Source: a virus
Lineage: Duplodnaviria > Caudoviricetes
DNA: 64,000 nucleotides
Virus record (IMG/VR): IMGVR_UViG_3300022719_000071
Location: 224,001 to 288,000 of that record
Strand: one strand, 5' to 3'
Shown: piece by piece, positions 1-64,000 of the stretch
Numbering within the stretch: the first letter of the stretch is position 1
Layout: each line of letters opens with the position of its first letter
Notes under the pieces: model-generated
The model's database searches: none
What the model saw: only the letters and a program-made list of their open reading frames with translations
What the model was told of the DNA's origin: nothing
Made by a program: the position numbers and the translations under genes

Positions 1-8
1 CCAATCAA

Positions 9-479
9 ATGCAAAATATGCACCAACTAGCTTGGCTGCGAAAGCTAAAGGAAAGCCCCGAATACGCCCAGAATGGACATCTGGTTTTCGTGTATGGCAC
101 CCTGAAGCGTGGGTTCTACAACTCTCCTATTCTGGAAGAATCAGAACTCCTGACGGTAACCAGAACCAAAGACAGCAAGTACGAAATGGTGTCAATAATG
201 AACCTCTTTCCTGCTGTCATTCCTGGTGAGTTTCGTATCTCTGGTGAAGTCTACAGGATCTCGGGCATGGCTCTGTGGCAGTTGGACATGATCGAGGACC
301 ATGGCGATTTATATGAACGCAGAAAAGTCAATGTCGAAGGGTTGAAAGAGCCGGTATGGATGTATTTCCTCCTCGATATGAACATCTGCCCCCCGTCCCA
401 CATGTCCCCGCTAGTATTCACCAATTCGGAAGAATGGACCCAGACATGGATCTCGCTCGATGAGGAATATCTTTCTTGA
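9..479 (+). CDS. Gamma-glutamylcyclotransferase (AIG2-like) family protein
   Basis: VFVYGTLKRG motif, GEVY, LDMIE..YER pattern typical of the GGCT fold. Confidence 0.8.
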   Translation: MQNMHQLAWLRKLKESPEYAQNGHLVFVYGTLKRGFYNSPILEESELLTVTRTKDSKYEMVSIMNLFPAVIPGEFRISGEVYRISGMALWQLDMIEDHGDLYERRKVNVEGLKEPVWMYFLLDMNICPPSHMSPLVFTNSEEWTQTWISLDEEYLS

Positions 480-642
480 TGAATTTGACATGTAAATGAA
501 TGTCAAGCCGTATTGGGCACGAGGAAAAGCCTTCTGCGGTGTTTGAGGCACACCTTTCTAAGTAGGAGTCCGATAAGCCACTATTCCTCACTTGTTGGTG
601 TAAATATAATTGCCAACCAACCTTGAAACGAGGAAACTTACA

Positions 643-1386
643 ATGGCTTACGATTACGATACAGATATTCTTACTGGTCTATGGACTGGTGCTGAAGATG
701 GTGCAGAACCATACGCATCTTTCCTAGCAGCAAACCCAACATTAACAGACGACGTGGCAGAGAATAGAATTCTTTCGACCATTGAAGCAGTTCGCTCCCA
801 CATGGAGTTGCTGGCAGACCGTGACGAGGCTCGCCTTTTCCACTTCTGCCTGAGCACCATGCTTGAGGGTTTTGGCTCCGGTGGTTTTGTCTATGGAAGC
901 ACTTCCCGCAACGAGCAGGTAATTGTAGAAGGAAACAAGCCTAACGCAGTCTTTACAGCAACCGATGATATCGAGTTTGCTGAGCTTGACGGTGTAAGCG
1001 GTGGTGCTTCTATCTCTATAGTTGCTGCTGGTGGTACCACAGTCGATGACGTAGTTACTGCTATCAACGGTGACGGTGCTCTAACTGCTGCTGGAATCTT
1101 CGCAGAGGTCACTCCAGACCGTCGTCTGCGCATCTACCAGGAGCCTGTTGCTCCTGCGACCGCTGCTGCTGGCTTTGTTATCACGCAGGCCGCCGGCGGT
1201 GCTAACGACCTTATCATTGCCAACGCTGGTATTTCCATTCAGGCTCCGGGCAATCCAAACGGATTGACTAAAGGTGGTCTGAACGGTGGTGTCTTCTTGG
1301 CTAAGGTAACCCAGGTTGCCAACAGGGCACGTGACCGTGCTCTACAGGTATTCGCAGGACAGATCAGAGAAAGCGATCTAACATAA
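643..1386 (+). CDS. Probable late/virion structural protein
   Basis: Ala/Gly/Thr-rich ORF; TAAATA at about 601 and GAGGA RBS before ATG 643. Confidence 0.5.
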   Translation: MAYDYDTDILTGLWTGAEDGAEPYASFLAANPTLTDDVAENRILSTIEAVRSHMELLADRDEARLFHFCLSTMLEGFGSGGFVYGSTSRNEQVIVEGNKPNAVFTATDDIEFAELDGVSGGASISIVAAGGTTVDDVVTAINGDGALTAAGIFAEVTPDRRLRIYQEPVAPATAAAGFVITQAAGGANDLIIANAGISIQAPGNPNGLTKGGLNGGVFLAKVTQVANRARDRALQVFAGQIRESDLT

Positions 1387-1638
1387 TTCATTGGCGAATG
1401 AAACGACAATGGGGTATGACAACGACGTTGACGTTCTGATCGCTTTGTGGACTTGGTTGTAACAGCCATGACCAGCGTTGAACTTACTGATGCTGTAATT
1501 ATTCTTGGGTAAAGATCCAGCATACCAAAGAAAGTTGCCAACCAAGGACGTGACCTAGCAATTAACCACGTCACCAAACCCCGAACTGGTTCTCTAAACT
1601 CGCTTGAAAATGAGGTTCCATCCTGGTAAAATATCAGG

Positions 1639-2106
1639 ATGGATACCTCTGTCTACAACTTTCGTTCTACCGGTCGAATCGTTTACGACCCAAAGCGTGG
1701 TGGCATGAAACGCCGCACAAAGTGGTGGTGCGTTTTGAACGTGGATCGTGAAATCACCCGCTACTATCGTTGGTGGGTTTCCCGTCGTTTTTGGGGCATG
1801 ACTGCCATGAAGGACGACTGGCTGTGTCAGCCTTCTTGGGATGCCCATGTATCCATCATTCGTGGTGAAACTCCACGTCGTGAGTTCCGCTCTTTGTGGG
1901 GTAAGTATCAGGGAGAAGAGGTTGAGTTCTGGTATTCTCACAATGCTTGTCTTGCCGGTGACCGTGGCACTCGGTACGCTGAAGATGGAGACTTCTGGTT
2001 CGTGGATGTCTACTGTCCAAGGATTGATGAAATTCGTGACGAACTTGGCCTCAAGACTTTCTACAAGTACCACCTGACCGTGGGACGGACATACGATGGG
2101 AGATGA
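1639..2106 (+). CDS. 2H phosphoesterase superfamily protein
   Basis: Two HxS/T motifs, AHVSII and YHLTVG, at typical spacing. Confidence 0.65.
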   Translation: MDTSVYNFRSTGRIVYDPKRGGMKRRTKWWCVLNVDREITRYYRWWVSRRFWGMTAMKDDWLCQPSWDAHVSIIRGETPRREFRSLWGKYQGEEVEFWYSHNACLAGDRGTRYAEDGDFWFVDVYCPRIDEIRDELGLKTFYKYHLTVGRTYDGR

Positions 2107-2393
2107 CCATGGACGACGAGATGAAGAAATTCTTCGAGAGATGTAAAAGCGAGGCACCGATAGATCACAACTTCGAGTATGATACCGAGTCCAATGCGGA
2201 CGGGGAATATGCTCTGGTTCGTGAGATCAGTGAGGATGATGATAATATGTACGTCCAAATCCTGGTTAGTGGAGACCTCGACGGAGTGTCCTGGATGTAT
2301 GATCGAGCTTGCGAGTTCTTCCCAGAATTCAAAGGCGGAATCATGAAGACGGACGACTACTACCGTTTTGGGGAGAAAGTTGATTTCCATTGA
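2103..2393 (+). CDS. Hypothetical protein
   Basis: ORF coupled to the upstream gene by ATGA overlap. Confidence 0.55.
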   Translation: MTMDDEMKKFFERCKSEAPIDHNFEYDTESNADGEYALVREISEDDDNMYVQILVSGDLDGVSWMYDRACEFFPEFKGGIMKTDDYYRFGEKVDFH

Positions 2394-2414
2394 TACTCGT
2401 CATACATTTTATAA

Positions 2415-3443
2415 ATGACGGATATCCTCGCTGAAATCAAGCTGGTAATCCCCGGCAACCGACGAGTATCGCCCTCGGGTTGGATTAACCTTTGTTGTCC
2501 AGCCTGTGGCGACCGTCGCTATCGTGGGGGTTTCAAATTCACTCCTACGGGTGGCTTCCGTTATTACTGCTTTAACGGTGGTTGCGACTTCAACCTACGT
2601 CCAACCGGTTGGGAGCCAGAGGAAGGTTTTGGTGGTCGCCCTCGTAAGCTCTTTGAAATGTTGGGTGGCGACGTTCGTAAGATCCCGCTGAAGGAAATAA
2701 TGAAGTGGAACAACAAGAGGTACACTTCAAGCGGAGAGGTTGAATTCGTAGAAAAGGAAGCTGAGGTATCTTGGCAATTTCCATCAGCCAGATTGCCAAA
2801 AGGCAGTGTGCCACTTCTTGATGTGGCTCATATAGACCCTGCTGCAAACAAGGTTATGCAGTATGCAGCCAAGGAAAGAAGGTTGGGCTATTTGGTAAAG
2901 GAGCTGCCATTGATGTGGTCTCCTGAGCAACCATATTACATGCTGATCCCGTACATCCACTACAATGACAAGATCGTTGGTTACCTTGGCCGACACATCT
3001 TCAGGAAAAGCGGACCCAAACGTTTCATTCAGAAAGCCCCCAAAGATTACGTATTCAATCAGCATCTCATATCCAGTTATGACGCTCGATATCTGTTTGT
3101 GGTAGAGTCCCCACTGGATGCGTTGATACTGGGCTGTGTAGCAGTTCGTAATGACCGCATGACTGAGAAACAGGTAAACCTCTTGAAAGTCAGCGGAAAA
3201 GAGATAGTTTTAATACCAGACCGCAAAGAAGGAGAATGGGACGGTTTCTTTCAAATTGCTAAGGAAAACAACTGGTTCGTTTCTGTTCCTCGGTGGCCCG
3301 GACACGAAAGATGGGAGCGTGCCTCGGATATAGCTGAGTGTGCACGAAAGAATGGTCGTCTTTACACTATAGAGACGATCATGGATGCTGCCACACGCAA
3401 CCTTAACAAAGCCCGTGAAATGATAACCCTGCAACAAACATGA
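2415..3443 (+). CDS. DNA primase (T4 gp61-like)
   Basis: N-terminal Zn ribbon CPACGD...CFNGGC; TOPRIM-like VVESPLDA and LIPD; adjacent to helicase. Confidence 0.85.
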   Translation: MTDILAEIKLVIPGNRRVSPSGWINLCCPACGDRRYRGGFKFTPTGGFRYYCFNGGCDFNLRPTGWEPEEGFGGRPRKLFEMLGGDVRKIPLKEIMKWNNKRYTSSGEVEFVEKEAEVSWQFPSARLPKGSVPLLDVAHIDPAANKVMQYAAKERRLGYLVKELPLMWSPEQPYYMLIPYIHYNDKIVGYLGRHIFRKSGPKRFIQKAPKDYVFNQHLISSYDARYLFVVESPLDALILGCVAVRNDRMTEKQVNLLKVSGKEIVLIPDRKEGEWDGFFQIAKENNWFVSVPRWPGHERWERASDIAECARKNGRLYTIETIMDAATRNLNKAREMITLQQT

Positions 3444-4978
3444 GTGATGAAGACGAGTACATGTACGGGGAAGTCGATGGTCCTGACGAGGACGAACTTC
3501 AATCCGTAGATGATATGATCGATGAGGCCGAGTCGGACATTGAGCCGTCTGACTACACGCAGCATATGCTGTTGTCTTATCTCGTTTCCAACCCGTCGCT
3601 ATGGATTAAGTGCAGGCCCATCATCAAGGAAAGCTATTTCGACCGAGAGTACAGGCCAGTTATTGATTTGCTTCGCAAACATGTCGATCAGTACAATGAC
3701 CTACCCAATCCGATAATAATTCATGCCAAGACTGGTGTGAAGCTGAATTATATGGATGATGCGCAGAAGGACTCACGGGTGTCCTGGTTTTGCGATGCCA
3801 TGGAAGAATTCTGTCGCATCCAAGCGTTCCACTCGTTTCTCATTAATGCAGCAGAAAAAACCGAGAGTGATCGTAGCGGAGACACCTTAGCCTCTCTACT
3901 CAAGGATGCAGAGCAGGTAGTACAAATCTCCCTACACCGTGATCTTGGCCTGGAGATTCACGACTCCACCAGGGATGTTCTTACATCGGCGCAGAAGGAT
4001 GACAACATTACTACCGGGTACACAATGCTTGACCGAGCATTCAGCGGTGGTATCACACGACCTAGTTTCAACTTGGTGTCTGCTGCTTCTGGTGACGGAA
4101 AGTCAATCTTCATGCAAAATCTTGCAGTCAACGCTGCTGAAAATGGAGAGAATGTCATTTTTTACAGCCTGGAATTAGAGCCTGCCATTATTCTTAAACG
4201 CTTTGTTGCCATGATGACAGACACCAACATTAACTTGGTGTATGAGCATCTAGACTCAGTAGCATACACAATGTATAGCCGCAAAAAGAAGGATGGCGAA
4301 ATCTGGGTGAAGAAGTTCCCAATGACAAACACAACCGTTGCGGACATCGCATCACATTACCTTGAGCTAACCATGCAAACCGGCATGTATTTTGGCTTCG
4401 TTTGCGTTGACTACATAGACGTGATGTACCCCATTACTAGTAAGGTTGATATTGGTAATATCCATCAGAAGGACAAGGCTGTTGCGGAGGAGTTGAATGA
4501 CTGGACGCACAAACAGAAGATCATCTGTTGGAGTGCATCACAGCAAACCAAAGGGGCACAGGATGAAAAGGATGCACGACAGTCAGGTGTTGCGGGTGGT
4601 ACTCCCAAAATCAATACTTGCGACAATCTCATTATCGGAAAGCGATCTGAAAAAGACAAGGAAGACGAACGTTGGTGGGGACATATTGCAAAGGCTCGTA
4701 GTTCCGGTGGAACAAAGGCTAAAGTTCCCTTCCGTTGGAACAAAGATACTCAGCGTATGTTTGACGGTGATCCCGAACTCTTTGAAGAAGCAAACCCCTT
4801 CCTGTTCGGAAAGAAACGTTCCCATCTATCCGAAGACGATGAGAGTGAGCGCATAAGCAATGATCCTTTGCTCAAGGGATCAAAGTTGCTAAAGAAAGAA
4901 GCCAAACCAGTAGGTAAAGAAGGAACAGGTAAAGCCACATTAGATAGGTTGGCAAAACAGTTCGGGAGCACCACATGA
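3440..4978 (+). CDS. Replicative DnaB-like helicase (T4 gp41-like)
   Basis: Walker A AASGDGKS, SLEL, VCVDYID, SASQ and AKARS motifs. Confidence 0.92.
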   Translation: MSDEDEYMYGEVDGPDEDELQSVDDMIDEAESDIEPSDYTQHMLLSYLVSNPSLWIKCRPIIKESYFDREYRPVIDLLRKHVDQYNDLPNPIIIHAKTGVKLNYMDDAQKDSRVSWFCDAMEEFCRIQAFHSFLINAAEKTESDRSGDTLASLLKDAEQVVQISLHRDLGLEIHDSTRDVLTSAQKDDNITTGYTMLDRAFSGGITRPSFNLVSAASGDGKSIFMQNLAVNAAENGENVIFYSLELEPAIILKRFVAMMTDTNINLVYEHLDSVAYTMYSRKKKDGEIWVKKFPMTNTTVADIASHYLELTMQTGMYFGFVCVDYIDVMYPITSKVDIGNIHQKDKAVAEELNDWTHKQKIICWSASQQTKGAQDEKDARQSGVAGGTPKINTCDNLIIGKRSEKDKEDERWWGHIAKARSSGGTKAKVPFRWNKDTQRMFDGDPELFEEANPFLFGKKRSHLSEDDESERISNDPLLKGSKLLKKEAKPVGKEGTGKATLDRLAKQFGSTT

Positions 4979-5472
4979 CAAAACAAAAATCCATCCCTGG
5001 ATTACACGAGTCAGGTATGTTCTTTGAGTATTACGTATTCGAGCCACGTTCCAATTTCAAGGAAGAAGACCTACATCACGTCCTTCGGTATTTTGATATC
5101 AAGTTTGAGGATGAATCTCTCATTCCCGTAAACGTTCGTCAACACTTCGAGGGACTAGTATTCAAACCAACTGACAAGTTGACTGCCAATGAATTCGCAG
5201 ACATTCTCAAGGCGATGAAAATCAAGCTTGGTTCCGAGAAGTTGCTGACTCGTTTACCGAAGACTGTGCAGGAACATTTTAACGAGGAACTGGTATTCGA
5301 TCCTTATGATGACTTTTCGTTGTCTGATTTGAATGAGTTCCTTCTGAAATTCATTCACTTTAGAATTACGACCAAACAATTCAATGCTTTACCCCGTAAT
5401 GTCAAGAGGGAATTCATCGTGTTTACTCGTGATGGAAAGACTTGGCGCTATGGTGACAGACGCCCGACTTAA
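4975..5472 (+). CDS. Hypothetical protein with internal repeats
   Basis: ORF coupled to helicase; repeated LP..V..(H/E)F motif. Confidence 0.6.
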   Translation: MTKQKSIPGLHESGMFFEYYVFEPRSNFKEEDLHHVLRYFDIKFEDESLIPVNVRQHFEGLVFKPTDKLTANEFADILKAMKIKLGSEKLLTRLPKTVQEHFNEELVFDPYDDFSLSDLNEFLLKFIHFRITTKQFNALPRNVKREFIVFTRDGKTWRYGDRRPT

Positions 5473-5481
5473 ATACCTGTT

Positions 5482-5721
5482 ATGTCAAAGAGCGTATTCG
5501 AAGAACTCAACTCCATGTTCTCGACCCAGAACGTTTCTGTCCGGGGAGAGAATGCGTGGGCCGTTGCTGTCAAATTCCTAAGCCTTCTGCAAGAGCAAGT
5601 TCCAGACGAAGATGAGCAAAAGAAGCTCATGTTCACCTGGATGCGTGCTGTAAAAGACAATGATTTTAAGAAATTCGAGCGAGCCTTGCGTCGATACCAA
5701 CGTAAACTGGATAAGGGGTAA
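5482..5721 (+). CDS. Hypothetical late protein
   Basis: ORF directly after a TAAATA box. Confidence 0.6.
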   Translation: MSKSVFEELNSMFSTQNVSVRGENAWAVAVKFLSLLQEQVPDEDEQKKLMFTWMRAVKDNDFKKFERALRRYQRKLDKG

Positions 5722-5802
5722 ATAGGTAGGTGAGGTAATCTCACACCAGCACTATCTGTATCCCGCATCGCATTATACTACTGGAACGACTAATCCATAA
5801 TC

Positions 5803-6222
5803 ATGAAATTATCTGATCTGAGAAGACCAATAAAAGAGATGTCTAGCGGTGGAGCCGTTGGTGGTGGTGCTATTGCATCTACCAACGGTGGTCTTGGAAA
5901 TTGGGCATCCACGGTAAAGAAGAGTAAGAAGAAGCGAACGACAAAGTATGGGCATACCATCCTACAACGTGAAGACCGTCAGTCTGCGGATGGTCTATTC
6001 AAGCAAGGATATGAATCTGGTCGGTATGATGGATTGAAGGCAGGGAAGAAAGATCGAGATCACGGCTTGCATAAACCTGAATATTTCGATAAAGCGAAGC
6101 ATACTGGACCACACGATCCGTCTAAGCGTGGCCGTGTTACTATAGCTAACGCCTATGATAAGGGATATCAAGCTGGATATCAGGATGCTTACTATAATGC
6201 CTTAACCGGTGGAGTTGAGTAA
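5803..6222 (+). CDS. Putative internal head protein
   Basis: MKLSDLRRPIKE|M N-terminus with (I/L)-x-E site followed by a Gly-rich linker. Confidence 0.5.
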   Translation: MKLSDLRRPIKEMSSGGAVGGGAIASTNGGLGNWASTVKKSKKKRTTKYGHTILQREDRQSADGLFKQGYESGRYDGLKAGKKDRDHGLHKPEYFDKAKHTGPHDPSKRGRVTIANAYDKGYQAGYQDAYYNALTGGVE

Positions 6223-7410
6223 GTCCTGAGTGATATGTTTCCAGGATTGACCTCTTTTGATCTTGGTAACAAGCGTAGTGCTAATACCATACTCTTTGGC
6301 AATCACCGCTCTATTCCTACTATCCCAAAAGATAGCTACCACATCGGTCTCAGTTAATTTGCTTCTCCCGTTCTTCGATCCACGAACACTATCCCGTTGT
6401 TTCATATTCCACAAATGACCATGACTGCCGATACCACCAATGGTCATGTTATATCCACTTGGATATAATGAGTTTTGTCGCATGATTAGAGTTTGCATCA
6501 ATCTATATGCTTCTTCTTGAGTTTCAAACTCTGATATGATTTGACGAATGAATATATGTCTGCCATGGTTCTTTATCTCTTCCCTGATAAGTCGAGAACC
6601 ATGACCGGAAAGAATTTGAGACATTCGTTTCTTAGGTTCTTTGGAGATTCCAATAAGAACTTTATTGTTGACCGTGTTCAGTAACCGATAAACAAAAAAT
6701 CCATTGCTGCTTTTGGATTCAATGAGTCCTTTACTCGGTTTGATCAAACCTTTTGTTGCCTTCTTCCAACTTTTTCTCCTTTTGATGTTGGACACTGCTG
6801 ATTGATCAATGTCATAATCTTTTGCTATGATACTTTGATTTCTTGAATCTAAAAAAATAGCCTTAGCATCCTCTTCAGTGATTTTTCTTTTATCGCTCTC
6901 ATACACGGGGGCTTCACTTCGATTCAGGTGGGGCCATGTTATACCCTGTCTAACCTGATAAACAGTAGAGCGATGAACGTTGTATTTCTTGGTAGCTTTA
7001 ATCTCTGAACATGGATCATGGATGATAGCTAATGCTGTTTCTTCGCTAAGAACAGAGTTGTGGTGTTTTTCACCGAACTTGGGTCCAGTGATATAATAAC
7101 CTCCGGGAGTTTGATTGTATCCAGATACAAACGAACCATTTTCAGCAATGTGTTCACGTTCCTTTGCCAATGCTTCATCAATCGACAACCCAGATTCTAA
7201 CTCTTTATACTCAAAGGCATCTATACCATGCTTCTTTATAGCTTGATAAATCCACGACCTTGGATTGTATCCTTGCATATGATGTCGTTTTCTAGCCAAT
7301 GCATCTGATGTTAGACCAATATAGCACTTCCCATTAAGCTTATTCTTCCATTTGTAAATCACATAAGTCTTCACAGTTTTACCTATTAGTGCAGGAAAAT
7401 CACCGATCAT
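6202..7410 (-). mobile_element. Free-standing GIY-YIG homing endonuclease with two GIY-YIG domains and three HTH repeats
   Basis: VIYKWKNKLNGKCYIG and FVYRLLNTVNNKVLIG; two GYN.T.GG motifs; repeated IAKEYGIS...IKRGQSW units; AT-rich and antisense to neighbours. Confidence 0.85.
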
Positions 7411-7449
7411 AGTAAATACTTATGTCAAACAATAACCCGACTTAGAAGA

Positions 7450-8121
7450 TTGAAATATGACTCTACTAAGTCATTGATTTTTGAGGAAAATACTGTGAGC
7501 ATTGCAAGATATGACGTTAACAACGCCAACGTGAATCGTGAAGTACGGTTTCACGTCGAGGCAGATGGCGGTCCTATCGCCAACACGTTCCTGGCTCTAA
7601 AGGGTCCAGCTAACGTATACCCATTCTATAATCAGGTCACTGGTACCCCAACTGTGGAGCAGGAGCTAGGTCAGCTACGTCTGAATTTAGTTCAGCGTGC
7701 TATGGCTTTGTACACCATCACCGTGGCTCTACAGGTTGCTGAAGATGGTTCTTCCATGGATCTCATCTTCGAGGTTGATGAATTTGGTGCGTACTTCAAC
7801 CAGCGTGCATTCACCGTTGCCGGTGACTCCTGGCCTCTAGACCCAACTGATGACAAGCATCACGTTGAGGACATTACCGACTTCCTCGGAACCGGTGGTA
7901 TGACTATGGTTAAGACCAAGCCCGGACTACAGAGCCTAGTGGACTCTCTGGCCACTGTCTCTTTTGACAGCGGAACCACTGGTCCATTCGGTACTCTATC
8001 TACTGGTGGTACCGTTACCCTACCAGATGGTCGTGTTGTAACGGTCGGTCCCGCAGCCCCTGCCCTACCAGCAACGACCAACCCCGCTGGTCTGACGGTG
8101 ACCTGGGTAGACGTAGGCTAA
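7450..8121 (+). CDS. Probable virion structural protein
   Basis: TAAATA at about 7413; Thr/Gly/Pro-rich; followed by a terminator-like hairpin at about 8147-8175. Confidence 0.5.
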   Translation: MKYDSTKSLIFEENTVSIARYDVNNANVNREVRFHVEADGGPIANTFLALKGPANVYPFYNQVTGTPTVEQELGQLRLNLVQRAMALYTITVALQVAEDGSSMDLIFEVDEFGAYFNQRAFTVAGDSWPLDPTDDKHHVEDITDFLGTGGMTMVKTKPGLQSLVDSLATVSFDSGTTGPFGTLSTGGTVTLPDGRVVTVGPAAPALPATTNPAGLTVTWVDVG

Positions 8122-8218
8122 GCTCTGACGTTTATCGTCCCATTGAGAAGGGGAGGCTTTGGCCTCCCCTTTTCTTTTCATGACATGTAAATATATTGGT
8201 ATTACAGGATATTCATAC

Positions 8219-8806
8219 ATGGCACTTGACTTTGAAACCCTAAGAGACGCTTGGAATAAGCTTCGCAAAGACCGTGAGCAAGACTTGAAGAAAGTTGTGC
8301 CCGACCTTAGCGATCCCCAAGAAATCTTCTTAAAGAGAATATCGGAGGATGATTCACGCATTGTCGTGCAGTTTGCAGGACTAAGGCGTTCTGTTCAAAA
8401 TCAGTATTCCATCCCACAGATCAAACGTTTGATCATGACATGGCTACGAAACTTCAGTCTCGATGCACAGCAGGCTCGAAGTGATACCGATAGCCTCATC
8501 GCAAGTATATCTAAAGAACTGAAGTTTGGGGAGGCTGCAATCAGTGTCTTCAAGCGAAATCCCAAGACCAACAAGAAGCAAACAGCTTACCGTTGCATCG
8601 GTGGCAAGAAAGATGGTCGTCGTGTCTCCAATCCGAATGCTTGTATCGGTGTCCCAGACCCTGGTAAAAAAATTAAGCTTGCTATAACCAAGCGTAGTAA
8701 ATATGGACAAGCAGCTAAATCGAAGAAGAAGACACAGTTAACCAACATCACGGCTAAGCGGATCCGCAAGGCCAACAGTCGCTTAAAGAAAGCAAGAGGA
8801 TTCTAA
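8219..8806 (+). CDS. Hypothetical late protein with basic C-terminus
   Basis: TAAATA upstream; Lys/Arg-rich tail; ATG 8219 preferred. Confidence 0.6.
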   Translation: MALDFETLRDAWNKLRKDREQDLKKVVPDLSDPQEIFLKRISEDDSRIVVQFAGLRRSVQNQYSIPQIKRLIMTWLRNFSLDAQQARSDTDSLIASISKELKFGEAAISVFKRNPKTNKKQTAYRCIGGKKDGRRVSNPNACIGVPDPGKKIKLAITKRSKYGQAAKSKKKTQLTNITAKRIRKANSRLKKARGF

Positions 8807-8808
8807 AG

Positions 8809-9594
8809 ATGGCAGGGTATGAAAACACAGGAAAGAGCGCTGACGAGGCATATCAGGTAGAACAGAAGGCTGGTGGAGATTTCGCTATTGATCCAGCACA
8901 GCTAAGGGCTAGGGCTATGTCCCGTACAGCATCATTGGATGGTGCTGCTGCTGATAGCTATGCAATGGAGCAAGCTGATAACGAGGATGCTCGTAAGGCG
9001 TATCGTGCTATCGCAGAGACTGGTGGACTGTCTATGGCTGATTTGATGGAAGGCTTGAGCCCTAATGACTTTCGTGATGGCGAACAGCCTATGAGTCGTC
9101 AGGAAATGGCTAGGTTGGCTAGAATTCTAGACCAGGGTTTGAATGATGGTGCACAGCGTGTTGCTCGCAACATGGTACAAGATGCATTTACTGAGGACTT
9201 TCCTGATGAAGCATCTATGATGGCTGAGTCATATAGCGGTCATACTCAGGAGGGAAATGGAGACTGGATTACTGAGCAGCGTGCAGCAAAGCTACGTAGT
9301 GGCAAGGTTGTACCAGTATGGATCGTGGTAAATGAGACCACCGGAATGAAGATTGAAAAGCCATTCCGTGTGCAGGCTCCAGCAGAAAGAATTGCGACTG
9401 TTTTGAACATCACTGGTAATGTAAATGATCCCCGTATTCGCCAAATTCAAGAAGATTACGATGAACATGTTAATCTGATGAAGAACATCAGAAAGTGCCG
9501 ACAGTTCATTTCTGAGGGACAGACAGAATACAAGCGCCAACTCTCCACACTTCAGATGAAGTTGGAGGGGGTGAACGCTAAGCTGGGTATCTGA
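8809..9594 (+). CDS. Hypothetical late protein
   Basis: Long ORF in the late cluster, acidic N-terminal half. Confidence 0.6.
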   Translation: MAGYENTGKSADEAYQVEQKAGGDFAIDPAQLRARAMSRTASLDGAAADSYAMEQADNEDARKAYRAIAETGGLSMADLMEGLSPNDFRDGEQPMSRQEMARLARILDQGLNDGAQRVARNMVQDAFTEDFPDEASMMAESYSGHTQEGNGDWITEQRAAKLRSGKVVPVWIVVNETTGMKIEKPFRVQAPAERIATVLNITGNVNDPRIRQIQEDYDEHVNLMKNIRKCRQFISEGQTEYKRQLSTLQMKLEGVNAKLGI

Positions 9595-9635
9595 TAAATA
9601 ACAAATACAACACGTGATTAGGAGTTGACTGTCCC

Positions 9636-10772
9636 ATGGCGCTCGAATACCTGAATGATACACCACAAAGAGCCTACCGTAAACTAGAGCGTGATTTGCT
9701 ATTGCAAGATCCACAGCTTAACATGCGTCGGTTCAAGAACATGACCCCACGCAGTTTGAGCACAGTCATCGAGTCTCTGGACTCTGAGATGAAGGGTATT
9801 ATCAGCGAGGCGAAGTATGGTTCTTGGTTGACTGATGATGAGTACGTTCAGAAGAAGTTACTACGTGATGCATTGGATTGCTTGCGTGAGTACAAAGAAG
9901 CCCGCCGTAATTCAGAGAAGGTAGTTCCTGGTTTCACTTACTACCGCCGTGTAAAGCAGTTCGGTCCTATGATTGAGGGTGAGCGCTGCTATGTGCGTGA
10001 AAGTTCTCCTCCCTTATGGGCACAATTCAGGATGCCGTTGGCTATCGCCAAGGCTTTTGAAGTGATGCGTCATGGTGATGGAAACGATTTCAAAAAGATT
10101 TACGTTGAGATGGCCAACGGTCGTTTGAACGCTTTGAATGATGTTGCTATTGAGCACTTGACCGAATCAAGTGATGATGCTCTAGCAGACATCGAACAGT
10201 ATTGTAACGAGCGTTGGGAAGGTCCATGGCCTTGGGAGACTCCAACCCCTTACGCATTGCGTGAAAGCATAGAGGATAGATTAGAAATGACTAACAAGAG
10301 CATTCAGCAGATGCAAGCAGACTTCGGAAGTCTAATCGTCAAGTTGAACGAAGACGAAATGGATAAGTATGAGGTTATCGCATCCGCCGAGGAGATGTCC
10401 AAAAAGATCGAAAACATGGTGCAAGATATCGCTCGTTTGGCTGGTGAGGGAATCATTAAGCTGAAGGATCAGATTCGTGTGACCATGGGTGACGAGCAAG
10501 CTGAACAAATCGAAGATACTTTCGTTGAGCCAGTTCGTGGTGCAGCCGATGCTCTTTCGAAGCTACGTGCAACCATCGACCAATTCGCTGAGGGTCTGAA
10601 GTCCGGAGACGTATCTAGTGGTGCCGAGATGGGCGGCATGGGCGATGAGCTTGGGGGTGACGATCTTGGTGGTGATTTGGGTGGAGACCTTGGTGGTAAT
10701 GAGCTTGCAGGTGACCTAGCTGACGCCAGCGTTGATGGTGAACCAGAAGAGCGTGCCATGAAGGACATGTAA
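9636..10772 (+). CDS. Hypothetical head-assembly/scaffold-like protein
   Basis: TAAATA and AGGAG upstream; coiled-coil middle; low-complexity GGDDLGGDLGGDLGG acidic tail. Confidence 0.5.
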   Translation: MALEYLNDTPQRAYRKLERDLLLQDPQLNMRRFKNMTPRSLSTVIESLDSEMKGIISEAKYGSWLTDDEYVQKKLLRDALDCLREYKEARRNSEKVVPGFTYYRRVKQFGPMIEGERCYVRESSPPLWAQFRMPLAIAKAFEVMRHGDGNDFKKIYVEMANGRLNALNDVAIEHLTESSDDALADIEQYCNERWEGPWPWETPTPYALRESIEDRLEMTNKSIQQMQADFGSLIVKLNEDEMDKYEVIASAEEMSKKIENMVQDIARLAGEGIIKLKDQIRVTMGDEQAEQIEDTFVEPVRGAADALSKLRATIDQFAEGLKSGDVSSGAEMGGMGDELGGDDLGGDLGGDLGGNELAGDLADASVDGEPEERAMKDM

Positions 10773-10773
10773 A

Positions 10774-11175
10774 ATGCCACTACGTACTTTTGACGACGGT
10801 TTTTACCCAGCAAATAGAGCACGTGATATTGCAGTGGGCAATGGCTCCGCTGATAACGACGTGCTTTCCGAGATCAACTCTCTTCAGACGCTAGTTGATG
10901 CTGCTGCTCGTTCTGGAAACCTTGAGTTGGAAGTTGGCATCTCGGAAGGTAATGAGACCAAGTTTACCGACGCAACAACGGGTCCAATCTACCGTGAGGC
11001 TTTTGCAGGCACAGATGAGTCATTTGATGCTCTTTTCCCGACAGAGGATCCACGTCTCTACAGAATTCGTATGGAGCGTGTAATCGGTTATTTCACCCGT
11101 TTGGGGTACTCAGTGCGTCGTGAAGATCAAGTGGCTGCTAGCCCTACTACATTCAACTGGATTATTAGGTGGTAA
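10774..11175 (+). CDS. Hypothetical late protein
   Basis: ORF starts 1 nt after the upstream stop. Confidence 0.6.
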   Translation: MPLRTFDDGFYPANRARDIAVGNGSADNDVLSEINSLQTLVDAAARSGNLELEVGISEGNETKFTDATTGPIYREAFAGTDESFDALFPTEDPRLYRIRMERVIGYFTRLGYSVRREDQVAASPTTFNWIIRW

Positions 11176-11197
11176 TGATGTTTGATTCAACTGATGT

Positions 11198-11515
11198 CTA
11201 AAGAGACTCATAAAATTCTACTATCTTTCTCATTTCATCTAAAGTAGCATTGTTTTTGAGACGATTGATTTTCCAACTAACAAACACTACATTATCTCTG
11301 GTATACCCCTTCGTGGAGTCAATCCTATCGATTGATAAACTGCTGTCAGATCGTTTCCCACGTTCTTGACGCAGGATAGTACCCGTGACAGGACACGTGA
11401 GAGGGACCGTCATACCCGAGATGTCTAAACGTGTGAGTTCGAACGGTATGCCAGCACGTTTCGCACGTGCCTTGGTGCGGGACCAAATGATTTCTACGTA
11501 GTCTTTGCTTAACAT
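11198..11515 (-). mobile_element. Small HNH-like homing endonuclease
   Basis: CPVTG...SIDRIDSTKGYTRDNVVFVSWKINRLK beta-beta-alpha-metal signature; antisense to neighbours. Confidence 0.75.
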
Positions 11516-11525
11516 GTAGGTATGT

Positions 11526-12230
11526 ATGAACAAGAGATTCCGGTACCGTGACCTTTCATATCCGACTTTGGAGAGCTATACTACGTCGAATGGGGAACGT
11601 GTTTACTATACTCCAATGGGTGCCGCTCCCTCTGTCACTACCATTATTAGTACCCTTCCCCACCCTGGTCTCGATGAGTGGCGGGAGAGAGTGGGAGAGG
11701 AGGAAGCAGATAGGGTATCGAAGGAAGCCGCAAGTATCGGCACGTGCATGCACGACATGCTGGAATCGTATGTTAGAGATGTTCAATACCCGGAAACGAA
11801 CACACCGGAAGAAGCCATAGCGAAGAAGATGTTCGCTGCGGTTCGTATGATGGGCCTCAGAGACCTTCAGGAGATTTGGGGCATCGAAGTGGCTCTGTAC
11901 TACGAAAACCTCTATGCTGGGCGTACAGACATCGTGGGGGTGTATTCTGGTAAGCCTTCCATCATTGATTACAAGACTTCCAAGTATTTCAAGAAGGACG
12001 AATGGATCGAGGACTACAAGCTTCAAACAGCCGCCTATGCAATTTGTCACGATGAGCTATTTCCGGACATTGAGCCAATAGAACAGTGTGTCCTCTTGCT
12101 TGGAACGAGACCAAATCCAGAGTATAGAGTGCCACCAAAGTGTCAACGGGTCATCATCGAGAAGGACGAGATGGAAGAGTACAAGGACAGGTGGCTTGGG
12201 GTATTGGAGGAATATCACGCTACACGGTAA
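11526..12230 (+). CDS. PD-(D/E)xK exonuclease (Cas4/RecB-like phage family)
   Basis: PSVTTI, GTCMH, YAGRTD, IIDYKTS and QTAAYA motifs. Confidence 0.85.
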   Translation: MNKRFRYRDLSYPTLESYTTSNGERVYYTPMGAAPSVTTIISTLPHPGLDEWRERVGEEEADRVSKEAASIGTCMHDMLESYVRDVQYPETNTPEEAIAKKMFAAVRMMGLRDLQEIWGIEVALYYENLYAGRTDIVGVYSGKPSIIDYKTSKYFKKDEWIEDYKLQTAAYAICHDELFPDIEPIEQCVLLLGTRPNPEYRVPPKCQRVIIEKDEMEEYKDRWLGVLEEYHATR

Positions 12231-12260
12231 ATACTTGTCGTCGAATAGCGAGATACCCGC

Positions 12261-12932
12261 ATGAAATTGTACGAAATCAAAGCTGCTAGTTTTGCCAAGC
12301 TCTTAGAGCAGGGCACAACTGATATCGAGAAGGATTTGGCGCAGACTGCTGGACAAATCAAGCGGGCGTCTGCTTTTGGTAAAGGCGATGAGACTGCCGC
12401 TGGTTCAGGGGCTGGTGATAACCTTGGTGCTGGAGATTTCGGACAGTTTCCAGATCCCGAGAAAGGTAAATCTCCGCTTCAACAGGATGAAGATGATCCT
12501 CTATCACCCGATGTTCCTCCTGGTGCGGAGCAGACGGATGATGAACAGGAAGAGCTATTGATGCAGAAGGTCGATAGCATCCTCATGTCCAAGACCAACA
12601 ATCATCCATATACCAAGGGTTACCAACACCAGGAAAACTCAAAGATTCACCCGTACAAGATCCTTGGTATGTCTATTGATGAACTTAATCAGCTACGTAC
12701 TATGTCTCGTAATAAAGCCAATCTGGAGACCTTCAATGGTGAGCTTGGAGTCTATGATAATCCTGATATGAAGTTCTTCCAAGATCTTGTATCGTTCGTT
12801 GATAAGGTAATCGAGATCAAGAAGGATTCGACCAAGGAATACAAGGACAACAGGGACGGCAAGACCGCAAAGTCCGACAAGAGAAGTGATTCCAAGATCA
12901 AGCCGGGTAAGGTCAAGAAGAAGGTCAAGTAA
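12261..12932 (+). CDS. Putative internal head protein
   Basis: TAAATA at about 12228; MKLYE|IK...LLE|Q N-terminus. Confidence 0.55.
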   Translation: MKLYEIKAASFAKLLEQGTTDIEKDLAQTAGQIKRASAFGKGDETAAGSGAGDNLGAGDFGQFPDPEKGKSPLQQDEDDPLSPDVPPGAEQTDDEQEELLMQKVDSILMSKTNNHPYTKGYQHQENSKIHPYKILGMSIDELNQLRTMSRNKANLETFNGELGVYDNPDMKFFQDLVSFVDKVIEIKKDSTKEYKDNRDGKTAKSDKRSDSKIKPGKVKKKVK

Positions 12933-12933
12933 C

Positions 12934-13416
12934 ATGAGATGGCAACATCTACGTGAAGCCAAGCTACCTCGGCGTTGGCGTGGGAACGTAGGTAAGTCCA
13001 TCGGTGGTAGCATCTATGCCCATATTATGTATGCTGATGAAATCATTCCTGAAGAACTTCTGAACGAAGCCAAGAAACAGCTTGGTGACTTTCGCTACAA
13101 CATTGTAAAGTACACTCCAAAAACCGGGGTTATCACTTTCATTCAATCACCAGACTTCGATACCGCTGATGAACCAATGGTTGGACCCGCAATGCTGGTA
13201 AAGCCGGATGGAACCACTAGGTTGATGAACCCCTCTGGCGATCCATGGATCTATCATCATAAGTGGCTGTGGGTCAAAGATGATTACCCAGGATTTGATG
13301 TAGAAGAAGCCAAGCGCCGTTCTATGAAATGGATGTCATTGCCTAACATTGACTACTCCAGAATAGGTAAGAAGTCGTATTGGGAAAAGTTCGTAATACC
13401 AAGGATAGAGAAATGA
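12934..13416 (+). CDS. Putative internal head protein resembling the non-MTase domain of phosphorothioation-associated putative methyltransferases
   Basis: MRWQHLRE|A start; GKSIGGSIYAH, YNIVKY, SPDFDTADEP and WIYHHKWLWV motifs; resemblance recalled, not searched. Confidence 0.45.
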   Translation: MRWQHLREAKLPRRWRGNVGKSIGGSIYAHIMYADEIIPEELLNEAKKQLGDFRYNIVKYTPKTGVITFIQSPDFDTADEPMVGPAMLVKPDGTTRLMNPSGDPWIYHHKWLWVKDDYPGFDVEEAKRRSMKWMSLPNIDYSRIGKKSYWEKFVIPRIEK

Positions 13417-13772
13417 ACCTATTTCAATGTGGCGGATTCACTCTGAATTCAGGAATGCACAGCGTTCTGAAGATAGAATGTGATGCTCTTACCCGTGAGG
13501 ACTGGAAAACATTAGCTCATTTGGTGTCCGATAAAATCAAATTCAATTCCGTGGTTGGTGTTCCACGTGGTGGTTTGATTTTTGCTGAAGAACTTATGCC
13601 ATACTGTTCTGATAAAAAAGAGTTACCATGCCTAATCGTGGATGACGTTCTGACGACCGGGGGTTCTATGACAAGATTTCGTGATGAAATTAAAGAGCCT
13701 ACTATTGGCGTTGTGGCATTCGCCTGTGGGGCATGTCCAGCGTGGATCAAACCTATATTCCAGATGTGGTGA
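13413..13772 (+). CDS. Type I phosphoribosyltransferase (orotate PRTase-like)
   Basis: VGVPRGG and the PRPP-binding loop LIVDDVLTTGGS. Confidence 0.85.
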   Translation: MNLFQCGGFTLNSGMHSVLKIECDALTREDWKTLAHLVSDKIKFNSVVGVPRGGLIFAEELMPYCSDKKELPCLIVDDVLTTGGSMTRFRDEIKEPTIGVVAFACGACPAWIKPIFQMW

Positions 13773-13791
13773 CTTGAAAAAGTTGCTTTGA

Positions 13792-14808
13792 GTGCCCTAT
13801 CTTACGAACATGAAGTTTTGTATCATAGACGCTAGCAATCTTGTTCATAGAGCCAAACACGTTATATCAAAGTATGATTCCTTTGATGAGTGTGTAGGCT
13901 TGACGCTGACTATTGTCTTCAACTCGATGAAGAAATCCTACGAGAAGTTTGGTGCAGAGCATTGCGTAGCTTGTTTCGACTCTTCCTCCTGGCGTAAAGA
14001 AATCTACCCCGAGTACAAGGGAGACCGTGTAGCAAAAGAGAAGTCTCCTATCAAAAAGGAGGAAGATGAAATCATCTGGCAGGTGCTTAGTGATCTACGA
14101 AAGTTCCTGGATGAATTCACCAATGTCACCGTTCTACATGAGCGAGACATTGAGGCAGACGATTTCATTGCTCGATGGACTCAATTGCATGACGACGAAT
14201 CATTCGAGCACATTATCATTTCCGGTGATGGAGACTTCAAGCAACTAGTGCGACCCGGTGTAGAGTTGTATGATCCCATTCGTAACTTTCTGTATACTGC
14301 TGATGGTATATTCTATCAAGATGGAAAAAAGCCACGCAAAGAACAGCCAGTAGCACAGAAACACGGTGAAACTTGGAAAGTCAAGCTTACCAAAGATGGT
14401 GACCCGGAGACATTCGAACCAGAGTGGGAACTGTTTCAGCTTTGCATTCGTGGTAAGAAAAACAACTTACGAACCGCATATCCTCGTGTACGCACGAACA
14501 AGATGCGAGAAGCTTACGATGATCGTGGTGGCCCGAAGTGGAATGATTTCATTAATACTATTTGGGGTCCGGAAGATAATCGTCAACGAGTTCGTGATAG
14601 ATATGAAGAAAACCGGTTGTTGATCGATTTGCGACGACAGCCTGACGAAATCAAGTTCGTGATGGATGAAACCATCAATGCCTCTTTGGAGAAAGATGCC
14701 AAGACTATGGTGGGCGCATACTTCGCTCGTTTCTGTGGCAAATACAAGCTTCGGAAACTGGTCGATCAAGCGTCTGCCATTACCCAATTGCTATCTGCGC
14801 CCTATTGA
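13792..14808 (+). CDS. rnh: T4 RNase H-like 5'-3' exonuclease (FEN family)
   Basis: IIDASNL, ACFDSSSWRKEIYPEYK, EADD and IISGDGDFKQL motifs. Confidence 0.88.
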   Translation: MPYLTNMKFCIIDASNLVHRAKHVISKYDSFDECVGLTLTIVFNSMKKSYEKFGAEHCVACFDSSSWRKEIYPEYKGDRVAKEKSPIKKEEDEIIWQVLSDLRKFLDEFTNVTVLHERDIEADDFIARWTQLHDDESFEHIIISGDGDFKQLVRPGVELYDPIRNFLYTADGIFYQDGKKPRKEQPVAQKHGETWKVKLTKDGDPETFEPEWELFQLCIRGKKNNLRTAYPRVRTNKMREAYDDRGGPKWNDFINTIWGPEDNRQRVRDRYEENRLLIDLRRQPDEIKFVMDETINASLEKDAKTMVGAYFARFCGKYKLRKLVDQASAITQLLSAPY

Positions 14809-14858
14809 TTCCCACGTCTCGATGTATATAATAGCGGTTCGTCAGGAGAGAACCGTTC

Positions 14859-15019
14859 ATGGCAAAGGTACAAGAAACATACAAGAAGCTGGATGATTAC
14901 CAGCATGCACGCCTTCGTACAGAAATGTACCTTGGATCTCGTGAACCTCACACAGTCCTTACCTCACTTTGACGGTGAGGTATTAGGTATGCGTGAGTTT
15001 ACCTGGGTATCGGCGGCTA
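14859..15019 (+). pseudogene. Orphaned, frameshifted original 5' end of the topoisomerase II large subunit
   Basis: MAKVQETYKKLDDYQHARLRTEMYLGSREPHT, then after a 2-nt shift PHFDGEVLGMREFTWVSA; collinear with the N-terminus at 16691; retains AGGAG RBS. Confidence 0.85.
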
Positions 15020-16690
15020 TCACACAGCTACTTGCATCTCCGTATTGAAATTTAGAACCCACACGGAATTTCCGCAATCCCATATTCTATGGTATCCCCG
15101 TTGTTGCATGATTTCTCTTTCGGTTAAAGAAGAATCATAACCATCTTTGCACAGTTTATGTTTTTGATATTTGATACGAGATTCTCTATTCAGTGGGTAC
15201 GTTGATACGTACCAATAAGCAGGTTTGCTGTGATGACTTAATGTAAATCCCAAACTTTGATAAAGATCTCCATCAGACCATCTTCTATCTGCATAAGATA
15301 CAATAGAAGATCCTGGAAATTTTTTTGTAACTTGCGATAGTAGTTTCCCTGCGCTTCCGACAACGGATGTATTAATCTTATTACAAAATCGAATCATTTC
15401 CAGATCATACTTCTTTGAAAATCTTGGTTTACAAAATGTCATAACGGAAACCAATTCATCATTCTTCCATAGTCCATAATTGATTGACGACGGATGTTCT
15501 CCCTGTAGATGATTGTCGTTCATGAATTTAGCAGCTAGTGGGTATGATATGGATTCAACACGGCAGTTTCTAGCGAATACCTTATCTGTAGTTTGTTTTA
15601 GTAAATGACTAATTTTTGACTTTACTATAGAACTCTTGTATCTCCATTCGTCTTCAAATATTGTTAACAACCTGACGTTTTGTTTTTTACATTGAAGTAA
15701 CTTATCAATATGATAATTGCTATCACAGAATCCTTCGGAATGCCAATACAACCCACACACTTCCAAAGCTAAATTATGCTTAGGAACGAAAATATCTAAT
15801 TCCTTGGGAGCAATTATTCCTCGATTACTTCGCTGGATACTAACACCCAACTGTGTGATGAAATCACCTATTTCTAATTCTGGTTTGGAAATTAATGTTC
15901 GGCACCTGGGACAACCGACTCCACGAAGATTAGCATTTGGTATCTGCCAAAATGCACCGTGCACGGGACATACAATCACGCCCTTTTGCTTACTTCCAGT
16001 ATACACAAAACGGGAATAATCATACGTCGGGTGGATTTCACCCGCTTCCTCCACGAAGTCTTCAGTGCTTTTTAGTCTACCCTTTCTATCTACACATTTA
16101 GCGCATCCACTTCCGTTTTTGTGGTCATTGGCTATTTGCCAAAATACACCATGCTCGGGGCATACTATTTGTATTTTTTCGGATACACCCCTGTAGTTCA
16201 CTAACGAATAATCATATTTTCCATCATGAATATCCGCACATCTGGACAAGAATTCCTTTTCATGCAACAACAAAGATTTAGATGATTTTTGCAAACCACA
16301 TTTATTGCATCCTTTCCCGCTCAGATGAACATATGCACGTTGTTTGAATAACCCATGCGTTGGACACTTGATAATGACCATATCTCTCGATTTGGTATAA
16401 TCAACCAAGGAATAATCGTAAAACAGTCCATGTTTAGAACGTGCTCGCCTAATGAATTCGTCAGTGCTGAGCATTAGTGATTTTGTGGTGTTTTCTCTCC
16501 CACAGTCAGGACACCCCTGATTTCTATACAAATGATTCTTCGGAGTCTGCTTGAAACTTCCGTGCTTTTGGCATATAATAGATATCGGAATATTTTTCCC
16601 CATGTAATCAGAATTGGAATAATCATACTTCATGCCGTGCGTCTTTACCGCACGAACAATAAATTCTTCAGTAGTGAGATTTTTAGGCAT
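15020..16690 (-). mobile_element. Hef-like homing endonuclease with four Zn-ribbon repeats
   Basis: Four C..HG.F.Q...H..G.GC..C repeats; ELDIFVP..NLALEVCGLYWH nuclease motif; C-terminal FARNC..NHLQG..RFC..RIWDCG region typical of T4 Hef-like proteins; AT-rich. Confidence 0.85.
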
Positions 16691-18586
16691 ATGGCAGACA
16701 CACTCAAAAAACTAAATGATTACGAACACACAAGACTTAGAACAGAATTATACTTTGGTTCTAGAGAACTTCATACTCAAAATATACTCCATTTTGATGG
16801 AAAGCAACTTTCATTGCGTGAGTTCACATGGGTTCCTGCATTATTTACAGGGATTAGAGAAATAATCGATAATGCTCTCGATGAAATGGTTGGGCATCGC
16901 AAGGGTGACACACTGCGTGTTACCTATGACGAGTCCACCATGGAGATTTCCGTTGAAGACAATGGCCGTGGTCTACCAATCGATGAGCGCAAGGATTTAG
17001 GCAAAGGTCCAGCCGCATCCATTCTCCTGGGAGAAGCCCGAGCAGGACGTAACTTCGATGAGCGTGGTCAAGTAGCCGGTACCAATGGTCTTGGTGCTGC
17101 CTGCACCAACTTTACCGCTGAATGGTTTGAGCTTGATGTGTATCACGGCTCAAAGCGTTTAAAGCAACGTTGGGAGGAAGGCACGTACGGTGGTAAGGAC
17201 AAGCACCGAACCAAAGGACCAAATGTCATTCGGGGCTCTAAGGCTAAGAGCGGAACTAAGATTACCTACAAGCCTTCTGCAAAGGTATTCAAGCATTTGT
17301 TGCTCCCAACCGATTTTATCAAAGGTCGTCTGTGGGACATCGCAGTGTCCAATCCCAAGATCAAGGTCTACTTCAATGATGAGCGTCTGACTCCATTACC
17401 CGGACGTGATGCAGTTGCCGCCACGTATTTTAAAGATCAAGCCATCAGCAAGATTTCCTTTGAGGACGGCAACTTCAACAGCCACTTCTATCTGCTGCCA
17501 GACTTCAATGGCGACGAAGAAGTTGTACATTCGGTGGTAAACAACCTACCTGCACTACAAGGCGGCTCGCACATCGATGCGTTCCGCAACCTGTTCTATC
17601 CGTCTGCAATGAGTCATTTAACCAGCACACGTGGCAATGCCTTCACCAAGGAAAAACTGACGTTAACCCGTCCTGATATTGCTACTGGCTTGCTCATCTT
17701 CAACGTCACTACTATGGATGGGCCTAACTTTGACTCACAGACAAAAAGTCGTTTGATTACCGAAGTCCGTGGAACCATGAAGGCATGCTTCGATGAGTTC
17801 CAGGTCGGATCTGCGTTTCGTAGGAACTCTGCATGGGTGGAGTTGATCCTGGAGCGTTGCCGTCGAAGGACTGTGAGCAAAGAGACCCGTGAGATCAGCC
17901 GTGAGCAGAGGAAGATGCAACGAAGCAAGGTTGCCAAGCTCCGTGATGCAACGGGGAACCGTCGCTCGAAATGTACGCTATTCATCGGTGAGGGCGATTC
18001 TGCTCTGAACAACATGTTCACTGTGCGTGATCCAAATTTACATGGTGCACTGCCGTTGCGTGGCAAGATTTTGAATGTGCATGGCATTTCACCGAAGAAG
18101 GTCATTGAGAGTCAAGCACTTGCTGACATTATGACAAGCATAGGTTTGCAAATCGGCACAAAAGCAAACCGACCCAACCTTCGATACGGGAAAGTGTACA
18201 TTGCTACTGACGAAGATGAGGATGGTAAGAACATCACCGCATTGCTGGTGAACTTCTTCTTCCGCTTCTGGCCGGAACTATTTGAGGGAGAACCATTTGT
18301 CTACAAATTCTCTACCCCGTTCATCATTGTGGAGAAGGGCAAGCAGCGAAAGTACATCTATGCAGACGCATACGATGAGTTCCAGACTAACCTGGAGAAG
18401 TATAAGGGGTGGGCTATCACCAGGGCTAAGGGTCTAGGCACTCTTACTCTGGAGGATTGGGCACATGCACTGGAGAAACCACAGGTCATACCGGTGATCA
18501 ACGATGGTCACCTGAAAGAGACGTTGGATCTGATCTTCAACCAGGATAGAGCCGATGATCGCAAGGAGTGGTTGAGTCATGACTAA
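16691..18586 (+). CDS. DNA topoisomerase II large (ATPase plus TOPRIM; gp39+60-like) subunit
   Basis: EIIDNALDE, EDNGRG, GTNGLG, EGDSA, PLRGKILN, TDEDEDG, KGLG; ATG 16691 chosen by homology to the 14859 remnant. Confidence 0.93.
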   Translation: MADTLKKLNDYEHTRLRTELYFGSRELHTQNILHFDGKQLSLREFTWVPALFTGIREIIDNALDEMVGHRKGDTLRVTYDESTMEISVEDNGRGLPIDERKDLGKGPAASILLGEARAGRNFDERGQVAGTNGLGAACTNFTAEWFELDVYHGSKRLKQRWEEGTYGGKDKHRTKGPNVIRGSKAKSGTKITYKPSAKVFKHLLLPTDFIKGRLWDIAVSNPKIKVYFNDERLTPLPGRDAVAATYFKDQAISKISFEDGNFNSHFYLLPDFNGDEEVVHSVVNNLPALQGGSHIDAFRNLFYPSAMSHLTSTRGNAFTKEKLTLTRPDIATGLLIFNVTTMDGPNFDSQTKSRLITEVRGTMKACFDEFQVGSAFRRNSAWVELILERCRRRTVSKETREISREQRKMQRSKVAKLRDATGNRRSKCTLFIGEGDSALNNMFTVRDPNLHGALPLRGKILNVHGISPKKVIESQALADIMTSIGLQIGTKANRPNLRYGKVYIATDEDEDGKNITALLVNFFFRFWPELFEGEPFVYKFSTPFIIVEKGKQRKYIYADAYDEFQTNLEKYKGWAITRAKGLGTLTLEDWAHALEKPQVIPVINDGHLKETLDLIFNQDRADDRKEWLSHD

Positions 18587-18953
18587 TAAGAAGCAAGTAC
18601 CAGCAGCGGTACATTTCCAAACGACGGGCCAGCTACAGCCAATCGATTACAACTGGCTGCACATTCTGCACGTATGTCGTGAGGCATTGCAACAGGAGAA
18701 GCAATATGTTATTCTGCCTGTCGAAGAGAAGCAGAATGACAAGCGCAACAAGATGCGGCTGGTGAAGGGAGATAAGAACAGCCCTCGTGGGTTGGTGATG
18801 AAGACCGACCGTGAGGCATTGCAACGATACTATCCGTATGCTGCCGTTCGTTTGGATGCCGAGGAATTGTCTACCTACGCTGCCAAGAGATTCAATGAGC
18901 TTGATCCAGCAGAACTGGAAAGGATGGCAAGTGAGCTTACCCAGCAGAGCTAG
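18579..18953 (+). CDS. Hypothetical protein between the topoisomerase subunits
   Basis: ORF overlapping both neighbouring genes. Confidence 0.55.
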   Translation: MTNKKQVPAAVHFQTTGQLQPIDYNWLHILHVCREALQQEKQYVILPVEEKQNDKRNKMRLVKGDKNSPRGLVMKTDREALQRYYPYAAVRLDAEELSTYAAKRFNELDPAELERMASELTQQS

Positions 18954-20286
18954 TTCCGACTACATTAGTCGCATCTCACGGGAGTACGGTCTGTATGTTT
19001 TGGACAGTCGTGCTATCCCAGCGATGACTGATGGTCTTAAGACGAGCCAACGCATCGCTTTGTGGCTAGTGAGAAACCGAGCCGACAAGATCAAGACTAT
19101 CTCGCTCGTGGGTGAGATGATTGCCTCCAACCTGTATGTCCATGGTGACGCTGCGGCTGGTGATACTATCAGTCTCCTGGCGGCTCCGTACTGCAACAAC
19201 GTCCCCTTGCTCGGTAGTGTGGGTGCCTTTGGTACGTTGGCTGACCCAACGAGCTTTGGTGCCCCTCGCTATACCTACGTGAAGCGCTCCAAGTTTGCTC
19301 AGGACGCCTTGTATACCGATATAGACATCGTGCCAATGGTGGAAAACTACGACGGCTCTGCGAGGATGCCGGGTACGTTCCTGCCTCTGATACCCCTGGT
19401 ACTATTGAATGGCATCAAAGGTATCGCCCCTGGTTGGTCTACCAATATCCTCCCACGTCGATTGGAAGATCTGATACGTGCCGTGCAGGAGGTTCTTAGT
19501 GATGGCAAGGTCAAGACCAAGATTATGCCCCACTACGAGGGTCGCAATGTTCGAGTGGTCGAGCGTGGAGACAATCAATATACACTATTCGGACACCTGA
19601 CCAAGAAAAACACCACGACCGTGATTGTGGACAGTCTTCCGCCCGACTTGACGCTGGAGAAGTTTAAGGAATATCTCATCAAGCTGGAAGAGGATGGTAA
19701 GATCACGGATTGGATTGACCATAGCTCGAAGACTATCTACATCGAAATTAAGATGCGTCGTGCTGACCTCGTTCCCATGGAAGAGGCAGATATCATTGAG
19801 TTCCTTCGTTTGCGCACTCTGGTAACAGAGAATATTACCGTACAAGGCATCGGTGGTAACAAGGTTGTGACCTATGAGTCTGCTGATAAGTTGGTTGAGG
19901 ATTGGGTGAAGTGGAGGCTTGAACTGTACCTTGAAAGGTACAACAAACTTCTTGAGGACGAGTGTTATACAAACTTGTATTGGAAGTTGGTGATTGCGTG
20001 CTTCGACCACGAACTTGTTAATGATCTTCTCAAACTGAAGGGTAAGACCGAGCTAAAGAATCGGGTTTTGGAGATCGCAAATGCGGACAAGCTCGATGGT
20101 GTCACTGACGATATTCTGGAACGAATTGCTAATCTACCGTCATACCGATGGACGGTAGAGGGGTATGACGAAGCGAAGAAGCAACTCGAAGCCAGTTCTC
20201 AACGTGTTGTGGAATATGACAGCATGGTCAGTAGCAATGTCAAGCGCAAGAATGTTTTCAAGAAAGAAGTCGGTGCTCTAGCTTAA
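18931..20286 (+). CDS. DNA topoisomerase II medium (gp52/GyrA-like) subunit
   Basis: RAIPAMTDGLKTSQR, YVHGD, catalytic APRYT; GTG 18931 preceded by AAGGA RBS. Confidence 0.93.
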   Translation: MSLPSRASSDYISRISREYGLYVLDSRAIPAMTDGLKTSQRIALWLVRNRADKIKTISLVGEMIASNLYVHGDAAAGDTISLLAAPYCNNVPLLGSVGAFGTLADPTSFGAPRYTYVKRSKFAQDALYTDIDIVPMVENYDGSARMPGTFLPLIPLVLLNGIKGIAPGWSTNILPRRLEDLIRAVQEVLSDGKVKTKIMPHYEGRNVRVVERGDNQYTLFGHLTKKNTTTVIVDSLPPDLTLEKFKEYLIKLEEDGKITDWIDHSSKTIYIEIKMRRADLVPMEEADIIEFLRLRTLVTENITVQGIGGNKVVTYESADKLVEDWVKWRLELYLERYNKLLEDECYTNLYWKLVIACFDHELVNDLLKLKGKTELKNRVLEIANADKLDGVTDDILERIANLPSYRWTVEGYDEAKKQLEASSQRVVEYDSMVSSNVKRKNVFKKEVGALA

Positions 20287-20344
20287 TCGTAAGCAGTCAA
20301 TAGGGTACGGAAACGATAGGAAATTGGTTCATGTTGACCAAACC

Positions 20345-20375
20345 TTGACTTTATCCCTGGCAGGGTATATAAATA
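20345..20375 (+). promoter_or_regulatory. Composite promoter TTGACT-N17-TATAAATA
   Basis: Sigma70-like -35 box and T4-late-like -10 box directly before the tRNA cluster. Confidence 0.75.
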
Positions 20376-20386
20376 CTCTTACCGAT

Positions 20387-20461
20387 TGGTCCGTAGCTCA
20401 GAGGAAGAGCGCTGCCCTTACAAGGCAGAGGTCGAGATTTCGAAATTCTCCGGACCAACCA
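20387..20461 (+). tRNA. trnV: tRNA-Val(UAC)
   Basis: Cloverleaf; CTGCC-CTTACAA-GGCAG; CCA end. Confidence 0.9.
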
Positions 20462-20463
20462 AT

Positions 20464-20539
20464 TGGCTCGTAGCTCAACTGGTAGAGCGCCAGTCTCTGA
20501 AACTGGAGGTTCTTGGATCATACCCAAGCGGGCCAGCCA
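20464..20539 (+). tRNA. trnQ: tRNA-Gln(CUG)
   Basis: CCAGT-CTCTGAA-ACTGG; atypical T-loop ATCATAC; CCA end. Confidence 0.88.
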
Positions 20540-20549
20540 ATCAATCAGA

Positions 20550-20629
20550 AGGGGTGGAGCTAAAGTGTCTGGTGACGCTAGCGGTCTTTGAAACCGCCGC
20601 AACTGGTTCGATTCCAGCCACCCCCGCCA
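20550..20629 (+). tRNA. trnQ: tRNA-Gln(UUG)
   Basis: GCGGT-CTTTGAA-ACCGC; TTCGATT T-loop; CCA end. Confidence 0.85.
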
Positions 20630-20768
20630 ACATCATGCCCAAATTAAGTACCTCTCTTCCAAAAGACAAACCTTACTGTACGACCATGATCAAATTCTGA
20701 TCTACGATAGTAACGGTTCAGCTTCTCTTAAACTATTAGCTCCCAAATGGACGAAGAAGTGCTACATC

Positions 20769-20963
20769 ATGCATGATTCTGATGGCAACGCAGTTGGAAT
20801 CTTTAAGGGAGCAATAGACGAGAGTAAACAGATAGAGTTTACCTTAGCTGATGAAGATGATGAAATTCATGTTCTGAAAGCCGAAGAGATCTCGAAAGCT
20901 GAATACGGAACAGTTATCGCATTCATACATTCCCTATACTCGAAGTGGATGCTCGAACGATGA
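20769..20963 (+). CDS. Small hypothetical protein (putative paralog family A)
   Basis: EEISKAEYGT motif resembling the C-termini of 21249 and 33984. Confidence 0.45.
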   Translation: MHDSDGNAVGIFKGAIDESKQIEFTLADEDDEIHVLKAEEISKAEYGTVIAFIHSLYSKWMLER

Positions 20964-21001
20964 GTGGCATACTATTGAAATTTCCTGACTAAACTGATAT
21001 C

Positions 21002-21256
21002 ATGCAAACGGTGTACGCTTCAATTCGTGACTCTCGTGATCATTTGGTGTGCATAGTTTGTGTGCCAAGGGATTCATCGCTGTATCAGCTTGAGCAGGCG
21101 CTGATGCAAATCTACTCGAAGCTGAATTTGCCTAGCCACCCGAGTTTATTAACGGAAACTGAAGCCAAGTCATACGTAGAAATGGGAGTCTGCGACTTTG
21201 TGGACCTAACGAAGATTGCGGACTCGTTGAAGCCCATTCAAGGCTGGAGTGATTAA
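21002..21256 (+). CDS. Small hypothetical protein (putative paralog family A)
   Basis: LTETEAKSYVEMGV motif. Confidence 0.5.
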   Translation: MQTVYASIRDSRDHLVCIVCVPRDSSLYQLEQALMQIYSKLNLPSHPSLLTETEAKSYVEMGVCDFVDLTKIADSLKPIQGWSD

Positions 21257-21608
21257 AGCGGTAACCCGAAAGCTGAGGAATAAAAGGATGCTTCACTTCG
21301 TAATTCGACGTAGTTCAGACAAGGAGCCTTTGGCTCTATTCAGGATCAATACCAAGGTCGAGAATGACATGAACATAAGCACGTTAGTTTATCGTGGACG
21401 CTTCGGTCCTTTCGTGCGGATTTATCGCAACGCTTACCACGCCTACAATCTGATGCTGGGAAGCCACGATGATGTCATTCAATCGTTGTCTTATAACCCC
21501 TACACCGAAAAGGCTGATTTTTGTTTGGAACTGGTAACAAAATCCGAGTGGGAATCATGGGATGAAATGGAACTGTTCCCGAGGTTGAAGACATCGATAG
21601 TGGGATGA
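21249..21608 (+). CDS. Hypothetical protein (putative paralog family A)
   Basis: ELVTKSEWESWDEMELFPRL motif; GTG start overlapping upstream stop. Confidence 0.55.
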   Translation: MIKAVTRKLRNKRMLHFVIRRSSDKEPLALFRINTKVENDMNISTLVYRGRFGPFVRIYRNAYHAYNLMLGSHDDVIQSLSYNPYTEKADFCLELVTKSEWESWDEMELFPRLKTSIVG

Positions 21609-21832
21609 TACTGGATTACTACACAGTCCGAAACAATAATGATGAGATCGTGGCCATCGTTAGCATGTCACGTCGAAATAGATTGCCCTGGTCAGAATTT
21701 GTTAAAAATCCGTGTTCAGCAAGATGGAGCCATTCCAACTCTCTAATGGTTTTTGAGGATTGAATGGAGCATTCAATCCTCAAATTCATCTCATAAGGTA
21801 AATACCGGAACATCTTTTAGAGAGATATCCTT

Positions 21833-22579
21833 ATGGAAGTTGTGATCAAAAGCGGGATCGTTAGAATAGGAGAGGGTGGAATTCTTGTTATAGGTGATGG
21901 CATCCCTCCTCACACTCCTCCATCCTCAGCACCCGTATTTTCAGGAGAAGGTACAGACAGTGGTGTTGGTGATATCAACATCAATGTAGCTTCCACCTTT
22001 ACTACTGGAGATTTAGTGTTTGCACTGATAAGCTCGAATGATGCATCCACTGGATTTACATTGGACACTCCTACTGCTGGTACGTCAGGTGCATGGACTA
22101 CGCTATTCAATGGCACCCCGAATGACGGAACAGTGAAAGTGGCACTGTTTTCTAAGGTGGCTACAGCTAATGATAGCTCAATAGTGACATTCACTGGTAC
22201 TGATGAGGTATCCCACATTACTACTGCGGAAATTTACAAAGTTCCAACAGCATCACACAATGTTATAGATCCATCTACTGATGTTACAGTAGAGAACGCA
22301 TCCGGATCTTTAACTGCCACTGGTACATTCCCAGCTATCACTGTTCCAAATAGCAATCGACTTTTCTATTTGGCGGGATATATAGGAAATAACGGTAACG
22401 CTTTTACACCAGAACCACCACCAGGACTATCCTTGATCAATGTGAACGGAATTAGTAATGCAGTCGGTAGGGCATATGACGTTACTGATCAAAACACACC
22501 AGGATTAAAGCCTTCGTTTGACGTATCATTCGCCACGGCTAATGCAACGTTTGTATTCTTTGCAGTGGCATATCCATAA
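21833..22579 (+). CDS. Late beta-rich (Ig/lectin-like) virion surface protein
   Basis: TAAATA at about 21799; Thr/Ser/Gly-rich; N-terminal IVRIGEGGILVIG motif. Confidence 0.55.
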   Translation: MEVVIKSGIVRIGEGGILVIGDGIPPHTPPSSAPVFSGEGTDSGVGDININVASTFTTGDLVFALISSNDASTGFTLDTPTAGTSGAWTTLFNGTPNDGTVKVALFSKVATANDSSIVTFTGTDEVSHITTAEIYKVPTASHNVIDPSTDVTVENASGSLTATGTFPAITVPNSNRLFYLAGYIGNNGNAFTPEPPPGLSLINVNGISNAVGRAYDVTDQNTPGLKPSFDVSFATANATFVFFAVAYP

Positions 22580-22743
22580 CGGAAAACCTGATGACTAATA
22601 AACAAATGGAACATGGGTATACTGACCAGCAACGTCAAGAAGCGTTGAAAGCAGACCATATGAAAACCCCTTCACCATGGATGAAAGTGATGAGCAATCC
22701 CTGGCCAAACAAAAAGAAAAACCAAGCCGATTGATGTTGCAGT

Positions 22744-23286
22744 ATGAAACTAAAAGATCTAATGGAAGGACACCAACGACAGATAGAAGGACTACGCCCA
22801 AACGCTATCATCGACCTTTACTATCCATCATCGGTTCGTACAGCTATTGAATTAATCAGGGGTTCGTATAGCGATGACGAACCTCTGTTGGTTATGAATA
22901 GCCTCAAAAATGCAGCTAGAGTCTCGGATGTCGTTATTCATTTTTGGACTCAAGGAAAATATCTGGAAGCCCCTCGTGAAATGCGTAGGAACGCCCAGGA
23001 TAAGGAACTAGCAGCCAAGATCTATCCAGAGTCCTTCAAACCGTTGGTGAGCATGTCGTTGCTCTCACAGCGTCCTATAGCTTTTGTGAAGAGATACCCC
23101 ACGCCAAACAATATCGAAGCAGTATATGTGAATGTAGACGGTAATCTGGAGAAAATGCACGGCGACCAGTTTGTTGGCTGGTTTGTCAAGTTGGTCCGTC
23201 GTAGCAGGGACCAAGGAAAAGTAATCGAATCCCGTCTGAACGAGCGCTACAATCGATCTGTTGCCAATCGCTTAATTGGTGCTTGA
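22744..23286 (+). CDS. Putative internal head protein
   Basis: MKLKDLME|G N-terminus. Confidence 0.5.
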   Translation: MKLKDLMEGHQRQIEGLRPNAIIDLYYPSSVRTAIELIRGSYSDDEPLLVMNSLKNAARVSDVVIHFWTQGKYLEAPREMRRNAQDKELAAKIYPESFKPLVSMSLLSQRPIAFVKRYPTPNNIEAVYVNVDGNLEKMHGDQFVGWFVKLVRRSRDQGKVIESRLNERYNRSVANRLIGA

Positions 23287-23331
23287 TTCTAATAATTTGA
23301 ATACATACATTGGTAACACCGGAGGTATAAC

Positions 23332-23784
23332 ATGGGTTTCTGGGACAATTTCGCATCAGCGCAGAAGAAGTCAGATTTCACGGTCGCAATTAGCGATTCC
23401 GATTGGGATTCTGACTGGCCAAGTTTGGTATCTCGCCAAACCGCCAGAGTAGAAGTCAACTTTGTTAACAGAACTTTGGTGTTTCACCTACGTCAAGCTG
23501 CCAAAGGCGTCATCCAGGATGTCATCTTCCATATTCTTAACAAAGATTACAAGAAGATTGATCATATCTGCATCACCCCCGGAAAAGACAAGAACAAGTA
23601 CGAGTACCACTTCAAGGATGGTGAAGTTGTGAGCCACTATTGCGATTTTGCGTATGAGGATGATTCTCCAGCCGTCCACGTGCTTACCGTTAAGTTTCGT
23701 GAGGTAGAACTGAAAACCCCGGCTGCGGATCGTCGCACTTCGGTCATCCTGAAAGACGAAACCCCTCAACAACTAAACGGATAA
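23332..23784 (+). CDS. Hypothetical protein
   Basis: GGAGG RBS; beta-rich, weakly tail-tube-like pattern. Confidence 0.55.
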   Translation: MGFWDNFASAQKKSDFTVAISDSDWDSDWPSLVSRQTARVEVNFVNRTLVFHLRQAAKGVIQDVIFHILNKDYKKIDHICITPGKDKNKYEYHFKDGEVVSHYCDFAYEDDSPAVHVLTVKFREVELKTPAADRRTSVILKDETPQQLNG

Positions 23785-24104
23785 TGACTCCCCTAGAAAA
23801 GAACATCATAAAAAACTATGATATGGCATTCGTCAACTATAACGGATACCATCCGTTTCTAGATATTGTAGAAGACGATGGAGTGGTTGTTGGCATCATG
23901 CTTAAAGATGAAGGTGGCTCGTGGGACACCAAATCATGGTCTTATCACCGTATCGATAGACTTCCAGTATTGACTAATAATCTCGGTGAATCTTATCGAG
24001 AGATGATGAAGCAACGCACACGTATCCAGCTACATGGATTGCTTTTCAAGTTGGCATCTGTTGATGTCTCTACGATTATCCAAAAACCAGATGAAGAGCA
24101 TTGA
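23784..24104 (+). CDS. Hypothetical protein
   Basis: TAATG translational coupling. Confidence 0.55.
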   Translation: MTPLEKNIIKNYDMAFVNYNGYHPFLDIVEDDGVVVGIMLKDEGGSWDTKSWSYHRIDRLPVLTNNLGESYREMMKQRTRIQLHGLLFKLASVDVSTIIQKPDEEH

Positions 24105-24179
24105 TGACATCAAAACGTGCTAAGTTGTTAGAATTCGCTCAACGCTTTGCCTCGGTAAATACTTCTGAGGTAATGAACA

Positions 24180-24707
24180 ATGGTTCTATTAAATGAAGCC
24201 AGGAGGATTCTAGGTGAGAGCATTGACGGTTATGGTTCTGGATGGTGGAATATTAATACCGGACAGAGATTTCAACAGCCCAATGTTGCACACGCCGAAG
24301 TTATCCTGGATAATGCAGTTGCATTTGGCGTACAACACCTAATCTCTGCAACAGTATGGGATAACCCTGATGAAATGGAGCGCATTGCTTCCAAACTCGA
24401 TGGGCACTATGAAACGTTCTACGATAAGGGCTGGCTACGTTACCTCTGGGCTCAAGAGCATGGAGAACGCCTTCTAGCTGGCTCCAGCAATTCCGAAGTC
24501 TTAGTAGAAGCCTGGGACAAAGAAGTTATCCACGACTTGTACGACGAATTTAATCCTACATTCAGCTATTGGTATTCTTCAGAACATGGGGGAAGTCCTA
24601 AATCGCAAGCCATCAGGGGAATACCACCATCAATCGAAGACTGGTTTCTATCATTATCAGGAGAAGACGAGATAAATGATATCAGGAGGAGAGCGGGGAT
24701 AAGCTAA
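24180..24707 (+). CDS. Putative internal head protein
   Basis: TAAATA at about 24156; MVLLNE|ARRILGE|S start; C-terminal EINDIRRRAGI. Confidence 0.55.
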   Translation: MVLLNEARRILGESIDGYGSGWWNINTGQRFQQPNVAHAEVILDNAVAFGVQHLISATVWDNPDEMERIASKLDGHYETFYDKGWLRYLWAQEHGERLLAGSSNSEVLVEAWDKEVIHDLYDEFNPTFSYWYSSEHGGSPKSQAIRGIPPSIEDWFLSLSGEDEINDIRRRAGIS

Positions 24708-24913
24708 TGGCATGGTACAATAATCACCTTCGTGAAACCAATATGAGCTACTGGCAACACTTCCTGTTCGCTAGTAAAATGACTCTCTGGGTCGGCTGGG
24801 TTTTCTTCACTTCCGCTGTGCACACCATTCTCCCATTTGCATTTCCGTTCTGGGCCGAAAGAAACGTCATCAAGATGGTCAAGAAGATCGAGGAGCGGCA
24901 GGGGGAACGCTAA
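24707..24913 (+). CDS. DUF6356-like small membrane protein, copy 1
   Basis: HLRETNMSYWQHFLFA...VHTILPFAF. Confidence 0.7.
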   Translation: MAWYNNHLRETNMSYWQHFLFASKMTLWVGWVFFTSAVHTILPFAFPFWAERNVIKMVKKIEERQGER

Positions 24914-25110
24914 TGAATTTCAAACACTTGAAGGAAGTGAAAGAAACGTGGTGGCAACACTTCTGCTTCGCCTTCCCGATGGCCTGTCGAATGCTCTGGG
25001 GTGGTTTTTGTATACTAGTACATTCATTCCTACCTTTCCTCTTCGTGACCAATGGGTCCGACATCATCCGTAAATGCAATCGCATTGTGGAGTCTAAATT
25101 TCCTAAATGA
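24913..25110 (+). CDS. DUF6356-like small membrane protein, copy 2
   Basis: HLKEVKETWWQHFCFA...VHSFLPFLF; tandem paralog of copy 1. Confidence 0.7.
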   Translation: MNFKHLKEVKETWWQHFCFAFPMACRMLWGGFCILVHSFLPFLFVTNGSDIIRKCNRIVESKFPK

Positions 25111-25173
25111 AAAGTCCTTGACTTGGGGAGTCCCGTGTGGTAAGTTACTACCTCTAACTTGGAGAACTGTGCC

Positions 25174-25299
25174 ATGAGCAAGTCCCGTACATCGCAACCG
25201 AGTGCCAAGGCAGCAGTCATGCGCCCTGCGTATCGTTCTCGGGTAGCTCGTGACAAGAGCAAATATCATCGCCCCTCAACAAAGCGTGAGGGCTACTGA
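25174..25299 (+). CDS. 41-aa basic peptide, ArfA-like
   Basis: GGAG RBS; MSKSRTSQPSAKAAVMRPAYRSRVARDKSKYHRPSTKREGY; below the ORF-track length cutoff. Confidence 0.45.
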   Translation: MSKSRTSQPSAKAAVMRPAYRSRVARDKSKYHRPSTKREGY

Positions 25300-25391
25300 T
25301 GAACAACATCACTTAAGGAATTAGACACAAGATTCAAGCGAATGTTGGAGGGAGCCGAAGAACTTCAAAAGAGCAAGGACACGGATGACCA

Positions 25392-25718
25392 ATGAAAATT
25401 AAAGTTTTATTCAATGATCACACTAAAAAGTACCGGATTTCTTACCAAACCGGACGGCTGTTCACTCGTTGGAAATTCGCACAGCGAGTTCTTGTCTCGT
25501 CTCAAGTCAGTCAAATCGGTATGGCCAAGTACGTGGAGTCTTCCATCGAGATCGCTGAGTTCGATTCCATAGGCGAGGCTGAGGAATTCATCGCCAAGCA
25601 CGTCGCCCCACAGAGCGAGTGGTACGATCCACGAAGTGATGCTTGGACCGTGGAGGCTGAGGTTGACATTCCTGGCAAGAAAGGGTATCATGTACCAACC
25701 TTAGAAATCGGAAAGTAA
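25392..25718 (+). CDS. Hypothetical protein
   Basis: ORF with host-like codon usage. Confidence 0.55.
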   Translation: MKIKVLFNDHTKKYRISYQTGRLFTRWKFAQRVLVSSQVSQIGMAKYVESSIEIAEFDSIGEAEEFIAKHVAPQSEWYDPRSDAWTVEAEVDIPGKKGYHVPTLEIGK

Positions 25719-25724
25719 AATCTG

Positions 25725-26834
25725 ATGCAAACATACCCGACCCTGTACTCTCGTGACACCATTGGCAACATCCGTGTCTGGTGGATGGAACGTGATGGTT
25801 TTCACTATCGCACCGCATCTGGTATCAAGGATGGAGAGATCGTGCATTCGGAGTGGCGTCGTGCGTACGTGACGAACCAAGGCAAGGCCAACGAACGTTC
25901 CGCCGAGATCCAAGCCGACGCCGAAATCAAATCGTCATACGACAAGAAGCTACGCATGAAGTACCACGAGGCTGAGGCTGACGTGGACAAGGACAAGTAT
26001 TTCAAGCCGATGCTCGCCAAGGAGTTCGGCAAGGAAACTTCCAAGAAGGGCGTTTCCTTCCCCGTGCACAGCCAACCGAAGCTGGATGGCATTCGTTGCC
26101 TTGTCACCGCCGAGGGTGCATGGTCCCGCACAGGCAAGCCTATTCTGGCGATTCCGCACATCCTGGAGGCCCTGGCTCCACTGTTTGCGAAAGACCCCGA
26201 TCTAGTACTCGACGGCGAGCTGTACAATCACGACCTGAAGGATGACTTTAATACCATCACGTCCGTGGTTCGCAAACTGGAGCCTAATCCCGAGCAGCTT
26301 GCTGATTCAGCACGCCTGATTCAGTATCACGTGTACGACTGTCCGTCCGTGGATGGATCATTTGAAATTCGCATTAATACTCTGGTTGCTCTGCTGATGA
26401 ACATGCCCGAGTGTGTCGTTCTGGTGGACACGCAGTTTGTGTTGGATCAGGAGACTCTGGATTTCTTGTACGCTGAGTACATGAAGAACGGCTACGAGGG
26501 ACAGATGGTGCGCCTGGGTGGAACCTACGAGCAGAAGCGCTCGAAGTTCCTATTGAAGCGCAAAGAGTTCAAGGATGCCGAGTTCGAGATCGTGGAGGTA
26601 AAGTCGGGGCAAGGGAATTGGGAAGGTTACGCCAAGACCCTGACCGTGCGTCTTCCTGACGGCAGAACGTGCGATTCGGGTATGCGTGGTAATCAGCAGT
26701 ACCTGAAGGAAGTACTGGAGAACGCTGACTCCTATGTCGGCAAGCAGGCGACCATTCGCTACCAGGATCTGACTCCGGACGGCAAGCTTAGGTTTCCTGT
26801 TGCCGTGGCGCTGCACCTGGAGGAGCGCTGGTGA
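25725..26834 (+). CDS. ATP-dependent DNA ligase
   Basis: Motif I QPKLDGIRC, VLDGELY, YEGQM, LLKRKE and C-terminal OB fold LRFPV. Confidence 0.92.
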   Translation: MQTYPTLYSRDTIGNIRVWWMERDGFHYRTASGIKDGEIVHSEWRRAYVTNQGKANERSAEIQADAEIKSSYDKKLRMKYHEAEADVDKDKYFKPMLAKEFGKETSKKGVSFPVHSQPKLDGIRCLVTAEGAWSRTGKPILAIPHILEALAPLFAKDPDLVLDGELYNHDLKDDFNTITSVVRKLEPNPEQLADSARLIQYHVYDCPSVDGSFEIRINTLVALLMNMPECVVLVDTQFVLDQETLDFLYAEYMKNGYEGQMVRLGGTYEQKRSKFLLKRKEFKDAEFEIVEVKSGQGNWEGYAKTLTVRLPDGRTCDSGMRGNQQYLKEVLENADSYVGKQATIRYQDLTPDGKLRFPVAVALHLEERW

Positions 26835-27022
26835 GCGAAATGAAGAAGCCTACTGACATCATTGTTGATATTCATCGTGAACTTGAGGCTCTTGCGGAGG
26901 CTGCTGTACAGGAACAGCATGCTGATGCCAGCCGTGTTGATAGCACACTCGACTACTACGAGGATGAATTTGCGAAATGGATCGTAGCCAAATTTAAGAA
27001 GGAAGTTCTAGATGAAAATTAA
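26831..27022 (+). CDS. Hypothetical protein
   Basis: GTGA overlap with the ligase gene. Confidence 0.5.
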   Translation: MSEMKKPTDIIVDIHRELEALAEAAVQEQHADASRVDSTLDYYEDEFAKWIVAKFKKEVLDEN

Positions 27023-27368
27023 GGTCTTTCTGGACGACGTGCGTAAGGAGCCTGTTGGATGGGTACGGGCGCACACGGCCCAGGACGCTATCGAGTGGCT
27101 TCAGGAGAGAGAGGTAAGCCACATCAGCCTGGACCATGACCTGGGTTCAGAAGAGGCTGGTACTGGCTACGACGTGTTGAAGTGGATTGAGAGGGAGGTC
27201 GCCATGGCTGGTTATGAGCCTCCGCACATGACCATTCATTCTGCCAATCCAGTGGGTCGTAAGCGCATGGAGATGGCGATCCAGAGCATCCTGCGTCTGT
27301 ATGAGGTAGCTAACATGGAGTACCAGGAGGATGGATATAGCGGCCCTGGTGAAGATAATTGGGACTAA
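27012..27368 (+). CDS. Cyclic-phosphate-processing receiver domain protein
   Basis: VFLDDVR, ISLDHDLG, TGYDVLKWIE and IHSANPVGRKRM motifs. Confidence 0.8.
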   Translation: MKIKVFLDDVRKEPVGWVRAHTAQDAIEWLQEREVSHISLDHDLGSEEAGTGYDVLKWIEREVAMAGYEPPHMTIHSANPVGRKRMEMAIQSILRLYEVANMEYQEDGYSGPGEDNWD

Positions 27369-27372
27369 CCTC

Positions 27373-27401
27373 TTGACTTCTTGTTGGGACAATGATAAAT
27401 A
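27373..27401 (+). promoter_or_regulatory. Composite promoter TTGACT-N17-TAAATA
   Basis: Same architecture as the 20345 promoter; precedes ncRNA A. Confidence 0.7.
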
Positions 27402-27407
27402 TAGACT

Positions 27408-27628
27408 GTGCATTGCTTAGTAGCGGTCTACCACGGGATACACCGGGAGGAGTGAACGCAGTGTGACCGAGTGTGAAGATTCAGACGGCGACCTGTGATG
27501 TGTCAATTCTAAGCAGGAAAGCCCTCTGACATAAGACGTTTGTATCGGATCACTTGAAGAATTGACTGTAACTCACGGCAGCCAGATAAAGGCAGGTTCG
27601 TGAGCGGTGGGATGGAAGTTCCCGCCTA
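27408..27628 (+). ncRNA. Candidate structured ncRNA A (unassigned)
   Basis: Non-coding; stems CATTGC/GCAGTG, GTAG/CTAC, GTCAATTCT/AGAATTGAC and CTCACG/CGTGAG. Confidence 0.55.
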
Positions 27629-27632
27629 TTAC

Positions 27633-27710
27633 GGTTGTGTAGCTCAATCTGGTTAGAGCACTCCCCTGTCACGGGAAAGGTTGAGGGTTCGAATCCCTTC
27701 ACGACCGCCA
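27633..27710 (+). tRNA. trnD: tRNA-Asp(GUC)
   Basis: Anticodon loop CTGTCAC; TTCGAAT T-loop; CCA end. Confidence 0.9.
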
Positions 27711-27831
27711 ATTTAGAGAAACACATCGCCTGTCTGAGCTTTGTGTGGGGACCATACCACTAGGTTGATAGTGGACAGACCGAGACCACGGGCTTATGTC
27801 ACGTGGGATGCAATGGAAGTTTGCAATTAAT

Positions 27832-27910
27832 GGCCCGTTAGCATAGTCTGTCCTAATGCGCCAGCTTGTCACGCTGGAGATCAAGGGTTAGAATCCCTTA
27901 CGGGTCGCCA
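27832..27910 (+). tRNA. trnD: tRNA-Asp(GUC), second copy
   Basis: CCAGC-TTGTCAC-GCTGG; variant T-loop TTAGAAT; CCA end. Confidence 0.88.
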
Positions 27911-27946
27911 AGTTTTTGGCCAACATGGAAGTTCCTTGTCAACGTG

Positions 27947-28073
27947 GTATCAGCGTAAATGACGGGTCGGCCAAGGGGAGTTGTGTGACTTCACTCTCGC
28001 CAAACTCTCTGGAAGGAGAGCTAATATTAAAAGGCCGAAAAGTGATACTGGAGTTCTGTGATTGAATACTCCA
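27947..28073 (+). ncRNA. Candidate structured ncRNA E (unassigned)
   Basis: Nested stems GTATCA/TGATAC, TCGGCC/GGCCGA, GAGT/ACTC, CTCTC/GAGAG, then TGGAGT/ACTCCA. Confidence 0.45.
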
Positions 28074-28080
28074 TTTAACC

Positions 28081-28188
28081 ATGGTTTTGTTTGTGAAGTT
28101 CGATCACCCGGTGCCTGGGGTTACAAGGCTGATTATGGTTTTGTTTGTGAAATTCGATCACCCGGTGCCTGGGGTTACAAGGCTGATT
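28081..28188. repeat. 54-bp tandem duplication (2 copies, 1 mismatch)
   Basis: ATGGTTTTGTTTGTGAA(G/A)TTCGATCACCCGGTGCCTGGGGTTACAAGGCTGATT twice. Confidence 0.95.
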
Positions 28189-28287
28189 TTTGCTTTAAAA
28201 TAGATATTATTTTATTATAAAAGTCACCGTGACTGCGACTGGATGAGGAAGCCATTTCGCAGATTCCTATGGAAGTTGGGTAAGTTT

Positions 28288-28364
28288 CAGGGTATAGCTC
28301 AGACTGGTAGAGCGCTCGTTTCGGATACGAGAGGCCGCAGGTTCAAATCCTGCTACCCTGACCA
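28288..28364 (+). tRNA. trnP: tRNA-Pro(CGG)
   Basis: CTCGT-TTCGGAT-ACGAG; CCA end. Confidence 0.9.
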
Positions 28365-28402
28365 CGACATGGCGTAGCTCAGTCTGGTTTCTAGGTGGAT
28401 TA

Positions 28403-29236
28403 TTACGGGAAGATTCCGAATGCACCAGCGTTATAGTGATTTAAAACCTCTGTTGGTGTGAGCACACGATCATAGATAGCAAGTTCATCCACAATACCTT
28501 CTAGTGCTGTAGCAGGCTGTGGTCCCTGCAACGATCCATTGTTATATTCGTTTCCAATCAAACCTCCTGGTGCTTGACCGGAGACTGGTGTGTATTTAAT
28601 ATCACCAGTCTTGGTATCACTGGCGTCGAGTACTCCGTTGACGTAGAGAATACGACTTCCAGAGGTATATGTTCCAACCACGTGATATATTGAGCCTGCC
28701 GGAAAGACATTTCCTTGAAGGTAAGCATTACCTGCGGTGTTTTGGTTAGGACCATCAACGGTACCGAGATAGAAACGGAATGTACCAACGTTAAATCCGT
28801 AAATTAATTTGTATCCAGAGAAATCCAAAGTGCTCCCTGAAGCGTATTGAATGAGCGCTTCGTTCACATTGGGTGGTTTACACCAACATTCGATGGAAAC
28901 CGTCTTGGTTGGTTCCAAGATGGAACTCTGACCAAAGTTCCAATGGTCTGCTAGGGCGTTGTTACCCCCGACTGCTCCATCATTATCTGAAGCACCAGAA
29001 ATTAATCCAGGCTCACCGTAACGCATAGGAGCACCATTCTCAGTAGCTGTGAAACCATTACCCGAAGAATCAGCCAAAGTAGGACCAGAAGATTCACCAG
29101 CACGCCAGTAAGCAATTGGACCATCTTGTAGAATCAGAGATTCATAGGTCATTGGGCCGGATGGACCCAAACTGAGTATACCGCCGTTACTGACAATAAT
29201 TGAAGAACCGTTTTCGATTATAATTATTCCAGACAT
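28403..29236 (-). CDS. LamG/concanavalin A-like lectin domain virion protein
   Basis: PIAYWR.GE..G.T.ADSSG, SIECW, HVVGTY, LYVNG and GIVDELAIYDRVLT motifs; TAAATA on the minus strand upstream of ATG 29236. Confidence 0.85.
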   Translation of the reverse strand: MSGIIIIENGSSIIVSNGGILSLGPSGPMTYESLILQDGPIAYWRAGESSGPTLADSSGNGFTATENGAPMRYGEPGLISGASDNDGAVGGNNALADHWNFGQSSILEPTKTVSIECWCKPPNVNEALIQYASGSTLDFSGYKLIYGFNVGTFRFYLGTVDGPNQNTAGNAYLQGNVFPAGSIYHVVGTYTSGSRILYVNGVLDASDTKTGDIKYTPVSGQAPGGLIGNEYNNGSLQGPQPATALEGIVDELAIYDRVLTPTEVLNHYNAGAFGIFP

Positions 29237-29298
29237 TTGAAATTTCCAAGTTCTTTTGTTATATTTACTGTTCCATCTTAACAACTCGGTCATTAGTC

Positions 29299-29733
29299 AT
29301 GCAAAACCCAGATCCTCATAATCGAGGCATGGAAGCTGTCAAGCTTGCTCATCAATACACCTGGAGACAACAGAAGAGGCTGTTCCCGGTTACTGTTGGC
29401 ATCCTGACATGGATGATGGGATACAGCTTGCTGACGTTCAGCTTTTTCCCTCTGTTTCAACTCAACATCCTTTCGTGGGTAATACTTATGGCCATTATGT
29501 TTTTGACCAGGAAAAAACTGAACGAAGAATTTCTTGAATACTTGAAATGCCAGAGAATTGGAAAAGAGATGGACTGGAAGACGGTCGTCTATAACGGATG
29601 GTTGAACTATGCTGCCACGCTAATCTGCCTGTATTGGGTTTTGATGATCGCTTGGATTTCGTTCTTTATGCCGGAAGGTGGAATCTATGAACTTTACGAG
29701 ATGGATCCCACCAACAAACCCTTGACTTCCTAA
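29299..29733 (+). CDS. Hypothetical membrane protein
   Basis: Three to four hydrophobic segments. Confidence 0.6.
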   Translation: MQNPDPHNRGMEAVKLAHQYTWRQQKRLFPVTVGILTWMMGYSLLTFSFFPLFQLNILSWVILMAIMFLTRKKLNEEFLEYLKCQRIGKEMDWKTVVYNGWLNYAATLICLYWVLMIAWISFFMPEGGIYELYEMDPTNKPLTS

Positions 29734-29752
29734 CCCTAACTACCTATAAATA
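29722..29752 (+). promoter_or_regulatory. Composite promoter TTGACT-N17-TATAAATA
   Basis: Exact architecture match to the other RNA-island promoters. Confidence 0.75.
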
Positions 29753-29948
29753 CAACATGCAACGACGGTATCCTGTCGCATTGTGTTTACCATCATAAAG
29801 TGTGCACACTTTATTGATGAGAATGAGGCTTTTTATGTGAGATTTTGCGCCTCGTGTTATGGACATAATAAGTTTGTCATAGCACACCAGACATTGAATC
29901 TGGGTAAGCAGCAACCTATTCATTCATTAATGGGAATGAAGTTGTACC

Positions 29949-30022
29949 AGCTTAATGGTGGAATGGTTAGACACATCTGGTTTAAAACTAGACACATTGC
30001 AGGTTCGAATCCTGCTTAAGCA
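29949..30022 (+). tRNA. Atypical or degenerate tRNA-Leu(UAA)
   Basis: Leu-type D-arm; TCTGG-TTTAAAA-CTAGA; good T-arm, but 6-bp acceptor, short variable loop and no CCA. Confidence 0.5.
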
Positions 30023-30102
30023 ATTGGATAAATCATCACCGTGACTGCGATGGAGGATACATACGCAGATATCGATGGAAGTTCGATAAAATTGCAGACA
30101 CT

Positions 30103-30181
30103 CAGGGTATAGCTCAGTCTGGTCAGAGCGCTGGTCTTGGGAACCAGAGGTCCGCAGGTTCGAATCCTGCTACCCTGACCA
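30103..30181 (+). tRNA. trnP: tRNA-Pro(UGG)
   Basis: CTGGT-CTTGGGA-ACCAG; CCA end. Confidence 0.92.
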
Positions 30182-30314
30182 AATCTTGTACTAAATGCTT
30201 ACAAGAAAAGTCGTTAACCGAATTTCCGGATTAGGAGTCGATCCAAAGGGACTTATCAATCATGGTGTAATCGGCACATATTCAGAACTCATGGATATTC
30301 AACGGGAGATCCGA

Positions 30315-30659
30315 ATGAACATTTCAATGCTACTCAGGGCACTCCTGGGCGCACTGCTTCTAACGACAATGTCCGTTCAAGCGGACGAGCCCAAGACACT
30401 TCATCAATACCTTCTGGTGTCCGAGGTTGACTTCGTTCTAAATCATAGCACTCGTGTGCTCATCGTATTAAGTCCTGGAACCACAGGATGGACAACTCCA
30501 ACAGAAGCTTGTGCTGGCGTATCAAAGTTTGATACGATTGTTCGTAAGGTCGTCTTCACCGACGCCAGCACTACAACAGTTTCTACAGATCTTGTTTGGA
30601 ATTCTGACACACGAACCCTAACCAATCTTGGTGGCCGTAATGAAGCTACCTGCAACTAA
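30315..30659 (+). CDS. Secreted hypothetical protein
   Basis: Signal-peptide-like MLLRALLGALLLTTMSVQA|DE; GGGAG RBS. Confidence 0.6.
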   Translation: MNISMLLRALLGALLLTTMSVQADEPKTLHQYLLVSEVDFVLNHSTRVLIVLSPGTTGWTTPTEACAGVSKFDTIVRKVVFTDASTTTVSTDLVWNSDTRTLTNLGGRNEATCN

Positions 30660-30669
30660 GGACCAACAC

Positions 30670-31053
30670 ATGAAACTTCAAGTATTGGCAGCCGCAGCAC
30701 TAGCGGCAACAGCATTCGTCGCATCGGCTGGTGAATACCGCAACGACTATTCACGTGGCGACATGGGAATGGGTTCCGGAAACACCCAGACTATTACCAT
30801 CACCGGGAACGGTGATGGTGGCGTTACAGTCCGTCCGATTTCCTCGTTCATTCTTCCGATTTCCCCGTTCATCCTCTCCAACCCTCGTCAGGCATGCCGT
30901 TACCCAAGCAATCTGTATCGAGCTGGCGATCATTGCCTCGTTCCAGGTGAACCAGAGGCACCGAAGACTGCGCCTGTAAAGGTAGAAGAGCCTCATCCTC
31001 CTGTAGTGGAACCGCTCATCCCTGTCGCCCCTGTAAAGCCTGAGAACGGCTAA
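30670..31053 (+). CDS. Secreted Pro-rich hypothetical protein
   Basis: AAGGA RBS; signal peptide MKLQVLAAAALAATAFVASA; Pro-rich tail. Confidence 0.65.
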   Translation: MKLQVLAAAALAATAFVASAGEYRNDYSRGDMGMGSGNTQTITITGNGDGGVTVRPISSFILPISPFILSNPRQACRYPSNLYRAGDHCLVPGEPEAPKTAPVKVEEPHPPVVEPLIPVAPVKPENG

Positions 31054-31062
31054 GGATGTGTT

Positions 31063-31827
31063 ATGCGGGCGCTGTTGGCTTTAGTGCTTCTCCTTAAGTG
31101 CGTCGAAGTAGCTGGCAGCGTACAGTTCCACGAGCGACCGGAGGTTAGGGAACACCTGACCTCCGGTCCTGTAATCATTGTAAACATACCAGAATTCAAG
31201 CTTAGACTCTATCGTGATGGAGAGCTTCAGCTTGAGTCTCGTGTTATCCTCGGCAAAGAAACTAGACAGACACCCGAGATGGTGGCCGAGATCCAGCACG
31301 TCATACTGAACCCGTACTGGAACATTTCGAACAAATTGGCTCGTGCCGATATCCTACCTCGATACGTGAAAGACCCCAAGCGTCTTGAGAGAGATGGATA
31401 CCAACTAGTCAGTGGGTGGAACCCTGACTCCAGAGTAGTCGATCCACTGAAGGTTGACATCGGGGCTTGCGTAAGGACCGGAGACTGTTCTTTCAGAATC
31501 CGACAAACACCAGGGGATCATAATTTCCTTGGTGCTGTGAAATTCTCCATGCCAAACCCCTACAACGTGTACATCCATGATACACCAGCCAAGCATCTTT
31601 TCTCAAGAAAGAAAAGAACCTTCAGTTCCGGTTGCATTCGTACTGACTCTCCGATTGAGTTAGCTATTCATTTATTGGGGAAATCGAGAGCCGATGTAGA
31701 ATCGAGAATTGCATCTGGGACTCGACAGGAAATCTACCTAGAAACTCCAGTTAAGGTGGTGGTCGTAAACATCATGACGCCCGATGGAATACCCGTGTAC
31801 CCGACCAAAATGGTGTACGATCAATGA
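31063..31827 (+). CDS. L,D-transpeptidase (YkuD domain, YcbB/LdtD-like)
   Basis: VNIPEFKL, VILGKETRQTP, NPYWN, PGDHNFLGAVKF and YIHDTP...SSGCIR catalytic His/Cys. Confidence 0.88.
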   Translation: MRALLALVLLLKCVEVAGSVQFHERPEVREHLTSGPVIIVNIPEFKLRLYRDGELQLESRVILGKETRQTPEMVAEIQHVILNPYWNISNKLARADILPRYVKDPKRLERDGYQLVSGWNPDSRVVDPLKVDIGACVRTGDCSFRIRQTPGDHNFLGAVKFSMPNPYNVYIHDTPAKHLFSRKKRTFSSGCIRTDSPIELAIHLLGKSRADVESRIASGTRQEIYLETPVKVVVVNIMTPDGIPVYPTKMVYDQ

Positions 31828-32333
31828 TACACATTCGACCAGCGAAGAAGTTTGAGCGCAAGAATATTGTAGAACTTGCGAGTGAGCAATTCGGTGATGG
31901 CTACCTCGTCCGAAAGGAACTAGACATCGACCGGTACATCGTACTGTACGTTGATGACGATTTCTCTGGTTTTGTGAATACTGACTTCTACTCAAAAGAG
32001 GAGTGGGACGAGCCGGGTAATGAGGGTGCTGGAATGATTGAGACCATTGCTGTTAAGACAGCATACCAACGTCTTGGATTGGGTACGGCGCTCATCGGAG
32101 TAGCCAAGGCTGACTTAATCCTAGGTGGCGCAACGGCCATCTATTGCTACGCTGCCAATTGGTCCGACCTCGATGGGTTTGCTCCGGTTGCCTCGCCACT
32201 ACAGAACAATGGCTTTAAGGTGAAGGACTTTCTACCCAGGATGTGGAAGGATGACCCACCCGGCTACAAGTGCCGTGCCTGTGGGTATCCATGTAATTGT
32301 GATGCTACTCTGTACGTTTGGAAGCGAGGCTAA
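31824..32333 (+). CDS. GNAT acetyltransferase with Cys-rich C-terminus
   Basis: IAVKTAYQRLGLGTAL acetyl-CoA motif; CRACGYPCNC. Confidence 0.8.
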   Translation: MIHIRPAKKFERKNIVELASEQFGDGYLVRKELDIDRYIVLYVDDDFSGFVNTDFYSKEEWDEPGNEGAGMIETIAVKTAYQRLGLGTALIGVAKADLILGGATAIYCYAANWSDLDGFAPVASPLQNNGFKVKDFLPRMWKDDPPGYKCRACGYPCNCDATLYVWKRG

Positions 32334-32356
32334 ATACATTTAATTGGGGAATGTAA

Positions 32357-32842
32357 ATGCCGGATAAAGAGTTCGATCCAAACAACACCATCATCAAGAA
32401 AATCACCCACAACCGTGGGATGAACTGGATGGCCATCCTTGGTGGCATTGGAACTATAGGTGCCGCTCTAGTTGCTATCAACGCTTTCACCGGACTTAAC
32501 CTTCGTCCTGCTTGGGGCTTCGAAGTAGACAAATTGATGCAGCAACAAGGTCGTGTGGAAACTATCTTGCAAAAGACTAACGACCAGCTAGAGGGAGCAG
32601 CACAACATCTGCTTCGACTTAACAAAGAACAGCTTCAACTGAAAATCAAGCAAATTGAACTGGACCGTAGGGAGGCTCGTCGTGAGCTAACCGAGCTTCA
32701 GTTGCAACGAGAAAAGCACAGAACCGCTGGAACATCGGTTCCTAATTTCATCTCTGCTGGAATTTCTGATACTCAGGAACGTATTCGCCAACTAGATGAA
32801 GATAAAGCTGACGCCCAAACCAGACTGCTTCAACTACAGTAA
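32357..32842 (+). CDS. Membrane-anchored coiled-coil protein
   Basis: One TM segment followed by heptad repeats; TAAATA upstream. Confidence 0.55.
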   Translation: MPDKEFDPNNTIIKKITHNRGMNWMAILGGIGTIGAALVAINAFTGLNLRPAWGFEVDKLMQQQGRVETILQKTNDQLEGAAQHLLRLNKEQLQLKIKQIELDRREARRELTELQLQREKHRTAGTSVPNFISAGISDTQERIRQLDEDKADAQTRLLQLQ

Positions 32843-33547
32843 CCAACGTGGACGACGCAGAAGAACTCTGGTGAGTCCGTTTGGAACATCCTCTTTGATG
32901 TCTTCAACCAAACAGAAGTGTTTACAAAGAAACTCGATATCCTCATTTGAATTTACATCAACGAGAACCATCGATCCGCTGTGAAGTGTGGATGCTATGG
33001 CTTTCCAATATTCATCCTTTGCAATCCCGGTCATCCAACTATCCGTGGCAATTACGAAATCGATTGATCTAAAGTTGGCAATGACTTCTGGTGATGGAGC
33101 AATAATGTTCAGGTGTCGGTTCTCAATGCCGTTTCGAAGCATGAAATCAGCTAGGACACGCTGGTCGTTAGTAAATGGAAACTCATCATCTTCACCACGG
33201 ACTGTCAGCATATTATTCATGCCGGTAGGAGAGATACCATCAACTAGGTAAAGGATTGGCTTGTGATATGACTGTCTGTAGATAGACAGCCCGAATAGAC
33301 CAAGCCCACATCCAACATCCAGAATGGTTTTGATGCATGGTTGCCCGCCAAGGTGATCAAACAAAATGCGTGCAGAACGTTCTACATATCCACGGAGCTT
33401 GTCTCGTGTTTGAGCGCAGAACTTTTCGTTCTCCATTACCTCTTTCTTGGTTGTAGGCTTTACATCAAAATAACCGTCACTGGTACCTTGCTGATACCAT
33501 ATGACGGCTGCTTCTCTCGGAAAGAAAAATGGTAACTGTAGAGACAT
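32834..33547 (-). CDS. Class I SAM-dependent methyltransferase
   Basis: ILDVGCGLG motif I. Confidence 0.75.
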   Translation of the reverse strand: MSLQLPFFFPREAAVIWYQQGTSDGYFDVKPTTKKEVMENEKFCAQTRDKLRGYVERSARILFDHLGGQPCIKTILDVGCGLGLFGLSIYRQSYHKPILYLVDGISPTGMNNMLTVRGEDDEFPFTNDQRVLADFMLRNGIENRHLNIIAPSPEVIANFRSIDFVIATDSWMTGIAKDEYWKAIASTLHSGSMVLVDVNSNEDIEFLCKHFCLVEDIKEDVPNGLTRVLLRRPRWLL

Positions 33548-33756
33548 TTACTTTACAGACTTCTTCAGGTTCTTAATCTTGGTTACCGCAGTATTCCAAC
33601 ACTTCTTCCAAAACTCGTTGAATGCGGTACCGACTACGATACCAACAATTAAAAATAGTAGCTCTTCCATGGTATTCTCAGGTAGGCTTTGATATTTCCA
33701 ATATGGTATGATAACTCCTTGACATCAAGGGGCAATCTTTTATATACCTATTACGA

Positions 33757-33987
33757 TTGGAGCCCAATATGACACACGATGATTTCTTGAAGAAACGTGG
33801 ATTGTTGGTTGAAACTGGTCTGACGCACGACCAGCTTGCTGTGATGATGATTCGAACGGATGGTAGGTGCGTGTGCCAGTCGTGCGGGAAAAAATACCGT
33901 GAACATCCGTACGCTACCGAGGCTAGGAATTGGGATGGTGAAGTCTATCTACATGTGATATGTGGTGGGATGATTGTTAAGTTATGA
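33757..33987 (+). CDS. Small Zn-binding hypothetical protein
   Basis: CQSCGKKYREH...LHVIC; TTGACA-type promoter at about 33719. Confidence 0.55.
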   Translation: MEPNMTHDDFLKKRGLLVETGLTHDQLAVMMIRTDGRCVCQSCGKKYREHPYATEARNWDGEVYLHVICGGMIVKL

Positions 33988-34271
33988 GGTACTTGCATTT
34001 CATCGTTAGAAAAAACAAATATGTCCCGGAGGTTGGCGATCTGTACAGTTTCACCGAAGATGGAGTTATTGGTATTACAACGTTTGCGTTTGTGAAAGAA
34101 CCACCTACTTATATGTCATTACCTACGGGTAGAGAAGGTCTTCTTGACACCATCAACTTCACATTTCAAGCATTGACACAGGCAGAGTTCGAGACCTATA
34201 TTGAGTTTCAATTGTTTCCTCTAAGAGACTCAGACTACTTCGTGATTACGAATGGAACCCCAAGGCCATGA
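33984..34271 (+). CDS. Hypothetical protein (putative paralog family A)
   Basis: QALTQAEFETYIEFQLFPL. Confidence 0.55.
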   Translation: MRYLHFIVRKNKYVPEVGDLYSFTEDGVIGITTFAFVKEPPTYMSLPTGREGLLDTINFTFQALTQAEFETYIEFQLFPLRDSDYFVITNGTPRP

Positions 34272-34900
34272 GTTCAACTAACCGTAGTGCTGCTCGAAGT
34301 AAGGAGCGAAAGGTTAATCAGGATTACTATGTTACTCCTAAATGGGCTGTACGTGAATTCATGTTGGCTTGGAATGAAAACACCCAGATCTTGAGCTACC
34401 TCAGAAATCCTCATGCTGAGGCGATGATCATGGACCCGTGTGCGGGTGGTGATATCAACAATGATATGACTTATCCAAAGGTTCTGGGTGAATGGGGTAT
34501 TCAGCCTCTTACCATGGACATCCGTGAAGACTCTCGTGCCATGGTGATTGCCGATTATCTCGTTACCGATGTTGGCGAGCAGTTTGATCTCATTATTACC
34601 AATCCGCCATTCAATATTGCACAGGACATTATCGAGAAGGCACTAACAGATTGTGCTGATGACGGGTTTGTGGTTATGCTTTTGAGGTTGAACTTTCTTG
34701 GTGGTCAGGCTCGTGCCCCGTGGCTAAAGCAATACATGCCGAGTGATATCTACGTACATACAAAGAGGATGGGCTTCAATCCGGAAAAGCCAAGCGCAAC
34801 GGATAGCATCGAATACGCTCACTTCATTTGGATCAAAGGCGAGACTCCGGGATATGCACGAACACATACCATCATCCATGACAGTAAAAATCATTCATGA
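34268..34900 (+). CDS. DNA N6-adenine/N4-cytosine methyltransferase
   Basis: QDYYVTP, MDPCAGG and catalytic IITNPPF motifs. Confidence 0.85.
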   Translation: MSSTNRSAARSKERKVNQDYYVTPKWAVREFMLAWNENTQILSYLRNPHAEAMIMDPCAGGDINNDMTYPKVLGEWGIQPLTMDIREDSRAMVIADYLVTDVGEQFDLIITNPPFNIAQDIIEKALTDCADDGFVVMLLRLNFLGGQARAPWLKQYMPSDIYVHTKRMGFNPEKPSATDSIEYAHFIWIKGETPGYARTHTIIHDSKNHS

Positions 34901-35218
34901 AACGGGTGAGATAGGTATCTCTGCGCCTCAACGTGGTGGACCATTCCGTGATCAACTTCTAAAGGGATATCTTGAGAAAAAATTGCTAGAGCAGTTGGTT
35001 CTGAAAATCGATAGCGTGAAGTATGATGTCCCATACACTAGTGACGGAATGACTACTGCTGATTTCTTCAAGCATATTCAGGTTTGTATTGACCTACATG
35101 AAGCATTTTACAAAGATGGATTAAACACCTGTTGATATGAAAGTCATTATCAATGTTCTTGGCACGTCTGGAAAACTACCCACATAAAGAAAATTCTTAA
35201 TATTTCCTCAAGAAAAAG

Positions 35219-35248
35219 CTTGACAGTGGGGTGCGGTTTTGATATACT
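35219..35248 (+). promoter_or_regulatory. Sigma70-type early promoter TTGACA...TATACT
   Basis: Near-consensus -35 and -10 boxes ahead of a GC-rich gene block. Confidence 0.7.
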
Positions 35249-35296
35249 GTTTGCGTCTGGTGAAAACTGGACGACGAAATCAACCGGAGATCCTAC

Positions 35297-35527
35297 ATGA
35301 CCCCTAGCGTTGCCGAGATGATTGACCAGATCACCGCCCGCCGCAAGGCTGCGGCTTTTTGGGTTGCCGCTTGCGGAGGTTCCGAAACCCCGTTCACGTG
35401 CCGTGGTCGTCGTCTTCTCTACGTTTGGAACGGTCTCACTGGCGATCTCTGTGAGCATGCCTACCTGGATCTGGACACGGACATGATCCTGTCAGTCGAA
35501 GAAGAGGAAGCTCTGGGGCTCCGGTGA
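35297..35527 (+). CDS. Hypothetical early protein
   Basis: CGGAG RBS; resembles the recurring small phage family E.PF..RG.R.LY.W. Confidence 0.6.
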   Translation: MTPSVAEMIDQITARRKAAAFWVAACGGSETPFTCRGRRLLYVWNGLTGDLCEHAYLDLDTDMILSVEEEEALGLR

Positions 35528-35646
35528 TGAAGACGGCAAGGAATTTCGTGCATCGAGTCTTGTGAGACCGATTACATGAAATTCTACTGCCCGGACCTGT
35601 ACGTCAGTGCTAACAAGGGTTTCGGCTACAAACTCACGAAGGAGTC

Positions 35647-36204
35647 TTGAACATGGGTGTCTACATCTACTCTCTCCGCAAAAAGCACAAAGAGTGCGAT
35701 CTGATGGGCATCACGCCGATCAAGGTTATCTCTTTCGAGTTCGCCTATCGAGACTCCCACGTGTGGCCCGGTGACCCCGGACATCGTGCGTACGCAGCCC
35801 TGGTGGGTCGTACGAAGTCGAACGCTATTCGTGCACAAGCCTACTACTTCGATGCTGCCCAGGACGAGTATGGAACTTCCGATGTTCCTTACTACATCGT
35901 GTGGGGCGGCTTCGAGGACGGCAACACGGTCTACGAGACTAAGAAGGGTTTCCTGCCCACCATCCAGGCTGACACTCAGGATCTTCGCAACTCCAATGTG
36001 ATCGGAAAGCTTTTCAAGGTGGACCGTCGCTGGACCATCGAGATGAAGTGTCCCGGTCACATCTGGAACTACGAGAGCGTGAAGATGGGCGACTTCCGCA
36101 ATAACCAGGGTCTCAAGAACATGCAGCCGGCTCGTTCCTGCAAGCGATGTGATAAGTTCGAATACGCTGATCGAGAGCTTCAGGCGCTGTACGAGCAGCA
36201 CTAG
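35647..36204 (+). CDS. Hypothetical early protein
   Basis: AAGGAG RBS; C-ending codon bias; C-terminal C..C. Confidence 0.6.
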   Translation: MNMGVYIYSLRKKHKECDLMGITPIKVISFEFAYRDSHVWPGDPGHRAYAALVGRTKSNAIRAQAYYFDAAQDEYGTSDVPYYIVWGGFEDGNTVYETKKGFLPTIQADTQDLRNSNVIGKLFKVDRRWTIEMKCPGHIWNYESVKMGDFRNNQGLKNMQPARSCKRCDKFEYADRELQALYEQH

Positions 36205-36274
36205 AGCAATGACCAAAGGGAAGCAGCATAAGCTTCAAGGTAGCATTTATCATTCGTGAAATGGAATATTAATC

Positions 36275-36895
36275 ATGCAGATGAGAGTTTCCGACGCTAT
36301 TGTTAACATCGTGGAGTTCGCTCTTCCGAAGTTCAGCGACAAAGAGCGTATGCTTCACGTGTGTGTGGACGCAAGAATCGTCATTCATGCATGCGACGAC
36401 GATCTCCCGGAGCAGTACCGTGAAGACCGCTATGCGGATGCCCGCATTCACTTCCTGTTCCAGCGTCCCACCGCCTACACCAAGGTGTTCGTCGCCATCG
36501 AGGGCTACGAGTACGCCAATATCGAAGACGGTTCCGGGTACCCCAGAAAGGCATGGGTGCAGATTGAGGGAATGGACGCCTGTGACCAGCAGGTTTACCA
36601 CGCCTCGGACCTGAATAAGCTGCGTTGGGAGATGACCAGCGACCACGACTCCTGCTGGCGTTCCGATGGAGTGGACAGTGTTCTCTTCCAGATCGAGAGG
36701 CAATTGATTGACCAGATCACCGAGGGCGACGACTTCCTTCTCAAGAAGATGCACTGCCATCACAACTTCGACACCTTCTCCAAGCCCAAGTTCGTCAAGG
36801 GTGAGGTCGTGGTGGACAAGGAGGCTAACGAGCGGGACGGGCGAGTGGGAGACAACTACCGCAAGAAGCCGATGAACATCGAGGAAATCGAATGA
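36275..36895 (+). CDS. Hypothetical early protein
   Basis: Long ORF with C-ending codon bias. Confidence 0.6.
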   Translation: MQMRVSDAIVNIVEFALPKFSDKERMLHVCVDARIVIHACDDDLPEQYREDRYADARIHFLFQRPTAYTKVFVAIEGYEYANIEDGSGYPRKAWVQIEGMDACDQQVYHASDLNKLRWEMTSDHDSCWRSDGVDSVLFQIERQLIDQITEGDDFLLKKMHCHHNFDTFSKPKFVKGEVVVDKEANERDGRVGDNYRKKPMNIEEIE

Positions 36896-37107
36896 CCAAC
36901 CGATACCTCGGAAAAGTGAACTCCTTTGACATTTACGTTGACCAAGATGGTGTCGAAGGAGTGTTCATCCCCGTGAATGACGGGTGCACGGTGTTCAACT
37001 TCATGAGCCATCGACCGGTTCCAACGGTCTTGCAATTTCGAGTTACACTTACTACCATTCTCTCTGGAGAAGTTTACACAAGGAAACTCAATCCCGATGA
37101 AACTTAG
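36892..37107 (+). CDS. Hypothetical protein
   Basis: ATGA coupling. Confidence 0.5.
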   Translation: MTNRYLGKVNSFDIYVDQDGVEGVFIPVNDGCTVFNFMSHRPVPTVLQFRVTLTTILSGEVYTRKLNPDET

Positions 37108-37300
37108 TGAAATGATTGCTGACTTAGAGAGGCTGAAGGCAGAGCATGGTGACCTTGAAGTGATGATTACCACCGACAGCGGTACCTACAGTATGGAGTC
37201 AACCAGTACTGAGTACCGGTGTGCCGAAGATGATGAGTATCCCAAAGAATGGGAGATGCCGGGAGGTTTCGAGTTTATCGAAATCTTGGTCCTCGACTAA
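37097..37300 (+). CDS. Hypothetical protein
   Basis: MKLSEMIADLERLKAEHGDLEV, a common small phage protein pattern. Confidence 0.55.
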   Translation: MKLSEMIADLERLKAEHGDLEVMITTDSGTYSMESTSTEYRCAEDDEYPKEWEMPGGFEFIEILVLD

Positions 37301-37335
37301 TGGAACAGAAGTACGACAAGCTGTAAGCTTTCTGC

Positions 37336-37953
37336 ATGAATATCTTTGTCACTGATTATAATCCTGCCTTTTCTGCCGTTTGGCTTGATGACAAACGGCA
37401 GAACAAGATGATCGTGGAAACAGCGCAGATGCTTTGCACTGCCGTTCGTATAATCACGGATAATGATCCAAATGTCTGTGAGGGATTATACCGAAAGACC
37501 CATGCCAATCACGGCTGCAATATCTGGGCTCGTTCTAGTCGTCAAAACTATGAATGGTTAGTTCTTCATGGTTTACACATGGTCATGGACTACATGACTC
37601 GTTCTAGTAAGATCCATAAGTCAGCGGCTGTCATTCGACAGTGTTTGATTCATATGAATCTTTTTCCTGATGACGAATTGCTTCCCTTCACCAATCATGC
37701 TCGCTCCCTTAAGCATGGTATTGACTTCACCCACCTTGAAGACCCACGTTTGGCTTATCGTAAGTATCTCATAGCTCGGTGGACAACCACCGACGTGCAT
37801 CAGCCCAAGTGGACCGGATTCAACCGTTCTTGTCCTGAGTGGGCTCAGGAATCAATACGTGCCAAGTATGGAAATGACTCCGTTGGAGATAGTCGAGAGG
37901 CTATCCCAACTGAAGACAGACAAATCGAAGGAGAAACTGCTTCGAAAGATTGA
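37336..37953 (+). CDS. denV: Pyrimidine dimer DNA glycosylase / endonuclease V family
   Basis: MNIFV......A..LDDKR..KMIVETAQML, THANH and NYEWL motifs. Confidence 0.85.
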   Translation: MNIFVTDYNPAFSAVWLDDKRQNKMIVETAQMLCTAVRIITDNDPNVCEGLYRKTHANHGCNIWARSSRQNYEWLVLHGLHMVMDYMTRSSKIHKSAAVIRQCLIHMNLFPDDELLPFTNHARSLKHGIDFTHLEDPRLAYRKYLIARWTTTDVHQPKWTGFNRSCPEWAQESIRAKYGNDSVGDSREAIPTEDRQIEGETASKD

Positions 37954-39049
37954 ACCGGAACACGAATTCTGGATTTCCTGCTATCACGGTCTACGTCCCT
38001 TTGTTCCTTACAACGTTAAGTTTGGCATTAGCGATCCACATCGCTACGGAGCCGGTGTTCCCCTTGGAGTTTTCTCCAAGATATTGAAGTCCATGGAAGA
38101 TGGATCTCTCAATGATATTACCACCGTCGATGCCATTTCTGCATTCTGCTCTAGATGTACGGAAAAGGAATGGAAATCTTGGTATCGACCCGTGCTCGAT
38201 AAGCGTCTTCGTATCCCCATAAGTCTCTCTCTGTTCAATCAGTTTTGTCCGGAGCAGTACCGGATACAGAACTTCATTCCGTCCGTTATGACGCCTCTGG
38301 AGGACGCTGAGGGCTTCCCAGAGAGCTTCTACCTGGAGCCCTACCCTGTAGTGCCCCGACTGTTCCTATTCCTGAAGAGCAAGCGCAGCTTTGTCTTTCT
38401 GGAAGACGGCACACCAGTGCATCGTTTAATTCCTAAACTATTCGAGAGATTCGTAACCAGGGAGGGAGCAGTCTTGGAGTTATACGACGAGAATGGTCGG
38501 TACACAGTACGTGATATTCTTCTCGAAGTGCAAATGCTTGACACATCTATCAAAACTAGTTTTGTTAACAAGCGTCTAGAGGTCTTGAAGACCATGATTA
38601 GTGAGTCCGAATCCGTTGAAGTCATTGAGCATGAATTCTTGGGCAAAGACAACAAGGAAAGCATTCGTGATGTGATAAGCCTGTACCTGGAAGCTGGATA
38701 TTCTGGTGTTGTGCTAAGACCAGATAGTGTTGGCTACAGACACAATCATGCCAACATTGTGATTCACCCGAACAAGAAAAACACGCTGACTTGTACCGAA
38801 ATTATTCCTGGAGAAAAAGGTAGTAAATGGGAGGGGCGTGTTGAATATTTTCGTGGCGTTGGTGTTCGACAGGGAAAAAAGATAGATACCCTGGTGTTTC
38901 ATGGCTTGACTTTCGATGAGCGAGGAACATCTTTAGAGAAGGCGAATGACCTTATTGGTCAGAAATTTGAGGTTCTATCATGCGGAGTAACCGATGATGG
39001 ATCTCTACTATTCCCTGTATTTCAACGTTGGAAGGAGAACCTTAAATGA
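37874..39049 (+). CDS. T4 gp30-like DNA ligase paralog lacking the catalytic lysine
   Basis: Ligase N-terminal domain, AGYSGVVLR and OB-fold LLFPVF retained; motif I reads LEPYPVVPR instead of E.KxDG.R. Confidence 0.65.
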   Translation: MTPLEIVERLSQLKTDKSKEKLLRKIEPEHEFWISCYHGLRPFVPYNVKFGISDPHRYGAGVPLGVFSKILKSMEDGSLNDITTVDAISAFCSRCTEKEWKSWYRPVLDKRLRIPISLSLFNQFCPEQYRIQNFIPSVMTPLEDAEGFPESFYLEPYPVVPRLFLFLKSKRSFVFLEDGTPVHRLIPKLFERFVTREGAVLELYDENGRYTVRDILLEVQMLDTSIKTSFVNKRLEVLKTMISESESVEVIEHEFLGKDNKESIRDVISLYLEAGYSGVVLRPDSVGYRHNHANIVIHPNKKNTLTCTEIIPGEKGSKWEGRVEYFRGVGVRQGKKIDTLVFHGLTFDERGTSLEKANDLIGQKFEVLSCGVTDDGSLLFPVFQRWKENLK

Positions 39050-39330
39050 GTGCAGAAGCCGCAATGGTTGATACCGAAAATCTGACTGCCACAGTTGATT
39101 CTGGTAAGTCGGAAGAGTTACGTGAGTTAATTCAACGCATCGAGAAACTAGAAAACGAGAAGGCTGCGATTGGTGAAGATATCAAGGCAGTCTACCAGCA
39201 GGCGAAGTCCGATGGCTGGGACACCAAAACGATGCGTAAAATCGTGAAGATTCGCAAGACCGACGAGCGTACCCTTCAGGAAGAAGAACTTCTTCTGGAG
39301 GCATACAAGACTGCTCTTGGGATGGAATGA
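39046..39330 (+). CDS. gapR: GapR / DUF2312 nucleoid-associated protein
   Basis: LRELIQRIEKLENEKAAIGEDIKAVYQQAKSDGWDTKTMRKIVKIRK. Confidence 0.9.
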   Translation: MSAEAAMVDTENLTATVDSGKSEELRELIQRIEKLENEKAAIGEDIKAVYQQAKSDGWDTKTMRKIVKIRKTDERTLQEEELLLEAYKTALGME

Positions 39331-39857
39331 ACGCACTTGTAGTAAACTTGTTTGCAGGCCCCTGTGCTGGTAAGTCAACAACTGCCGCAGGGGTTTTCTG
39401 CAATCTGAAGAAGGCTGGTGTCAATTGTGAGCTAGTAACCGAGTTTACCAAGGAGCTAACCTGGGAGAGTAGGCATCTAGCTTTGGACAATCAGATCTAC
39501 ATCCTCGGTGAGCAATATCATCGTTTCTATCGAGTTGTTAAACAGGTTGATGTGATTATCACGGACACGTCGTTCGTATACGGATGCATGTATGCACCAC
39601 CGGAATACTTCCCATCGTTTAAGCCTCTGGTTGTTGAAATCTTCAACAGCATGTACAACGCAAACTACTTCATCGAGAGGAGACACAGGTATAGTCCTAC
39701 CGGAAGAAATCAGACGGAAGAAGAGGCATGGAAAATCGATCAAGCTCAAATGTATTTTTTACTTGAACTAGGTATAACATATACTCTTGTACCGGGTAAC
39801 GATGAAGGTATCGAAATCATCATCGAAGACGTATTAGGAAAACTCGAACATGGCTGA
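39327..39857 (+). CDS. P-loop NTPase/kinase (AAA_28/NadR-like)
   Basis: NLFAGPCAGKST Walker A; IITDTS. Confidence 0.8.
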   Translation: MNALVVNLFAGPCAGKSTTAAGVFCNLKKAGVNCELVTEFTKELTWESRHLALDNQIYILGEQYHRFYRVVKQVDVIITDTSFVYGCMYAPPEYFPSFKPLVVEIFNSMYNANYFIERRHRYSPTGRNQTEEEAWKIDQAQMYFLLELGITYTLVPGNDEGIEIIIEDVLGKLEHG

Positions 39858-40218
39858 GCGAGTATGGGTTGATGGACCTAACCATCCAGATCTATTCGAT
39901 GGCGAAACTCCAATTCGCACTCGAATTCCAATAGAAGAGGTTGGCCTGAAAGTTTTCAAAGTCAAGCTTACATGGTATGAGACTGTGTTTGTAGTTGCTC
40001 TCAACGAGTCCGATGCTAAAGATAAAGCATGGAAAAAGGTCAGTACTTTCGGTGAAGAGACTTTCCTTGACCATGCCGAGGTAAAGGAACTAGATTGGGA
40101 AGACGAACTCAAGGACTGGCATCGTAATCTCAAGTGCAAGGATGGCAAGACCATGATTGCGAAAGAGTTACTGATGCAGCACCTAGAAGAAACCGAATGT
40201 ACGTTGACGCAAAATTGA
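39850..40218 (+). CDS. Hypothetical protein
   Basis: Coupled ORF within the replication operon. Confidence 0.55.
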   Translation: MAERVWVDGPNHPDLFDGETPIRTRIPIEEVGLKVFKVKLTWYETVFVVALNESDAKDKAWKKVSTFGEETFLDHAEVKELDWEDELKDWHRNLKCKDGKTMIAKELLMQHLEETECTLTQN

Positions 40219-43013
40219 TCGATGGACGTGTTCATGTTTCGTCCTACAATAATCAAGGTGAGAGGCAGATAACCACTCATTTACCTCCGTACGTCTTCTA
40301 CTATGAAGATAACAATGGCACTCACAAGTCCATCTACGGTGACTCTCTCAAGCAAAAGAGGTTTACTGATCGCAACAAATTCTACAGGGAACTTGAACGT
40401 ACTAAGGCTAGAAGCTTGGTATTCGAATCCGATGTTAACCCTGTCTTTCGTTTGTTGGAAGAACGCTTTCCAAACAACGACACTCCACCGTTGAATATCT
40501 CGTTCATTGACATCGAGTGTGATAAGGATCCATCACGTGGATGGTCCAACGTATCTGATCCATATGCCATTGTCAATGCCATCACTGTCTACAACAAGTG
40601 GCAAGACCAATACTACACCATCGCCGTTGCCCCACCGACATTGACCCGTGATCAAGGAGAAGCGTTACTTGCTGATGATTCCATTGATGATGGGTTTGGA
40701 TCTATGACTATGGACGAGGGATACTTTGTTGTTCATAGCGAAGCTGATTTGTTATCCGCCTTCCTAGACCTAATCCAAGATGCTGATGTGCTTACAGGGT
40801 GGAACAGCACATTTTTTGATCTACCCTATATCATTCAGCGCATTCGTATTGTTTTGGGTGGTGAGAAAATCGACAAGATACGAAAGGAGGATGGAAGTGA
40901 AAATAATCCATTCCGTCCATCTGACCGTAGCAAACCACATCTGGAAAGGCTGAACCTATTCAAGTGTCAACCAGAGATGCGTATGGTGGAAAGGTTTGGT
41001 AACGCAGAGAAGAGCTTCCTGATTTTCGGTCGGGTGCATTTGGATTATCTGGAGCTATACCGCAAGTTCACCTTCGAGGAACTTCACAGCTACACACTCG
41101 ATGCCATTCTAAAAAAAGAGGTTGACCAGACCAAGGTTGTTTACGAAGGATCGCTTGATCAGCTATACCGCAACGATTTTAGAACATTTGTTGCGTATAA
41201 CCGCCAGGACGTTGCTGGTCTTCATCACATGGATGACAAGCTGAAGATGATTGAACTTGCAAACACGATGGTTCATATGGCTGGAGTAACCTTCGATAAG
41301 GTGTTTGGCTCCGTGGCCATCATCGAGCAAGCCATTCTCAAAGAACTTCATAGACAAAACATGATTTGCTTCGACCGTGATGTGACTGATAAGCACGAAA
41401 CTGTCCCTGGTGCTTTTGTCATTGATCCTGAAAAGGGATTGTACGAATGGGTATGCTCGTTCGATATCAACTCTCTGTACCCATCGGTTATTCGTGCTCT
41501 GAATATTAGTCCGGAGTGTGTAGTAGGTCAGTTAGATTTGTCCGAGACTGAGGAGAAGTTATCACACCACGTCGCATCCGGAATGACAGCAACAGAAGCT
41601 TGGGGTCAGTTTACTGGTGTTTTGGAGTATCATCACATCATTGATGAAACTGATGACATGGTGACGTTGTGTCTCGAAGGAACAGATGGAGAAATCACAG
41701 CTTCGGCTAAAGAATGGAAGAAGAGGATTAGGCAGAACGGATGGGGCATCAGTGCCAATGGCACGGTGTTTGAACTGGACCGTGAAGGCATTGTTCCATA
41801 CTGCTTGACTAAGTGGTACAAGCAACGTGTGGAATGGAAGAACGAGGCCAAGAAGTATGGTATGGCCCAGGTTAATGAGAAGGATAAGGACAAGCTTTCT
41901 GAATTGAAGGCTCAAGAAAAATACTATGACATGATCCAGTTGGTCATGAAGATCTTCTTGAACTCAACGTACGGAGCTTATCTGAACCGGTTCTTCCGCT
42001 TCTACGATCCAAGGCTAGGTAAGAGCGTAACACTCACCGGACGTGTGATCACCAAGCACATGTGTCGATACGCCAGCAAGCTAATGACCGGAAACTATGA
42101 ATTCGATCAAAGAGCAGTTATCTATGGTGACACGGACAGCACGTATTGCACACTCAAGTGGTACATGTCCAAGAATGGAATTGAACCCACTGTAGAAAAC
42201 GCAGTAAAGATTTCCGATTGTATAGGGGAAGAGATCAACTCATCGTTCCCTGACTTCATGGATGAGAGTACCATGATCGGAAGAAGGCGTGGAAAAATCA
42301 TTGAAGCCGGTCGAGAAGTTGTTGGTCGCCGTGGTCTCTTCAAGGACAAGAAGAAGAGATACGCCATTCACGTTGTAGACCTGGAAGGCAAGCCCGTAGA
42401 CAAGATGAAGATCATGGGCATGGAGATGCGTCGAAGTGATACTCCTGTTATCATCCAGGACTTCTTAACGGATTGCGTCACTGCTGTTGTTCGTGATGAT
42501 AAAGACTACGAAGAAATCCGTAGTATGGTTGACGAATTTCGTGAGAATGTATTCCGTAAGCTACCTGAATGGAAACGTGGTACCCCTGGTCGTGTGTCCA
42601 AGCTTGCATTCAACTCCAGGCGTCTACGTGCATACAACGAAGCCAAGGCACAACAAATTGTCAACGTGGCAAAGCCCAATGTACACTACTCAGTGATTGC
42701 GGCTAACAACACAAACCTTCTGATGGAGCAGAACAAAGAGCACCGATGGGACATCATTCGAGACGGTGACAAGATTGAAGTGTTGTATCTAAAGCCTAAT
42801 CCGTTCAACATGAATGCCGTAGCCATCAAAGTGGGAGAGACGTACGTCCCGAAGTGGTTTCAGGAACTTCCCTTTGATAACGAAAGGCATGAGAAAAAGA
42901 TGATCAACCAGAAGATGGACAACGTTCTTGGCAGCATCATGAATTGGTCATTCGAACCTATCACAGATTTTCGTGACGAAGTGTTTAAGGAAGTAGATTT
43001 GCTAGCGCTATAG
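40197..43013 (+). CDS. Family B DNA polymerase (T4 gp43-like)
   Basis: Exo DIECD and WNSTFFD; pol SFDINSLYPS, KIFLNSTYG, YGDTDS and KKRYA. Confidence 0.97.
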   Translation: MYVDAKLIDGRVHVSSYNNQGERQITTHLPPYVFYYEDNNGTHKSIYGDSLKQKRFTDRNKFYRELERTKARSLVFESDVNPVFRLLEERFPNNDTPPLNISFIDIECDKDPSRGWSNVSDPYAIVNAITVYNKWQDQYYTIAVAPPTLTRDQGEALLADDSIDDGFGSMTMDEGYFVVHSEADLLSAFLDLIQDADVLTGWNSTFFDLPYIIQRIRIVLGGEKIDKIRKEDGSENNPFRPSDRSKPHLERLNLFKCQPEMRMVERFGNAEKSFLIFGRVHLDYLELYRKFTFEELHSYTLDAILKKEVDQTKVVYEGSLDQLYRNDFRTFVAYNRQDVAGLHHMDDKLKMIELANTMVHMAGVTFDKVFGSVAIIEQAILKELHRQNMICFDRDVTDKHETVPGAFVIDPEKGLYEWVCSFDINSLYPSVIRALNISPECVVGQLDLSETEEKLSHHVASGMTATEAWGQFTGVLEYHHIIDETDDMVTLCLEGTDGEITASAKEWKKRIRQNGWGISANGTVFELDREGIVPYCLTKWYKQRVEWKNEAKKYGMAQVNEKDKDKLSELKAQEKYYDMIQLVMKIFLNSTYGAYLNRFFRFYDPRLGKSVTLTGRVITKHMCRYASKLMTGNYEFDQRAVIYGDTDSTYCTLKWYMSKNGIEPTVENAVKISDCIGEEINSSFPDFMDESTMIGRRRGKIIEAGREVVGRRGLFKDKKKRYAIHVVDLEGKPVDKMKIMGMEMRRSDTPVIIQDFLTDCVTAVVRDDKDYEEIRSMVDEFRENVFRKLPEWKRGTPGRVSKLAFNSRRLRAYNEAKAQQIVNVAKPNVHYSVIAANNTNLLMEQNKEHRWDIIRDGDKIEVLYLKPNPFNMNAVAIKVGETYVPKWFQELPFDNERHEKKMINQKMDNVLGSIMNWSFEPITDFRDEVFKEVDLLAL

Positions 43014-43029
43014 GACTATATTGAACGCT

Positions 43030-43806
43030 ATGAAACTCAAAGACTTACTACCAGACGTTCTTACTGCAACGGAGCGGTTCCGTGATGTTGTCACTCATGT
43101 AATTCTAAAGGACCATGGGGAGAACTCCTTGATCGTCGCAAAGTCGATAGATGGTTCGATTTACATCGGTGGAACCACCACGAGTGAGGTTGAAGACTTT
43201 GAGGACATAGCTTGCCTGGGAAGCCTGGATTTTCTCAAGGCATCTCTTGATGCACCGGCTATGGAGGTTGGCAGCTTGGAGTTGAACATCGACCTATCTG
43301 CTGCTGGGGACGCCAGGGTTGTCCGCTCTATCACTCTATCCGGAAAGGATGGATACAACGTATTCTACCAAGCAGTAGACCCTTTCATCAGTAAGCTGAA
43401 CAAGATTAGTGTAACCAAGGTATCCAGTTGGCCAGTCGTGTTTGCTATTGATCAAACTTTCATGACACGCTTCAACGAAACCATGAAAGTTCACGCTCGT
43501 GCTCCCAAGATTGGCACCGACGAGGACGACATATTTTTGCTCTCTTATGGCGACGGGAAGATTTCTGCTAGCTTCGGTGAGAAGGGACATCAGGTTTCAA
43601 CAACACTGACAGAAGAAGTGGAGATCACTGGAGAAGCCGACAAAGTGACGGCTTTGTTCTCAATCTCGAAGTTCAATTCCATTCTAAAACTGTTGGGTAA
43701 TAAGACTACCATTGGCTATCTAGACAGTAAGGCCATGAAGATAGAGATGAGTACCAAATACGCTGTTTACGAATTCGTTATGACTGCAAAGAGAATGAAG
43801 AAATGA
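43030..43806 (+). CDS. Probable sliding clamp (gp45-like)
   Basis: About 258 aa, immediately after the polymerase, alternating alpha/beta pattern; positional inference. Confidence 0.6.
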   Translation: MKLKDLLPDVLTATERFRDVVTHVILKDHGENSLIVAKSIDGSIYIGGTTTSEVEDFEDIACLGSLDFLKASLDAPAMEVGSLELNIDLSAAGDARVVRSITLSGKDGYNVFYQAVDPFISKLNKISVTKVSSWPVVFAIDQTFMTRFNETMKVHARAPKIGTDEDDIFLLSYGDGKISASFGEKGHQVSTTLTEEVEITGEADKVTALFSISKFNSILKLLGNKTTIGYLDSKAMKIEMSTKYAVYEFVMTAKRMKK

Positions 43807-44300
43807 TGATGTCACTAGAATGGATCATATACAGCGTTTTTCTTCCGGTCGCCTTACTTCTTCTATGTGCGGTAATCCCTCCAATTCGCCGGTTCGTATA
43901 TCAGAAGCCCTGGTTAACAATTCTGATGAAAAACCTGTATACCTTCTTCGGGAAACCATACTTCAAGGTGACCGTATTTCACCATCGTGAGATTGGTCAG
44001 GTTGGGGTAGACGCTCAATACAATATCCACTTTCTCTACCTGTTGGACGGAGCGTATGAAATAGCTGGCGTAGATTACTACAATCGTGGTCTCTCAGAAG
44101 AAGCTAAGATTGCAATCTACATGTATGACACGATGGGTAGCATCGCTGACAATTACATGCCTATGCCCAACATACTACAGGAAGGAATGGATGACGAATA
44201 CATCCCATCAATGTCCATGAGTGATGAATCAATAAAACAAACTGTTGACCTGGGCAAACCAGACAGTAGCGGAACTAGCTTTGATATTGCTAGAGGTTAA
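43803..44300 (+). CDS. Membrane-anchored hypothetical protein
   Basis: N-terminal TM segment. Confidence 0.55.
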   Translation: MMMSLEWIIYSVFLPVALLLLCAVIPPIRRFVYQKPWLTILMKNLYTFFGKPYFKVTVFHHREIGQVGVDAQYNIHFLYLLDGAYEIAGVDYYNRGLSEEAKIAIYMYDTMGSIADNYMPMPNILQEGMDDEYIPSMSMSDESIKQTVDLGKPDSSGTSFDIARG

Positions 44301-44332
44301 TAAATATTCGACAAGGGCTATAGAAAACAACC

Positions 44333-44539
44333 ATGCTGGTATCAAAGAACATTATAAATCGTACACATACTCCACCGCAATCCCTTACTATTGGGGATGC
44401 AGTACGAGTAGTCAATACAAATCAGATTGGCACAGTGGAGTCATATCGTGGGGGTCGCTGGTCAGTTAGGTTGTCCGAAGGAAGCACCATTGAATGCGAT
44501 CTAAGCAATTTAGAAAAAAGGCAACTTCTGGTGGAGTGA
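44333..44539 (+). CDS. Small SH3/KOW-like protein
   Basis: IGDAVRV...GTVES...WSVRL; TAAATA upstream. Confidence 0.5.
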   Translation: MLVSKNIINRTHTPPQSLTIGDAVRVVNTNQIGTVESYRGGRWSVRLSEGSTIECDLSNLEKRQLLVE

Positions 44540-44586
44540 ACACCCTACCAGGGTGGCGACTTTCCATACACAGAAAGGTACTAAAC

Positions 44587-44949
44587 ATGGCAAGAGAATA
44601 TCATCCATTCCGCTACCAGAACGTCACGTTTATTCGTGCCATTGATGGCGATACAGTAGAGCTTGAAGTTGACCTGGGTTTCAAAACCCGCTATCGTGAT
44701 AACTTTCGCCTAACGGACGTAGATACTCCTGAACGTGGGCGTGAGGGTTTCAGCGAGGCTACTGATTACACTCGTGCTTGGTGCGAGAAGTACCAGGATA
44801 GCGGTATTGAGCTTCATTCTGTTAAGCGTGACAAGTACGGTCGTTGGCTAGCAGTTTTGCGGTCTGTACAGACCGGTGCTGTTCTGAATGATGATCTTAT
44901 CACTGAGGGTCTTGGGGAGGAATACCACGGCGGTAGGCGTTCCTCGTAA
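44587..44949 (+). CDS. Thermonuclease (SNase-like)
   Basis: IDGDTV, RLTDVDTPE and DKYGRWLA motifs. Confidence 0.9.
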   Translation: MAREYHPFRYQNVTFIRAIDGDTVELEVDLGFKTRYRDNFRLTDVDTPERGREGFSEATDYTRAWCEKYQDSGIELHSVKRDKYGRWLAVLRSVQTGAVLNDDLITEGLGEEYHGGRRSS

Positions 44950-45008
44950 CTCTTGTCTTGCATTTTTTACCGTGATATATTAGTTTCTTCTAACCAGAGA
45001 AAACTACC

Positions 45009-45164
45009 ATGATGCCTTTGATTTTCGCAATTCTCGGATTTGGAGTAGCCGTTGGCGTGGGGTACCTCATTATCAAGGTTGCCAGTGCTGCGGTGAAACG
45101 GTCTCTGGTTGATCAGGCCAAGAAAGACGCCAAGACCTTCCTGAATAGTCAGAACTTAGAGTAA
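45009..45164 (+). CDS. Small membrane peptide (51 aa)
   Basis: MMPLIFAILGFGVAVGVGYLIIKVAS...; below the ORF-track cutoff. Confidence 0.5.
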   Translation: MMPLIFAILGFGVAVGVGYLIIKVASAAVKRSLVDQAKKDAKTFLNSQNLE

Positions 45165-45174
45165 ATAGACATAT

Positions 45175-45251
45175 AGGGGTGTAGCTCAATTAGGCAGAGC
45201 AGCAGTCTCCAAAACTGAAGGTTGGGGGTTCGATTCCCTCCACCCCTGCCA
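45175..45251 (+). tRNA. trnW: tRNA-Trp(CCA)
   Basis: Anticodon loop CTCCAAA; CCA end. Confidence 0.92.
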
Positions 45252-45539
45252 ATGGGACTCCAAAATGTGTGAATTTGGAGTCCCTTAATAGTAACCTATT
45301 TTCCGCCAACATGCAGGAGTTAACTTTCCTGAAGAAAGTTGATACCATGGTTGCCTTCGTCAGAGGAACCATCCATGATTTGGCATCACCTAGTATGCGG
45401 CCACCGTGGCGCTGGAGAGGCTTGCCGAGGGAGGCTGATCGGAGAGTCTTGACTTCCCTGATTTGCGTACCTACATTGCGTTCTGCAAAGGCTCAATCGA
45501 GTCTTCTTTTTTTGTAAACAATGTAGGAGTAAGACACAC

Positions 45540-45902
45540 ATGCGTTACGTTCTTAATTTCAATCCAGAGGGTTCCGCTACTCTGAGTGAAGGCTATAATG
45601 GCTCTATTGAGTTCAAGAAGCTCCCCAAGGGTCTGAAGAGTGGTGCTGTTACGGCAGTTCGCTTCGCTGACAGCGGCAACGGTGTTGCCCCCCTGACTCC
45701 CCGTGATGAGGTTGGTAACCGTCTGGGTACCGTCATCAACGAGAAGATCGCCCGTGAGGTTGGTCTGAAGGGTCGCAAACGTTACATGCTTAAGCAGGTT
45801 GGTCGCAGTAACTGGTACAACCTCATTCCTCACAGCAACATCGGCAAGAAGGCTCGTCGCATCGATGGCCCTGGCGTGTCCGTGAGCATCATCGAGCGAT
45901 AA
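45540..45902 (+). CDS. Hypothetical protein
   Basis: AGGAG RBS; strong codon bias; GC hairpin at about 45935-45952 follows. Confidence 0.65.
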   Translation: MRYVLNFNPEGSATLSEGYNGSIEFKKLPKGLKSGAVTAVRFADSGNGVAPLTPRDEVGNRLGTVINEKIAREVGLKGRKRYMLKQVGRSNWYNLIPHSNIGKKARRIDGPGVSVSIIER

Positions 45903-45962
45903 GCACGTAGTCCACCGGACTATTAGTACGGGACGGGGGCTGCTGCCCCCGTTCTTATTTCT

Positions 45963-46229
45963 ATGCCTACAACTGTAGTTCATTGCAAGAAGGAACGCTA
46001 CGATGTCTACATCGGTAGACCATCGAAATGGGGTAATCCTTTCAAAATTGGAAAAGATGGAACCAGAGAACAAGTCATCGAGAAATATCGAGTATGGCTT
46101 GCTGGTCAATGGGATCTCTTGGATAGTATTGACGAGCTAGAAGGAAAGGTGCTAGGTTGTCACTGTAAGCCCCTGGATTGCCATGGGGACGTTCTAGCGG
46201 AGTTGTCCAATGGCAGGCGAAAGGTTTGA
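45963..46229 (+). CDS. DUF4326 domain protein
   Basis: VYIGRPSKWGNPF and LGCHCKPLDCHGDVL motifs. Confidence 0.9.
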   Translation: MPTTVVHCKKERYDVYIGRPSKWGNPFKIGKDGTREQVIEKYRVWLAGQWDLLDSIDELEGKVLGCHCKPLDCHGDVLAELSNGRRKV

Positions 46230-46348
46230 AGTTCGCACATACACTGTGGATGAAGACAGAGACGACAAGACTATAGAAGAGTTCGTTTGTGTCCAAGCCC
46301 AATTCCATTAAGATGAAAAAGTGAGCCGATTACGTCGCAGGAGTTTCA

Positions 46349-47254
46349 ATGAAAAGGCTTCAGTATAACACCACTACAGTCGATGAAGTCCTGGAGTGTG
46401 TCGTGAACGACGGCTACGCTCTCATTGAAAATGTAGCCGATGAGCAAACTCTTGCTGCGATTAAATCAGAGTTGTCCCCACTTCTGAAAAACACTACGGG
46501 GAATAACCCTGAACCATTTCTTGGTGATCACACCAAGAGGTTTGGTCGTTTGGTGTATCGCATGCCTTCGACGCATCCAATCATTCAACATCCGTTGGCT
46601 ATGCATGTATGCGAGGACACCATTGGAAAGTACGCTTGCTCATTCCGTTTGTCTTTTACCGGAATCATGCACGTCATGGCAGGACAGAAAGCACAATCCC
46701 TTCACCGTGATATCACACCGTTCCCGTCTCCAGCACCCACGATGGCAATCGCAACTATGTGGGCTATCACAGATTTCACCCGTGAAAATGGAGCCACTGT
46801 GTTTGTACCTGGAAGCCACAAGTGGGACAATGAGCGTAAGCCAAAAAGAAAAGAGCTTACGTGTGCAGAGATGCCCGCTGGCTCGGTTCTAATCTACGAT
46901 GCCGCTCTCATCCATGGTGCCGGAAAGTGTGTAACCGGAGAGAGAACCGGACTAAGCCTCCAGTACAAGGTTGGCTGGTTACGTCAAGAGGAGAACCAGT
47001 ATCTAGCTACTCCTTTGGAGTTTGCCAAGACACTACCAGAGAGCATGCAACGTCTCATCGGATACGACCTTGCGGCACGTCATTGGGGTGCAGTTGACCA
47101 GCAGCATCCCCTGGACTTCTTGAATGGTGACAATCGAGTTGGTACACTGGAGCCACCTGGATACGATTACGAGAATCGAGTGGTGGAACTAGAAGCCAAG
47201 GAACGTGGATTGTCTACCAAGACACGTTTCGACGTAACTCTTGACAATGAGTAA
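46349..47254 (+). CDS. PhyH-family Fe(II)/2-oxoglutarate dioxygenase
   Basis: QSLHRD (HxD), WAITDFTRENGATVFVPGSH and distal IHGAG. Confidence 0.9.
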   Translation: MKRLQYNTTTVDEVLECVVNDGYALIENVADEQTLAAIKSELSPLLKNTTGNNPEPFLGDHTKRFGRLVYRMPSTHPIIQHPLAMHVCEDTIGKYACSFRLSFTGIMHVMAGQKAQSLHRDITPFPSPAPTMAIATMWAITDFTRENGATVFVPGSHKWDNERKPKRKELTCAEMPAGSVLIYDAALIHGAGKCVTGERTGLSLQYKVGWLRQEENQYLATPLEFAKTLPESMQRLIGYDLAARHWGAVDQQHPLDFLNGDNRVGTLEPPGYDYENRVVELEAKERGLSTKTRFDVTLDNE

Positions 47255-47271
47255 AGAATGGTAAATAATAT

Positions 47272-47508
47272 CATTGCTGTAAACGTGGGCAAAAGCAGGA
47301 GCCTGTCGAAAGCGGGGAATAAACCCTAGTCTATCACGAGCACAGGGTGGCCATGCGGTGCGAAGAACACGTGATGATCCAAGCGGTGAACCCGAAGGGT
47401 AGCGTGACCGACCGAGCGGAGCCGGAAAACTATACGTAAGCCCGATGGCGCTGACGGTAGGCAATCGGTAGAATCGTTGCCGGGAATAGTAGATCCGGTA
47501 CAGCAATG
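47272..47508 (+). ncRNA. Candidate structured ncRNA C (unassigned, about 237 nt)
   Basis: 10-bp terminal stem CATTGCTGTA/TACAGCAATG starting just after TTGACA...TAAATA; GC-rich internal stems; no credible ORF. Confidence 0.65.
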
Positions 47509-47544
47509 TTGCTCCACAGGCATAGATAACGATGTAAAGCCAAT

Positions 47545-47619
47545 GCCGATGTAGTTTAGTTGGTAAAACCGGGCACTCGTAACGCTCAGTCGTCAGTTCG
47601 ATTCTGACCATCGGCTCCA
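47545..47619 (+). tRNA. trnT: tRNA-Thr(CGU)
   Basis: Anticodon loop CTCGTAA; CCA end. Confidence 0.88.
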
Positions 47620-47800
47620 AGTAGAATTGTTGAAGTCAGCAAAGGCGAATCATGGCACAGGATTGACATGATGTACCTACGTCTCGGTGAACGAGTCCTA
47701 TCCCTACACATATCGCACATCGGATGGTATAAAGATTGTGGACGTTGAAGCGTAACAGACATAAAGCCCAGGTAGTGGAAATTGAATCGTATCTCCTGAC

Positions 47801-48034
47801 ATGCCCAAGATTACCGCATACCTCAGCATCTTCGAGCAAAAGCTTGAAAAGATTCGTCACGATATCAAGAAGGCAGAGAAAGAGAAGAAACCCGACCTTG
47901 AGCGACTTCGTAAAGAAGCCAAGAAGCTAGAAGATCTCGTGGGTGAAATGAAAGAAAAGAATAGGGTCAATATTGAATGTCCGAAGTGTGGTGAGAGATT
48001 CCGTACTCCAATCGAAAATGTGAAAATAAAGTAA
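47801..48034 (+). CDS. Coiled-coil plus Zn-ribbon small protein
   Basis: CPKCGERF motif. Confidence 0.6.
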   Translation: MPKITAYLSIFEQKLEKIRHDIKKAEKEKKPDLERLRKEAKKLEDLVGEMKEKNRVNIECPKCGERFRTPIENVKIK

Positions 48035-48357
48035 TGTACCCGTATGAATCCCTTGATGTGGAGGACAAAGGTTACGACGGTTCACCTATTCGGTATCTCC
48101 TCTGCCACAGCGAATTCTGGCCATCCACGGACAACATAGATCAAGCAGAGTTTGTGGTCAGGGTGACACCGGAACAGGATTTTTCTTTCCAGGTTTGGGA
48201 AATATCCACATATGTGTTTTTCTCCGAGATACCTGATGTTAAGGATATCCCCTTCTGTGTCACGGAACTAAAAGATTATCAAATAGGTTTAATAGAGGCA
48301 TTCGAATTGTTGACGATCTATGACGTTCGGGCTGATAAGATGCAGGGTAGTGGTTGA
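48034..48357 (+). CDS. Hypothetical protein
   Basis: TAATG coupling. Confidence 0.5.
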   Translation: MYPYESLDVEDKGYDGSPIRYLLCHSEFWPSTDNIDQAEFVVRVTPEQDFSFQVWEISTYVFFSEIPDVKDIPFCVTELKDYQIGLIEAFELLTIYDVRADKMQGSG

Positions 48358-48442
48358 AATTCTTGACTTCTTTCTGAACCAGTGCTAAATATACTGCACA
48401 GTATTTGCCCTTGTGGCTCAAGTCCATTCATAGCAGGCGTAT

Positions 48443-48528
48443 GGGGTTGTGGTGGAATGGCAGACACGGCGGACTTAAAATCCGTTGACCGCAAGGTCGT
48501 GTGGGTTCGAATCCCTCCAGCCCTACCA
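48443..48528 (+). tRNA. trnL: tRNA-Leu(UAA)
   Basis: GCGGA-CTTAAAA-TCCGT; long variable arm; CCA end. Confidence 0.92.
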
Positions 48529-48595
48529 ATTAGATGATATGGTTTCAGAACCTATTGACATTGGATGTAAATAGAGTTAATATACTAACATATTG

Positions 48596-48657
48596 GGGGT
48601 CGTAGCTCAGTCTGGTAGAGCGATAGGTTGAAGCCCTGTGCGACGGTGGTTCCTACC
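48596..48657 (+). pseudogene. Truncated tRNA-Phe(GAA)
   Basis: Intact D-arm and anticodon arm (TTGAAGC); T-loop collapsed to TTC; 3' acceptor strand missing. Confidence 0.6.
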
Positions 48658-48963
48658 ATAAAGGAGAATATGCATGCGGTACTCGGTGGCTTAGAAGATA
48701 TTGAGTATGGTTCATGGATACTGGCCTCATCCGAGGTTAAGTCTGTGAAAGTAGAAGCGGGATAAACTCCGTGGAATGAGTGATACACAATGGACTACTG
48801 AGTTGCCATCCCGAAAGGGGGAGGAGCATGCCGCTACAGATTGTCTAGATGCAAGTATGACGCCTGTAGTGTTTAGATTAGGACGTGACCAAAATTGAAA
48901 TGCGGTTATCTCTTGAGTATGGATTCACGTTGCTTACAACTATGCTCGGGAGATAATATCTTA

Positions 48964-49039
48964 GCCATCATGGCGCAATTGGAAGCGCAGTTCCCTTGTA
49001 AGGAAAAGGTTGTGGGTTCGACTCCCTCTGATGGCTCCA
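48964..49039 (+). tRNA. trnT: tRNA-Thr(UGU)
   Basis: Anticodon loop CTTGTAA; CCA end. Confidence 0.9.
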
Positions 49040-49041
49040 AT

Positions 49042-49127
49042 GCCCAGGTGGTGGAAACAGGTAGACACGCTGTCCTCAGAAGGCAGTGCCATATGGCGTG
49101 AAGGTTCGAATCCTTTCCTGGGCACCA
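49042..49127 (+). tRNA. trnL: tRNA-Leu(CAG)
   Basis: CTGTC-CTCAGAA-GGCAG; long variable arm; CCA end. Confidence 0.92.
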
Positions 49128-49156
49128 TTTCATTTTGAATCGTAGGAAATGAAATT

Positions 49157-49575
49157 ATGGACCCGATTATTATAATGGGTCTTTTGTTGACCAAACACCT
49201 AGTGTTTGATTTCTTCCTTCAAAGTCCATTCCAATACCTCAATAAAGGAACCGACGGGCAATCCGGGCGGGATTCTTCACGCTTCGATGCACGGCTTCTG
49301 GTCGTTTCTTCTACTTGCAAGCATCACGGTACACCTAGATATTCCTTCTGCTATGCCTATGGTTTGGTTTATATGCTTCTTAGAAGGCATCATTCACTAT
49401 CACATGGATTGGTTCAAGATCTGATGGTGCAAACGACAGAACTACAAGCCCCATACTGACCTCGGTTGCAACCTCAAACAAGCTCACTGGTGGTGGGTAG
49501 GAATTGATCAATAAATGCATCTGATGTGCTACTTGGGAATGACCTGGGCTATGGTGAAACTTCTTAGCCCTTGAC
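49157..49575 (+). pseudogene. DUF3307-family membrane protein pseudogene
   Basis: KHLVFDFFLQ..YLNKG / GNPGGILHA / HYHMDWFK / GIDQ*MH split by a +1 frameshift near 49256 and in-frame TGA and TAA. Confidence 0.8.
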
Positions 49576-49609
49576 AATGCGCCCGTAAATAGATAGGTTA
49601 TTAACAATT

Positions 49610-49698
49610 GGAAGAGTGCCGGAGTTGGTCAAACGGGCCTCCCTGCTAAGGAGTGCGTCCTTCGGGGCACGAGAGTTCGAATCTCTCCTCTTCCGCCA
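49610..49698 (+). tRNA. trnS: tRNA-Ser(GCU)
   Basis: Anticodon loop CTGCTAA; long variable arm; CCA end. Confidence 0.9.
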
Positions 49699-49720
49699 CA
49701 TGTGAAGAAAACTACACTGA

Positions 49721-49814
49721 AGTGGGTTGCAGGAGATAGGACAAACTGGCCTCCCTGGAAAGGAGTGCGTCGGTGAAAATCGGCACGAGGGTTCGAATCC
49801 CTCACCCACTGCCA
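49721..49814 (+). tRNA. trnS: tRNA-Ser(GGA)
   Basis: Anticodon loop CTGGAAA; long variable arm; CCA end. Confidence 0.9.
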
Positions 49815-49821
49815 ACAATAA

Positions 49822-49912
49822 GGAAGGGCTACCGGATAGGAGACCGGCGCAGTCTTGAAAACTGTTTGAGCCAGCAACGGCTTTGTGGGTTCGAATCCCA
49901 CCCCTTCCGCCA
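49822..49912 (+). tRNA. trnS: tRNA-Ser(UGA)
   Basis: GCAGT-CTTGAAA-ACTGT; long variable arm; CCA end. Confidence 0.92.
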
Positions 49913-50000
49913 GATGACTTTCATAGAAGTAACTCGTTGACAAGCTGAACAAGCGTTACTACATTCAAATTGCATTGCGAACGTGACTTGAGCAACGGTA

Positions 50001-50588
50001 ATGACAGTCCATCCATATGACCATCTGACGACTTCCATAGCACAAACTCGTTATGCAATGGCAGCAAACTTTCTTAATGACTGTCGGTTGGTTCTGGAAA
50101 TTGGTGGTAGCAGGTACTGTTCTATTGATTCTTTCATGACCGACGAAAGAGAACGAGTCTTAGTCGTTGGAAATGACATCCTCGATATGGAAGTCTGGGA
50201 AGATGGAGTTCGCTACTTCAACAATTCTGTTGAAGATTTCCCATTCGGCCAACATCTAAACGGATATAATGAGGGTAATATTGGACTCTGTATCCTTGGC
50301 TTAGAACTACTTCCCAAGCAACCTGACACCGATCCTTTAGCGGTACTCATTAGTGAGATCCATCGTTTTGACAAAGTGGTAATAGACTACGTTACAACCA
50401 ACGAACTGGCTTCTCGACAGAGCATTATCTTGTCCGGTGCATTACAAGCTGCGGATATTGAGTTAGTAATCGATATGGTGTTTGAGTGGCAATTCGACCG
50501 TAAGTATTTTGTAACCAAAGAAGCTCAGGGTTTAGAGCCTAGCCCGAGCTTCTTCAGGCAACGCAGGCTCATGGTATTTGAACGATGA
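50001..50588 (+). CDS. Hypothetical protein (possible degenerate Rossmann/MTase fold)
   Basis: VLEIGG motif only. Confidence 0.5.
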   Translation: MTVHPYDHLTTSIAQTRYAMAANFLNDCRLVLEIGGSRYCSIDSFMTDERERVLVVGNDILDMEVWEDGVRYFNNSVEDFPFGQHLNGYNEGNIGLCILGLELLPKQPDTDPLAVLISEIHRFDKVVIDYVTTNELASRQSIILSGALQAADIELVIDMVFEWQFDRKYFVTKEAQGLEPSPSFFRQRRLMVFER

Positions 50589-51022
50589 GACATATACTAG
50601 CACTGATACTACTAGCTGCATTTTGTATTCCAGCACAAGCTGATGAACCAAATCTCACAGTCTACGCATTAGGCAATAATCGATGCGAAGGATGTGGAGA
50701 ATTCTCTTTGTTCGTGGGTCGCTTCTACGACGAAACGAAGTGGGCAAAGCTAGCCAAACTGGAGCGTGTGACCATAGACCAAAGAACTCCGCAATTAATC
50801 CCGTCCTGGTACAAAGAAGCATTTCTGGATGGCAGAACTTCGAAACCAGGACATCTACCGATGTTCATGATTTGGGCCAAAACAACCAAGTATCCAGAGA
50901 AAGGACGTGAGATCGGTCGGTTCTATGGATTCGAAGGTGGAGCCGGTGAATGGTACATCAACCTCGAACTTATGTTGGATGCTATCACGACACGGATGAA
51001 GGATGGGGTTTTTCAAGAATGA
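50585..51022 (+). CDS. Secreted thioredoxin-like protein
   Basis: Signal peptide; CEGC (CxxC) after a beta strand; LP.F and REIGRFYGF. Confidence 0.65.
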   Translation: MRHILALILLAAFCIPAQADEPNLTVYALGNNRCEGCGEFSLFVGRFYDETKWAKLAKLERVTIDQRTPQLIPSWYKEAFLDGRTSKPGHLPMFMIWAKTTKYPEKGREIGRFYGFEGGAGEWYINLELMLDAITTRMKDGVFQE

Positions 51023-51474
51023 GTGATGAGCTAAATCTGGAAATTCTTCCAGATAGCGATCCACGACTGCATACTAAGAGCGAGGTCGTGAACATTTACA
51101 AAGAGCCAGATCTTCGAGCTATCATCGAAGAGATGTTCCGTTTGATGCTGAAGCATGATGGCATGGGTCTTGCTGCGCCACAGGTTGGTATCAACAAGCG
51201 ATTCTTCATCATGTTTCATGAGAACAAGCTACACGTATGCATCAACCCATCCATTATCAAGAAAGCACGGGAACTTGAAGTGGACAGAGAAGGGTGTTTG
51301 TCGTTCCCTGGTTTGACCCTAAATATCCAAAGGCCCAAAGATGTCCGTGTAGCTTTTCAGGACATCTTGGGTCACCGACAGAAGAAAAAGTTCACTGGCA
51401 TCTTAGCCCGATGCTTTCAGCATGAACTCGATCATCTGAACGGCATTGTTTTCACGGAGAAAGCGAACGAGTAA
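51019..51474 (+). CDS. def: Peptide deformylase
   Basis: GMGLAAPQVG, EGCLS and QHELDHLNG motifs. Confidence 0.96.
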   Translation: MSDELNLEILPDSDPRLHTKSEVVNIYKEPDLRAIIEEMFRLMLKHDGMGLAAPQVGINKRFFIMFHENKLHVCINPSIIKKARELEVDREGCLSFPGLTLNIQRPKDVRVAFQDILGHRQKKKFTGILARCFQHELDHLNGIVFTEKANE

Positions 51475-51475
51475 A

Positions 51476-51796
51476 ATGGCTGTGTTCAATATCATAGATG
51501 GACGAACTAATGAATTTAATCCCAACTGTGATGTTGTCTTCGAAGTTTTCGCTGATGATTGGACAGACTACAACCTTCCCGCTAACACAAAAGACTTCAC
51601 CGAATGGGTTACAAACACTAGTATCTACAGCGCACTCATGGTTGGAATGAAGTTCTCTGGATGTGTTACGATCTACTTCTATGACGAAGGTATGGTACCT
51701 CGTGATCATGGATACCTTGCCGCCGTTCATCCCAAGCTCAAGAAACATCAACTGAACATGGTACGGTATGATCCAAAGCTATTGAGAAACTATTGA
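51476..51796 (+). CDS. Hypothetical protein
   Basis: ORF 1 nt after the def stop. Confidence 0.55.
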   Translation: MAVFNIIDGRTNEFNPNCDVVFEVFADDWTDYNLPANTKDFTEWVTNTSIYSALMVGMKFSGCVTIYFYDEGMVPRDHGYLAAVHPKLKKHQLNMVRYDPKLLRNY

Positions 51797-52083
51797 TGCT
51801 AACGAAAGTCGAAGTTCATAACGACTGGATGTTCATCGACTCTGTAGCAGAGAGTATCGAAGATTGCCTGGACAACGATTGGGCCTCGGAAGGAGTTGAT
51901 TACACCTGGGTAAACCCTAAAGTTCTACGATTGTTGATTCCTCCGAAGGTATCCTATGCCGAGGTAATCGAGGACATTAGTAGACTAATAGTTCAACACC
52001 AGGATTCTATGACCTTCATTCCCATTCGACTCATTCGACCTTTTTCCATCCAACCCCTTGACATCCTACCCCTGGAATGGTAA
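51793..52083 (+). CDS. Hypothetical protein
   Basis: Coupled ORF. Confidence 0.5.
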   Translation: MMLTKVEVHNDWMFIDSVAESIEDCLDNDWASEGVDYTWVNPKVLRLLIPPKVSYAEVIEDISRLIVQHQDSMTFIPIRLIRPFSIQPLDILPLEW

Positions 52084-52089
52084 ATTACC

Positions 52090-52480
52090 CACGTCGCTCG
52101 GGACAATAACTCTCCTGGGATGACACATAGATTAACCTAGACACGTAGATTAACTTAGACAAAGATATTAACGGAGACAAAGAGAAACACGACCGGAAAC
52201 ATTGAATTCAAAGCGGTCTCCTATGCGTAGATGATTGGGTAGAGACCGGCCCGTAGAAAATGACAAACAGGTGTTTCCAACAAGGTCGTACCCCGCAATG
52301 GGAGGAGTGGGTGAGGAAGCCGGGGGGGTAAAACCCCCGGCGACCTCTAACTGAAACGAAACAGGCAAAAAGCCAAAGGAGGACGCCTTCTAAACGCAAA
52401 GCAACGTGAAAGCCGTTATTTTGATTAAAGAAGTTGTTTGAAACAGGTGAAGCCGGGGGGTAAAACCCCCGGTGGATCCA
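52090..52480 (+). other. Non-coding element D: 18-bp tandem repeats plus two copies of a G/C hairpin (ncRNA or origin candidate)
   Basis: GACACATAGATTAACCTA-like units at 52122, 52140 and 52158; GAAGCCGGGGGG(G)TAAAACCCCCGG at about 52316 and 52449; stems ACGACC/GGTCGT, GGAAACA/TGTTTCC, GGTCTC/GAGACC. Confidence 0.55.
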
Positions 52481-52484
52481 AACC

Positions 52485-52515
52485 TTGACTTTTGAATGAG
52501 AAGGTACTATAAATA
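52485..52515 (+). promoter_or_regulatory. Composite promoter TTGACT-N17-TATAAATA
   Basis: Precedes the largest tRNA array. Confidence 0.78.
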
Positions 52516-52697
52516 CTACCATGAACATTCGACGCCACAAATTTCATAATAACCGCATTAGCATCAGCTAAGCCACGGCATCGTCTTGCCCTGGCTCAGC
52601 GAAGTCGGGGAAAGCCCTCACCAACCTCCCTCCCAGACTATAAACCCAACATGGTGACCCCTTTCCGGGGGTAACAGAGTGGTGATGACATAACAAT

Positions 52698-52774
52698 GTC
52701 CCTGTAGCTCAACTGGACAGAGCACCGGTCTACGAAACCGAAGGTTAGAGGTTCGAATCCTCTCAGGGATGCCA
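52698..52774 (+). tRNA. trnR: tRNA-Arg(ACG)
   Basis: Anticodon loop CTACGAA; CCA end. Confidence 0.92.
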
Positions 52775-52783
52775 AGAGAAAAG

Positions 52784-52861
52784 CCTGGGGTGGCTCGTCT
52801 GGTAGAAGGCACCCGCCTGATAAGCGGGTACAGGAAGGTTCGATTCCTTCCCCCAGGACCA
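52784..52861 (+). tRNA. trnI: tRNA-Ile(GAU)
   Basis: CCCGC-CTGATAA-GCGGG; CCA end. Confidence 0.9.
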
Positions 52862-52992
52862 AACAAGCATTGCTTGAACTGGGGTTGAAAGTAGGCAAGG
52901 TAAGTGATCATAGCCGTGCTGAGGATAGACCGGGGAATGACCCTCGTTGCAGAGTCGGCGTTGGAAGTACAGAGCCCCCACCCAAGCATTAT

Positions 52993-53069
52993 GCCTCCGT
53001 AGCTCAGTTGTATAGAGCGTCTGGCTTCGAACCAGAAGGTCGTGGGTTAGAGTCCTACCGGGGGTGCCA
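52993..53069 (+). tRNA. trnR: tRNA-Arg(UCG)
   Basis: TCTGG-CTTCGAA-CCAGA; variant T-loop TTAGAGT; CCA end. Confidence 0.88.
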
Positions 53070-53127
53070 AAACGGCAGGGAACGTCGCCGTAAACAAGAC
53101 GTGACAAGCGGGAGAGACCGCAGCAAT

Positions 53128-53202
53128 GGTGAAGTTAAGATAGCGGTTAATCCTCCGCACTGTGACTGCGGCTACACCGGTTCGAATCCGGTACTTCACC
53201 CC
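53128..53202 (+). tRNA. trnH: tRNA-His(GUG)
   Basis: CCGCA-CTGTGAC-TGCGG; encoded G-1:C73; CCA incomplete (CCG). Confidence 0.85.
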
Positions 53203-53208
53203 GAATTT

Positions 53209-53247
53209 GGGATTGTAGCAAATGTTGGCTTGCTCCCGGCTCTTAAC
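53209..53247 (+). pseudogene. 5' half of a tRNA-Lys(CUU)
   Basis: GGGATTG-TAGCAA..TTGCT-CCCGG-CTCTTAA-C, after which homology stops. Confidence 0.6.
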
Positions 53248-53333
53248 TAGTAAACAGTTTAAGACACAGAGGAATTCGATAGATACAAACGCCAGAGACG
53301 AATAATCGTTCCTGGGAAACAAGTAATAGAAAT

Positions 53334-53409
53334 GGACTCGTAGCTCAATTGGCAGAGCACCCGGCTCTTAACCCGGGGGTTGCAGGATCGTTGCCTGCCG
53401 AGTCCACCA
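53334..53409 (+). tRNA. trnK: tRNA-Lys(CUU), copy 1
   Basis: Loop CTCTTAA; C.C mismatch in the anticodon stem; T-loop ATCGTTG; CCA end. Confidence 0.85.
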
Positions 53410-53414
53410 AACAT

Positions 53415-53489
53415 GGCTCTGTAGCTGAGATGGATTAGCGCCTGTCTGAAGAACAGGAGAGGTTGGTTCGATTCCAACCGGAGCCACCA
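53415..53489 (+). tRNA. trnF: tRNA-Phe(GAA)
   Basis: CCTGT-CTGAAGA-ACAGG; CCA end. Confidence 0.92.
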
Positions 53490-53494
53490 AACAT

Positions 53495-53563
53495 GGGTCG
53501 ATTGTGACTGATTATCGTTCTCACAAGGCCGTGGTCGTGGGTTAGAGTCCCACCTTACCTCTA
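53495..53563 (+). pseudogene. Degenerate tRNA, possibly Val(CAC)
   Basis: Intact T-arm GTGGG-TTAGAGT-CCCAC and loop CTCACAA; broken D and acceptor stems. Confidence 0.4.
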
Positions 53564-53623
53564 CAATGGGTAAGGTAGATCACGTAAAAACGTCGGTTAC
53601 GCCCACTTATCCGTGTTTGATTT

Positions 53624-53699
53624 GGGTCCATAGCTCAATTGGCAGAGCTGCTGACTCTTAATCAGTAGGTTGGAGGTTCGAGTCCTCCTGGACCCACCA
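53624..53699 (+). tRNA. trnK: tRNA-Lys(CUU), copy 2
   Basis: GCTGA-CTCTTAA-TCAGT; CCA end. Confidence 0.92.
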
Positions 53700-53751
53700 A
53701 GGAGATGCAATGCTGACTTGATCAATTGGCACTCGGTTATGCAGTGACGAT

Positions 53752-53868
53752 GGGATCGTAGTTCAACGGTAGAATACTGGACTTTTACACTTCGGGGTGG
53801 CAAATTTAATTGGATGCGGCTCCGTCTAATCCAGGAGATGTGGGTTCGAATCCACGCCGGTCCCACCA
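53752..53868 (+). tRNA. trnK: tRNA-Lys(UUU) interrupted by a 41-nt anticodon-loop insertion (53788-53828)
   Basis: Acceptor GGGATCG/CGGTCCC-A-CCA; anticodon stem CTGGA/TCCAG; loop CTTTTA|insert|A. Confidence 0.8.
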
Positions 53869-53870
53869 AA

Positions 53871-54130
53871 GCTCAATGGGCAAAGTCATGAGACACTAGT
53901 AGGAAACTGCCCGAGAAGCGTATGTGAGTCGTAGCGGTCTCTACGAACAAGCGAGTTGCGCTTGACTTACAATGGTGAACGTAATATGATTTACTTGAAC
54001 AGAATTCGAGCACGCTGAGGTAACATTCAAGCAGGATGTAGAGAAGAAGTTCTACGGTAAGTGCCGCTGTCCTGAAGCTCACATTCCAACCGAGAGGGTA
54101 ATGAAGACGTTGTGTGAGAAGCACAACCTT
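53871..54130 (+). ncRNA. Candidate structured ncRNA B (unassigned)
   Basis: Stems GGGCA/TGCCC, CGTAG/CTACG, CAAGCG/CGCTTG, CTTGAA/TTCAAG, CAGGA/TCCTG, ATGTGAG/CTCACAT and GTTGTG/CACAAC; no credible ORF. Confidence 0.5.
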
Positions 54131-54142
54131 TAGGAGAGAACG

Positions 54143-54541
54143 ATGGCAAAGAAGACTGTCCGTAGAAAGGCTACCGATCCAAAGATGCTTACCATCAGGA
54201 AGGACATCGATCTCAGCCATTTGAATTCCAGTCCGTTATCCCACGTCATCAAAACACTTCAGGAACTTGCGGACAGCGAGGGTTGCGATCCGGACTTGTC
54301 TCACGTAGAGTTTGAATACGAGCGTGGATACTACGATGAGTTATCCATAACACTAATGGTGCACGCAGTACACGAAAGATTGGAAACTGAGAAGGAAGTG
54401 GAGAAGCGGATCGAACAGGCACGCAAGACTCGTGAGAGTAGGAAGAGAGCCAAGGAGGAGCAAAAGGCCAAGGAGATCATGGAACGTGATCGACTACTGG
54501 AAAGGTATCCATTGGACACTGTGCCACCTGTGATGGACTAA
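54143..54541 (+). CDS. Hypothetical protein with charged coiled-coil C-terminus
   Basis: AGGAG RBS. Confidence 0.65.
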   Translation: MAKKTVRRKATDPKMLTIRKDIDLSHLNSSPLSHVIKTLQELADSEGCDPDLSHVEFEYERGYYDELSITLMVHAVHERLETEKEVEKRIEQARKTRESRKRAKEEQKAKEIMERDRLLERYPLDTVPPVMD

Positions 54542-54575
54542 TAAATATACATCACACGAATAGGAGGAACCCAGA

Positions 54576-54739
54576 ATGGGAAGTACACGATTACAGATTA
54601 TCTCTGGTGTCTCCTGTTCCACAGGAAGTACCACCGTCGTATTGTATATCATATAATGCCCGGGAAAAAGCTTCGAGTGAGTGAGTGCAAGAAATGTCAT
54701 GCACAGTTCTTGCGTGAACGAGTTGAAGATGTAATCTAA
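54576..54739 (+). pseudogene. Small Cys/His-rich ORF with a 1-nt frameshift at codons 2-3
   Basis: AGGAGG RBS and ATGGGAAG; the shifted frame reads KYTITDYLWCLLFHRKYH...ECKKCH. Confidence 0.45.
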
Positions 54740-54777
54740 TGCGGTGAAAGCATTTAAGTAATTATAAATACAACTGA

Positions 54778-54851
54778 AGGAAGGTAACTCAGTCGGTCAG
54801 AGTTCTCGTCTTATAAGCGAGCGGTCGTGGGTTCGAGTCCCACCCTTCCTA
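54778..54851 (+). tRNA. trnI: tRNA-Ile(UAU)
   Basis: CTCGT-CTTATAA-GCGAG; AGGAAGG/CCTTCCT acceptor; no encoded CCA; TATAAATA just upstream. Confidence 0.85.
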
Positions 54852-54947
54852 CTATTATACTGATTTGCATTCACTCATTTATTTGGGTTCGACTCCTCGG
54901 GGGGCGTACCACTTGACTGAAGCAATGGAAAAACATATCTTCACGAT

Positions 54948-55199
54948 ATGATAGTCATCAAAATAGAACTGTGGCCTTTAGGATTTGAGTCCCGCAAAAA
55001 GGAACTTGGTCGCATGCACATCATCAACAAGGGCAGTGGGTCACTGATTCGTGGTGACTATAGTGTCAAGGTGATGAGGCGTGGCACCAAAGATAAGGTT
55101 CAGCGAACTGGTGAGGTTACCAGCTATCCTCGTGAATCCTATAGCGTATGGCGTCTTGTCATGCGTGCTTTGAAATCAGCATTCCCGGAAGAGAAATGA
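54948..55199 (+). CDS. Hypothetical protein
   Basis: MIVIKIELWP...GDY, a recurring small phage protein pattern. Confidence 0.6.
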   Translation: MIVIKIELWPLGFESRKKELGRMHIINKGSGSLIRGDYSVKVMRRGTKDKVQRTGEVTSYPRESYSVWRLVMRALKSAFPEEK

Positions 55200-55513
55200 G
55201 CAAAGAAATAACCCGAGTAGAACTACCCGTAGGTAATTACCGGCTGAGTCGTGAAAGAGATGGTGCTGGAGATTCTGGTCTATTCTTGGAAGCGTTCGAT
55301 TGGGACAACCCAACCGCCGATCACGAGAAAAGAGTAATCGAGGTTGGAAAGGGTGTTCGTTGCGGATCGTTGTATACCAGAACGATGCAAGAACAGGATT
55401 GGTGGTTGACCACTGCTGTCAAGGAAATTTTGGAAGTTTCCGATGATGGGAAGATGGTCAAGTTCCTAACCGAAAGCCGAAACAACAGCACATATATCGT
55501 AACGGTAACCTAA
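55196..55513 (+). CDS. Hypothetical protein
   Basis: ATGA coupling; WLTTAVKEILE...FLTE..NSTY. Confidence 0.6.
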   Translation: MSKEITRVELPVGNYRLSRERDGAGDSGLFLEAFDWDNPTADHEKRVIEVGKGVRCGSLYTRTMQEQDWWLTTAVKEILEVSDDGKMVKFLTESRNNSTYIVTVT

Positions 55514-55701
55514 GATTTACGAGATCGACGAAAAGTACACTACCCAGACTTGTTCGAGTTGCGGAGTGATATCTGACAACAGTTCGAAAGGTAGAGCAGG
55601 TTTAGGAATAAGAGAATGGACCTGTTGTTGTGGAGCGTTGCACTGGCAGTGCTCTGGGCACTGGAGAACGGATACATTATTAACGTAGGAGGATAGACAT
55701 C

Positions 55702-55806
55702 ATGCCAGCACGTGTAGGACTCAAGCCCCGGCATCACGGTCGTCGCAAGAAGGGTTCTCGCAAGCGCCGTCGCAACAGCGCTGCCGCCCGCAAGCGGGGT
55801 CGTTAA
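55702..55806 (+). CDS. 34-aa protamine-like basic peptide
   Basis: AGGAGG RBS; MPARVGLKPRHHGRRKKGSRKRRRNSAAARKRGR. Confidence 0.6.
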   Translation: MPARVGLKPRHHGRRKKGSRKRRRNSAAARKRGR

Positions 55807-55972
55807 GCCAACCGAGATTTTACGAGTTCTCGTAGTAGAACGCATTCGGCTTCGAGGGCTCGTAATCTCCGATTCTCTTTTTCAAGTTCCTTTACTTTCC
55901 TATCGAGTGAATTCCGCTCCGATAAGCATTCCCTGAGTATAGCACCGATTCTTCGCAGACGTTCGTTTTTTG

Positions 55973-57505
55973 TCATTGCGTGTTGCTGCCTGGATCGAAC
56001 CCGGTAACGTGCATTAGGTCTTCCCCGTCAAATTGCGTTAACGGGTGATCTTCTATTGGTACACCATAACCCCCACGTGTACCTCTGCCGATCACGCTAG
56101 CGCTTGCGGTCAGAGGCTCTTCACGCATGCTCTGAAGAGCTTGTACTACGATCTTGTAGATCTTCTTCAAAAACTCCTGACGATATGCATCCGGATTGGT
56201 GGCGATGTGTGTAATTACCAGCATACGCAATACTACATCACGTATCTCTGGTGCACGCTTTTCGTAATCCGCATTTCCAATAGCACGAAACTCGATGTAA
56301 CCAGAAGGCAGTGTGGAAAAGTTGACGGAGTAGGACTTACCGTGTGGGTTGATTTTATCCAGTAGCTTGGTCATTCGTTGGAAGTCGCTTTGGTCAATAT
56401 GAACATGAGATATCAACTTTTGCGTGAACTTGACCAACACTCCAGTAGAATCTGATGATATCGTCTGTAGCTTGCCAGCACGATGAATGCGCTTCTTCAA
56501 TTCACGAAGAGTTGGCTCGGAGAACTCATTCATCTCACGACCGAACTTCTTCACGATGTGCTGGTCTCCGAGAAGAACCAGCATTTTCAGCGCATCAATT
56601 TGCTTGCCCTTGACTCCAATGTTGATGTGCAGTCCTGTATCCATTGTAGTAGCAACATTCAAACCTATGATCTTGCCATTCATGATTTGCAAGAAGTTCA
56701 TCAACTGGTCAACTCCCTCCTGAGCCTGGAAAATTGGAGAAATTGTTTCTACGCCAGCAGCACCGGATTTTGCAGTTTCATCAGCTAGAGATGCATCGTA
56801 TGTAACCGCCCAATTTTGATACTTTTGTGATAGTTCGTATGTTCTAGTTTCATCAGCAGTAGAAACCACATTGCCACTGACTTTTCCCTGAAGGTCTCTA
56901 GCAACCATGTGGTACAAAACATCTTGAGTAGCTATATTCATCGCAAGGTCATACTCCTCTTTCTCGAAGCCAACAGTAGACGTGGAAAACTCCAAATCGT
57001 TTAGCTTTCCGAACGGAGTAATCTCTTTCACATCACCATCATACACAATGTCCTCTAAAGCTTCTTCTTTGCGAGGATCAATGTTCAGGATTCTATCTTT
57101 AGGAAAAGCACGAAGCATTGCCATAAGCTGATGCATTCGATACTTCTCCTTCAAGGAATCCCAAATAGCAGCCGTAGACGTAAACGTTCCATCACCACCA
57201 GTCTCTTGTTCGTACAACTGAATTAGTCTTTCTTGAAGGATTTCGTGGTTGTCTTTTAGATTGTCGCTATCTACACTAAGAGGAACCCAAAAATGGAGCA
57301 GGTCTGAATAGGTTGTGTCACCGATTTTCCTAGTATGGTAATTTCCGTCCGGTGTTTGTCCCATGCCCTGAGTCAGATAGCTCTGAATAGCTTTCTGAGC
57401 CCCGATAAGGAAATACTCAGCCTCGAAGCCGAGTGTCATACCTGGGTCGTTTAGGGCTGCATTGATGAGCCTCTGACTGGCTTTTACGCCTTCGGTGATT
57501 TGCAT
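55973..57505 (-). CDS. Amidoligase_2 (COOH-NH2 ligase type 2) family protein, probably virion-packaged
   Basis: TLGFEAE, VTYDASL, GVETISP, TGLHINIG, KSYSVN and YIEFR motifs; TAAATA and GAGGA before MQITE|G. Confidence 0.75.
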   Translation of the reverse strand: MQITEGVKASQRLINAALNDPGMTLGFEAEYFLIGAQKAIQSYLTQGMGQTPDGNYHTRKIGDTTYSDLLHFWVPLSVDSDNLKDNHEILQERLIQLYEQETGGDGTFTSTAAIWDSLKEKYRMHQLMAMLRAFPKDRILNIDPRKEEALEDIVYDGDVKEITPFGKLNDLEFSTSTVGFEKEEYDLAMNIATQDVLYHMVARDLQGKVSGNVVSTADETRTYELSQKYQNWAVTYDASLADETAKSGAAGVETISPIFQAQEGVDQLMNFLQIMNGKIIGLNVATTMDTGLHINIGVKGKQIDALKMLVLLGDQHIVKKFGREMNEFSEPTLRELKKRIHRAGKLQTISSDSTGVLVKFTQKLISHVHIDQSDFQRMTKLLDKINPHGKSYSVNFSTLPSGYIEFRAIGNADYEKRAPEIRDVVLRMLVITHIATNPDAYRQEFLKKIYKIVVQALQSMREEPLTASASVIGRGTRGGYGVPIEDHPLTQFDGEDLMHVTGFDPGSNTQ

Positions 57506-57554
57506 GGGATATCCTCTTGACCTGTCAATATTTACTCCGTACATTGGAAGCACC

Positions 57555-57741
57555 ATGAAATACAAATTCAAGTCGGTCCTGGTTGTATCCCATTCGAAAG
57601 ATGAGGAAACCTACCCCACGAGGAATGGGCGCATCTAACCAACGCTCAAGTTCAAGAGCTATATCAAGAAACCTATGATCGATGGAACTTTGAGACTGGA
57701 ACGAAAGACGACCTTATCTTGATGAAGAGACTGGAGTATGA
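57555..57741 (+). pseudogene. Small ORF with a 1-nt deletion in a C run
   Basis: MKYKFKSVLVVSHSKDEETYP continues in the shifted frame as HEEWAHLTNAQVQELYQETYDRWNF. Confidence 0.4.
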
Positions 57742-57821
57742 GCTATATGGTCGTAACTACACGGTCGTTCAGCCAAAGCTTTGGCCGAAAAACTCAATGA
57801 GGAAGTCTTGAGGATGTTCAC

Positions 57822-58223
57822 ATGCCCAAAGAATTAATCTGGTCAGCAACCAAGAAAGACTTTCATGTGGACTGGTTCTCTGGAACTGGTGCCGGTGGCC
57901 AATATCGAAGTAAGCATCAGAACTGTTGTCGTATCACCCACATTGAATCCGGTCTGGTTGCTACCGGACAAGATCATCGTGACCGACCATCTAATCAAAG
58001 GGATGCATTCAACAAGCTGGCGGAAATGCTGGTTGATTACTATAAGCTACGTGACTCTAGGATACAAGTTGAGATTAGCAACGAAACTATTCGTACTTAC
58101 CATGAACCACGCAACGACGTGAAAGACCACGCTTCTAATCTTCGTCAAGAATACAAGTACGTGGTGGAAGCAGCAAATATTGGAGAGATGATCGAAGAAC
58201 GAATGAAGACTAGGGAGAAATAA
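57822..58223 (+). CDS. Minimal class I release-factor-like peptidyl-tRNA hydrolase (GGQ domain)
   Basis: FSGTGAGGQYRSKHQNCCRITH and IRTYHEPRNDVKDH; no codon-recognition domain. Confidence 0.85.
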   Translation: MPKELIWSATKKDFHVDWFSGTGAGGQYRSKHQNCCRITHIESGLVATGQDHRDRPSNQRDAFNKLAEMLVDYYKLRDSRIQVEISNETIRTYHEPRNDVKDHASNLRQEYKYVVEAANIGEMIEERMKTREK

Positions 58224-58252
58224 GAATCGGAGGCCGACGCTCAGTCTGAGCT

Positions 58253-58289
58253 AGAAGAAAGGGGGGGGGGCGTTACTCCCCTTTCTTCT
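58253..58289. terminator. Inverted repeat with a G10 run, probable terminator
   Basis: AGAAGAAAGGGG...CCCCTTTCTTCT. Confidence 0.5.
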
Positions 58290-58346
58290 TGAAAATACTC
58301 CAACACTCTGATATCCTTTGCTCTCGATAAGTGTTAAGGAGACATC

Positions 58347-58529
58347 ATGACCCTGAGTGAAAAGCCTGAGAAATATGTCATTCTGATGTACGACAAGGAG
58401 AGCAAGCGCCGAAAGAGGGTGGATGTTGCCGAGAGCGAGGATTCGGCTGCCTATCTCATGGCAGAGTACCAGCTTGCCTTTGGCAATGGCTCCGAGATTA
58501 CGTACCAGATTGCTCATCCACAGTCGTGA
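58347..58529 (+). CDS. Hypothetical protein
   Basis: AAGGAG RBS; LMAEYQLAFG motif. Confidence 0.6.
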   Translation: MTLSEKPEKYVILMYDKESKRRKRVDVAESEDSAAYLMAEYQLAFGNGSEITYQIAHPQS

Positions 58530-58556
58530 TCTGGTTCGCATTCTGAGAGAAAATGC

Positions 58557-58832
58557 TTGACTGATATAGCATCTGTTGGTACAATGGCATCATTCAATCG
58601 GAGACCACTCATGGCACTCGGAAACAAGACTGGCGTGACGACCGACGTGGACAGCATCACCAACAGCGCCGTGATGGCTTTGGATGCCGTGTTCCGTCGC
58701 AACAACATCCCGTTCGGTCACCGCCACGACGAGGCTCGTGAGATTCTGCGTGCCGTGGTCGCTTCAGTGGTTGCCGACGAGATTGCCGGTCAGGTAATCG
58801 AAGAGACCCGTGACGAGCGTGGTGTGGCATGA
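58557..58832 (+). CDS. Hypothetical protein
   Basis: GC-rich codon bias; start uncertain. Confidence 0.45.
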   Translation: MTDIASVGTMASFNRRPLMALGNKTGVTTDVDSITNSAVMALDAVFRRNNIPFGHRHDEAREILRAVVASVVADEIAGQVIEETRDERGVA

Positions 58833-58857
58833 TGATGCGTAGTCCATACACCAAAGG

Positions 58858-59091
58858 GTGAGGAATGATGATGAACGATTTCGTGGTTATCGCCGTGTAA
58901 ATCGTTCGGGTCGTTGGGATTGCAATGACCATGCGTTTGAAGCTCATGTAGATCCCATTGTGGACAACAAGCGTCCCGTGGACAAGGCTGTGCGTGAACT
59001 TATCGAGTGGGCAGACCGTCAGGCCAAAGAGAATGCGGACTGGCTGGAGAATGCTTACATTGGTGAGATGATCAAGGACGAACAACTTTAG
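58858..59091 (+). CDS. Hypothetical protein
   Basis: ORF track; start uncertain. Confidence 0.4.
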   Translation: MRNDDERFRGYRRVNRSGRWDCNDHAFEAHVDPIVDNKRPVDKAVRELIEWADRQAKENADWLENAYIGEMIKDEQL

Positions 59092-59602
59092 CGACGTGTC
59101 GCTTCCTGATGCACGTCTGCACTCCATCCTTTAGTGCGTCTTTAAAGTCAGGGTCAGCAAATGTAGTGAGAACACGAGCGTGCAACTTGACATTTCGTAA
59201 ATCCTGAGCACCAATCCAATCGGCTGACTCTACTTCATCGTGTGTGTCACCGTTAGCAGACGGAATGCACTCGAATTCTTGAGCCACGGTAAGAAGGAAA
59301 ATGTGATAGCCGCCCAATCCTCTTTTTGGTTCCTTTCCATAGACCGCCAAGGGATACAGGGACTTTTCGTCAATCCAAATACCACCTTCTTCTCCTAGCT
59401 CACGTCTAGCGCCTTGGCGAACATTCTCACCGTCATCCACACCGCCACCGAACCAATCGTGCTGTCCTGGGTCAGTGATGTTTGGCCCTCTTTTCTGAAG
59501 AAGAAATCGTCCCGTGGCTGGACAAAAGATGCAAACACCGGCACCTAGCTTCATGCCTTGCTTCTTCTCGGTAAGCGTGATAAATTCGTGGAGCTTGAGC
59601 AT
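59072..59602 (-). CDS. NUDIX hydrolase, probably virion-packaged
   Basis: Nudix box GGGVDDGENVRQGARRELGEEGG; TAAATA upstream on the minus strand; MLKLHE|FITLTE|K start. Confidence 0.88.
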   Translation of the reverse strand: MLKLHEFITLTEKKQGMKLGAGVCIFCPATGRFLLQKRGPNITDPGQHDWFGGGVDDGENVRQGARRELGEEGGIWIDEKSLYPLAVYGKEPKRGLGGYHIFLLTVAQEFECIPSANGDTHDEVESADWIGAQDLRNVKLHARVLTTFADPDFKDALKDGVQTCIRKRHVAKVVRP

Positions 59603-59629
59603 GTTAATATTTACTTAGGAGCAAAATTC

Positions 59630-59929
59630 ATGTATGCAGATAAGTATGTAAACCAGAGCGGGGATATTCCCGAGGAGCCCCATTACATGATTCTCAAGTT
59701 CGAAAGCGTTCACATCCCCGGTGATGAACGCTCCAGAACACATCCTGGTCATGGCTACCCGGCTCACGCAGAAAGTGTTGTCAAGTGCGAAGTCTATAAC
59801 ACCGTCTAAACACTACAAGTGGCTGTGAAAGAACTGGAATCGACCGCTGGTCTCCGCAATGACTATCGAGTATTTCGTGTCACCCCGTTGAAGGTTCAAA
59901 CGGAAATCATGGTGAACTTCACTGAGTAG
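59630..59929 (+). pseudogene. Phage hypothetical gene with an in-frame TAA at 59807
   Basis: IPGDERSRTHPGHGYP motif; the reading frame continues after the stop (TLQVAVKELE...) to TAG 59929. Confidence 0.55.
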
Positions 59930-59932
59930 ACC

Positions 59933-59963
59933 TTGACAATGAATTCGGTTGTGACTATAAATA
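59933..59963 (+). promoter_or_regulatory. Composite promoter TTGACA-N17-TATAAATA
   Basis: Directly precedes tRNA-Gly. Confidence 0.8.
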
Positions 59964-59971
59964 CAGGAGAA

Positions 59972-60047
59972 GCGGGTGTAGCTCAGTTGGTAGAGCATTT
60001 CGTTGCCAACGAAAATGTCAGGGGTTCGAGTCCCCTTACCCGCTCCA
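59972..60047 (+). tRNA. trnG: tRNA-Gly(GCC)
   Basis: TTTCG-TTGCCAA-CGAAA; CCA end. Confidence 0.92.
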
Positions 60048-60056
60048 ATCATTCTT

Positions 60057-60953
60057 ATGAATGATATTATTCCATCTCCACAAGCCGAGATTGTTCGAGA
60101 AATCAAATTCGCTACCGGACACTCCAACGTGTCCTTTGTTGGTGACTCCTACGTTCTAGCATTTGAGATAAAGCAAGCTAAGCTCATCAAGGGCTTGAGG
60201 ATGTGCAAAGATGCATTTTCTCTCGACTTCGAGTCCTTTGAAAACCTTCCCATCTCTTTCTTAGTTTCAATCGGTGATGCAGCCCATCAATACTGGACAG
60301 TGAATCGCAGATTGCATCGGGCCGGTGGTCGTCCATCTTACGTTGCTTACGATCCGAAGACCAATCGAGGAATCAGGCGTTGGCATTGGAATGGAATGTT
60401 GCATCGAACCAATGGACCAGCCAAGGAAATGATTACCGGATTCAAAGTAGAAACTGTTCTCCCAACTATGGACCATCATTACAAAGAATCATGGGACAGC
60501 ATGAATTACGAGTGGTGGACCGAGGGGATGTCAGCAAAGTACCCATATCCACAATGCTGCACCATATCGAATGGATGGAGAATAAAGAGGAAGTCTGATA
60601 AGAGACTTGACTCTCCCCGTGAGGATTTGGCATCATTCGGTATGTCCATGTTGGATATGCGGTGGGACATCAGTAATCACGAGGACACTGATACTATACT
60701 GCCAATGCATCTCGAAGCTGGAGATCTGGTTGAATGGTTTCGTGCTGATGAATACCTTGATCGGACTGCTGCCTTCGTTGATATCACATGGTCACGGGGA
60801 GGGAAGAAGCTAGGGGACTTATCACAGCTTAATGAAGTTGTGAGTGAAAGACTAATCAAAGACCTTGGACTATGGAATGCGCCGTTCTACAAGGATGAAG
60901 AAGTGGAGTTCCTAGTGCTATCCGAATATAACAGACTGGAAGTTGAAACATGA
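60057..60953 (+). CDS. LHRxxGPA-repeat protein
   Basis: RLHRAGGRPS and WNGMLHRTNGPA repeats. Confidence 0.65.
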   Translation: MNDIIPSPQAEIVREIKFATGHSNVSFVGDSYVLAFEIKQAKLIKGLRMCKDAFSLDFESFENLPISFLVSIGDAAHQYWTVNRRLHRAGGRPSYVAYDPKTNRGIRRWHWNGMLHRTNGPAKEMITGFKVETVLPTMDHHYKESWDSMNYEWWTEGMSAKYPYPQCCTISNGWRIKRKSDKRLDSPREDLASFGMSMLDMRWDISNHEDTDTILPMHLEAGDLVEWFRADEYLDRTAAFVDITWSRGGKKLGDLSQLNEVVSERLIKDLGLWNAPFYKDEEVEFLVLSEYNRLEVET

Positions 60954-61723
60954 TAAAAGATTGGATTGATATCATCAGAAGCGCAGACTACTTCAACCTT
61001 GTACCAAAGAACCAAAATATGATGCTTATCACCGACCCTCTGCACGGTGGAAGAGGCGCTGAAGGAGTAGGCACACTCGGAGTTGAAACAGAATACGATA
61101 AGGTGTTTTCTGTTGATAGTATCCCCGAGGAGTTCGAGGGGTTGCCACCCAAGTTCATTGCGATGACTAACGCACAGTCATTGGTAGACAACAACGATCT
61201 TCCGCATGCTGCCGATCCCGCTCCCGCACAGCGCTGTGGTAACGTAGCTTTTGTTTGGGGCACACCCACAAATCGATCTGAAATGACGAGAATCAATCGG
61301 ATTTTTTCGTTTGCAGACCGCATTTATCTTCATCGGGAGGATGGTTTCCCTGCTCTCATAGAAGCGGTTGGACTAGCCAAACATTACTATCACGGTAAGC
61401 TACACCGAAAGGGTCAGCATCCGGCAATCAAGGCTGACTATATTTTTGCTCACTGGTATTACAGTGGAAAGAACTTCCGCAACAATGGTCCAGCAGTGAT
61501 CTGCATCAAAGACTACAAAGAGTATTGGAACGATGGCGTTTTCATTGGCCATAAATGGAGTTCCATTAGTCCCTTCTGGAAATGCCGTGACTTGATAGGA
61601 CCAGCAGATGAGGATACCTTAAGTGTATTCTTGGAAAATATTAGAGGAAAGACAAACCTGTTCTCCAATACATACTTCACAGATCCGGAGGACGAGGTTG
61701 TATACATGACAGACTTTACATGA
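60950..61723 (+). CDS. LHRxxGPA-repeat protein
   Basis: LHREDGFPA, HGKLHRKGQHPA and FRNNGPAV repeats; C-terminal FTDPEDEVVY. Confidence 0.65.
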   Translation: MIKDWIDIIRSADYFNLVPKNQNMMLITDPLHGGRGAEGVGTLGVETEYDKVFSVDSIPEEFEGLPPKFIAMTNAQSLVDNNDLPHAADPAPAQRCGNVAFVWGTPTNRSEMTRINRIFSFADRIYLHREDGFPALIEAVGLAKHYYHGKLHRKGQHPAIKADYIFAHWYYSGKNFRNNGPAVICIKDYKEYWNDGVFIGHKWSSISPFWKCRDLIGPADEDTLSVFLENIRGKTNLFSNTYFTDPEDEVVYMTDFT

Positions 61724-62781
61724 TTTACTCCTACCAAGACATACGCAAGGTACACTTAGAACCATCGACACGGTGCAACGCCGCTTGTCCAATGTGCCCG
61801 AGGTATGTCGATGGTGGTGCTGGATTGAACCAGCACATGCCGCTAACAGAACTGACTCTGAAGGATGTCCAAACCATCTTCCCCAAGTATTTCATTTGGA
61901 GATTGGATGTATTATACTCCTGTGGCAACTTTGGTGATCCGGCAGCATGCCGTGAACTTCTGGACATTTATGATTACTTCCGTACTGAGAACCCGACATT
62001 CCGTCTTGGATTATACACCAATGCATCTTTACGAACCAAGAACTGGTGGGCAGACCTAGCACGAACCATCAAGCGTCGTTCAAATTCACACGGCTGGGTG
62101 ACATTCAGCATCGACGGTCTAGAAGACACCAATCATCTGTATAGAGTTGGTACCAACTGGCAGAAGATCATGGAAAACGCTCAGTCATACATCGATGCTG
62201 GTGGCTATGCGGAATGGGAATTCATCGTATTCCAACACAATGAGCATCAGGTAGAAGAAGCACGTAAGCTGGCACACGAGATGGGTTTCAGGGATTTCAT
62301 AGTCAAGAAAACTCATCGATTTCAGACTCCTGAAATTGCGGTACGAAATCGTAAGGGTGAAACCACACATCATATTTCACCACCATCAACCAAAGACTAT
62401 CAGCATAAGTCGGTCAAGCAAACTAGTCATGTTCCAGTACAAACAGAATCAGTACAGATTGACTGCAAGGTCAAACCGCAGGGCAACATATTCGTATCCG
62501 CCAGTGGTCATGTATTTCCTTGTTGTTATCTGGCTTCCAATTGGTGGACTACACAAGATGAAATGACACCCCTTATCAATTCTGCCGGTGGACCTGATAG
62601 GATTGATGCCAAAAAGTATTCCATACAGGAGATAGTCGAGGGTCCGTTGTTCAGGAGCATCGAACAATCTTGGTTTAAGTATGAAATAAAACCTTGCGGT
62701 CGTCTTGCCACATGCACACAGGTATGTGGTTTGAAGCACCGTGTGACCAGAGTGTCAGAACTGAACCATGACCAAATATGA
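61720..62781 (+). CDS. Radical SAM enzyme with SPASM/twitch domain
   Basis: CNAACPMC (CxxxCxxC), GNFGDP, YTNAS, SIDG and C-terminal VFPCC..C. Confidence 0.9.
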   Translation: MIYSYQDIRKVHLEPSTRCNAACPMCPRYVDGGAGLNQHMPLTELTLKDVQTIFPKYFIWRLDVLYSCGNFGDPAACRELLDIYDYFRTENPTFRLGLYTNASLRTKNWWADLARTIKRRSNSHGWVTFSIDGLEDTNHLYRVGTNWQKIMENAQSYIDAGGYAEWEFIVFQHNEHQVEEARKLAHEMGFRDFIVKKTHRFQTPEIAVRNRKGETTHHISPPSTKDYQHKSVKQTSHVPVQTESVQIDCKVKPQGNIFVSASGHVFPCCYLASNWWTTQDEMTPLINSAGGPDRIDAKKYSIQEIVEGPLFRSIEQSWFKYEIKPCGRLATCTQVCGLKHRVTRVSELNHDQI

Positions 62782-63421
62782 CTTGTTTAACCCCATGAAC
62801 AGAGAATGGAGAATACGAGTCTCTAGAGATGCCAACGATTGGGACACCAGACACATCGGTGTGGCCACTGTCGATGAAGCATTCACGGCAGACAGCAAGA
62901 CAGAGATCGAATACTATTGCGAGCATATCTCTTTCAATCCCCTAGTTGATAGTCCAGTTTATATCAAAGGCTGCATGGATTTCTTACAAACGATCATGGA
63001 TAACGATGAGACGTTTGTTGAACCAGAAAAGTGGAGAGTTCGGCAAGTTGATATGACCGAAGATTCAATTGTCCGCAGATTCGTGGGTGTCCCTCTTCCA
63101 TACTTCTGGAAACTGTGGCGTCGTCCTCTTGAACCAAAAAATATCCAATTCGACCCGGTGTTTGATGGTTCGACTATGCTTAGGTTCTCCTACTACGAAG
63201 ATAATGATCCATTAATGTCTATGAAATTCACAATGTACATCGATTGGATGAATCTATTTGATGATATCAAAAAGCATAAATGTTATCATCTCCAGACCAT
63301 AATGCCTTGGATTCATAAACATTGCCGTGGCAGGTTGTATCTGTATTCTGATTATGATACCATCTTTGAAGATCCCGAGGATGAAGCTACCTACATAGCA
63401 GATCTGGAACTATGCAAGTAA
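62768..63421 (+). CDS. Hypothetical protein (tandem paralog 1)
   Basis: RRFVGVPLPYFWKLWRRP...WIHKHCRGRLY...FEDPEDEATY. Confidence 0.65.
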   Translation: MTKYDLFNPMNREWRIRVSRDANDWDTRHIGVATVDEAFTADSKTEIEYYCEHISFNPLVDSPVYIKGCMDFLQTIMDNDETFVEPEKWRVRQVDMTEDSIVRRFVGVPLPYFWKLWRRPLEPKNIQFDPVFDGSTMLRFSYYEDNDPLMSMKFTMYIDWMNLFDDIKKHKCYHLQTIMPWIHKHCRGRLYLYSDYDTIFEDPEDEATYIADLELCK

Positions 63422-64000
63422 TACATCAAAAAGTTACTAGGAATAGGACTATCCGTGCCATACCAATAGCTGGAAACTATCCTGTGCGCAGGCCAGATGG
63501 CATCATTGAATGGGCAGAACCCAATGATGCCTGGAGCATCTACCACAACACTGGTGGGAACAGCCAAATCATTTGCAATATTAGACGGGACGATACTGAA
63601 CATTCCGCAGATCTGTTTCTGTATTCCAATCTAACTCTTTCTGACAAGAGAAAACCGAGCACCCAAAACACAGCCAAAAAAATCATTGAGGAAAATCGTC
63701 TGTCATTGGACCCGAATCGCAAGTGGTACATCAGGCAGTTCATGCAAATCGACCGCATTGCATGCCGTAGATTTACTGGCTTGCCTTTAGATTCCTTTTT
63801 CGATCTGTGGCGTGCACCAATCGATCCACAGGACATTCACATGACCATGATGGGAACTGGTCAGTTCAAGTTCTCATATCGACAGCATGAGTTCCCGGTG
63901 TACTTCGTATGGCCAGAGCTTCAGAAGGAGTATATGCTCACGCACAACACATCTCAAAGAGTGCTATCATGGATTCAACAATACTGTAAGGGAAAGCTAT
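63412..64000 (+). CDS. Hypothetical protein (tandem paralog 2), runs off the window end
   Basis: RRFTGLPLDSFFDLWRAP...WIQQYCKGKL; open frame to the end, so absent from the ORF track. Confidence 0.65.
   Translation, partial: MQVIHQKVTRNRTIRAIPIAGNYPVRRPDGIIEWAEPNDAWSIYHNTGGNSQIICNIRRDDTEHSADLFLYSNLTLSDKRKPSTQNTAKKIIEENRLSLDPNRKWYIRQFMQIDRIACRRFTGLPLDSFFDLWRAPIDPQDIHMTMMGTGQFKFSYRQHEFPVYFVWPELQKEYMLTHNTSQRVLSWIQQYCKGKL

What the first reader, a model, noticed from the sequence alone, without database searches (positions are those of the whole stretch)
14859..16880. Homing endonuclease invasion that replaced the 5' end of the topoisomerase gene
Seen: two collinear copies of the topo II large-subunit N-terminus flank the antisense Hef-like gene. 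Upstream copy: YKKLDDYQHARLRTEMYLGSREPHT|PHFDGEVLGMREFTWVSA, broken by a 2-nt loss in a CA run (about 14949-14954) and ending at the HEG stop. Downstream copy: LKKLNDYEHTRLRTELYFGSRELHTQNILHFDGKQLSLREFTWVPA, intact. The new copy is AT-rich like the HEG up to about 16870, then composition reverts. Known: HEGs carrying a duplicated host-gene end occur in fungal mitochondria, and T4 mobE splits nrdA. Inference: the element inserts inside an essential gene without splicing and rescues it by supplying a foreign, cleavage-resistant N-terminus, making a chimeric topoisomerase.
Basis: partly seen in the sequence, partly recalled or inferred. Interest (0 to 1): 0.8.

Follow-up and report, generated by a model that had tools for sequence, protein, structure and literature searches.

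The report
Homing scar: relic and chimeric topoisomerase
A selfish nuclease gene entered this giant phage next to its essential topoisomerase gene through a sloppy DNA repair, which gave the gene a foreign front end and left the original front end as a short dead copy beside it; this is a clear natural scar of a known process, not a new kind of element.

Summary
A 157-nt relic of the resident topoisomerase (gp39-like) 5' end lies at 14859-15015. An antisense Hef-like homing endonuclease gene (HEG) follows at 15020-16690. The intact topoisomerase starts at 16691.

The closest HEG-less relative shows which copy is which:
- The relic is the ancestral allele: 86% nt identity, and sister to the relative in the tree.
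- Codons 1 to about 58 of the working gene are foreign: about 63% nt identity and GC3 0.22, against 0.55 for the rest of the gene.

Eleven relatives have rnh directly next to the topoisomerase gene with no HEG. Contigs from three further samples bridge both junctions, so this is not an assembly artefact. In those samples the 2-nt CA loss is absent, so the relic is an in-frame 63-codon ORF there.

New here: the relic is fused to a diverged 33-nt copy of the rnh 3' end. The donor therefore carried the HEG between rnh and the topoisomerase gene.

Best reading: the break was repaired by homology on one side and by an illegitimate join on the other. This was shown experimentally for T4 introns, and it mirrors the fungal mitochondrial hybrid genes. 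The donor, the cleavage site and HEG activity are untested. This scan has noted a similar case on other DNA.

The parts
13792..14808 (+). Resident rnh (5'-3' exonuclease / RNase H) gene, intact, ending ...AITQLLSAPY*
   Evidence: Pfam 5_3_exonuc_N, E 1.4e-22. It is 82% aa identical to the rnh of relative L029. It lies directly upstream of the topoisomerase gene in 11 relatives.
14809..14858 (+). Resident rnh-topoisomerase intergenic region, with a promoter-like site (14805-14832, ending in TATAAT) and a strong Shine-Dalgarno (AGGAGAG) in front of the relic's ATG
   Evidence: Aligns with the 53-nt intergenic region of L029. Promoter-like match of 10/12. This is a consensus match only.
14859..15015 (+). 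Relic of the resident topoisomerase 5' end (codons 1-53 of the 634-aa form). It is frameshifted in this window by loss of one CA unit at 14949-14954.
   Evidence: 86% nt identity to the L029 5' end, and homology stops after 15014. Sister to P0002 in the N-terminal tree at 96/88. Only one deviation from conserved positions, P52S. The CA is present in runs X2-X4.
15016..15048 (+). Foreign rnh 3' tail (AITQLLASPY*), fused in frame to the relic. It marks the donor's left flank.
   Evidence: The motif occurs only twice in the six-frame translation of the 360-kb genome: here and at the true rnh end. It is 21/33 nt identical to the resident tail, with mostly synonymous differences. The LLASPY* form is the natural rnh end in relatives L033 and L035.
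15020..16690 (-). Free-standing Hef-like homing endonuclease gene (556 aa). It has four CxxH...CxxC zinc modules (DUF723 type), a Vsr-like nuclease core at about residues 267-350, and a C-terminal domain.
   Evidence: Pfam DUF723 E 8.8e-16 and Vsr E 5.6e-4, the latter below the cut-off. PHROG 559 and 3339, E 9e-140 and 8e-106. tblastn hits to proteins annotated Hef-like or homing endonuclease. GC 0.38 against 0.467 for the genome. Its C-terminus is about 7 residues longer than the family median, because the ORF runs on into the rnh tail.
16551..16579 (+). Sigma-70-like promoter match (TTGAAA-17-TATAAT) inside the HEG, antisense to it, about 110 nt upstream of the topoisomerase start
   Evidence: An 11/12 match. 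The number of such sites in the region is not above chance, so this is only a lead.
16691..16865 (+). Foreign 5' segment of the working topoisomerase gene (codons 1 to about 58). Its ATG abuts the HEG's ATG (CATATG).
   Evidence: GC3 0.22 against 0.545. 63% nt identity to L029, in the lowest 0.65% of 175-nt windows along the gene. 4 of 33 conserved positions deviate, against 4 of 247 in the rest. Best N-terminal match among 5.8 billion proteins is only 77-78%.
16862..16895 (+). Zone of the right-hand crossover, in the conserved IDNALDEM (ATPase N-box) codons, where composition returns to the resident type
   Evidence: GC3 and Arg codon use (AGA, then CGC/CGT) change here. The exact point cannot be fixed without the donor sequence.
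16691..18586 (+). Chimeric type IIA topoisomerase large subunit (gp39-like, 631 aa), intact
   Evidence: Pfam HATPase_c, DNA_gyraseB, Toprim and TOPRIM_C. 83% aa identity to P0002. The rest of the gene is sister to P0002 at 100.

Best explanation
This is the scar of one aberrant homing event.

The donor was a related phage that has not been sampled. It carried the Hef-like HEG, antisense, filling the short space between rnh and the topoisomerase gene. The HEG's 3' end ran into the rnh tail, and its ATG abutted the topoisomerase ATG.

During a mixed infection, the resident topoisomerase gene was broken somewhere between codon 52 and about codon 60. The steps below are inferred.
1. The right-hand end was repaired by homology with the donor's topoisomerase gene, crossing over in the conserved IDNALDEM codons at about 16862-16895.
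2. Copying ran leftward through the donor's topoisomerase 5' end and the whole HEG, and only 33 nt into the donor's rnh.
3. That end was then joined illegitimately to the broken resident end at 15015/15016, sharing at most 2-3 nt.

Shown results:
- A working chimeric topoisomerase with foreign codons 1 to about 58.
- A 157-nt relic of the resident 5' end that still has its own promoter-like site and ribosome binding site.
- A second, diverged rnh tail fused to that relic.
- The relic is decaying: a (CA)4-to-(CA)3 frameshift in one sample, and P52S.

Inferred: the HEG made the break, the foreign allele is immune to it, and repair followed a synthesis-dependent, one-sided route.
For: 1. Polarity of the two copies.
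- The relic is 86% nt and 88% aa identical to HEG-less relative L029/P0002, and is its sister in the tree (96/88).
- The working N-terminus is about 63% nt and 73% aa identical.
- The rest of the gene is 74% nt and 84% aa identical, and is sister to P0002 at 100.

2. Foreign composition. GC3 is 0.22 for codons 1-58, 0.545 for the rest, 0.44 for the relic and 0.34 for the HEG. The value is in the lowest 1.7% of windows genome-wide, and the nt identity is in the lowest 0.65% of windows along the gene. Four of 33 conserved positions deviate, against 4 of 247 (p 0.008).

3. Donor architecture. The 33 nt after the relic encode a diverged rnh C-terminus plus its stop. That motif is found only there and at the true rnh end in the whole genome. 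The same LLASPY* ending is the natural rnh end of two relatives. The HEG ORF runs about 7 residues past the family's usual end into this tail.

4. Ancestral state. Eleven relatives (47-83% aa identity) have rnh 5-200 nt upstream of the topoisomerase gene with no HEG.

5. A single event. Eight other Hef-like HEG loci in the same genome show no flank duplication.

6. Real DNA. Both junctions are bridged in contigs from three further samples.

7. Known mechanism. One-sided homing with illegitimate, microhomology-level junctions was shown experimentally for T4 introns (Parker et al. 1999, as summarised in PMC2988022).
Against: - No donor was found. The closest HEG homologue is 46% identical, and the closest N-terminus 77-78%.
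- None of the 11 relatives carries an HEG at this site, so the donor arrangement rests on the 33-nt tail alone.
- The protein tree of the 51 N-terminal columns is weak. Forcing the working N-terminus next to P0002 is not rejected (AU p 0.08).
- The junction microhomology and the right-hand crossover point cannot be fixed without the donor sequence.
- HEG activity, its cleavage site and the immunity of the foreign allele are untested.
- All supporting samples come from one study.
Confidence: 0.7

Rival explanations
1. A dedicated 'HEG plus spare N-terminus' cassette, the phage counterpart of fungal mitochondrial mobile ORFs. It would routinely insert inside the topoisomerase coding sequence and rescue the gene with its own front end.
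For: - The structure mirrors the mORF hybrids: a foreign gene end plus an endonuclease, with the native end left as a relic that is closer to relatives (PMC3630166).
- The HEG's upstream signals must lie inside the foreign N-terminal codons, because the two ATGs abut. HEG and N-terminus are therefore functionally tied.
- The composite, now flanked by resident sequence on both sides, could home as a unit.
- This scan noted a similar phage case on other DNA (e1-3436652, not checked here).
Against: - The cassette's left end is a piece of a neighbouring gene, the rnh tail. That has no role in such an element and points to an intergenic home site.
- No second instance was found among 11 related loci or 8 paralogous HEG loci.
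- The HEG is antisense and is not fused to or read with the host gene, unlike mORFs.
Confidence: 0.15
2. Illegitimate recombination between two co-infecting diverged phages that was not started by this HEG. The HEG would be a passenger on the transferred segment.
For: - Both junctions may rest on short homology only. The conserved IDNALDEM codons are on the right, and 2-3 nt on the left.
- No cleavage data exist.
Against: - The transferred segment is almost exactly the HEG plus its immediate flanks: 33 nt on one side and about 175-200 nt on the other. That is the pattern expected of break-initiated co-conversion around an HEG.
- The genome is full of such HEGs.
- HEGs at recombination boundaries are a documented pattern in phages (PMC10448857).
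Confidence: 0.1
3. Recent intragenomic tandem duplication followed by HEG insertion, or an assembly chimera of two strains.
For: Two collinear copies lie 1.8 kb apart. The source is a metagenome.
Against: - The copies are only 72% identical and have very different GC3.
- The intergenic region is not duplicated.
- The copies have different nearest relatives.
- Contigs from three further samples span the junctions.
Confidence: 0.03

Closest known systems
Intronless homing by free-standing homing endonucleases of T4-type phages (SegF, SegG, MobE, Hef of phage U5), reviewed in PMC2988022
   Same: A nuclease gene sits between conserved essential genes and is absent from that site in relatives. It is flanked by a co-converted foreign tract in the neighbouring gene. 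No intron or intein is present.
   Different: Normal homing leaves no duplication. Here one side was joined illegitimately, leaving a relic of the target gene's 5' end and a second rnh tail. The nuclease is of the DUF723/Vsr-like 'Hef-like' type, and its cleavage has never been tested.
[quoted passage not shown] I know it only through the summary in PMC2988022, because the paper itself was not held.
   Same: Homology is used on one side only. The other junction forms at a non-homologous or microhomologous site, which lets the element enter an 'ectopic' position.
   Different: That was an engineered plasmid-phage system with the td intron. This is a natural product involving a free-standing HEG, and an essential gene is kept functional by the co-transferred 5' end.
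Fungal mitochondrial mobile ORFs (mORFs) that create hybrid genes: Allomyces macrogynus atp6, and Glomus atp6, atp9, cox2 and nad3 (PMC3630166)
   Same: An endonuclease ORF arrives with a foreign copy of a gene end that replaces the native one. The native end stays beside it as a relic that is much closer to the relatives' sequence: 91-98% against 64-81% there, and 86% against 63% here.
   Different: The mirror-image end is involved (5' rather than 3'). The endonuclease is antisense and not fused in frame to the host gene. The setting is a phage, not an organelle. A fragment of the neighbouring gene came along and reveals the donor's layout.
Gene-splitting HEG insertions: mobE in Aeromonas phage Aeh1 nrdA, and mobA with the gene 60 bypass in the T4 topoisomerase gene (my own knowledge; the Aeh1 case is cited in PMC2988022)
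   Same: An HEG disturbs an essential replication gene, which still works afterwards. The T4 case concerns the same topoisomerase large subunit.
   Different: Those cases leave the gene in two functional pieces with no duplicated end. Here the gene stays in one piece and is chimeric.

Membership tests
Free-standing phage homing endonuclease gene (intronless homing) | ORF encodes a protein of a recognised HEG-type nuclease family | tested here: met
   PHROG 559 and 3339 (homing/HNH endonuclease), E 9e-140 and 8e-106. tblastn gives 33-40% identity over about 97% of the length to proteins annotated Hef-like or homing endonuclease.
Free-standing phage homing endonuclease gene (intronless homing) | Sporadic presence between conserved genes, with the same site empty in relatives | tested here: met
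   Eleven related loci have rnh directly upstream of the topoisomerase gene with no HEG.
Free-standing phage homing endonuclease gene (intronless homing) | Co-converted foreign tract in the flanking gene | tested here: met
   Codons 1 to about 58 have GC3 0.22 against 0.545, and 63% nt identity to L029 against 74%.
Free-standing phage homing endonuclease gene (intronless homing) | Not housed in an intron or intein | tested here: met
   No Rfam match at E up to 1 in 14500-17200. The ORF is antisense to both neighbours.
Free-standing phage homing endonuclease gene (intronless homing) | Site-specific cleavage of the HEG-less allele, and immunity of the HEG-carrying allele | not testable with these tools
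   This needs purified protein and cleavage assays.
Hef-like (DUF723 repeat plus Vsr-like nuclease) endonucleases | Repeated DUF723 / treble-clef zinc modules at the N-terminus | tested here: met
   Pfam DUF723 E 8.8e-16 and DUF4379 E 0.006. Four CxxH...CxxC modules are visible in the sequence.
Hef-like (DUF723 repeat plus Vsr-like nuclease) endonucleases | Vsr-like (PD-(D/E)XK) catalytic core | tested here: inconclusive
   Pfam Vsr scores 20.2 bits against a cut-off of 27. The PDB match to I-Bth0305I (3r3p) has E 0.58 only. No structure was predicted.
Hef-like (DUF723 repeat plus Vsr-like nuclease) endonucleases | Homology to the original Hef of phage U5 | not tested
   The 'Hef-like' label comes only from annotations of database relatives. 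The U5 sequence was not compared.
Fungal-type mORF hybrid gene | A foreign gene end replaces the native one, and the native end is kept as a relic closer to the relatives | tested here: met
Fungal-type mORF hybrid gene | Endonuclease ORF in phase with, or co-oriented and co-transcribed with, the host gene's 3' end | tested here: not met
   The HEG is antisense and lies at the 5' end.
One-sided homing with illegitimate repair | One junction lies at a site with no homology between recipient and donor | tested here: met
   Topoisomerase codon 53 is joined to rnh codon -10. Homology to L029 ends at 15014.
One-sided homing with illegitimate repair | Microhomology at the junction and a homologous crossover on the other side | tested here: inconclusive
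   At most GC(G/T) can be shared. The right-hand switch falls within conserved codons, but the donor sequence is unknown.
Type IIA topoisomerase large subunit (T4 gp39-like) | GHKL ATPase, transducer and Toprim domains in one intact ORF | tested here: met
   Pfam HATPase_c, DNA_gyraseB, Toprim and TOPRIM_C. All columns invariant across the 30-sequence alignment A2, which includes the window's protein, are kept in the chimera.

The most novel reading that the evidence does not exclude
The composite now acts as a self-contained mobile unit, made of four parts:
- the relic;
- the rnh tail;
- the antisense HEG;
- the foreign N-terminus.

On this reading it would home into the coding sequence of HEG-less topoisomerase genes. 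It would be hard to lose, because the essential gene's start signals, and perhaps its promoter (the 16551-16579 match), now lie inside the HEG. That would make it a phage counterpart of the fungal mORFs with an addiction-like twist. A further untested possibility is that the in-frame 63-codon relic, which keeps its own promoter-like site and strong ribosome binding site, is expressed as a small protein carrying the topoisomerase N-terminal arm.
Probability: 0.15. Interest if true: 0.7.

Novelty: new variant of a known kind. Interest (0 to 1): 0.45.

Why it matters
Free-standing homing endonucleases are thought to shape phage mosaicism, but natural products of failed or sloppy homing are rarely identified.

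This locus keeps all the pieces needed to read one event:
- the resident allele, as a relic;
- the incoming allele;
- a fragment of the donor's neighbouring gene, which gives the donor's gene order;
- a population polymorphism that shows the relic starting to decay.

It shows that an essential phage gene can be rebuilt as an inter-lineage chimera, from sources about 30% diverged at the DNA level, in a single step. It also gives a narrow, testable prediction for the target site of an uncharacterised and very abundant HEG family: thousands of homologues scored E below 1e-60. It further links phage biology to the mitochondrial 'hybrid gene' phenomenon.

Tried and rejected
- **Searches for the donor failed.** Megablast against 50,697 phage records found nothing. 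The best HEG homologue among 5.8 billion proteins is 46% identical. The best match to the foreign N-terminus alone is 77-78%.
- **The locus of the weak tree neighbour has no HEG.** P0021 (L047/L048) has no HEG between rnh and the topoisomerase gene. It does have a DUF723 gene two genes further upstream.
- **The metagenome scan was thin.** It gave only 16 related loci, none with the HEG.
- **The AU test was not decisive.** On the 51-column N-terminal alignment it did not reject placing the working N-terminus with P0002 (p 0.08). The case therefore rests on DNA identity, composition and the relic, not on that tree.
- **No nucleotide-level conservation at the REFTWV codons.** I looked for it across relatives as a possible target-site mark. 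Synonymous sites vary freely, so the idea was dropped.
- **No general tendency of this HEG family to duplicate flanks.** None of the eight other loci does so. The only hits came from two HEGs lying in tandem.
- **No intron.** The Rfam scan found none.
- **Parker et al. 1999 could not be read.** It is not held and is cited only through the review.
- **The self-comparison of the HEG added nothing** beyond showing its sequence.
- **Run X4 was not used for any statement about habitat or absence.** It holds only a small share of the stretch.
Full report
**Setting.** The window is positions 224001-288000 of a 360-kb IMG/VR virus record, estimated 91% complete. The phage is a jumbo phage. Its topoisomerase is about 50% identical to those of Agrobacterium phage Atu_ph07 and Sinorhizobium phage Phosso. 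The local gene order is a phosphoribosyltransferase-like gene, rnh (13792-14808), the feature under study, the topoisomerase large subunit (16691-18586), a small ORF, and a gp52-like subunit.

**Observation.**
- The upstream copy starts at 14859 behind a strong Shine-Dalgarno. It reads 32 codons, loses frame, and continues in the next frame to ...REFTWVSA.
- The downstream copy starts the intact 631-aa gene at 16691.
- The two copies are 72% identical over 81 nt without gaps.
- Between them, on the other strand, lies a 556-aa ORF (15020-16690). It has DUF723 zinc-module repeats and a weak Vsr-type match. It has strong PHROG hits to homing endonuclease families. It also has full-length similarity to phage proteins annotated 'Hef-like homing endonuclease'.
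- The genome holds about ten paralogues of this ORF.
- No intron model matches the region.

**Which copy is ancestral.** The protein database holds closer relatives than the phage collections do. The closest, P0002 (83% identity, 634 aa), lies on a Logan contig (L029). That contig has the same gene order, only 53 nt between rnh and the topoisomerase gene, and no HEG.

| Comparison with L029 / P0002 | nt identity | aa identity |
|---|---|---|
| Upstream relic | 86% | 88% |
| Working N-terminus | about 63% | 73% |
| Rest of the gene | 74% | 84% |

The alignment of the relic to L029 also shows the 2-nt gap in the CACA run.

- The first 175 nt of the working gene are in the lowest 0.65% of identity windows along the gene.
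- GC3 is 0.22 for codons 1-58, 0.545 for the rest, 0.44 for the relic and 0.34 for the HEG. Only 1.7% of 58-codon windows in the genome's long ORFs are as AT-rich at third positions.
- Against the 29 nearest relatives, the working N-terminus departs from 4 of 33 conserved positions. The rest of the protein departs from 4 of 247 (p 0.008). The relic departs only at P52S.
- In trees, the relic is sister to P0002 (96/88), and so is the rest of the gene (100). The working N-terminus groups weakly (90/53) with P0021, which belongs to a different clade in the rest-of-gene tree.
- The AU test on this short alignment does not by itself reject an ancestral origin (p 0.08). The conclusion therefore rests on the combined DNA evidence.
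- The trees used the cluster representative P0001, which differs from the window by R76S. That variant is also seen in runs X2 and X4.

**The new clue.** Homology between the relic and L029 ends after 15014. The next 33 nt (15016-15048) encode AITQLLASPY followed by a stop. The resident rnh gene ends AITQLLSAPY followed by a stop.
- This motif occurs nowhere else in the six-frame translation of the genome. Even the short form LLxxPY-stop occurs only at these two places, against 0.65 expected by chance.
- The two tails are 21/33 nt identical and differ mostly at synonymous sites. The second tail is therefore a diverged homologue, not a recent local copy.
- LLASPY-stop is the natural rnh end in relatives L033 and L035.
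- The HEG's last nine codons and its stop overlap this tail on the opposite strand. The HEG is about 7 residues longer after its terminal DCG motif than the family median, as expected if the ORF simply runs on into the tail.
- At the other end, the HEG's ATG abuts the topoisomerase ATG as CATATG.
- The transferred block therefore looks like a slice of a related genome in which the HEG filled the whole rnh-topoisomerase spacer.

**Ancestral state and uniqueness.** Eleven related loci, with topoisomerase identity from 47% to 83%, all have rnh 5-200 nt upstream of the topoisomerase gene and no HEG. Eight other Hef-like HEG loci in this genome show no duplicated flanks.

**Reality of the structure.** Four runs of one study hold the stretch.
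- Contigs from X2, X3 and X4 bridge the relic/tail/HEG junction, the HEG body, and the HEG/topoisomerase junction. X1 may be the source sample.
- In X2, X3 and X4 an extra CA is present after 14948. In those samples the relic is an uninterrupted 63-codon ORF: 53 topoisomerase codons plus 10 rnh codons.
- The frameshift is therefore a polymorphic slip in a CA repeat. That fits a dispensable sequence beginning to decay.

**Mechanism (inferred).**
- The layout is resident rnh, resident spacer, resident topoisomerase codons 1-53, donor rnh tail, HEG, donor topoisomerase codons 1 to about 58, then the resident remainder.
- This is what one-sided repair of a break at about codons 52-60 would give.
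- The right end finds homology in the conserved IDNALDEM codons. Copying proceeds leftward through the HEG.
- The new strand is then joined to the left break end without homology.
- Such illegitimate one-sided homing, with microhomology junctions, was demonstrated for T4 introns (Parker et al. 1999, as summarised in PMC2988022).
- The 27 nt between the TWVPA codons and ATCGATAA are the most diverged part between the foreign allele and L029. They are my best guess for the target site. This is untested.

**Comparison with known systems.**
- The outcome mirrors the fungal mitochondrial mORF hybrids (PMC3630166). There a foreign C-terminus plus an endonuclease replaces the native end, which persists as a relic closer to the relatives.
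- It differs in three ways: the 5' end is involved, the nuclease is antisense, and a piece of the neighbouring gene came along.
- It also belongs with the intronless homing of T4-type free-standing HEGs. Unlike the gene-splitting cases (Aeh1 mobE, T4 mobA), it leaves the gene whole.
I did not check that case.

**Verdict.** The finding is a well-documented natural variant of known HEG biology, with a specific prediction for the target of an uncharacterised HEG family.

Noticed in passing
window 16688-16693: The HEG start and the topoisomerase start abut as CATATG with no spacer. Each gene's ribosome binding site must therefore lie in the other's coding sequence. The topoisomerase gene has only a weak AGG 3 nt upstream, whereas the relic keeps a strong AGGAGAG.
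   Followed up: partly
window 16551-16579 (+): An 11/12 sigma-70-like promoter match (TTGAAA-17-TATAAT) lies inside the HEG on the antisense strand and points at the topoisomerase gene. It might drive the essential gene and oppose HEG expression. The number of such matches in the region is not above chance.
   Followed up: no
window 14897 and 16916: Population variants in other samples of the same study. T>C at 14897 is in the relic (run X2). C>A at 16916 gives R76S in the topoisomerase (runs X2 and X4), and is also found in the database cluster representative P0001.
   Followed up: partly
window 11198-11533 (-) and 11526-12230 (+): A small antisense HNH-type ORF of 111 aa has its start overlapping, by 8 nt, the start of a diverging 234-aa gene. 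This is a second back-to-back nuclease and core-gene pair.
   Followed up: no
G000:C1 67469-201627 (loci L002-L010): About nine further Hef-like paralogues (36-45% identical) are scattered over the genome. They include a tandem pair at 169233-172598 and one copy with an internal TAA at 161039-162487.
   Followed up: partly
window 15020-16690 (-), residues 370-519: The C-terminal domain of the HEG has a weak PHROG match to Mom-like DNA modification proteins (phrog_1384, E 3e-8). The role of this domain in the family is unknown.
   Followed up: no
window 18579-18953 (+): A conserved ORF of about 124 aa with no family assignment lies between the two topoisomerase subunit genes. It is also present in relatives L029, L030 and L047, and may be a third subunit or an accessory protein.
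   Followed up: no
L047 1714-2691 (-) and L048 661-1638 (-): In the lineage whose N-terminus is weakly closest to the foreign one, an antisense DUF723 gene of 325 aa lies three genes upstream of rnh rather than next to the topoisomerase gene.
   Followed up: no

Follow-up and report, generated by a model that had tools for sequence, protein, structure and literature searches.

An ArfA-like peptide, a mini release factor and a peptide deformylase in an uncultured phage: a case for three independent translation-related genes

ArfA (YhdL; PF03889; PDB 5MGP, 5MDV, 5U4I and 5H5U) is found in beta- and gammaproteobacteria and is made from a truncated (non-stop) mRNA, the full-length product having a hydrophobic C-terminus. 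In ArfB and ICT1, the GGQ domain is joined through a linker to a basic helix at the C-terminus, which enters the mRNA channel. Mature ArfA is 52-55 aa long; its residues 15-31 bind and activate RF2, with F25 occupying the V198/F217 pocket, which together with beta4-beta5 makes up the docking site on RF2, and the residues of the KGKGS motif are individually non-essential (PMC6299226). Residues Q27-E30 form an added strand that extends the RF2 II/IV superdomain, and the A18T substitution blocks activation, so that binding without activation is possible; ArfA, BrfA and ArfT are considered to be of independent origin (PMC8012679). ArfA-type peptides are also phage-borne in Pseudoalteromonas phage J2-1, where the gene is annotated 'alternative ribosome-rescue factor A', Salmonella phage Arash and Pseudomonas phage pf16. 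These are found directly by tblastn with E. coli ArfA, at 42-63% identity, whereas the same search does not detect the peptide described here.

The window analysed is a stretch of 64,000 nucleotides (bases 224001-288000) of a 360,469 bp IMG/VR record from an uncultured phage, in which TGA, TAA and TAG are all in normal use as stop codons. The initial annotation had singled out three ORFs, encoding a 41-aa peptide, a 133-aa GGQ protein and a peptide deformylase (def), and had proposed that they form one ribosome-rescue system; a check of coordinates and translations confirmed that all three ORFs are present. The peptide gene (25174..25302, + strand) comprises 41 codons, from the ATG at 25174 to a TGA at 25297-25299 that is directly followed by a second TGA, and its translation includes AKAAVMRPAYRSRVARDKSKYHR, the string quoted in that annotation. 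A Shine-Dalgarno-like GGAG (25161..25164, + strand) was read from the sequence 9 nt 5' of the ATG, and GAGGA or GGAGG lies 6-10 nt 5' of the ATG in most relatives. Sequence reading and a pattern scan also revealed a promoter-like TTGACT-17-TAAGTT (25118..25146, + strand), 27 nt upstream of the ATG and with TG one base 5' of the -10 hexamer, and the relative in contig L123 is preceded by TTGACA-17-TATAGT, ending 7 nt 5' of its ATG. The pattern is loose, with 12 matches on the + strand of the window and 33 (+) versus 30 (-) in the genome, and the site upstream of the peptide gene is to be taken as a lead, not as proof of a promoter. A search for significant RNA structure in the peptide-gene region found none (z -0.5).

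An exhaustive HMMER search returned 12 relatives of the peptide at E<=1e-3, and relatives are carried by 14 viral contigs. Comparison with contig L246, with which the synteny around the gene is shared, showed changes at 21.5 of 25.7 synonymous sites and at 7.5 of 82.3 non-synonymous sites (pS 0.84, pN 0.09); synonymous sites are thus saturated while few residues have changed, demonstrating purifying selection on the ORF. Against contig L123, dN/dS is ~0.25, and DNA similarity between the two loci starts 1 nt before the ATG and stops inside the ORF. Based on its relatives, the pS and pN values, the Shine-Dalgarno-like site and the promoter-like site, the ORF is a real, conserved and translated-looking gene, more than a chance reading frame, in agreement with the initial annotation. 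It is followed by a block of genes defined by Pfam matches and tRNA calls (25725..27368, + strand), consisting of an ATP-dependent DNA ligase (25725-26834, + strand; PF01068 and PF14743), a 62-aa ORF on the same strand and a cREC_REC cyclic-phosphate-processing receiver-domain protein (27012-27368, + strand; PF20274, 1e-29), after which tRNA genes begin at 27633. A homologue of the 62-aa ORF is present in L123 together with the peptide relative P0001.

The relationship of the peptide to ArfA, which the initial annotation had proposed along with an HMM search, depends on the model used. The Pfam ArfA model gave no match to the peptide at E<=1 and none in a six-frame search of the entire phage at E<=10 (E. 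coli control 4.7e-25), and NCBIfam (E<=1) and PDB sequence searches with the peptide were empty; among the HMM searches, only that with an unfiltered model constructed in this analysis from diverse ArfA sequences was positive, and the relationship was also recovered by profile-profile comparison. The unfiltered model scored the peptide at 15.6 bits, a value reached by 0 of 20,000 shuffles (maximum 14.6), and its relatives at up to 27.6 bits. Across 6,440 phage ORFs, the peptide was the sole ArfA-like match to this model (16.1 bits, E 0.0025), the next ORF scoring 7.0 bits. In hhalign, the peptide family profile (A5, 23 sequences) aligned with that of diverse bacterial ArfA (A4, 25 sequences) at 96.7%, E 4.3e-10, over 39 columns, and a second run gave 95.8%. 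The real alignment scored 44-47 as compared with 18.4 or less for 199 of 200 column-shuffled controls; the remaining control, with a score of 130.9 over 12 columns and a similarity of 0.12, was read as a numerical artefact. Bridging relatives P0128 and P0133 match Pfam ArfA at 5e-4 and 3e-3, respectively, P0128 shares RVEKNKK..Y.RK.KH with E. coli ArfA, and MSKK...AK..V..P.[FY]RSR is common to the peptide and divergent short-type bacterial ArfA. Together, these comparisons show that the peptide family is distantly related to ArfA, and the peptide is most likely a divergent, shortened member of the ArfA lineage.

The conserved core of the peptide aligns over ArfA 10-51 in 39 ordered columns, interrupted only by one gap of 3 residues. 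The decoding-centre helix is kept (ArfA A18 to peptide A13), the RF2-plugging aromatic is kept as Tyr (F25 to Y20) and the RF2-pairing beta-strand QRVE corresponds to SRVA (S22-A25), so that the segment equivalent to ArfA 15-31 is present; the family conserves the aromatic, R21, R23 and V24. Like ArfA, the peptide is small and basic and retains A18, P23, an aromatic at F25, R26, R28, V29, Y39 and R41, and it has the MSKK N-terminus of short-type bacterial ArfA. It differs from ArfA in being phage-encoded, in scoring below the Pfam threshold and in lacking KGKGS (K34 G35 K36 G37 S38, invariant in 25/25 aligned ArfA), where the 3-residue deletion falls and only Y39 and R41 are kept in that stretch. 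This copy also has no KH motif in its tail, which is shortened by 3 residues and less basic than that of ArfA, and the gene closes with tandem stops, with no hairpin or non-stop arrangement and no hydrophobic C-terminus in this copy. Hydrophobic tails occur in the relative P0124 and in the G002 ORF. Some relatives bear acidic or hydrophobic C-terminal extensions that are not explained by ArfA biology.

The 133-aa GGQ protein, referred to here as mini-RF (57822..58223, + strand), is preceded by GAGGA 8 nt 5' of its ATG and has GGQ at residues 25-27 and IRTYHEPRNDVKDH at 90-103. It matches PF00472 at 1.5e-15 (57.6 bits, cut-off 35) and covers positions 212-341 of 347 of the NCBIfam RF1 model, scoring 49.8 bits where the cut-off is 400, and its family profile matches RF2 235-362 of 365 and RF1 190-319 of 333 (E 6e-20). 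The AF2 model has a mean pLDDT of 85.9, and its best Foldseek matches are ribosome-bound RF1/RF2 (TMq 0.6-0.67). Mini-RF aligns with the last ~130 residues of RF1/RF2, comprising the GGQ domain 3, a shortened helix alpha7 with the switch region, and domain 4. Its N-terminus corresponds to RF2 235, the PCRF domain and domains 1 and 2 being absent, and hence it has neither the PxT/SPF codon reader nor the beta4-beta5 surface; it ends with RF domain 4 and has no ArfB-type basic tail. A Cys-Cys conserved in its family (NCCRITH) replaces the SAVRITH of release factors. The family includes 539 relatives of 120-150 aa, its Atlas clusters are 91-100% viral, and across 38 sequences GGQ is invariant, as are 19 other columns. 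On these sequence and model comparisons, mini-RF represents a large virus-specific family equivalent to RF1/RF2 domains 3 and 4, and its description in the initial annotation as a GGQ protein devoid of a stop-codon-reading domain and an ArfB-like tail is borne out, making it a release factor remnant.

Several stand-alone or truncated GGQ proteins provide points of comparison. ArfB (YaeJ)/ICT1 and mtRF-R (C12orf65) are stand-alone GGQ hydrolases for which a stop codon is not needed, as proposed for mini-RF; ArfB has its C-terminal basic helix and mtRF-R needs a partner, whereas mini-RF keeps RF domain 4 instead. The NCBIfam ArfB model NF006718 matched mini-RF over a partial stretch only (E 0.009, 15.7 bits, cut-off 100), and with no basic tail present mini-RF does not have the ArfB/ICT1 architecture. 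PrfH (RF-H) is likewise a truncated release factor homologue, used against ribosome damage, and is matched by the mini-RF profile at E 8e-10; TIGR03072 (PrfH) scored mini-RF below its cut-off (2e-7, 30.5 bits against 166.65). PrfH has a domain-2-like module and a paired RtcB2, whereas searches of the phage found no RtcB, Pth or tmRNA and none of 41 mini-RF loci showed a conserved neighbour; the PrfH-RtcB2 arrangement is not found here. A domain search of the record revealed no second RF-1 domain.

The third gene, def (51019..51474, + strand), starts in an ATGA overlap with the stop of the upstream gene and encodes a 151-aa peptide deformylase without the long C-terminal helix, matching PF01327 (9.3e-47, 159 bits), phrog_2890 (3.6e-41) and NCBIfam NF001159 (138.8 bits, cut-off 125). 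All catalytic motifs are present as GLAAPQ, EGCLS and HELDH (expected GxGxAAxQ, EGCLS and HExxH). With catalytic motifs and a short C-terminus like those of other phage deformylases (PHROG 2890) and no notable difference from them, it is most likely an ordinary phage deformylase, as the PF01327 and above-cut-off NCBIfam scores indicate and as had been annotated.

The initial annotation's proposal of one system was not supported. The peptide gene lies 26 kb from def and 32 kb from mini-RF, def lies 7 kb from mini-RF, and each has separate expression signals. The peptide profile gave weak matches in only 2 of 16 phage records with mini-RF and in 0/9 records that are at least 90% complete, and no RF-1 domain was found in any of the five peptide-bearing viral contigs, of which two are complete. 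A two-piece rescue machine is therefore unsupported, because the genes are separate and mostly do not travel together. The peptide, mini-RF and def are better read, with a probability of roughly 0.55, as three independent translation-related genes: an ArfA-like peptide that borrows a host release factor, a stand-alone minimal hydrolase and a deformylase. The earlier model of a two-piece phage-borne factor, with the peptide acting as sensor of the empty mRNA channel and positioning or activating a sensorless mini-RF, is highly unlikely. In its favour, the phage does carry both genes, mini-RF shows no other sensor, it retains domain 4, one half of the II/IV superdomain that the ArfA strand extends (PMC8012679), and two other mini-RF phages carry ArfA- or DUF7230-type small ORFs (G557, with a GKGSY-bearing ORF, and G002, a weak match). 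However, mini-RF lacks the ArfA docking surface, because beta4-beta5 and V198/F217 belong to RF2 domain 2 (PMC6299226) and mini-RF begins at RF2 235; it retains the equivalent of RF2 235-362 only, and the idea that the peptide gives mini-RF its missing sensor is unsupported on this point, as well as on the distances, distribution and lack of a conserved neighbour given above. A split, host-independent form of release, in which the peptide in the empty channel would supply a strand completing the orphan domain-4 sheet, replace domain 2 and activate the codon-blind mini-RF, is equally hard to credit and is rated very improbable; if true, it would be a rescue factor in two pieces, distinct from both ArfA-RF2 and ArfB.

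Other readings bear on one of the two genes. Because part of the channel-binding tail has been lost, the peptide may instead interfere: it would occupy the decoding centre or RF2 site and block rescue by the host's ArfA or tmRNA, or bias translation in some other way. The absence of KGKGS and the KH motif, the long acidic tails of one sub-family, which are unlikely to fit an RNA channel, and the A18T variant of ArfA, which can bind without activating (PMC8012679), are consistent with such a role, but the RF2-activating residues A13, Y20, R21, R23 and V24 are the best-conserved part of the peptide, the KGKGS residues are individually dispensable, and the peptide is equivalent to ArfA 1-51, near the mature length of 52-55 aa (PMC6299226), making interference unlikely. 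The resemblance to ArfA being convergent or compositional, and the peptide an unrelated small basic protein with no rescue role, e.g., a DUF7230-like nucleic-acid binder, is rather improbable. DUF7230 (PF23876) comprises uncharacterised small basic proteins and is among the nearest Atlas clusters to the peptide, and five relatives score over YR.RV.RDK.KY.RK, all under cut-off, with no match of the model to the window's own peptide. Curated ArfA models miss the peptide, the short, basic and low-complexity nature of these proteins inflates profile scores, and independent origins of ArfA, BrfA and ArfT (PMC8012679) make convergence conceivable; yet the match is position-specific and is reproduced neither by composition-preserving sequence shuffles nor by column shuffles, extends over 39 ordered columns with one 3-residue gap, and is bridged by sequences such as P0128. 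For mini-RF, an action on split 50S-peptidyl-tRNA as for mitochondrial mtRF-R, rather than on 70S non-stop complexes, is suggested by the match of its family profile to C12orf65 (E 2e-12, spanning the GGQ domain and the helix after it) and by the absence of both an mRNA-channel tail and a codon reader. This also seems unlikely, as mini-RF is nearer to RF1/RF2, keeping their domain 4 to the C-terminus, and it has no conserved neighbour resembling the partners MTRES1 or RqcP.

With the three genes taken as independent, we infer ribosome binding and a release factor partner for the peptide and catalysis for mini-RF. Early in infection, the peptide would bind ribosomes with an empty mRNA channel, stalled on cut mRNA, and would recruit a host class-I release factor, probably RF2, leading to release of the peptide chain. 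Its own synthesis would be independent of tmRNA activity, because the gene ends in ordinary stops and yields no non-stop mRNA. Mini-RF would act on ribosomes apart from the peptide, as a codon-independent, stand-alone GGQ peptidyl-tRNA hydrolase. The window contains 25 tRNA genes; mini-RF frequently occurs alongside phage tRNA arrays, tRNA genes lying within 5 kb of it in 14 of 41 loci.

The 41-codon ORF singled out in the initial annotation runs from an ATG at 25174 to a TGA at 25297-25299, with a second TGA directly after it. It carries a Shine-Dalgarno-like GGAG 9 nt upstream of the ATG and a promoter-like TTGACT-17-TAAGTT with an upstream TG, 27 nt 5' of the ORF. A word-indexed search returned one relative only, the protein P0001 (76% identical), whose contig (L123) resembles the window at the DNA level from 1 nt before the ATG to a point within the ORF and has unlike flanking genes. 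Exhaustive HMMER searching of 1.84 billion representatives with a two-sequence profile yielded 12 proteins at E<=1e-3, all of 39-101 aa, and relatives were located on 14 viral contigs by pattern scan; strong Shine-Dalgarno sites precede most relatives. The relative P0124 is the syntenic orthologue, since the genes upstream of it (180, 150, 108, and 176 aa) mirror in size those of the window (180, 150, 106, and 175 aa). Between the peptide gene and this orthologue, 21.5 of 25.7 synonymous sites differ, which amounts to saturation, but only 7.5 of 82.3 non-synonymous sites do; the comparison with the L123 relative gives a dN/dS of ~0.25. A structured RNA in place of a gene was rejected, as the region shows no significant fold (z-score -0.5), no Rfam match, and a codon-wise pattern of substitution. 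Together, the relatives, the orthologue, and the substitution pattern show that the ORF is a real gene. No meaningful match to the peptide or to its relative P0128 was obtained by tblastn against cultured phages, the region had no DNA-level match in five related jumbo phages, and ligase-anchored loci were too distant for a test of synteny. The frame following the tandem TGA stays open for 31 further codons (25297-25394), until it meets the next ORF (25392) in an ATGA overlap, and the ORFs of P0001 and P0124 are longer than that of the peptide; this open frame may be left over from a longer gene, but its probability by chance is about 0.2.

The likeness to ArfA that gave the peptide its description held against purpose-built models and failed against curated ones. 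No match to the peptide was found in Pfam, PHROGs, NCBIfam, or PDB sequences, and the Pfam ArfA model found nothing at E<=10 in all six frames of the phage (E. coli control, 4.7e-25). A diverse bacterial ArfA set was then assembled from ORFs extracted at 80 enterobacterial loci, 37 matches in 401 Pseudomonadota genomes, and two divergent sequences. Both short-type ArfA (MSKK..PNKAKS[IL][IV]AQPLFRSRQE..) and the ArfA, so named by NCBI, of a MAG (..AKRAVMTPKFRSRIAKAKKGKGSY) are far more similar to the phage peptide than is E. coli ArfA, and a divergent bacterial ArfA (L208), used as a word-indexed protein query, matched itself only. Against an unfiltered HMM of the diverse set, the peptide scored 15.6 bits and its relatives up to 27.6 bits; in 20,000 composition-preserving shuffles the score of the peptide was never reached (maximum 14.6). 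The peptide ORF was moreover the only one of the phage's 6,440 stop-to-stop ORFs (>=30 aa) to match (16.1 bits, E 0.0025; next ORF 7.0 bits), which answers the objection that the ORF had been picked for its ArfA looks. Profile-profile comparison (hhalign) of the phage family (23 sequences) with bacterial ArfA (25 sequences) gave a probability of 96.7% and an E-value of 4.3e-10 over 39 columns, pairing peptide residues 5-41 with E. coli ArfA 10-51 across one 3-residue gap, at GKG. Column-shuffled controls scored <=18.4 in 199 of 200 cases, compared with 44-47 for the real alignment; the remaining control (130.9 over 12 columns, similarity 0.12) was taken as a numerical artefact. Below threshold, Pfam ArfA was reached by two relatives (5e-4 and 3e-3) and DUF7230 by five, and the Atlas neighbours of the peptide include DUF7230 and ArfA clusters, a neighbourhood used as a lead only.

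The residues retained by the peptide can be set against the published mechanism of ArfA. In ArfA, the segment 15-31 both binds RF2 and activates it, with a β-strand extending RF2 β4-β5 and F25 lying in the V198/F217 pocket, while the KGKGS tail occupies the mRNA channel, no residue of this tail being individually essential (PMC6299226); the added strand comprises Q27-E30, and A18T blocks activation (PMC8012679). The pairs A18-A13, P23-P18, F25-Y20, R26-R21, R28-R23, V29-V24, Y39-Y31, and R41-R33 (ArfA to peptide) occupy the columns where conservation within the phage family is highest. In contrast, KGKGS, invariant in all 25 aligned ArfA sequences, is lacking in the phage peptide; the ArfA KH motif is missing from the window's peptide but present in the relatives P0125, P0128, and P0129; and the gene closes with tandem stops instead of the hairpin or non-stop end of ArfA genes. 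Hydrophobic C-termini similar to that of full-length E. coli ArfA occur in P0124 and in an ORF of the phage record G002. Because ArfA-type residues are kept but KGKGS is lost and the stops are in tandem, the peptide is filed as a divergent relative of ArfA, outside the family by curated definition. A sub-family on viral contigs L256-L266 (MK.TAKSMVMKPEFRSRVVKDKTKYDR..) is extended at the C-terminus by a long acidic stretch that closes with YQNGYWE, a feature not explained by ArfA biology.

The 133-aa GGQ protein (57822-58223; PF00472 match, GAGGA 8 nt upstream) corresponds to the final third of the RF1 and RF2 models (positions 212-341 of 347), and the profile of its family can be aligned with RF2 235-362 of 365 and RF1 190-319 of 333 (E 6e-20), as well as with mtRF-R (2e-12) and PrfH (8e-10). 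In superposition, its AF2 model (mean pLDDT 85.9) comes closest to RF1/RF2 in their ribosome-bound state (TMq 0.6-0.67). It follows from the profile alignment and the superposition that this mini-RF consists of RF domain 3, a shortened α7 and switch region, and domain 4. Domains 1 and 2 of RF1/RF2 and an ArfB-type tail are absent, bearing out its description as a GGQ protein devoid of a stop-codon-reading domain and of such a tail. An alignment of 38 family sequences shows no variation in GGQ or in 19 further columns, and where RF1/RF2 have SAVRITH the family has a conserved NCCRITH, with a Cys-Cys pair at residues 35-36 of the window's protein. The family is large, with 539 relatives of 120-150 aa and 41 viral loci, and its Atlas clusters are 91-100% viral; there was no strong match in the 401 Pseudomonadota genomes (E<=1e-28) and no close full-length match in cultured phages. 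No neighbouring gene is conserved across the 41 loci, the next commonest family occurring in six, and 14 of the 41 have tRNA genes no more than 5 kb away, several copies sitting inside a tRNA array. The adjacent genes in the window, a divergently oriented Amidoligase_2 protein of 532 aa (55973-57571, minus strand) and a downstream NUDIX hydrolase (59072-59602, minus strand), are not conserved beside the mini-RF elsewhere. The phage encodes no other RF-1 domain. A PrfH-RtcB-type, Pth, or tmRNA partner was rejected, none of RtcB, Pth, or tmRNA being found in the phage, and for a PrmC-like enzyme methylating GGQ there were two weak MTS matches, which NCBIfam did not confirm. Stop-codon recoding was likewise rejected as the reason for carrying a release factor, since long ORFs of the phage end in TAA (116), TGA (104), and TAG (25), a normal use of all three.

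It had been proposed that the peptide, the mini-RF, and a deformylase form one ribosome-rescue toolkit, the peptide supplying the mRNA-channel sensor that the mini-RF lacks. The def gene (51019-51474), translationally coupled to its upstream gene, does encode a standard deformylase with all catalytic motifs, and PHROGs has a separate family for phage deformylases. The three genes are, however, separated by distances of 26 kb and 7 kb, and each has signals of its own. A weak match to the peptide profile was present in two of 16 mini-RF phage records (G002, with a DUF7230-like ORF, and G557, with an ArfA-like ORF bearing GKGSY) but in none of the nine that are at least 90% complete, and none of five viral contigs with the peptide (two complete) contains an RF-1 domain. 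The proposal of a single system is thus not supported. That the peptide and the mini-RF act as one two-piece rescue factor finds some support in domain 4, which the mini-RF keeps and which forms half of the sheet extended by ArfA, but the published docking surface of ArfA on RF2 is located in domain 2, which the mini-RF lacks, and with spacing and co-occurrence also against it this arrangement appears highly improbable. Since the conserved part of the peptide is exactly the RF2-contacting segment of ArfA, the probable partner suggested by the comparison is instead a full-length release factor of the host.

Bacteria cannot do without a means of freeing stalled ribosomes, and phages bring such stalling about in two ways: they break down host mRNA, and they set off host nucleases whose targets are tRNA and mRNA. 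An ArfA-type peptide made by a phage and escaping tmRNA control would show phage takeover of ribosome recycling, and the peptide broadens the ArfA lineage past the reach of curated models. The mini-RF represents a large, virus-specific, uncharacterised family, and poses the question of how a release factor reduced to its catalytic and C-terminal domains is directed to the ribosome and kept in check there. The two genes are of small size and lend themselves to testing in E. coli and in reconstituted translation. Canonical ArfA genes are present in cultured phages, one annotated as such; in the literature searched, phage-encoded ArfA was not the subject of any paper and neither family had an experimental study, and the phage versions are unmentioned in Burroughs and Aravind 2019. 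As judged from sequence comparison, both proteins appear to be new variants of already known kinds, with predicted roles.

The source record (360,469 bp, estimated completeness 91%) has no close cultured relative; cultured phages searched for near-identical DNA to the region gave no match. The window holds 25 tRNA genes. Downstream of the peptide gene follow a 108-aa ORF, an ATP-dependent DNA ligase (25725-26834), a 62-aa ORF, a cREC_REC cyclic-phosphate-processing protein (27012-27368; PF20274, 1e-29) shortly after the ligase, and then a run of tRNA genes. These surroundings would fit a region dealing with damaged RNA, and the cREC_REC, ligase, and tRNA stretch may constitute an RNA-end repair context. 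On the syntenic contig L246 (3810-3882), the peptide gene lies ~30 nt after an apparent tRNA 3' end (GGTTCGAGTCCCACC...), which looks like another link of ArfA-like peptides with tRNA genes. Two adjacent small hydrophobic ORFs of 68 and 65 aa (24707-24913 and 24913-25110), sharing the motif W.QHF.FA, separate the 175-aa gene from the peptide gene; the syntenic L246 has no called genes there. Among the tRNAs, ARAGORN assigns a four-base anticodon (ctta) to that at 53334-53409, and a 114-nt Rfam tRNA-model match (53752-53865, 45.5 bits), uncalled by ARAGORN, is possibly an intron-bearing or otherwise odd tRNA. The sequence at 49822-49908 exceeds the Rfam tRNA-Sec gathering score (53.1 bits versus 47), yet is tRNA-Ser(TGA) according to ARAGORN, and is most likely a long-arm Ser tRNA.

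Follow-up and report, generated by a model that had tools for sequence, protein, structure and literature searches.

What is encoded between the promoter and the first gene of this phage tRNA operon? The stretch 27408-27628 had been put forward as one discrete structured RNA at the head of the operon, a novel phage ncRNA or ribozyme. The window, to which all positions refer unless another record is named, comprises 64,000 nucleotides of DNA corresponding to bases 224001-288000 of a 360,469-bp IMG/VR virus record, and the source genome is a T4-like jumbo phage, because the 360-kb record carries a T4-type Gp23 capsid gene. The stretch is flanked by the stop codon of a gene for a 118-aa protein (27012-27368) and by tRNA-Asp(GUC), the first gene of the operon (27633-27710, plus strand, detected by ARAGORN; 65.7 bits with the Rfam tRNA model). 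The 118-aa protein has a cREC_REC domain (PF20274, E 1e-29). Together with an ATP-dependent ligase encoded upstream of it on the same strand (25725-26834) and a 63-aa ORF it occupies the region 25725-27368, directly 5' of the tRNA operon. In total, the phage record harbours 42 tRNA genes, including one for an amber-suppressor-type tRNA(CUA) elsewhere in the genome (G000:C1:22700-22777). The window also contains a 75-nt tRNA of class-I size with the anticodon UAA (29949-30023, 52 bits), in addition to the normal 86-nt tRNA-Leu(UAA) at 48443-48528, and a tRNA with an 8-nt anticodon loop (53334-53409, anticodon read as CUUA), which adjoins tRNA-Phe and tRNA-Lys.

Upstream of the stretch, TTGACT (27373-27378) is followed after 17 nt by TAAATA (27396-27401), as read from the sequence. 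In this composite promoter (27373-27401, plus strand), a -35 element of the sigma-70 type is joined to a TAAATA box resembling that of T4 late promoters, and the stretch starts 7 nt downstream of the -10 element, at 27408, in agreement with the original prediction. The pattern TTGAC-N16-21-TA[AT]ATA has 23 matches in the genome compared to 3.3 in shuffled sequences, and for 13 of the 23 a tRNA encoded on the same strand follows within less than 300 nt. The promoter is repeated at 29722-29752, ahead of the next tRNA group. We regard TTGACT-N17-TAAATA as a genuine, recurrent promoter of this phage. No terminator-like site was found within 27368-27632, and therefore read-through from the upstream cREC and ligase genes would also be possible. 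The region from the putative start site to the base before tRNA-Asp (27408-27632, about 225 nt, plus strand), which corresponds to the predicted "RNA A", thus has a promoter on one side and, on the other, the first tRNA of a cluster on the same strand, and contains neither an ORF nor a terminator. This is the position of a pre-tRNA leader.

The stretch is non-coding, as had been claimed: there is no ORF of at least 30 aa on its plus strand, no plausible small ORF and no credible ORF in any frame. The failure to recognise a known RNA family was also borne out, since in the Rfam scan of the stretch, which covered among others 6S, tmRNA and RNase P, only tRNAs matched, at the gathering score as well as at E≤10. 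Inside the stretch, the best non-tRNA match had 18 bits (threshold 70 bits, E 4.3). Models of hammerhead, HDV-like, twister, pistol, hatchet and other ribozymes gave no match in the stretch at E≤10, and the proposal of a ribozyme could not be upheld. The gene context makes it nevertheless worthwhile to weigh this proposal. The 2',3'-cyclic-phosphate product of a self-cleaving ribozyme in the leader would fit the cREC and ligase genes located directly upstream on the same strand, since Iyer et al. predict that 2',3'-cyclic phosphate ends are resolved by cRec, and point out its linkage to RNA ligases in jumbo phages (PMC7824862). Moreover, ribozymes linked to phage tRNAs do exist: theta ribozymes are minimal HDV-like ribozymes beside phage tRNAs (PMC10879173). 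Like them, the element in the window is physically linked to tRNA genes, but theta ribozymes abut the tRNA, with the cleavage site within 5 nt of it (PMC10879173), while the leader lies upstream and has no HDV-like match. A conserved catalytic core is not seen in the leader, because it has no homologues. Further, cREC genes are found inside or beside tRNA clusters in other, unrelated phage contigs too (L108, L163, L096 and G001), which do not have this leader. We consider a self-cleaving ribozyme in the leader highly improbable.

A second class of non-coding RNAs comes to mind because the phage encodes a Ro60/TROVE protein while Rfam finds no YrlA RNA in it: the leader could be the Y-RNA-like partner of this protein. 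YrlA RNAs are characterized by a GNCGAA motif, a terminal stem and a T-arm-like hairpin (PMC4201824). The YrlA model (RF02553) gave in the phage only tandem-tRNA artefacts with at most 24 bits versus a threshold of 69 bits. The leader resembles YrlA-type Y RNAs in that it is non-coding, falls into the size range of 100-250 nt and belongs to a phage whose genome encodes Ro60, and its GACCGA recalls GGUCCGA. On the other hand, it has no T-arm and no GNCGAA in a terminal stem, and it is not near the Ro gene. A much better candidate is located directly upstream of the Ro60/TROVE gene and in the same direction (L168:1073-1364, corresponding to G000:C1:305968-306259, outside the window). There, a promoter, a predicted ORF-free transcript of about 250 nt and an intrinsic terminator are found. 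The sequence GUCGAAG agrees with the YrlA motif GNCGAA-N0-1-G, AGACCU and AGGUCU form a terminal stem, and GAUGG/CCAUC is the stem of a perfect T-arm-like hairpin with the loop UUCGAUU. We take this element for a probable divergent Y RNA, which is missed by the Rfam YrlA model. That the leader itself would play the role of a Y RNA is hardly credible.

Does the leader fold as a unit? The minimum free energy (MFE) of the whole 221-nt stretch is -70.8 kcal/mol compared to -65.2 ± 4.3 kcal/mol in shuffled sequences (z -1.30), and 18 of 200 shuffled sequences fold equally well. As one RNA, the stretch has a fold that is indistinguishable from that of shuffled sequence. When the 5' 159 nt were folded together, the z-score was -0.8. 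In comparison to dinucleotide shuffles, clearly higher stability was detected only for the 3' part of about 60-62 nt, which consists of two hairpins separated by 1 nt (X and Y, see below). With a z-score of -3.9, this X-Y module is the sole part of the leader with a significant fold.

The remaining helices of the proposed structure can be drawn, but most of them do not stand out. CATTGC (27411-27416) is able to pair with GCAGTG (27459-27464), and the resulting P1 domain (27411-27464, plus strand), with two small hairpins enclosed, is part of the MFE fold. Further downstream, GTCAATTCT (27502-27510) pairs perfectly with AGAATTGAC (27558-27566). This 9-bp stem closes a domain (27502-27566, plus strand) which encloses a small hairpin with the loop GACGU, and which is present in a single copy and has no homologue. 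The MFE and the centroid structures of the whole stretch conflict on the 9-bp stem, which is present in the latter and absent from the former. The z-scores of -1.8 for the P1 domain and -2.2 for the 9-bp-stem domain were obtained with boundaries set on the stems, which favours them. A perfect stem of at least 9 bp was found in 80 of 2000 mononucleotide shuffles and in 15 of 500 dinucleotide shuffles (3-4%). Thus, the stem and its hairpin are present in the sequence as described but not beyond chance, and after reading 64 kb such a stem is unremarkable. The proposed pseudoknot between GAACG and ACGUU involves 4-5 complementary bases, which is not separable from chance. The nominally low z-scores of the two domains and the p value of approximately 0.03-0.04 for the 9-bp stem are the points that speak against reading this part of the leader as unconstrained spacer.

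Homologues of the stretch were sought in several collections. BLASTN against 50,697 GenBank phages, T4 included, gave no match, and no homologue was found by BLASTN and a motif scan at 82 IMG/VR loci around ligase and cREC homologues. Pattern scans of IMG/VR for ATGGAAGTT followed by a tRNA D-arm and for the promoter with the first leader bases had 0 matches each. A scan of JGI metagenomes with a cREC alignment revealed 80 loci, all at most 59% identical, and neither leader nor hairpin was present in any of them. The locus is present in three other assemblies, but these are 100% identical and therefore uninformative. Two close relatives were also encountered: G002 (major capsid protein 94%), a fragment that does not include the leader region, and a 43-kb JGI contig with 96% amino acid identity in the neighbouring 154-aa protein.

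The only homologue found, a partial one, is a 1.2-kb Logan contig (L087), which is 77% identical in the cREC gene. It retains the promoter in the form AACCTnTTGAC-N16-GATAnATA and the first approximately 25 transcribed bases, and since it ends 90 nt into its leader, all leader comparisons with it concern two sequences and the first 90 nt. The only helix kept by RNAalifold between the window and L087 is a hairpin at the 5' end (27409-27430, plus strand; UG.AUUGC/GCGGU.UA), which is an alternative to P1. Two of its 7 pairs are changed on both sides (GU to CG and GC to AU) and one is changed from UG to CG; in L087 an 8-bp version (CCAUCAC/GUGGUGG) is formed locally. P1 is contradicted by this only available comparison, because in L087 its 3' strand is not complementary and its 5' strand pairs locally instead. 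The pairing suggested for P1 therefore exists in the window, but it is not conserved. Bacterial and phage transcripts can be protected from 5'-end-dependent decay by 5'-terminal stem-loops of the ompA type. The hairpin in the window resembles these stabilisers in that it starts within 2-3 nt of the putative 5' end and shows compensatory changes in L087; in contrast to them, its role is suggested by its position only. By analogy, it may serve as a stabiliser of the transcript.

Among complete relatives G001 is the nearest (376 kb; its capsid protein is 84% identical), and its cluster, which follows the promoter TTGACG-N17-TAAATA, likewise has the order Asp-Asp-Pro-Pro-Pro. Between this promoter and the first tRNA-Asp lies a different leader of 118 nt, which is unalignable to that in the window. 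No homologue of the leader was found in G001 and no TGGAAGT hairpin in its tRNA cluster. Because an unalignable leader of 118 nt occupies the same position, the length class persists while the sequence does not. Long leaders recur in this phage group and, as judged from these two genomes, their sequences turn over. G001 has a promoter-proximal leader element of its own, which is approximately 85 nt long, folds into a long hairpin (z -2.3) and shows no sequence relationship with the leader in the window. Its three copies are located before tRNA-Asp (G001:C1:255984-256073, minus strand), before tRNA-Ala (G001:C1:316783-316870, minus strand) and at one other site (G001:C1:188023-188095, plus strand).

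Taken together, these data do not support one discrete structured RNA: the fold of the whole is no better than that of shuffles, P1 is lost in L087 and the leader of G001 is unrelated. The original prediction had named missing covariation in homologues as grounds for abandoning it, and this is indeed what we found, except for the 5' hairpin and the 3' X-Y module. What stands is a non-coding stretch which belongs to no Rfam family, follows directly on a strong, recurrent phage promoter and ends in a hairpin under selection.

A related possibility is that the leader, or its 5' 160-200 nt, is released by RNase P as a stable small RNA with a trans-acting or structural role. In line with this, promoter-proximal tRNAs of the phage fall into two classes. 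Six of them (Val, Gly-GCC, Glu, Cys, Arg-CCU and Met) are preceded by leaders of 8-16 nt, while leaders of 180-280 nt are found at Asp, the 75-nt tRNA(UAA), Thr-CGU, Arg-ACG and Gly-UCC, with a clear small ORF only in that of Gly-UCC. Because six promoter-proximal tRNAs manage with 8-16 nt, a leader of 231 nt, as at tRNA-Asp, is not required for tRNA expression and may have a role of its own. The T4-like nature of the phage (Gp23) fits this view, since the T4 tRNA region yields two small RNAs of unknown role (PMC3014915). These T4 RNAs, RNAC and RNAD (species 1 and 2 RNAs), are non-coding, co-transcribed with the tRNA cluster and have no assigned function (PMC3014915). Like them, the leader is a non-coding segment in the tRNA cluster of a T4-type phage. 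However, the T4 RNAs are stable species by demonstration, while the leader is known from its sequence alone and has no sequence similarity to any GenBank phage including T4; further, it is promoter-proximal, and the module at its 3' end is found before four tRNAs in all. Once released, a fragment would be stabilised by the 5' hairpin, and the GC content of the leader (51%) is higher than that of the genome (46.7%). Against a stable-RNA unit speak the missing fold signal (whole-stretch z -1.30), the lack of conservation in G001 and the loss of P1 in L087. We regard a stable small RNA as possible, though doubtful.

Two further long ORF-free leaders behind the same promoter type were noticed in the window, at 47268-47544 (277 nt, before tRNA-Thr(CGU)) and at 52516-52697 (182 nt, before tRNA-Arg(ACG)); neither has an Rfam match at the gathering score. 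The 198-nt leader of tRNA-Gly(UCC), located outside the window (G000:C1:32235-32432, minus strand), encodes a 43-aa hydrophobic peptide preceded by a ribosome-binding site, followed by three hairpins.

At the other extreme, the stretch could be decayed tRNA genes or rearrangement debris with no function even as a leader element. The tRNA-Asp/tRNA-Pro cluster indeed bears signs of rearrangement, in the form of a truncated tRNA, a convergent gene that was inserted and a tandem repeat. These fit with unconstrained spacer DNA, and in relatives no constraint is seen on the middle of the leader. A paralogue of this middle part was not found elsewhere in the phage genome, and comparison of the leader with the other spacers revealed no similarity beyond the TGGAAGT loop itself. 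However, the leader does not resemble a tRNA: its best local alignment to the 42 phage tRNAs scored 24, compared to a null mean of 24.8, and no tRNA model matched in the stretch at E≤10. A tRNA pseudogene is thus not supported. Since conservation or covariation is seen in the 5' hairpin and in the X-Y module, we find it unlikely that the whole stretch is debris. As to the rearrangements themselves, the truncated tRNA is a 5' fragment, GGCGTAGCTCAGTCTGGTT, at 28372-28392, immediately after tRNA-Pro(CGG). A convergent gene for a LamG-domain protein (28403-29293, minus strand) has its stop codon directly at this fragment, and we therefore suggest that insertion of the LamG gene broke the tRNA array. 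In the spacer between tRNA-Asp and tRNA-Pro, a 54-nt unit is duplicated head-to-tail with 98% identity (28081-28188).

Only the last approximately 60 bases of the stretch show evidence of selected structure. Hairpin X (27572-27604, plus strand; CTCACG paired with CGTGAG) is the first half of the module, and hairpin Y (27606-27626, plus strand), located 6 nt before tRNA-Asp, is the second. The latter has a 7-bp stem (GGTGGGA/TCCCGCC) and the loop TGGAAGT. It is the hairpin in which the stretch had been said to end; it is present and under selection, but it is not private to the leader, being one of four copies (27606-27626, 27809-27825, 28266-28280 and 30070-30088). These are located 6-14 nt before tRNA-Asp, the second tRNA-Asp, tRNA-Pro(CGG) and tRNA-Pro(UGG), and each is preceded by an X hairpin. 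The X equivalents are found at 27786-27806 (CCACG/CGTGG, second Asp) and at 28233-28262 and 30045-30068 (CTGCG/CGCAG, Pro copies), and both strands of the stem are different in the Asp copies and in the Pro copies.

Over the four Y copies all nine bases of the loop region, A-UGGAAGU-U, are invariant, while the stems vary with pairing maintained: 91.7% of the cells are paired and five of six pairs are changed on both sides. None of 500 shuffles reached the observed covariation score and no slid register came close to it. Covariation was detected among the leader helices for hairpin Y only, in the comparison of its four paralogous copies. The two Pro leaders are clear duplicates of each other; they share the loop and the flanks, but the Y stem has been exchanged. 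In the window ATGGAAGTT was counted 6 times versus 0.78 expected. The genome contains about 95 TGGAAGT sites, and only four of them have a stem of at least 4 bp closed by the loop-bordering A-U pair; a fifth site on the minus strand, far from tRNAs (genome position 88514), has a 5-bp stem that does not include the A-U closing pair. No other non-T-loop hairpin recurs upstream of the tRNAs of the phage, and in the 360 kb hairpin Y is confined to these four tRNAs. Replacement of a stem around a constant loop is the signature expected of a loop that is read by a trans-acting partner, with the stem being a mere scaffold. Thus, the UGGAAGU loop is most likely a recognition site for a trans-acting factor, and this factor would probably be a protein. 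Among the small proteins encoded nearby, Pfam and PHROGs scans revealed no RNA-binding candidate and assigned no family.

A protein to consider is CsrA. The CsrA sites have the core ANGGA presented in a hairpin loop, usually a hexaloop closed by C-G. The hairpin loops with GGA (A-UGGAAGU-U fits ANGGANG), together with other GGA motifs of the leader, could titrate a host regulator of the CsrA/RsmA type, which would make the leader a sponge RNA. The likeness to CsrA/RsmA hairpins lies in the GGA in a hairpin loop and in multiple copies per transcript: the loop fits the ANGGA core and occurs in four exact copies, in addition to GGA-rich X loops in the Pro leaders. In the window, however, the loop has 7 nt and is closed by A-U, its nine invariant bases are far beyond the need of CsrA, and a sponge would not need copies placed strictly 6-14 nt from tRNA 5' ends. 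Furthermore, the leader shows no obvious excess of GGA (about 7 sites counted by hand versus about 5 estimated from base composition), and no CsrA gene was found in the phage. A CsrA sponge is in our opinion distinctly unlikely.

Based on these observations, we consider it moderately likely that the stretch is the long 5' leader of a polycistronic pre-tRNA, and that it is a mosaic and not one folded RNA. The pre-tRNA would consist of leader, tRNA-Asp, spacer, tRNA-Asp, spacer and tRNA-Pro, transcribed from the composite phage promoter with a start near 27408. Three parts can be distinguished in the leader. First, the hairpin within 2 nt of the 5' end may shield the transcript from 5'-end-dependent decay, as the ompA-type structures do. 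It would be followed by about 140 nt of lineage-specific spacer, in which P1 and the 9-bp stem are under no detectable constraint. Finally, the X-Y module would present A-UGGAAGU-U 6-14 nt upstream of the RNase P site at four tRNAs (Asp twice, Pro twice). RNase P cleavage at 27632/27633 would free the leader, and the spacers would likewise be released at each tRNA 5' end. A trans-acting factor reading the loop could time, protect or promote the processing or the stability of these precursors.

It is tempting to go one step further and to combine the module with the RNA-repair genes upstream. In this scheme the leader would be a discrete RNA of the phage, either stable or able to process itself, and the products of the adjacent cREC and ligase genes would act on its ends. 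A T-loop pentanucleotide has U at position 1 and A at position 5. The same two bases occupy the corresponding positions of the loop UGGAAGU, which is T-loop-like in this respect, and the hairpin could act in cis by docking on the neighbouring pre-tRNA or by recruiting a factor to it, thereby controlling the maturation of tRNA-Asp and tRNA-Pro during infection. We judge this combined scheme to be very unlikely.

The simpler reading as a pre-tRNA leader makes the result mostly deflationary for "RNA A". The leader is a new example of a phage tRNA-operon leader, and there is no support for a new ribozyme or ncRNA class; on the present evidence it should not be counted as one. The split of promoter-proximal tRNAs into leaders of 8-16 nt and of 180-280 nt echoes the unexplained RNAC and RNAD of T4. 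Last but not least, the X-Y module is lineage-specific and marks exactly four tRNAs, and it is thus a testable candidate for a phage-specific pre-tRNA recognition signal.

What the first reader, a model, noticed from the sequence alone, without database searches (positions are those of the whole stretch)
27608..30087. Repeated A-TGGAAGT-T loop hairpin preceding tRNAs
Seen: ATGGAAGTT at 27612, 27813, 27925, 28269 and 30075 (a weaker TGGAAGT at about 52962). In four cases the loop is closed by different complementary flanks (GTGGG/CCCGC, TGCA/TGCA, CCT/GGG, ATCG/CGAT), so the stems vary while the loop is constant. It usually follows another hairpin and lies 10-20 nt before a tRNA. The two tRNA-Pro leaders also share TCACCGTGACTGCGA (28224, 30036). 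Inference: a protein-binding site (boxB-like antitermination) or a processing signal for tRNA maturation.
Basis: partly seen in the sequence, partly recalled or inferred. Interest (0 to 1): 0.65.

Follow-up and report, generated by a model that had tools for sequence, protein, structure and literature searches.

The report
Conserved hairpin leader before phage tRNA-Pro
A small group of uncultured giant phages puts the same short folded RNA signal, a hairpin whose stem changes while its 7-base loop stays fixed, just in front of their proline (and some aspartate) tRNA genes. It matches no catalogued RNA family and probably marks these tRNA precursors for a still unknown binding partner.

Summary
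ATGGAAGTT occurs 8 times in the 360-kb phage genome, and 5 of those lie in 2.5 kb. Four copies form hairpins with different stems, ending 10-19 nt before tRNA-Asp (x2) and tRNA-Pro (x2). The other 38 tRNAs lack the motif.

I found six related phage contigs through two neighbouring proteins. All carry the same hairpin in front of tRNA-Pro, and one also in front of tRNA-Asp. That gives 15 instances in 7 lineages.
- The loop reads U-G-G-R-A-R-U, with U1, G2, G3, A5 and U7 invariant.
- All five stem pairs show compensatory changes, and G-U pairs place the fold on the tRNA strand, so it acts as RNA.
- A second, covarying hairpin lies directly upstream. The module begins with a copy of a tRNA 3' end.

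Neither Rfam nor the papers I searched describe it. No boxA lies nearby, and the phage encodes no CsrA or RegB.

Best reading: a new pre-tRNA leader element that serves as a sequence-specific recognition site and is tied to 5' maturation. The partner is unknown. The nearest known shapes are a CsrA-type GGA hairpin and a T-arm-like loop. A boxB-like antitermination site is not supported.

A loosely similar tRNA leader was reported earlier in Saccharibacteria.

The parts
27572..27626 (+). Leader module before tRNA-Asp 1. Hairpin A is 27572-27604, hairpin B is 27606-27626, and the loop motif is 27612-27620.
   Evidence: The minimum-energy fold gives both hairpins, z -3.8. Models R1 and R2 hit it. 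The hairpin is identical in relative L289.
27780..27825 (+). Leader module before tRNA-Asp 2. The box is 27780-27785, hairpin A is 27786-27806, hairpin B is 27809-27825, and the motif is 27813-27821.
   Evidence: Its hairpin A stem is the type seen before tRNA-Pro in L290, L291, L309 and L311.
28227..28281 (+). Leader module before tRNA-Pro(CGG). The box is 28227-28232, hairpin A is 28233-28262, hairpin B is 28265-28281, and the motif is 28269-28277.
   Evidence: Hairpin B is weak here (3 pairs plus A-U), and the loop bases are only 0.33-0.84 unpaired in the ensemble.
30039..30087 (+). Leader module before tRNA-Pro(UGG). The box is 30039-30044, hairpin A is 30045-30068, hairpin B is 30071-30087, and the motif is 30075-30083.
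27633..27710 (+). tRNA-Asp(GUC) 1
   Evidence: ARAGORN and Rfam
27832..27910 (+). tRNA-Asp(GUC) 2
28288..28364 (+). tRNA-Pro(CGG)
30103..30181 (+). tRNA-Pro(UGG)
27925..27933 (+). Fifth copy of the 9-mer, without a closing stem, at the 5' edge of the next structured spacer RNA. Probably not a member of the hairpin family.
   Evidence: no model hit. L289 has a 2-mismatch version at the same place.
28005..28020 (+). Separate conserved hairpin with UGGAAG at its tip.
   Evidence: Fold. Identical sequence in L289.
27373..27401 (+). Sigma-70-like promoter (TTGACT, 17 nt, TAAATA) that would start the transcript carrying the Asp and Pro leaders.
   Evidence: Read from the sequence. The same consensus precedes other tRNA clusters and the L289 homologue. 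Function is inferred.
29722..29752 (+). Second promoter of the same type, upstream of the odd class-I tRNA and tRNA-Pro(UGG).
   Evidence: repeat D15. Conserved in L289 and L290. Function is inferred.

Best explanation
The element is a two-hairpin RNA module of about 50-65 nt, transcribed as the 5' leader of tRNA-Pro precursors, and of tRNA-Asp in this lineage and its nearest relative. It occurs in a small clade of uncultured jumbo phages. Hairpin B presents an invariant 7-nt loop (U-G-G-R-A-R-U on a closing A-U pair), and its base usually lies 3-7 nt upstream of the RNase P cleavage site. I propose that the loop is a sequence-specific docking site for a trans-acting factor that acts on the precursor. 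That factor could be a protein or RNase P itself. Docking would set the rate or order of 5' maturation, or the stability of the released leader. Shown: the element exists, folds at the RNA level, is under purifying selection, and is always next to a tRNA 5' end. Inferred: that a factor binds the loop, and what binding does.
For: - Local excess: 5 of the 8 genomic copies lie in 2.5 kb.
- Specificity: covariance model R1 finds only the four hairpins in 360 kb, at 27-30 bits against 14-15 bits for the next best hits.
- Conservation: the same hairpin stands before tRNA-Pro in L289, L290, L291, L309, L310 and L311, and before tRNA-Asp in L289. The neighbouring LamG protein is only 52-62% identical in L289-L291, and the spacers are only 40-63% identical.
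- Covariation: alignment A5 (15 instances, 14 distinct) has 88.6% of cells paired against 59.9% in shuffles and 21-59% in slid controls. All 5 pairs carry compensatory changes, including the closing A-U to G-C.
- Hairpin A also covaries.
- G-U pairs in the stems would be A-C mismatches on the other strand, so the fold belongs to the tRNA strand.
- Position: in the 10 modules measured, the motif ends 7-12 nt before tRNA +1 in 9 and 19 nt before it in 1. The later contigs fit: 3-5 nt in L309, L311 and one L310 copy, and about 22 nt in the other L310 copy.
Against: - No partner has been identified, and no expression or end-mapping data could be obtained.
- In four relatives the minimum-energy fold of the isolated leader does not contain hairpin B, or does so only within 0.8-2.3 kcal/mol of the optimum.
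- Only Pro and some Asp tRNAs carry the element, so it is not needed for tRNA maturation in general.
- Copies within one genome show concerted evolution, such as the identical 15-mer in both Pro leaders. This inflates the apparent conservation within a genome.
Confidence: 0.45

Rival explanations
1. The loop is a CsrA/RsmA-type site. The host's CsrA dimer binds the GGA in the loop, either to gate processing of these precursors or so that the abundant released leaders titrate CsrA in the way CsrB and RsmZ do.
For: All 15 loops keep GGA within a hairpin loop, including both loop variants. In 14 of the 15 the 9-mer reads A-N-GGA-N-G, the sequence pattern of high-affinity RsmE/CsrA sites as described in PMC4005645. 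GGAAG occurs 6-7 times per kb in the non-coding tRNA-operon RNA of this phage and of L289, against about 1.4 expected. Hairpin A loops of L289 and L311 hold a second AUGGAAG.
Against: - The register differs from the known optimum. The A is base-paired, the loop has 7 nt, and the closing C-G of the hexaloop is absent.
- Positions outside GGA (U1, A5, U7) are invariant, which CsrA recognition does not require.
- GGA is not clearly enriched in the 50 nt upstream: 20 seen against 13.9 expected.
- There is no match to CsrB or RsmX/Y/Z models even at E = 10.
- The phage has no csrA gene, and the host is unknown.
- The fixed distance to the tRNA 5' end has no role in a sponge.
Confidence: 0.17
2. The loop is a T-arm-like (T-loop) fold that makes an RNA-RNA tertiary contact in cis with the downstream tRNA or with RNase P RNA. 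It would act as a folding or positioning aid for the precursor rather than as a protein site.
For: The size matches a tRNA T arm: a 4-7 bp stem and a 7-nt loop. The invariant positions U1, G2 and A5, with a purine at position 4, fit the UGNNA pattern of T-loops that dock tRNA elbows in RNase P, T-box leaders and the L1 stalk (PMC3664808; alignment A5). The constant short spacer to tRNA +1 suits a contact in cis.
Against: The partner AGNNA T-loop of the known double module is not consistently present in hairpin A (read from alignment A2). A sequence pattern of five bases is weak evidence for a fold.
Confidence: 0.12
3. The module is a processive antitermination signal. It would be either boxB-like with an N-type protein, or put-like, acting directly on RNA polymerase. 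Its role would be to protect long untranslated tRNA and non-coding RNA transcripts from Rho or intrinsic termination.
For: Two adjacent hairpins 1-4 nt apart resemble the HK022 put layout (from memory, not tested). The transcripts are about 1 kb and untranslated.
Against: No boxA within 3 kb. The loop size and sequence are unlike boxB. Four copies in 2.5 kb, each locked to a tRNA 5' end, is not what an antitermination signal needs. No terminator-like site follows these tRNAs.
Confidence: 0.07
4. The loop is a base-pairing seed, for example a kissing contact with the anticodon loop of tRNA-Gly(UCC) or with another RNA. The released leader would then act as a small regulatory RNA.
For: UGGAAG is fully complementary to positions 32-37 of the phage's own tRNA-Gly(UCC) anticodon loop. 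The A4-to-G loop variant would keep pairing through a G-U wobble. Spacers of tRNA operons acting as regulatory RNAs are known in E. coli (from memory).
Against: No conserved hairpin displaying the complement was found in the genome or in L289, L290 or L291. The G6-to-A variant in L311 would break the pairing at position 32 of that anticodon loop. There is no obvious rationale linking Pro or Asp leaders to tRNA-Gly.
Confidence: 0.07
5. The module is a relic with no present function. It would be the leftover spacer of tandemly duplicated tRNA units or of a small mobile tRNA-linked cassette, kept uniform by gene conversion, or a site acting at the DNA level.
For: The head of the module copies a tRNA 3' end: 11 of 12 bases in L290 and 10 of 12 before tRNA-Asp 1. 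A truncated tRNA lies next to tRNA-Pro(CGG). The paralogous Pro leaders share an identical 15-mer.
Against: The loop is kept across seven lineages whose flanking spacers are near random identity. Stems change by compensation and include G-U pairs, which a DNA site or drift would not give.
Confidence: 0.05

Closest known systems
CsrA/RsmE binding hairpins (A(N)GGAX loops of CsrB, RsmZ and target mRNAs; PMC4005645)
   Same: GGA is displayed in the loop of short hairpins whose stems differ between copies. There are several copies per transcript. The sequence pattern A-N-GGA-N-G is shared.
   Different: The loop has 7 nt with the A paired. Extra positions are invariant. The element sits at a fixed place before a tRNA. 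No GGA-dense sponge architecture is present. There is no Rfam match, and no CsrA is known for this system.
Lambda and P22 nut boxB hairpins
   Same: A short RNA hairpin recognised through its loop, encoded early in phage transcripts.
   Different: boxB has a GNRA-like pentaloop, a conserved stem and a nearby boxA. None of these features is present here.
tRNA T arm and T-loop motif (UGNNA; PMC3664808)
   Same: A 7-nt loop on a short stem. The conserved U1, G2, purine 4 and A5 are shared.
   Different: GG replaces the pseudouridine-C of real T loops. There is no second T-loop partner. The fold has not been shown.
Stable extra RNAs and spacers of phage and bacterial tRNA operons (T4 species 1 and 2 RNAs; E. 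coli tRNA-spacer regulatory RNAs; recalled from memory)
   Same: Non-tRNA structured RNA co-transcribed with tRNAs and released by tRNA processing.
   Different: Those RNAs have no repeated loop motif at a fixed distance from tRNA 5' ends.
Structured tRNA leader of Saccharibacteria noted earlier in this scan (e1-5016921)
   Same: An invariant purine-rich loop on covarying stems in front of tRNA genes, also uncatalogued.
   Different: The loop sequence, host group and range of tRNAs differ. No sequence relation was tested here.

Membership tests
nut boxB (lambdoid N antitermination) | GNRA-like pentaloop on a 5-bp stem | tested here: not met
   The loop is 7 nt, U-G-G-R-A-R-U, closed by A-U.
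nut boxB (lambdoid N antitermination) | boxA element a few nt upstream | tested here: not met
   No match to either boxA consensus in 27300-30200. The 12-nt rrn boxA was allowed up to 3 mismatches and the 8-nt lambda boxA up to 1.
nut boxB (lambdoid N antitermination) | Cognate arginine-rich N protein | not tested
   No search was made. Such peptides are too short and diverged for the tools used.
CsrA/Rsm binding site or sponge RNA | GGA exposed in a hairpin loop | tested here: met
   15 of 15 loops.
CsrA/Rsm binding site or sponge RNA | A(N)GGAX hexaloop set directly on the stem (high-affinity form) | tested here: not met
   The A is paired with U9, and the base before it cannot pair with G7 in most copies.
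CsrA/Rsm binding site or sponge RNA | Many GGA sites per RNA, or homology to CsrB/RsmX/Y/Z | tested here: not met
   GGA upstream was 20 against 13.9 expected. No Rfam hit at E up to 10.
CsrA/Rsm binding site or sponge RNA | CsrA present in the phage or its host | tested here: inconclusive
   No PF02599 match in the phage. The host was not identified.
T-loop / T-arm | Five-base pattern with U (or A) at position 1, G at 2 and A at 5 | tested here: met
   U1, G2 and A5 are invariant and position 4 is a purine. The pattern is taken from PMC3664808.
T-loop / T-arm | Reverse-Hoogsteen 1-5 pair with a base intercalated between positions 4 and 5 | not testable with these tools
   This needs probing or a solved structure.
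[quoted passage not shown] | A second AGNNA T-loop in the same module | tested here: not met
   By my reading of alignment A2, AGNNA is present in the hairpin A loop in only some of the 10 modules.
Any Rfam family | Covariance-model match | tested here: not met
   Only tRNA models match in 27400-30300 below E = 0.2.

The most novel reading that the evidence does not exclude
The module is a new class of cis-regulatory pre-tRNA leader. A loop-specific partner, or a T-loop contact with RNase P or with the tRNA itself, gates 5' cleavage of phage tRNA-Pro. The phage could thereby time or prioritise the supply of particular tRNAs during infection.
Probability: 0.25. Interest if true: 0.75.

Novelty: new variant of a known kind. 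Interest (0 to 1): 0.55.

Why it matters
Bacterial and phage tRNA leaders are usually treated as disposable sequence removed by RNase P. This leader is under strong selection for a fixed loop at a fixed distance from the cleavage site, and it is specific to certain tRNAs. That would point to regulated or assisted maturation of individual phage tRNAs, or to leaders that have a second life as small RNAs or protein decoys. It also gives a concrete, small, testable RNA (about 25 nt for hairpin B) with a natural mutational series.

Tried and rejected
**Searches for relatives that gave nothing useful**
- A 15-mer pattern in IMG/VR gave 118 chance hits, none with the motif.
- Relatives found through the ligase in viral and metagenome contigs were at most 53% identical and had no motif near 205 tRNAs.
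- DNA polymerase peptide patterns gave nothing.
- The nearest large contig, G001, has the 9-mer but not in its tRNA cluster, and no model hit.
- A tRNA-Pro 3' 25-mer found six unrelated contigs.
- Patterns joining the motif to a tRNA start gave only chance-like hits, away from tRNAs or without a stem, in IMG/VR and in bacterial genomes.
- cREC homologues were mostly unrelated. Three contigs are the same phage strain from other samples.
- The contigs behind LamG homologue P0004 could not be read, and those of P0006 and P0068 added nothing new.

**Ideas set aside**
- Mini-ORF starting at the AUG of the motif: no consistent Shine-Dalgarno sequence, and the stop is not conserved in relatives (read).
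- Shine-Dalgarno mimic: the phage uses AGGAG or GAGGA, and GGAAG is not enriched before starts.
- RegB-type nuclease site: no RegB homologue.
- CRISPR repeat of the phage's own array: unrelated sequence.
- Promoter for a hairpin-reading polymerase: the G-U pairs are on the wrong strand for it, and sigma-70-like promoters lie upstream.
- Pairing of the conserved box with the 5' half of hairpin B or with tRNA +1 to +4: it appears in some minimum-energy folds, but it is only 3-6 pairs, and the box does not covary with its own tRNA. It is left as unexplained.

- No complex prediction was run.
Full report
**Setting.** The window is bases 224001-288000 of a single 360,469-bp virus record. The record has 42 tRNA genes. 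Its T4-type DNA polymerase is about 35% identical to those of cultured jumbo phages. Many tRNA clusters are preceded by a sigma-70-like promoter, TTGAC, about 17 nt, TATAAATA. One such promoter at 27373-27401 would start a roughly 1-kb untranslated transcript. That transcript carries a structured RNA, two tRNA-Asp genes, further structured spacers and tRNA-Pro(CGG). A second promoter at 29722-29752 precedes an odd class-I tRNA and tRNA-Pro(UGG).

**The observation.**
- The whole genome has 8 copies, and 5 of them lie in 2.5 kb.
- A scan for the motif flanked by complementary bases finds only four hairpins with an exact loop, at 27612, 27813, 28269 and 30075.
- A covariance model built from them (R1, alignment A1) scores these at 27-30 bits and nothing else in 360 kb above 15 bits.
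- The 27925 copy has no stem. The TGGAAGT near 52963 is at chance level.
- Each hairpin is preceded by another hairpin and ends 10-19 nt before a tRNA.
- Only tRNA-Asp (x2) and tRNA-Pro (x2) have it. The other 38 tRNAs do not.

**Relatives.** Searches through the ligase gene, the polymerase and DNA patterns found no close kin in IMG/VR, JGI metagenomes or bacterial genomes. Two neighbouring proteins did lead to relatives.
- The LamG-domain protein (28403-29293, minus strand) has homologues of 52-62% identity on contigs L289, L291 and L290. L290 shows the same gene order: ligase, cREC, tRNAs, LamG.
- A profile of the 144-residue protein at 29299-29733 reached more distant contigs, L309, L310 and L311.
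- In all six contigs, R1 hits lie directly before tRNA-Pro genes. In L289 one also lies before the first tRNA-Asp.
- The second Asp gene of L289 and the Asp genes of L290 and L291 lack it. tRNA-Pro is therefore the core association.

**Conservation and structure.**
- Between this phage and L289 or L290 the tRNAs are 78-95% identical, while the spacers are only 40-63% identical. That is close to what unrelated sequence gives in a global alignment.
- Against this background the loop is almost invariant in 15 instances (alignment A5). U1, G2, G3, A5 and U7 never change. Position 4 is A, and G once. Position 6 is G, and A once.
- The closing pair is A-U in 14 instances and G-C in the 15th.
- All five stem pairs show changes on both sides that keep pairing. 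88.6% of cells are paired, against 59.9% after shuffling and 21-59% when the partner is slid.
- Several pairs are G-U. On the opposite strand these would be A-C, so the fold belongs to the strand that carries the tRNAs and is an RNA feature.
- The upstream hairpin A also covaries through three fully complementary stem versions. RNAalifold predicts both hairpins on its own.
- A model of the whole module (R2) scores the ten training instances at 49-59 bits and nothing else above 17 bits.

**Further anatomy.**
- Upstream of hairpin A lies a conserved box, C-C-G-Y-G-A. Together with the first bases of hairpin A it copies the 3' end of a tRNA: 11 of 12 bases in L290 before tRNA-Pro(CGG), and 10 of 12 before tRNA-Asp 1 here. 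This points to an origin as the spacer of tandem tRNA units.
- The identical 15-mer in both Pro leaders of this genome shows gene conversion between copies.
- In some relatives the lowest-energy fold pairs the box with the 5' half of hairpin B or with the first bases of the tRNA. Hairpin B is then 0.8-2.3 kcal/mol above the optimum. I could not show that this alternative pairing is selected.

**What it is not.**
- No Rfam family other than tRNA matches the region below E = 0.2.
- No boxA is nearby.
- The phage encodes no CsrA and no RegB.
- The motif is unrelated to the phage's CRISPR repeat.
- It is not a typical ribosome-binding sequence of this phage.
- It does not start a conserved small reading frame.
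- I found no paper describing such a leader.

**Mechanism.** The evidence shows a selected, strand-specific RNA hairpin whose loop sequence matters, held at a short distance from the RNase P site of particular precursors. In the 10 modules measured, the motif ends 7-12 nt before tRNA +1 in 9 and 19 nt before it in 1. The later contigs mostly fit this, with one L310 copy about 22 nt away. The simplest account is a docking site for a factor that acts on the precursor or on the released leader.

Two known shapes fit the loop. The first is a CsrA-type GGA hairpin. The pattern A-N-GGA-N-G is met, but the structural register, the extra invariant bases, the lack of GGA density and the fixed position argue against a plain CsrA sponge. 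The second is a T-arm-like loop. The UGNNA pattern of elbow-docking T-loops is met, but the partner loop of the known double module is absent. Antitermination, a base-pairing seed (the loop is complementary to the tRNA-Gly(UCC) anticodon loop) and a functionless relic are less likely, for the reasons given under the rival explanations.

**Verdict.** This is a real, uncatalogued, narrowly distributed RNA element of phage tRNA-Pro and tRNA-Asp leaders. Its function is open. A loosely similar leader was reported in Saccharibacteria (e1-5016921).

Noticed in passing
window 29949-30023; L289 442-517 (-); L290 9283-9356 (-); L309 1151-1221; L310 1703-1777: The class-I tRNA that sits just before the tRNA-Pro(UGG) leader is clearly orthologous between this phage and L289. 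Its anticodon is UAA here, UUC in L289, and UUG in L290, L309 and L310. This looks like anticodon switching in one tRNA lineage.
   Followed up: partly
L291 about 1060-1113 (-): The tRNA-Pro(CGG)-like gene behind the hairpin in L291 appears to lack a T arm (about 54 nt). ARAGORN does not call it. It is either a pseudogene or a truncated tRNA.
   Followed up: no
window 28369-28390: The 5' part of a tRNA (acceptor and D arm) follows tRNA-Pro(CGG) and stops where the LamG gene ends. L289 has an intact second tRNA-Pro(UGG) at that place, so a tRNA was truncated in this lineage.
   Followed up: partly
window 25725-27368; L290 11586-13626: An ATP-dependent ligase and a cREC (cyclic-phosphate processing receiver, PF20274) gene lie directly upstream of the Asp/Pro tRNA operon, both here and in L290. 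This may be an RNA heal-and-seal pair kept next to these tRNAs.
   Followed up: partly
window 28081-28188: Two tandem 54-nt repeats (98% identical) lie between the structured spacer and the tRNA-Pro(CGG) leader. L289 has no such duplication there.
   Followed up: no
window 28005-28020; L289 about 2655-2670 (-): A hairpin with six C/U-G/A pairs and a GGAA tip is identical in this phage and in L289, inside an otherwise diverged spacer RNA.
   Followed up: no
window 27572-27583, 27780-27790, 28227-28238, 30039-30049: Each leader module starts with a short copy of a tRNA 3' end (acceptor strand, discriminator and CCA-like bases). In L290 it matches that contig's own tRNA-Pro(CGG) in 11 of 12 bases.
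   Followed up: partly
window 53334-53409; genome 22700-22777 (-): One tRNA has an 8-nt anticodon loop (four-base anticodon CUUA), and another has anticodon CUA, which reads the amber stop codon.
   Followed up: no
L311 361-383: A variant of the leader hairpin before tRNA-Pro(CGG) has the closing pair changed from A-U to G-C and loop position 6 changed from G to A. It is the most diverged copy seen and is useful as a natural mutant.
   Followed up: partly
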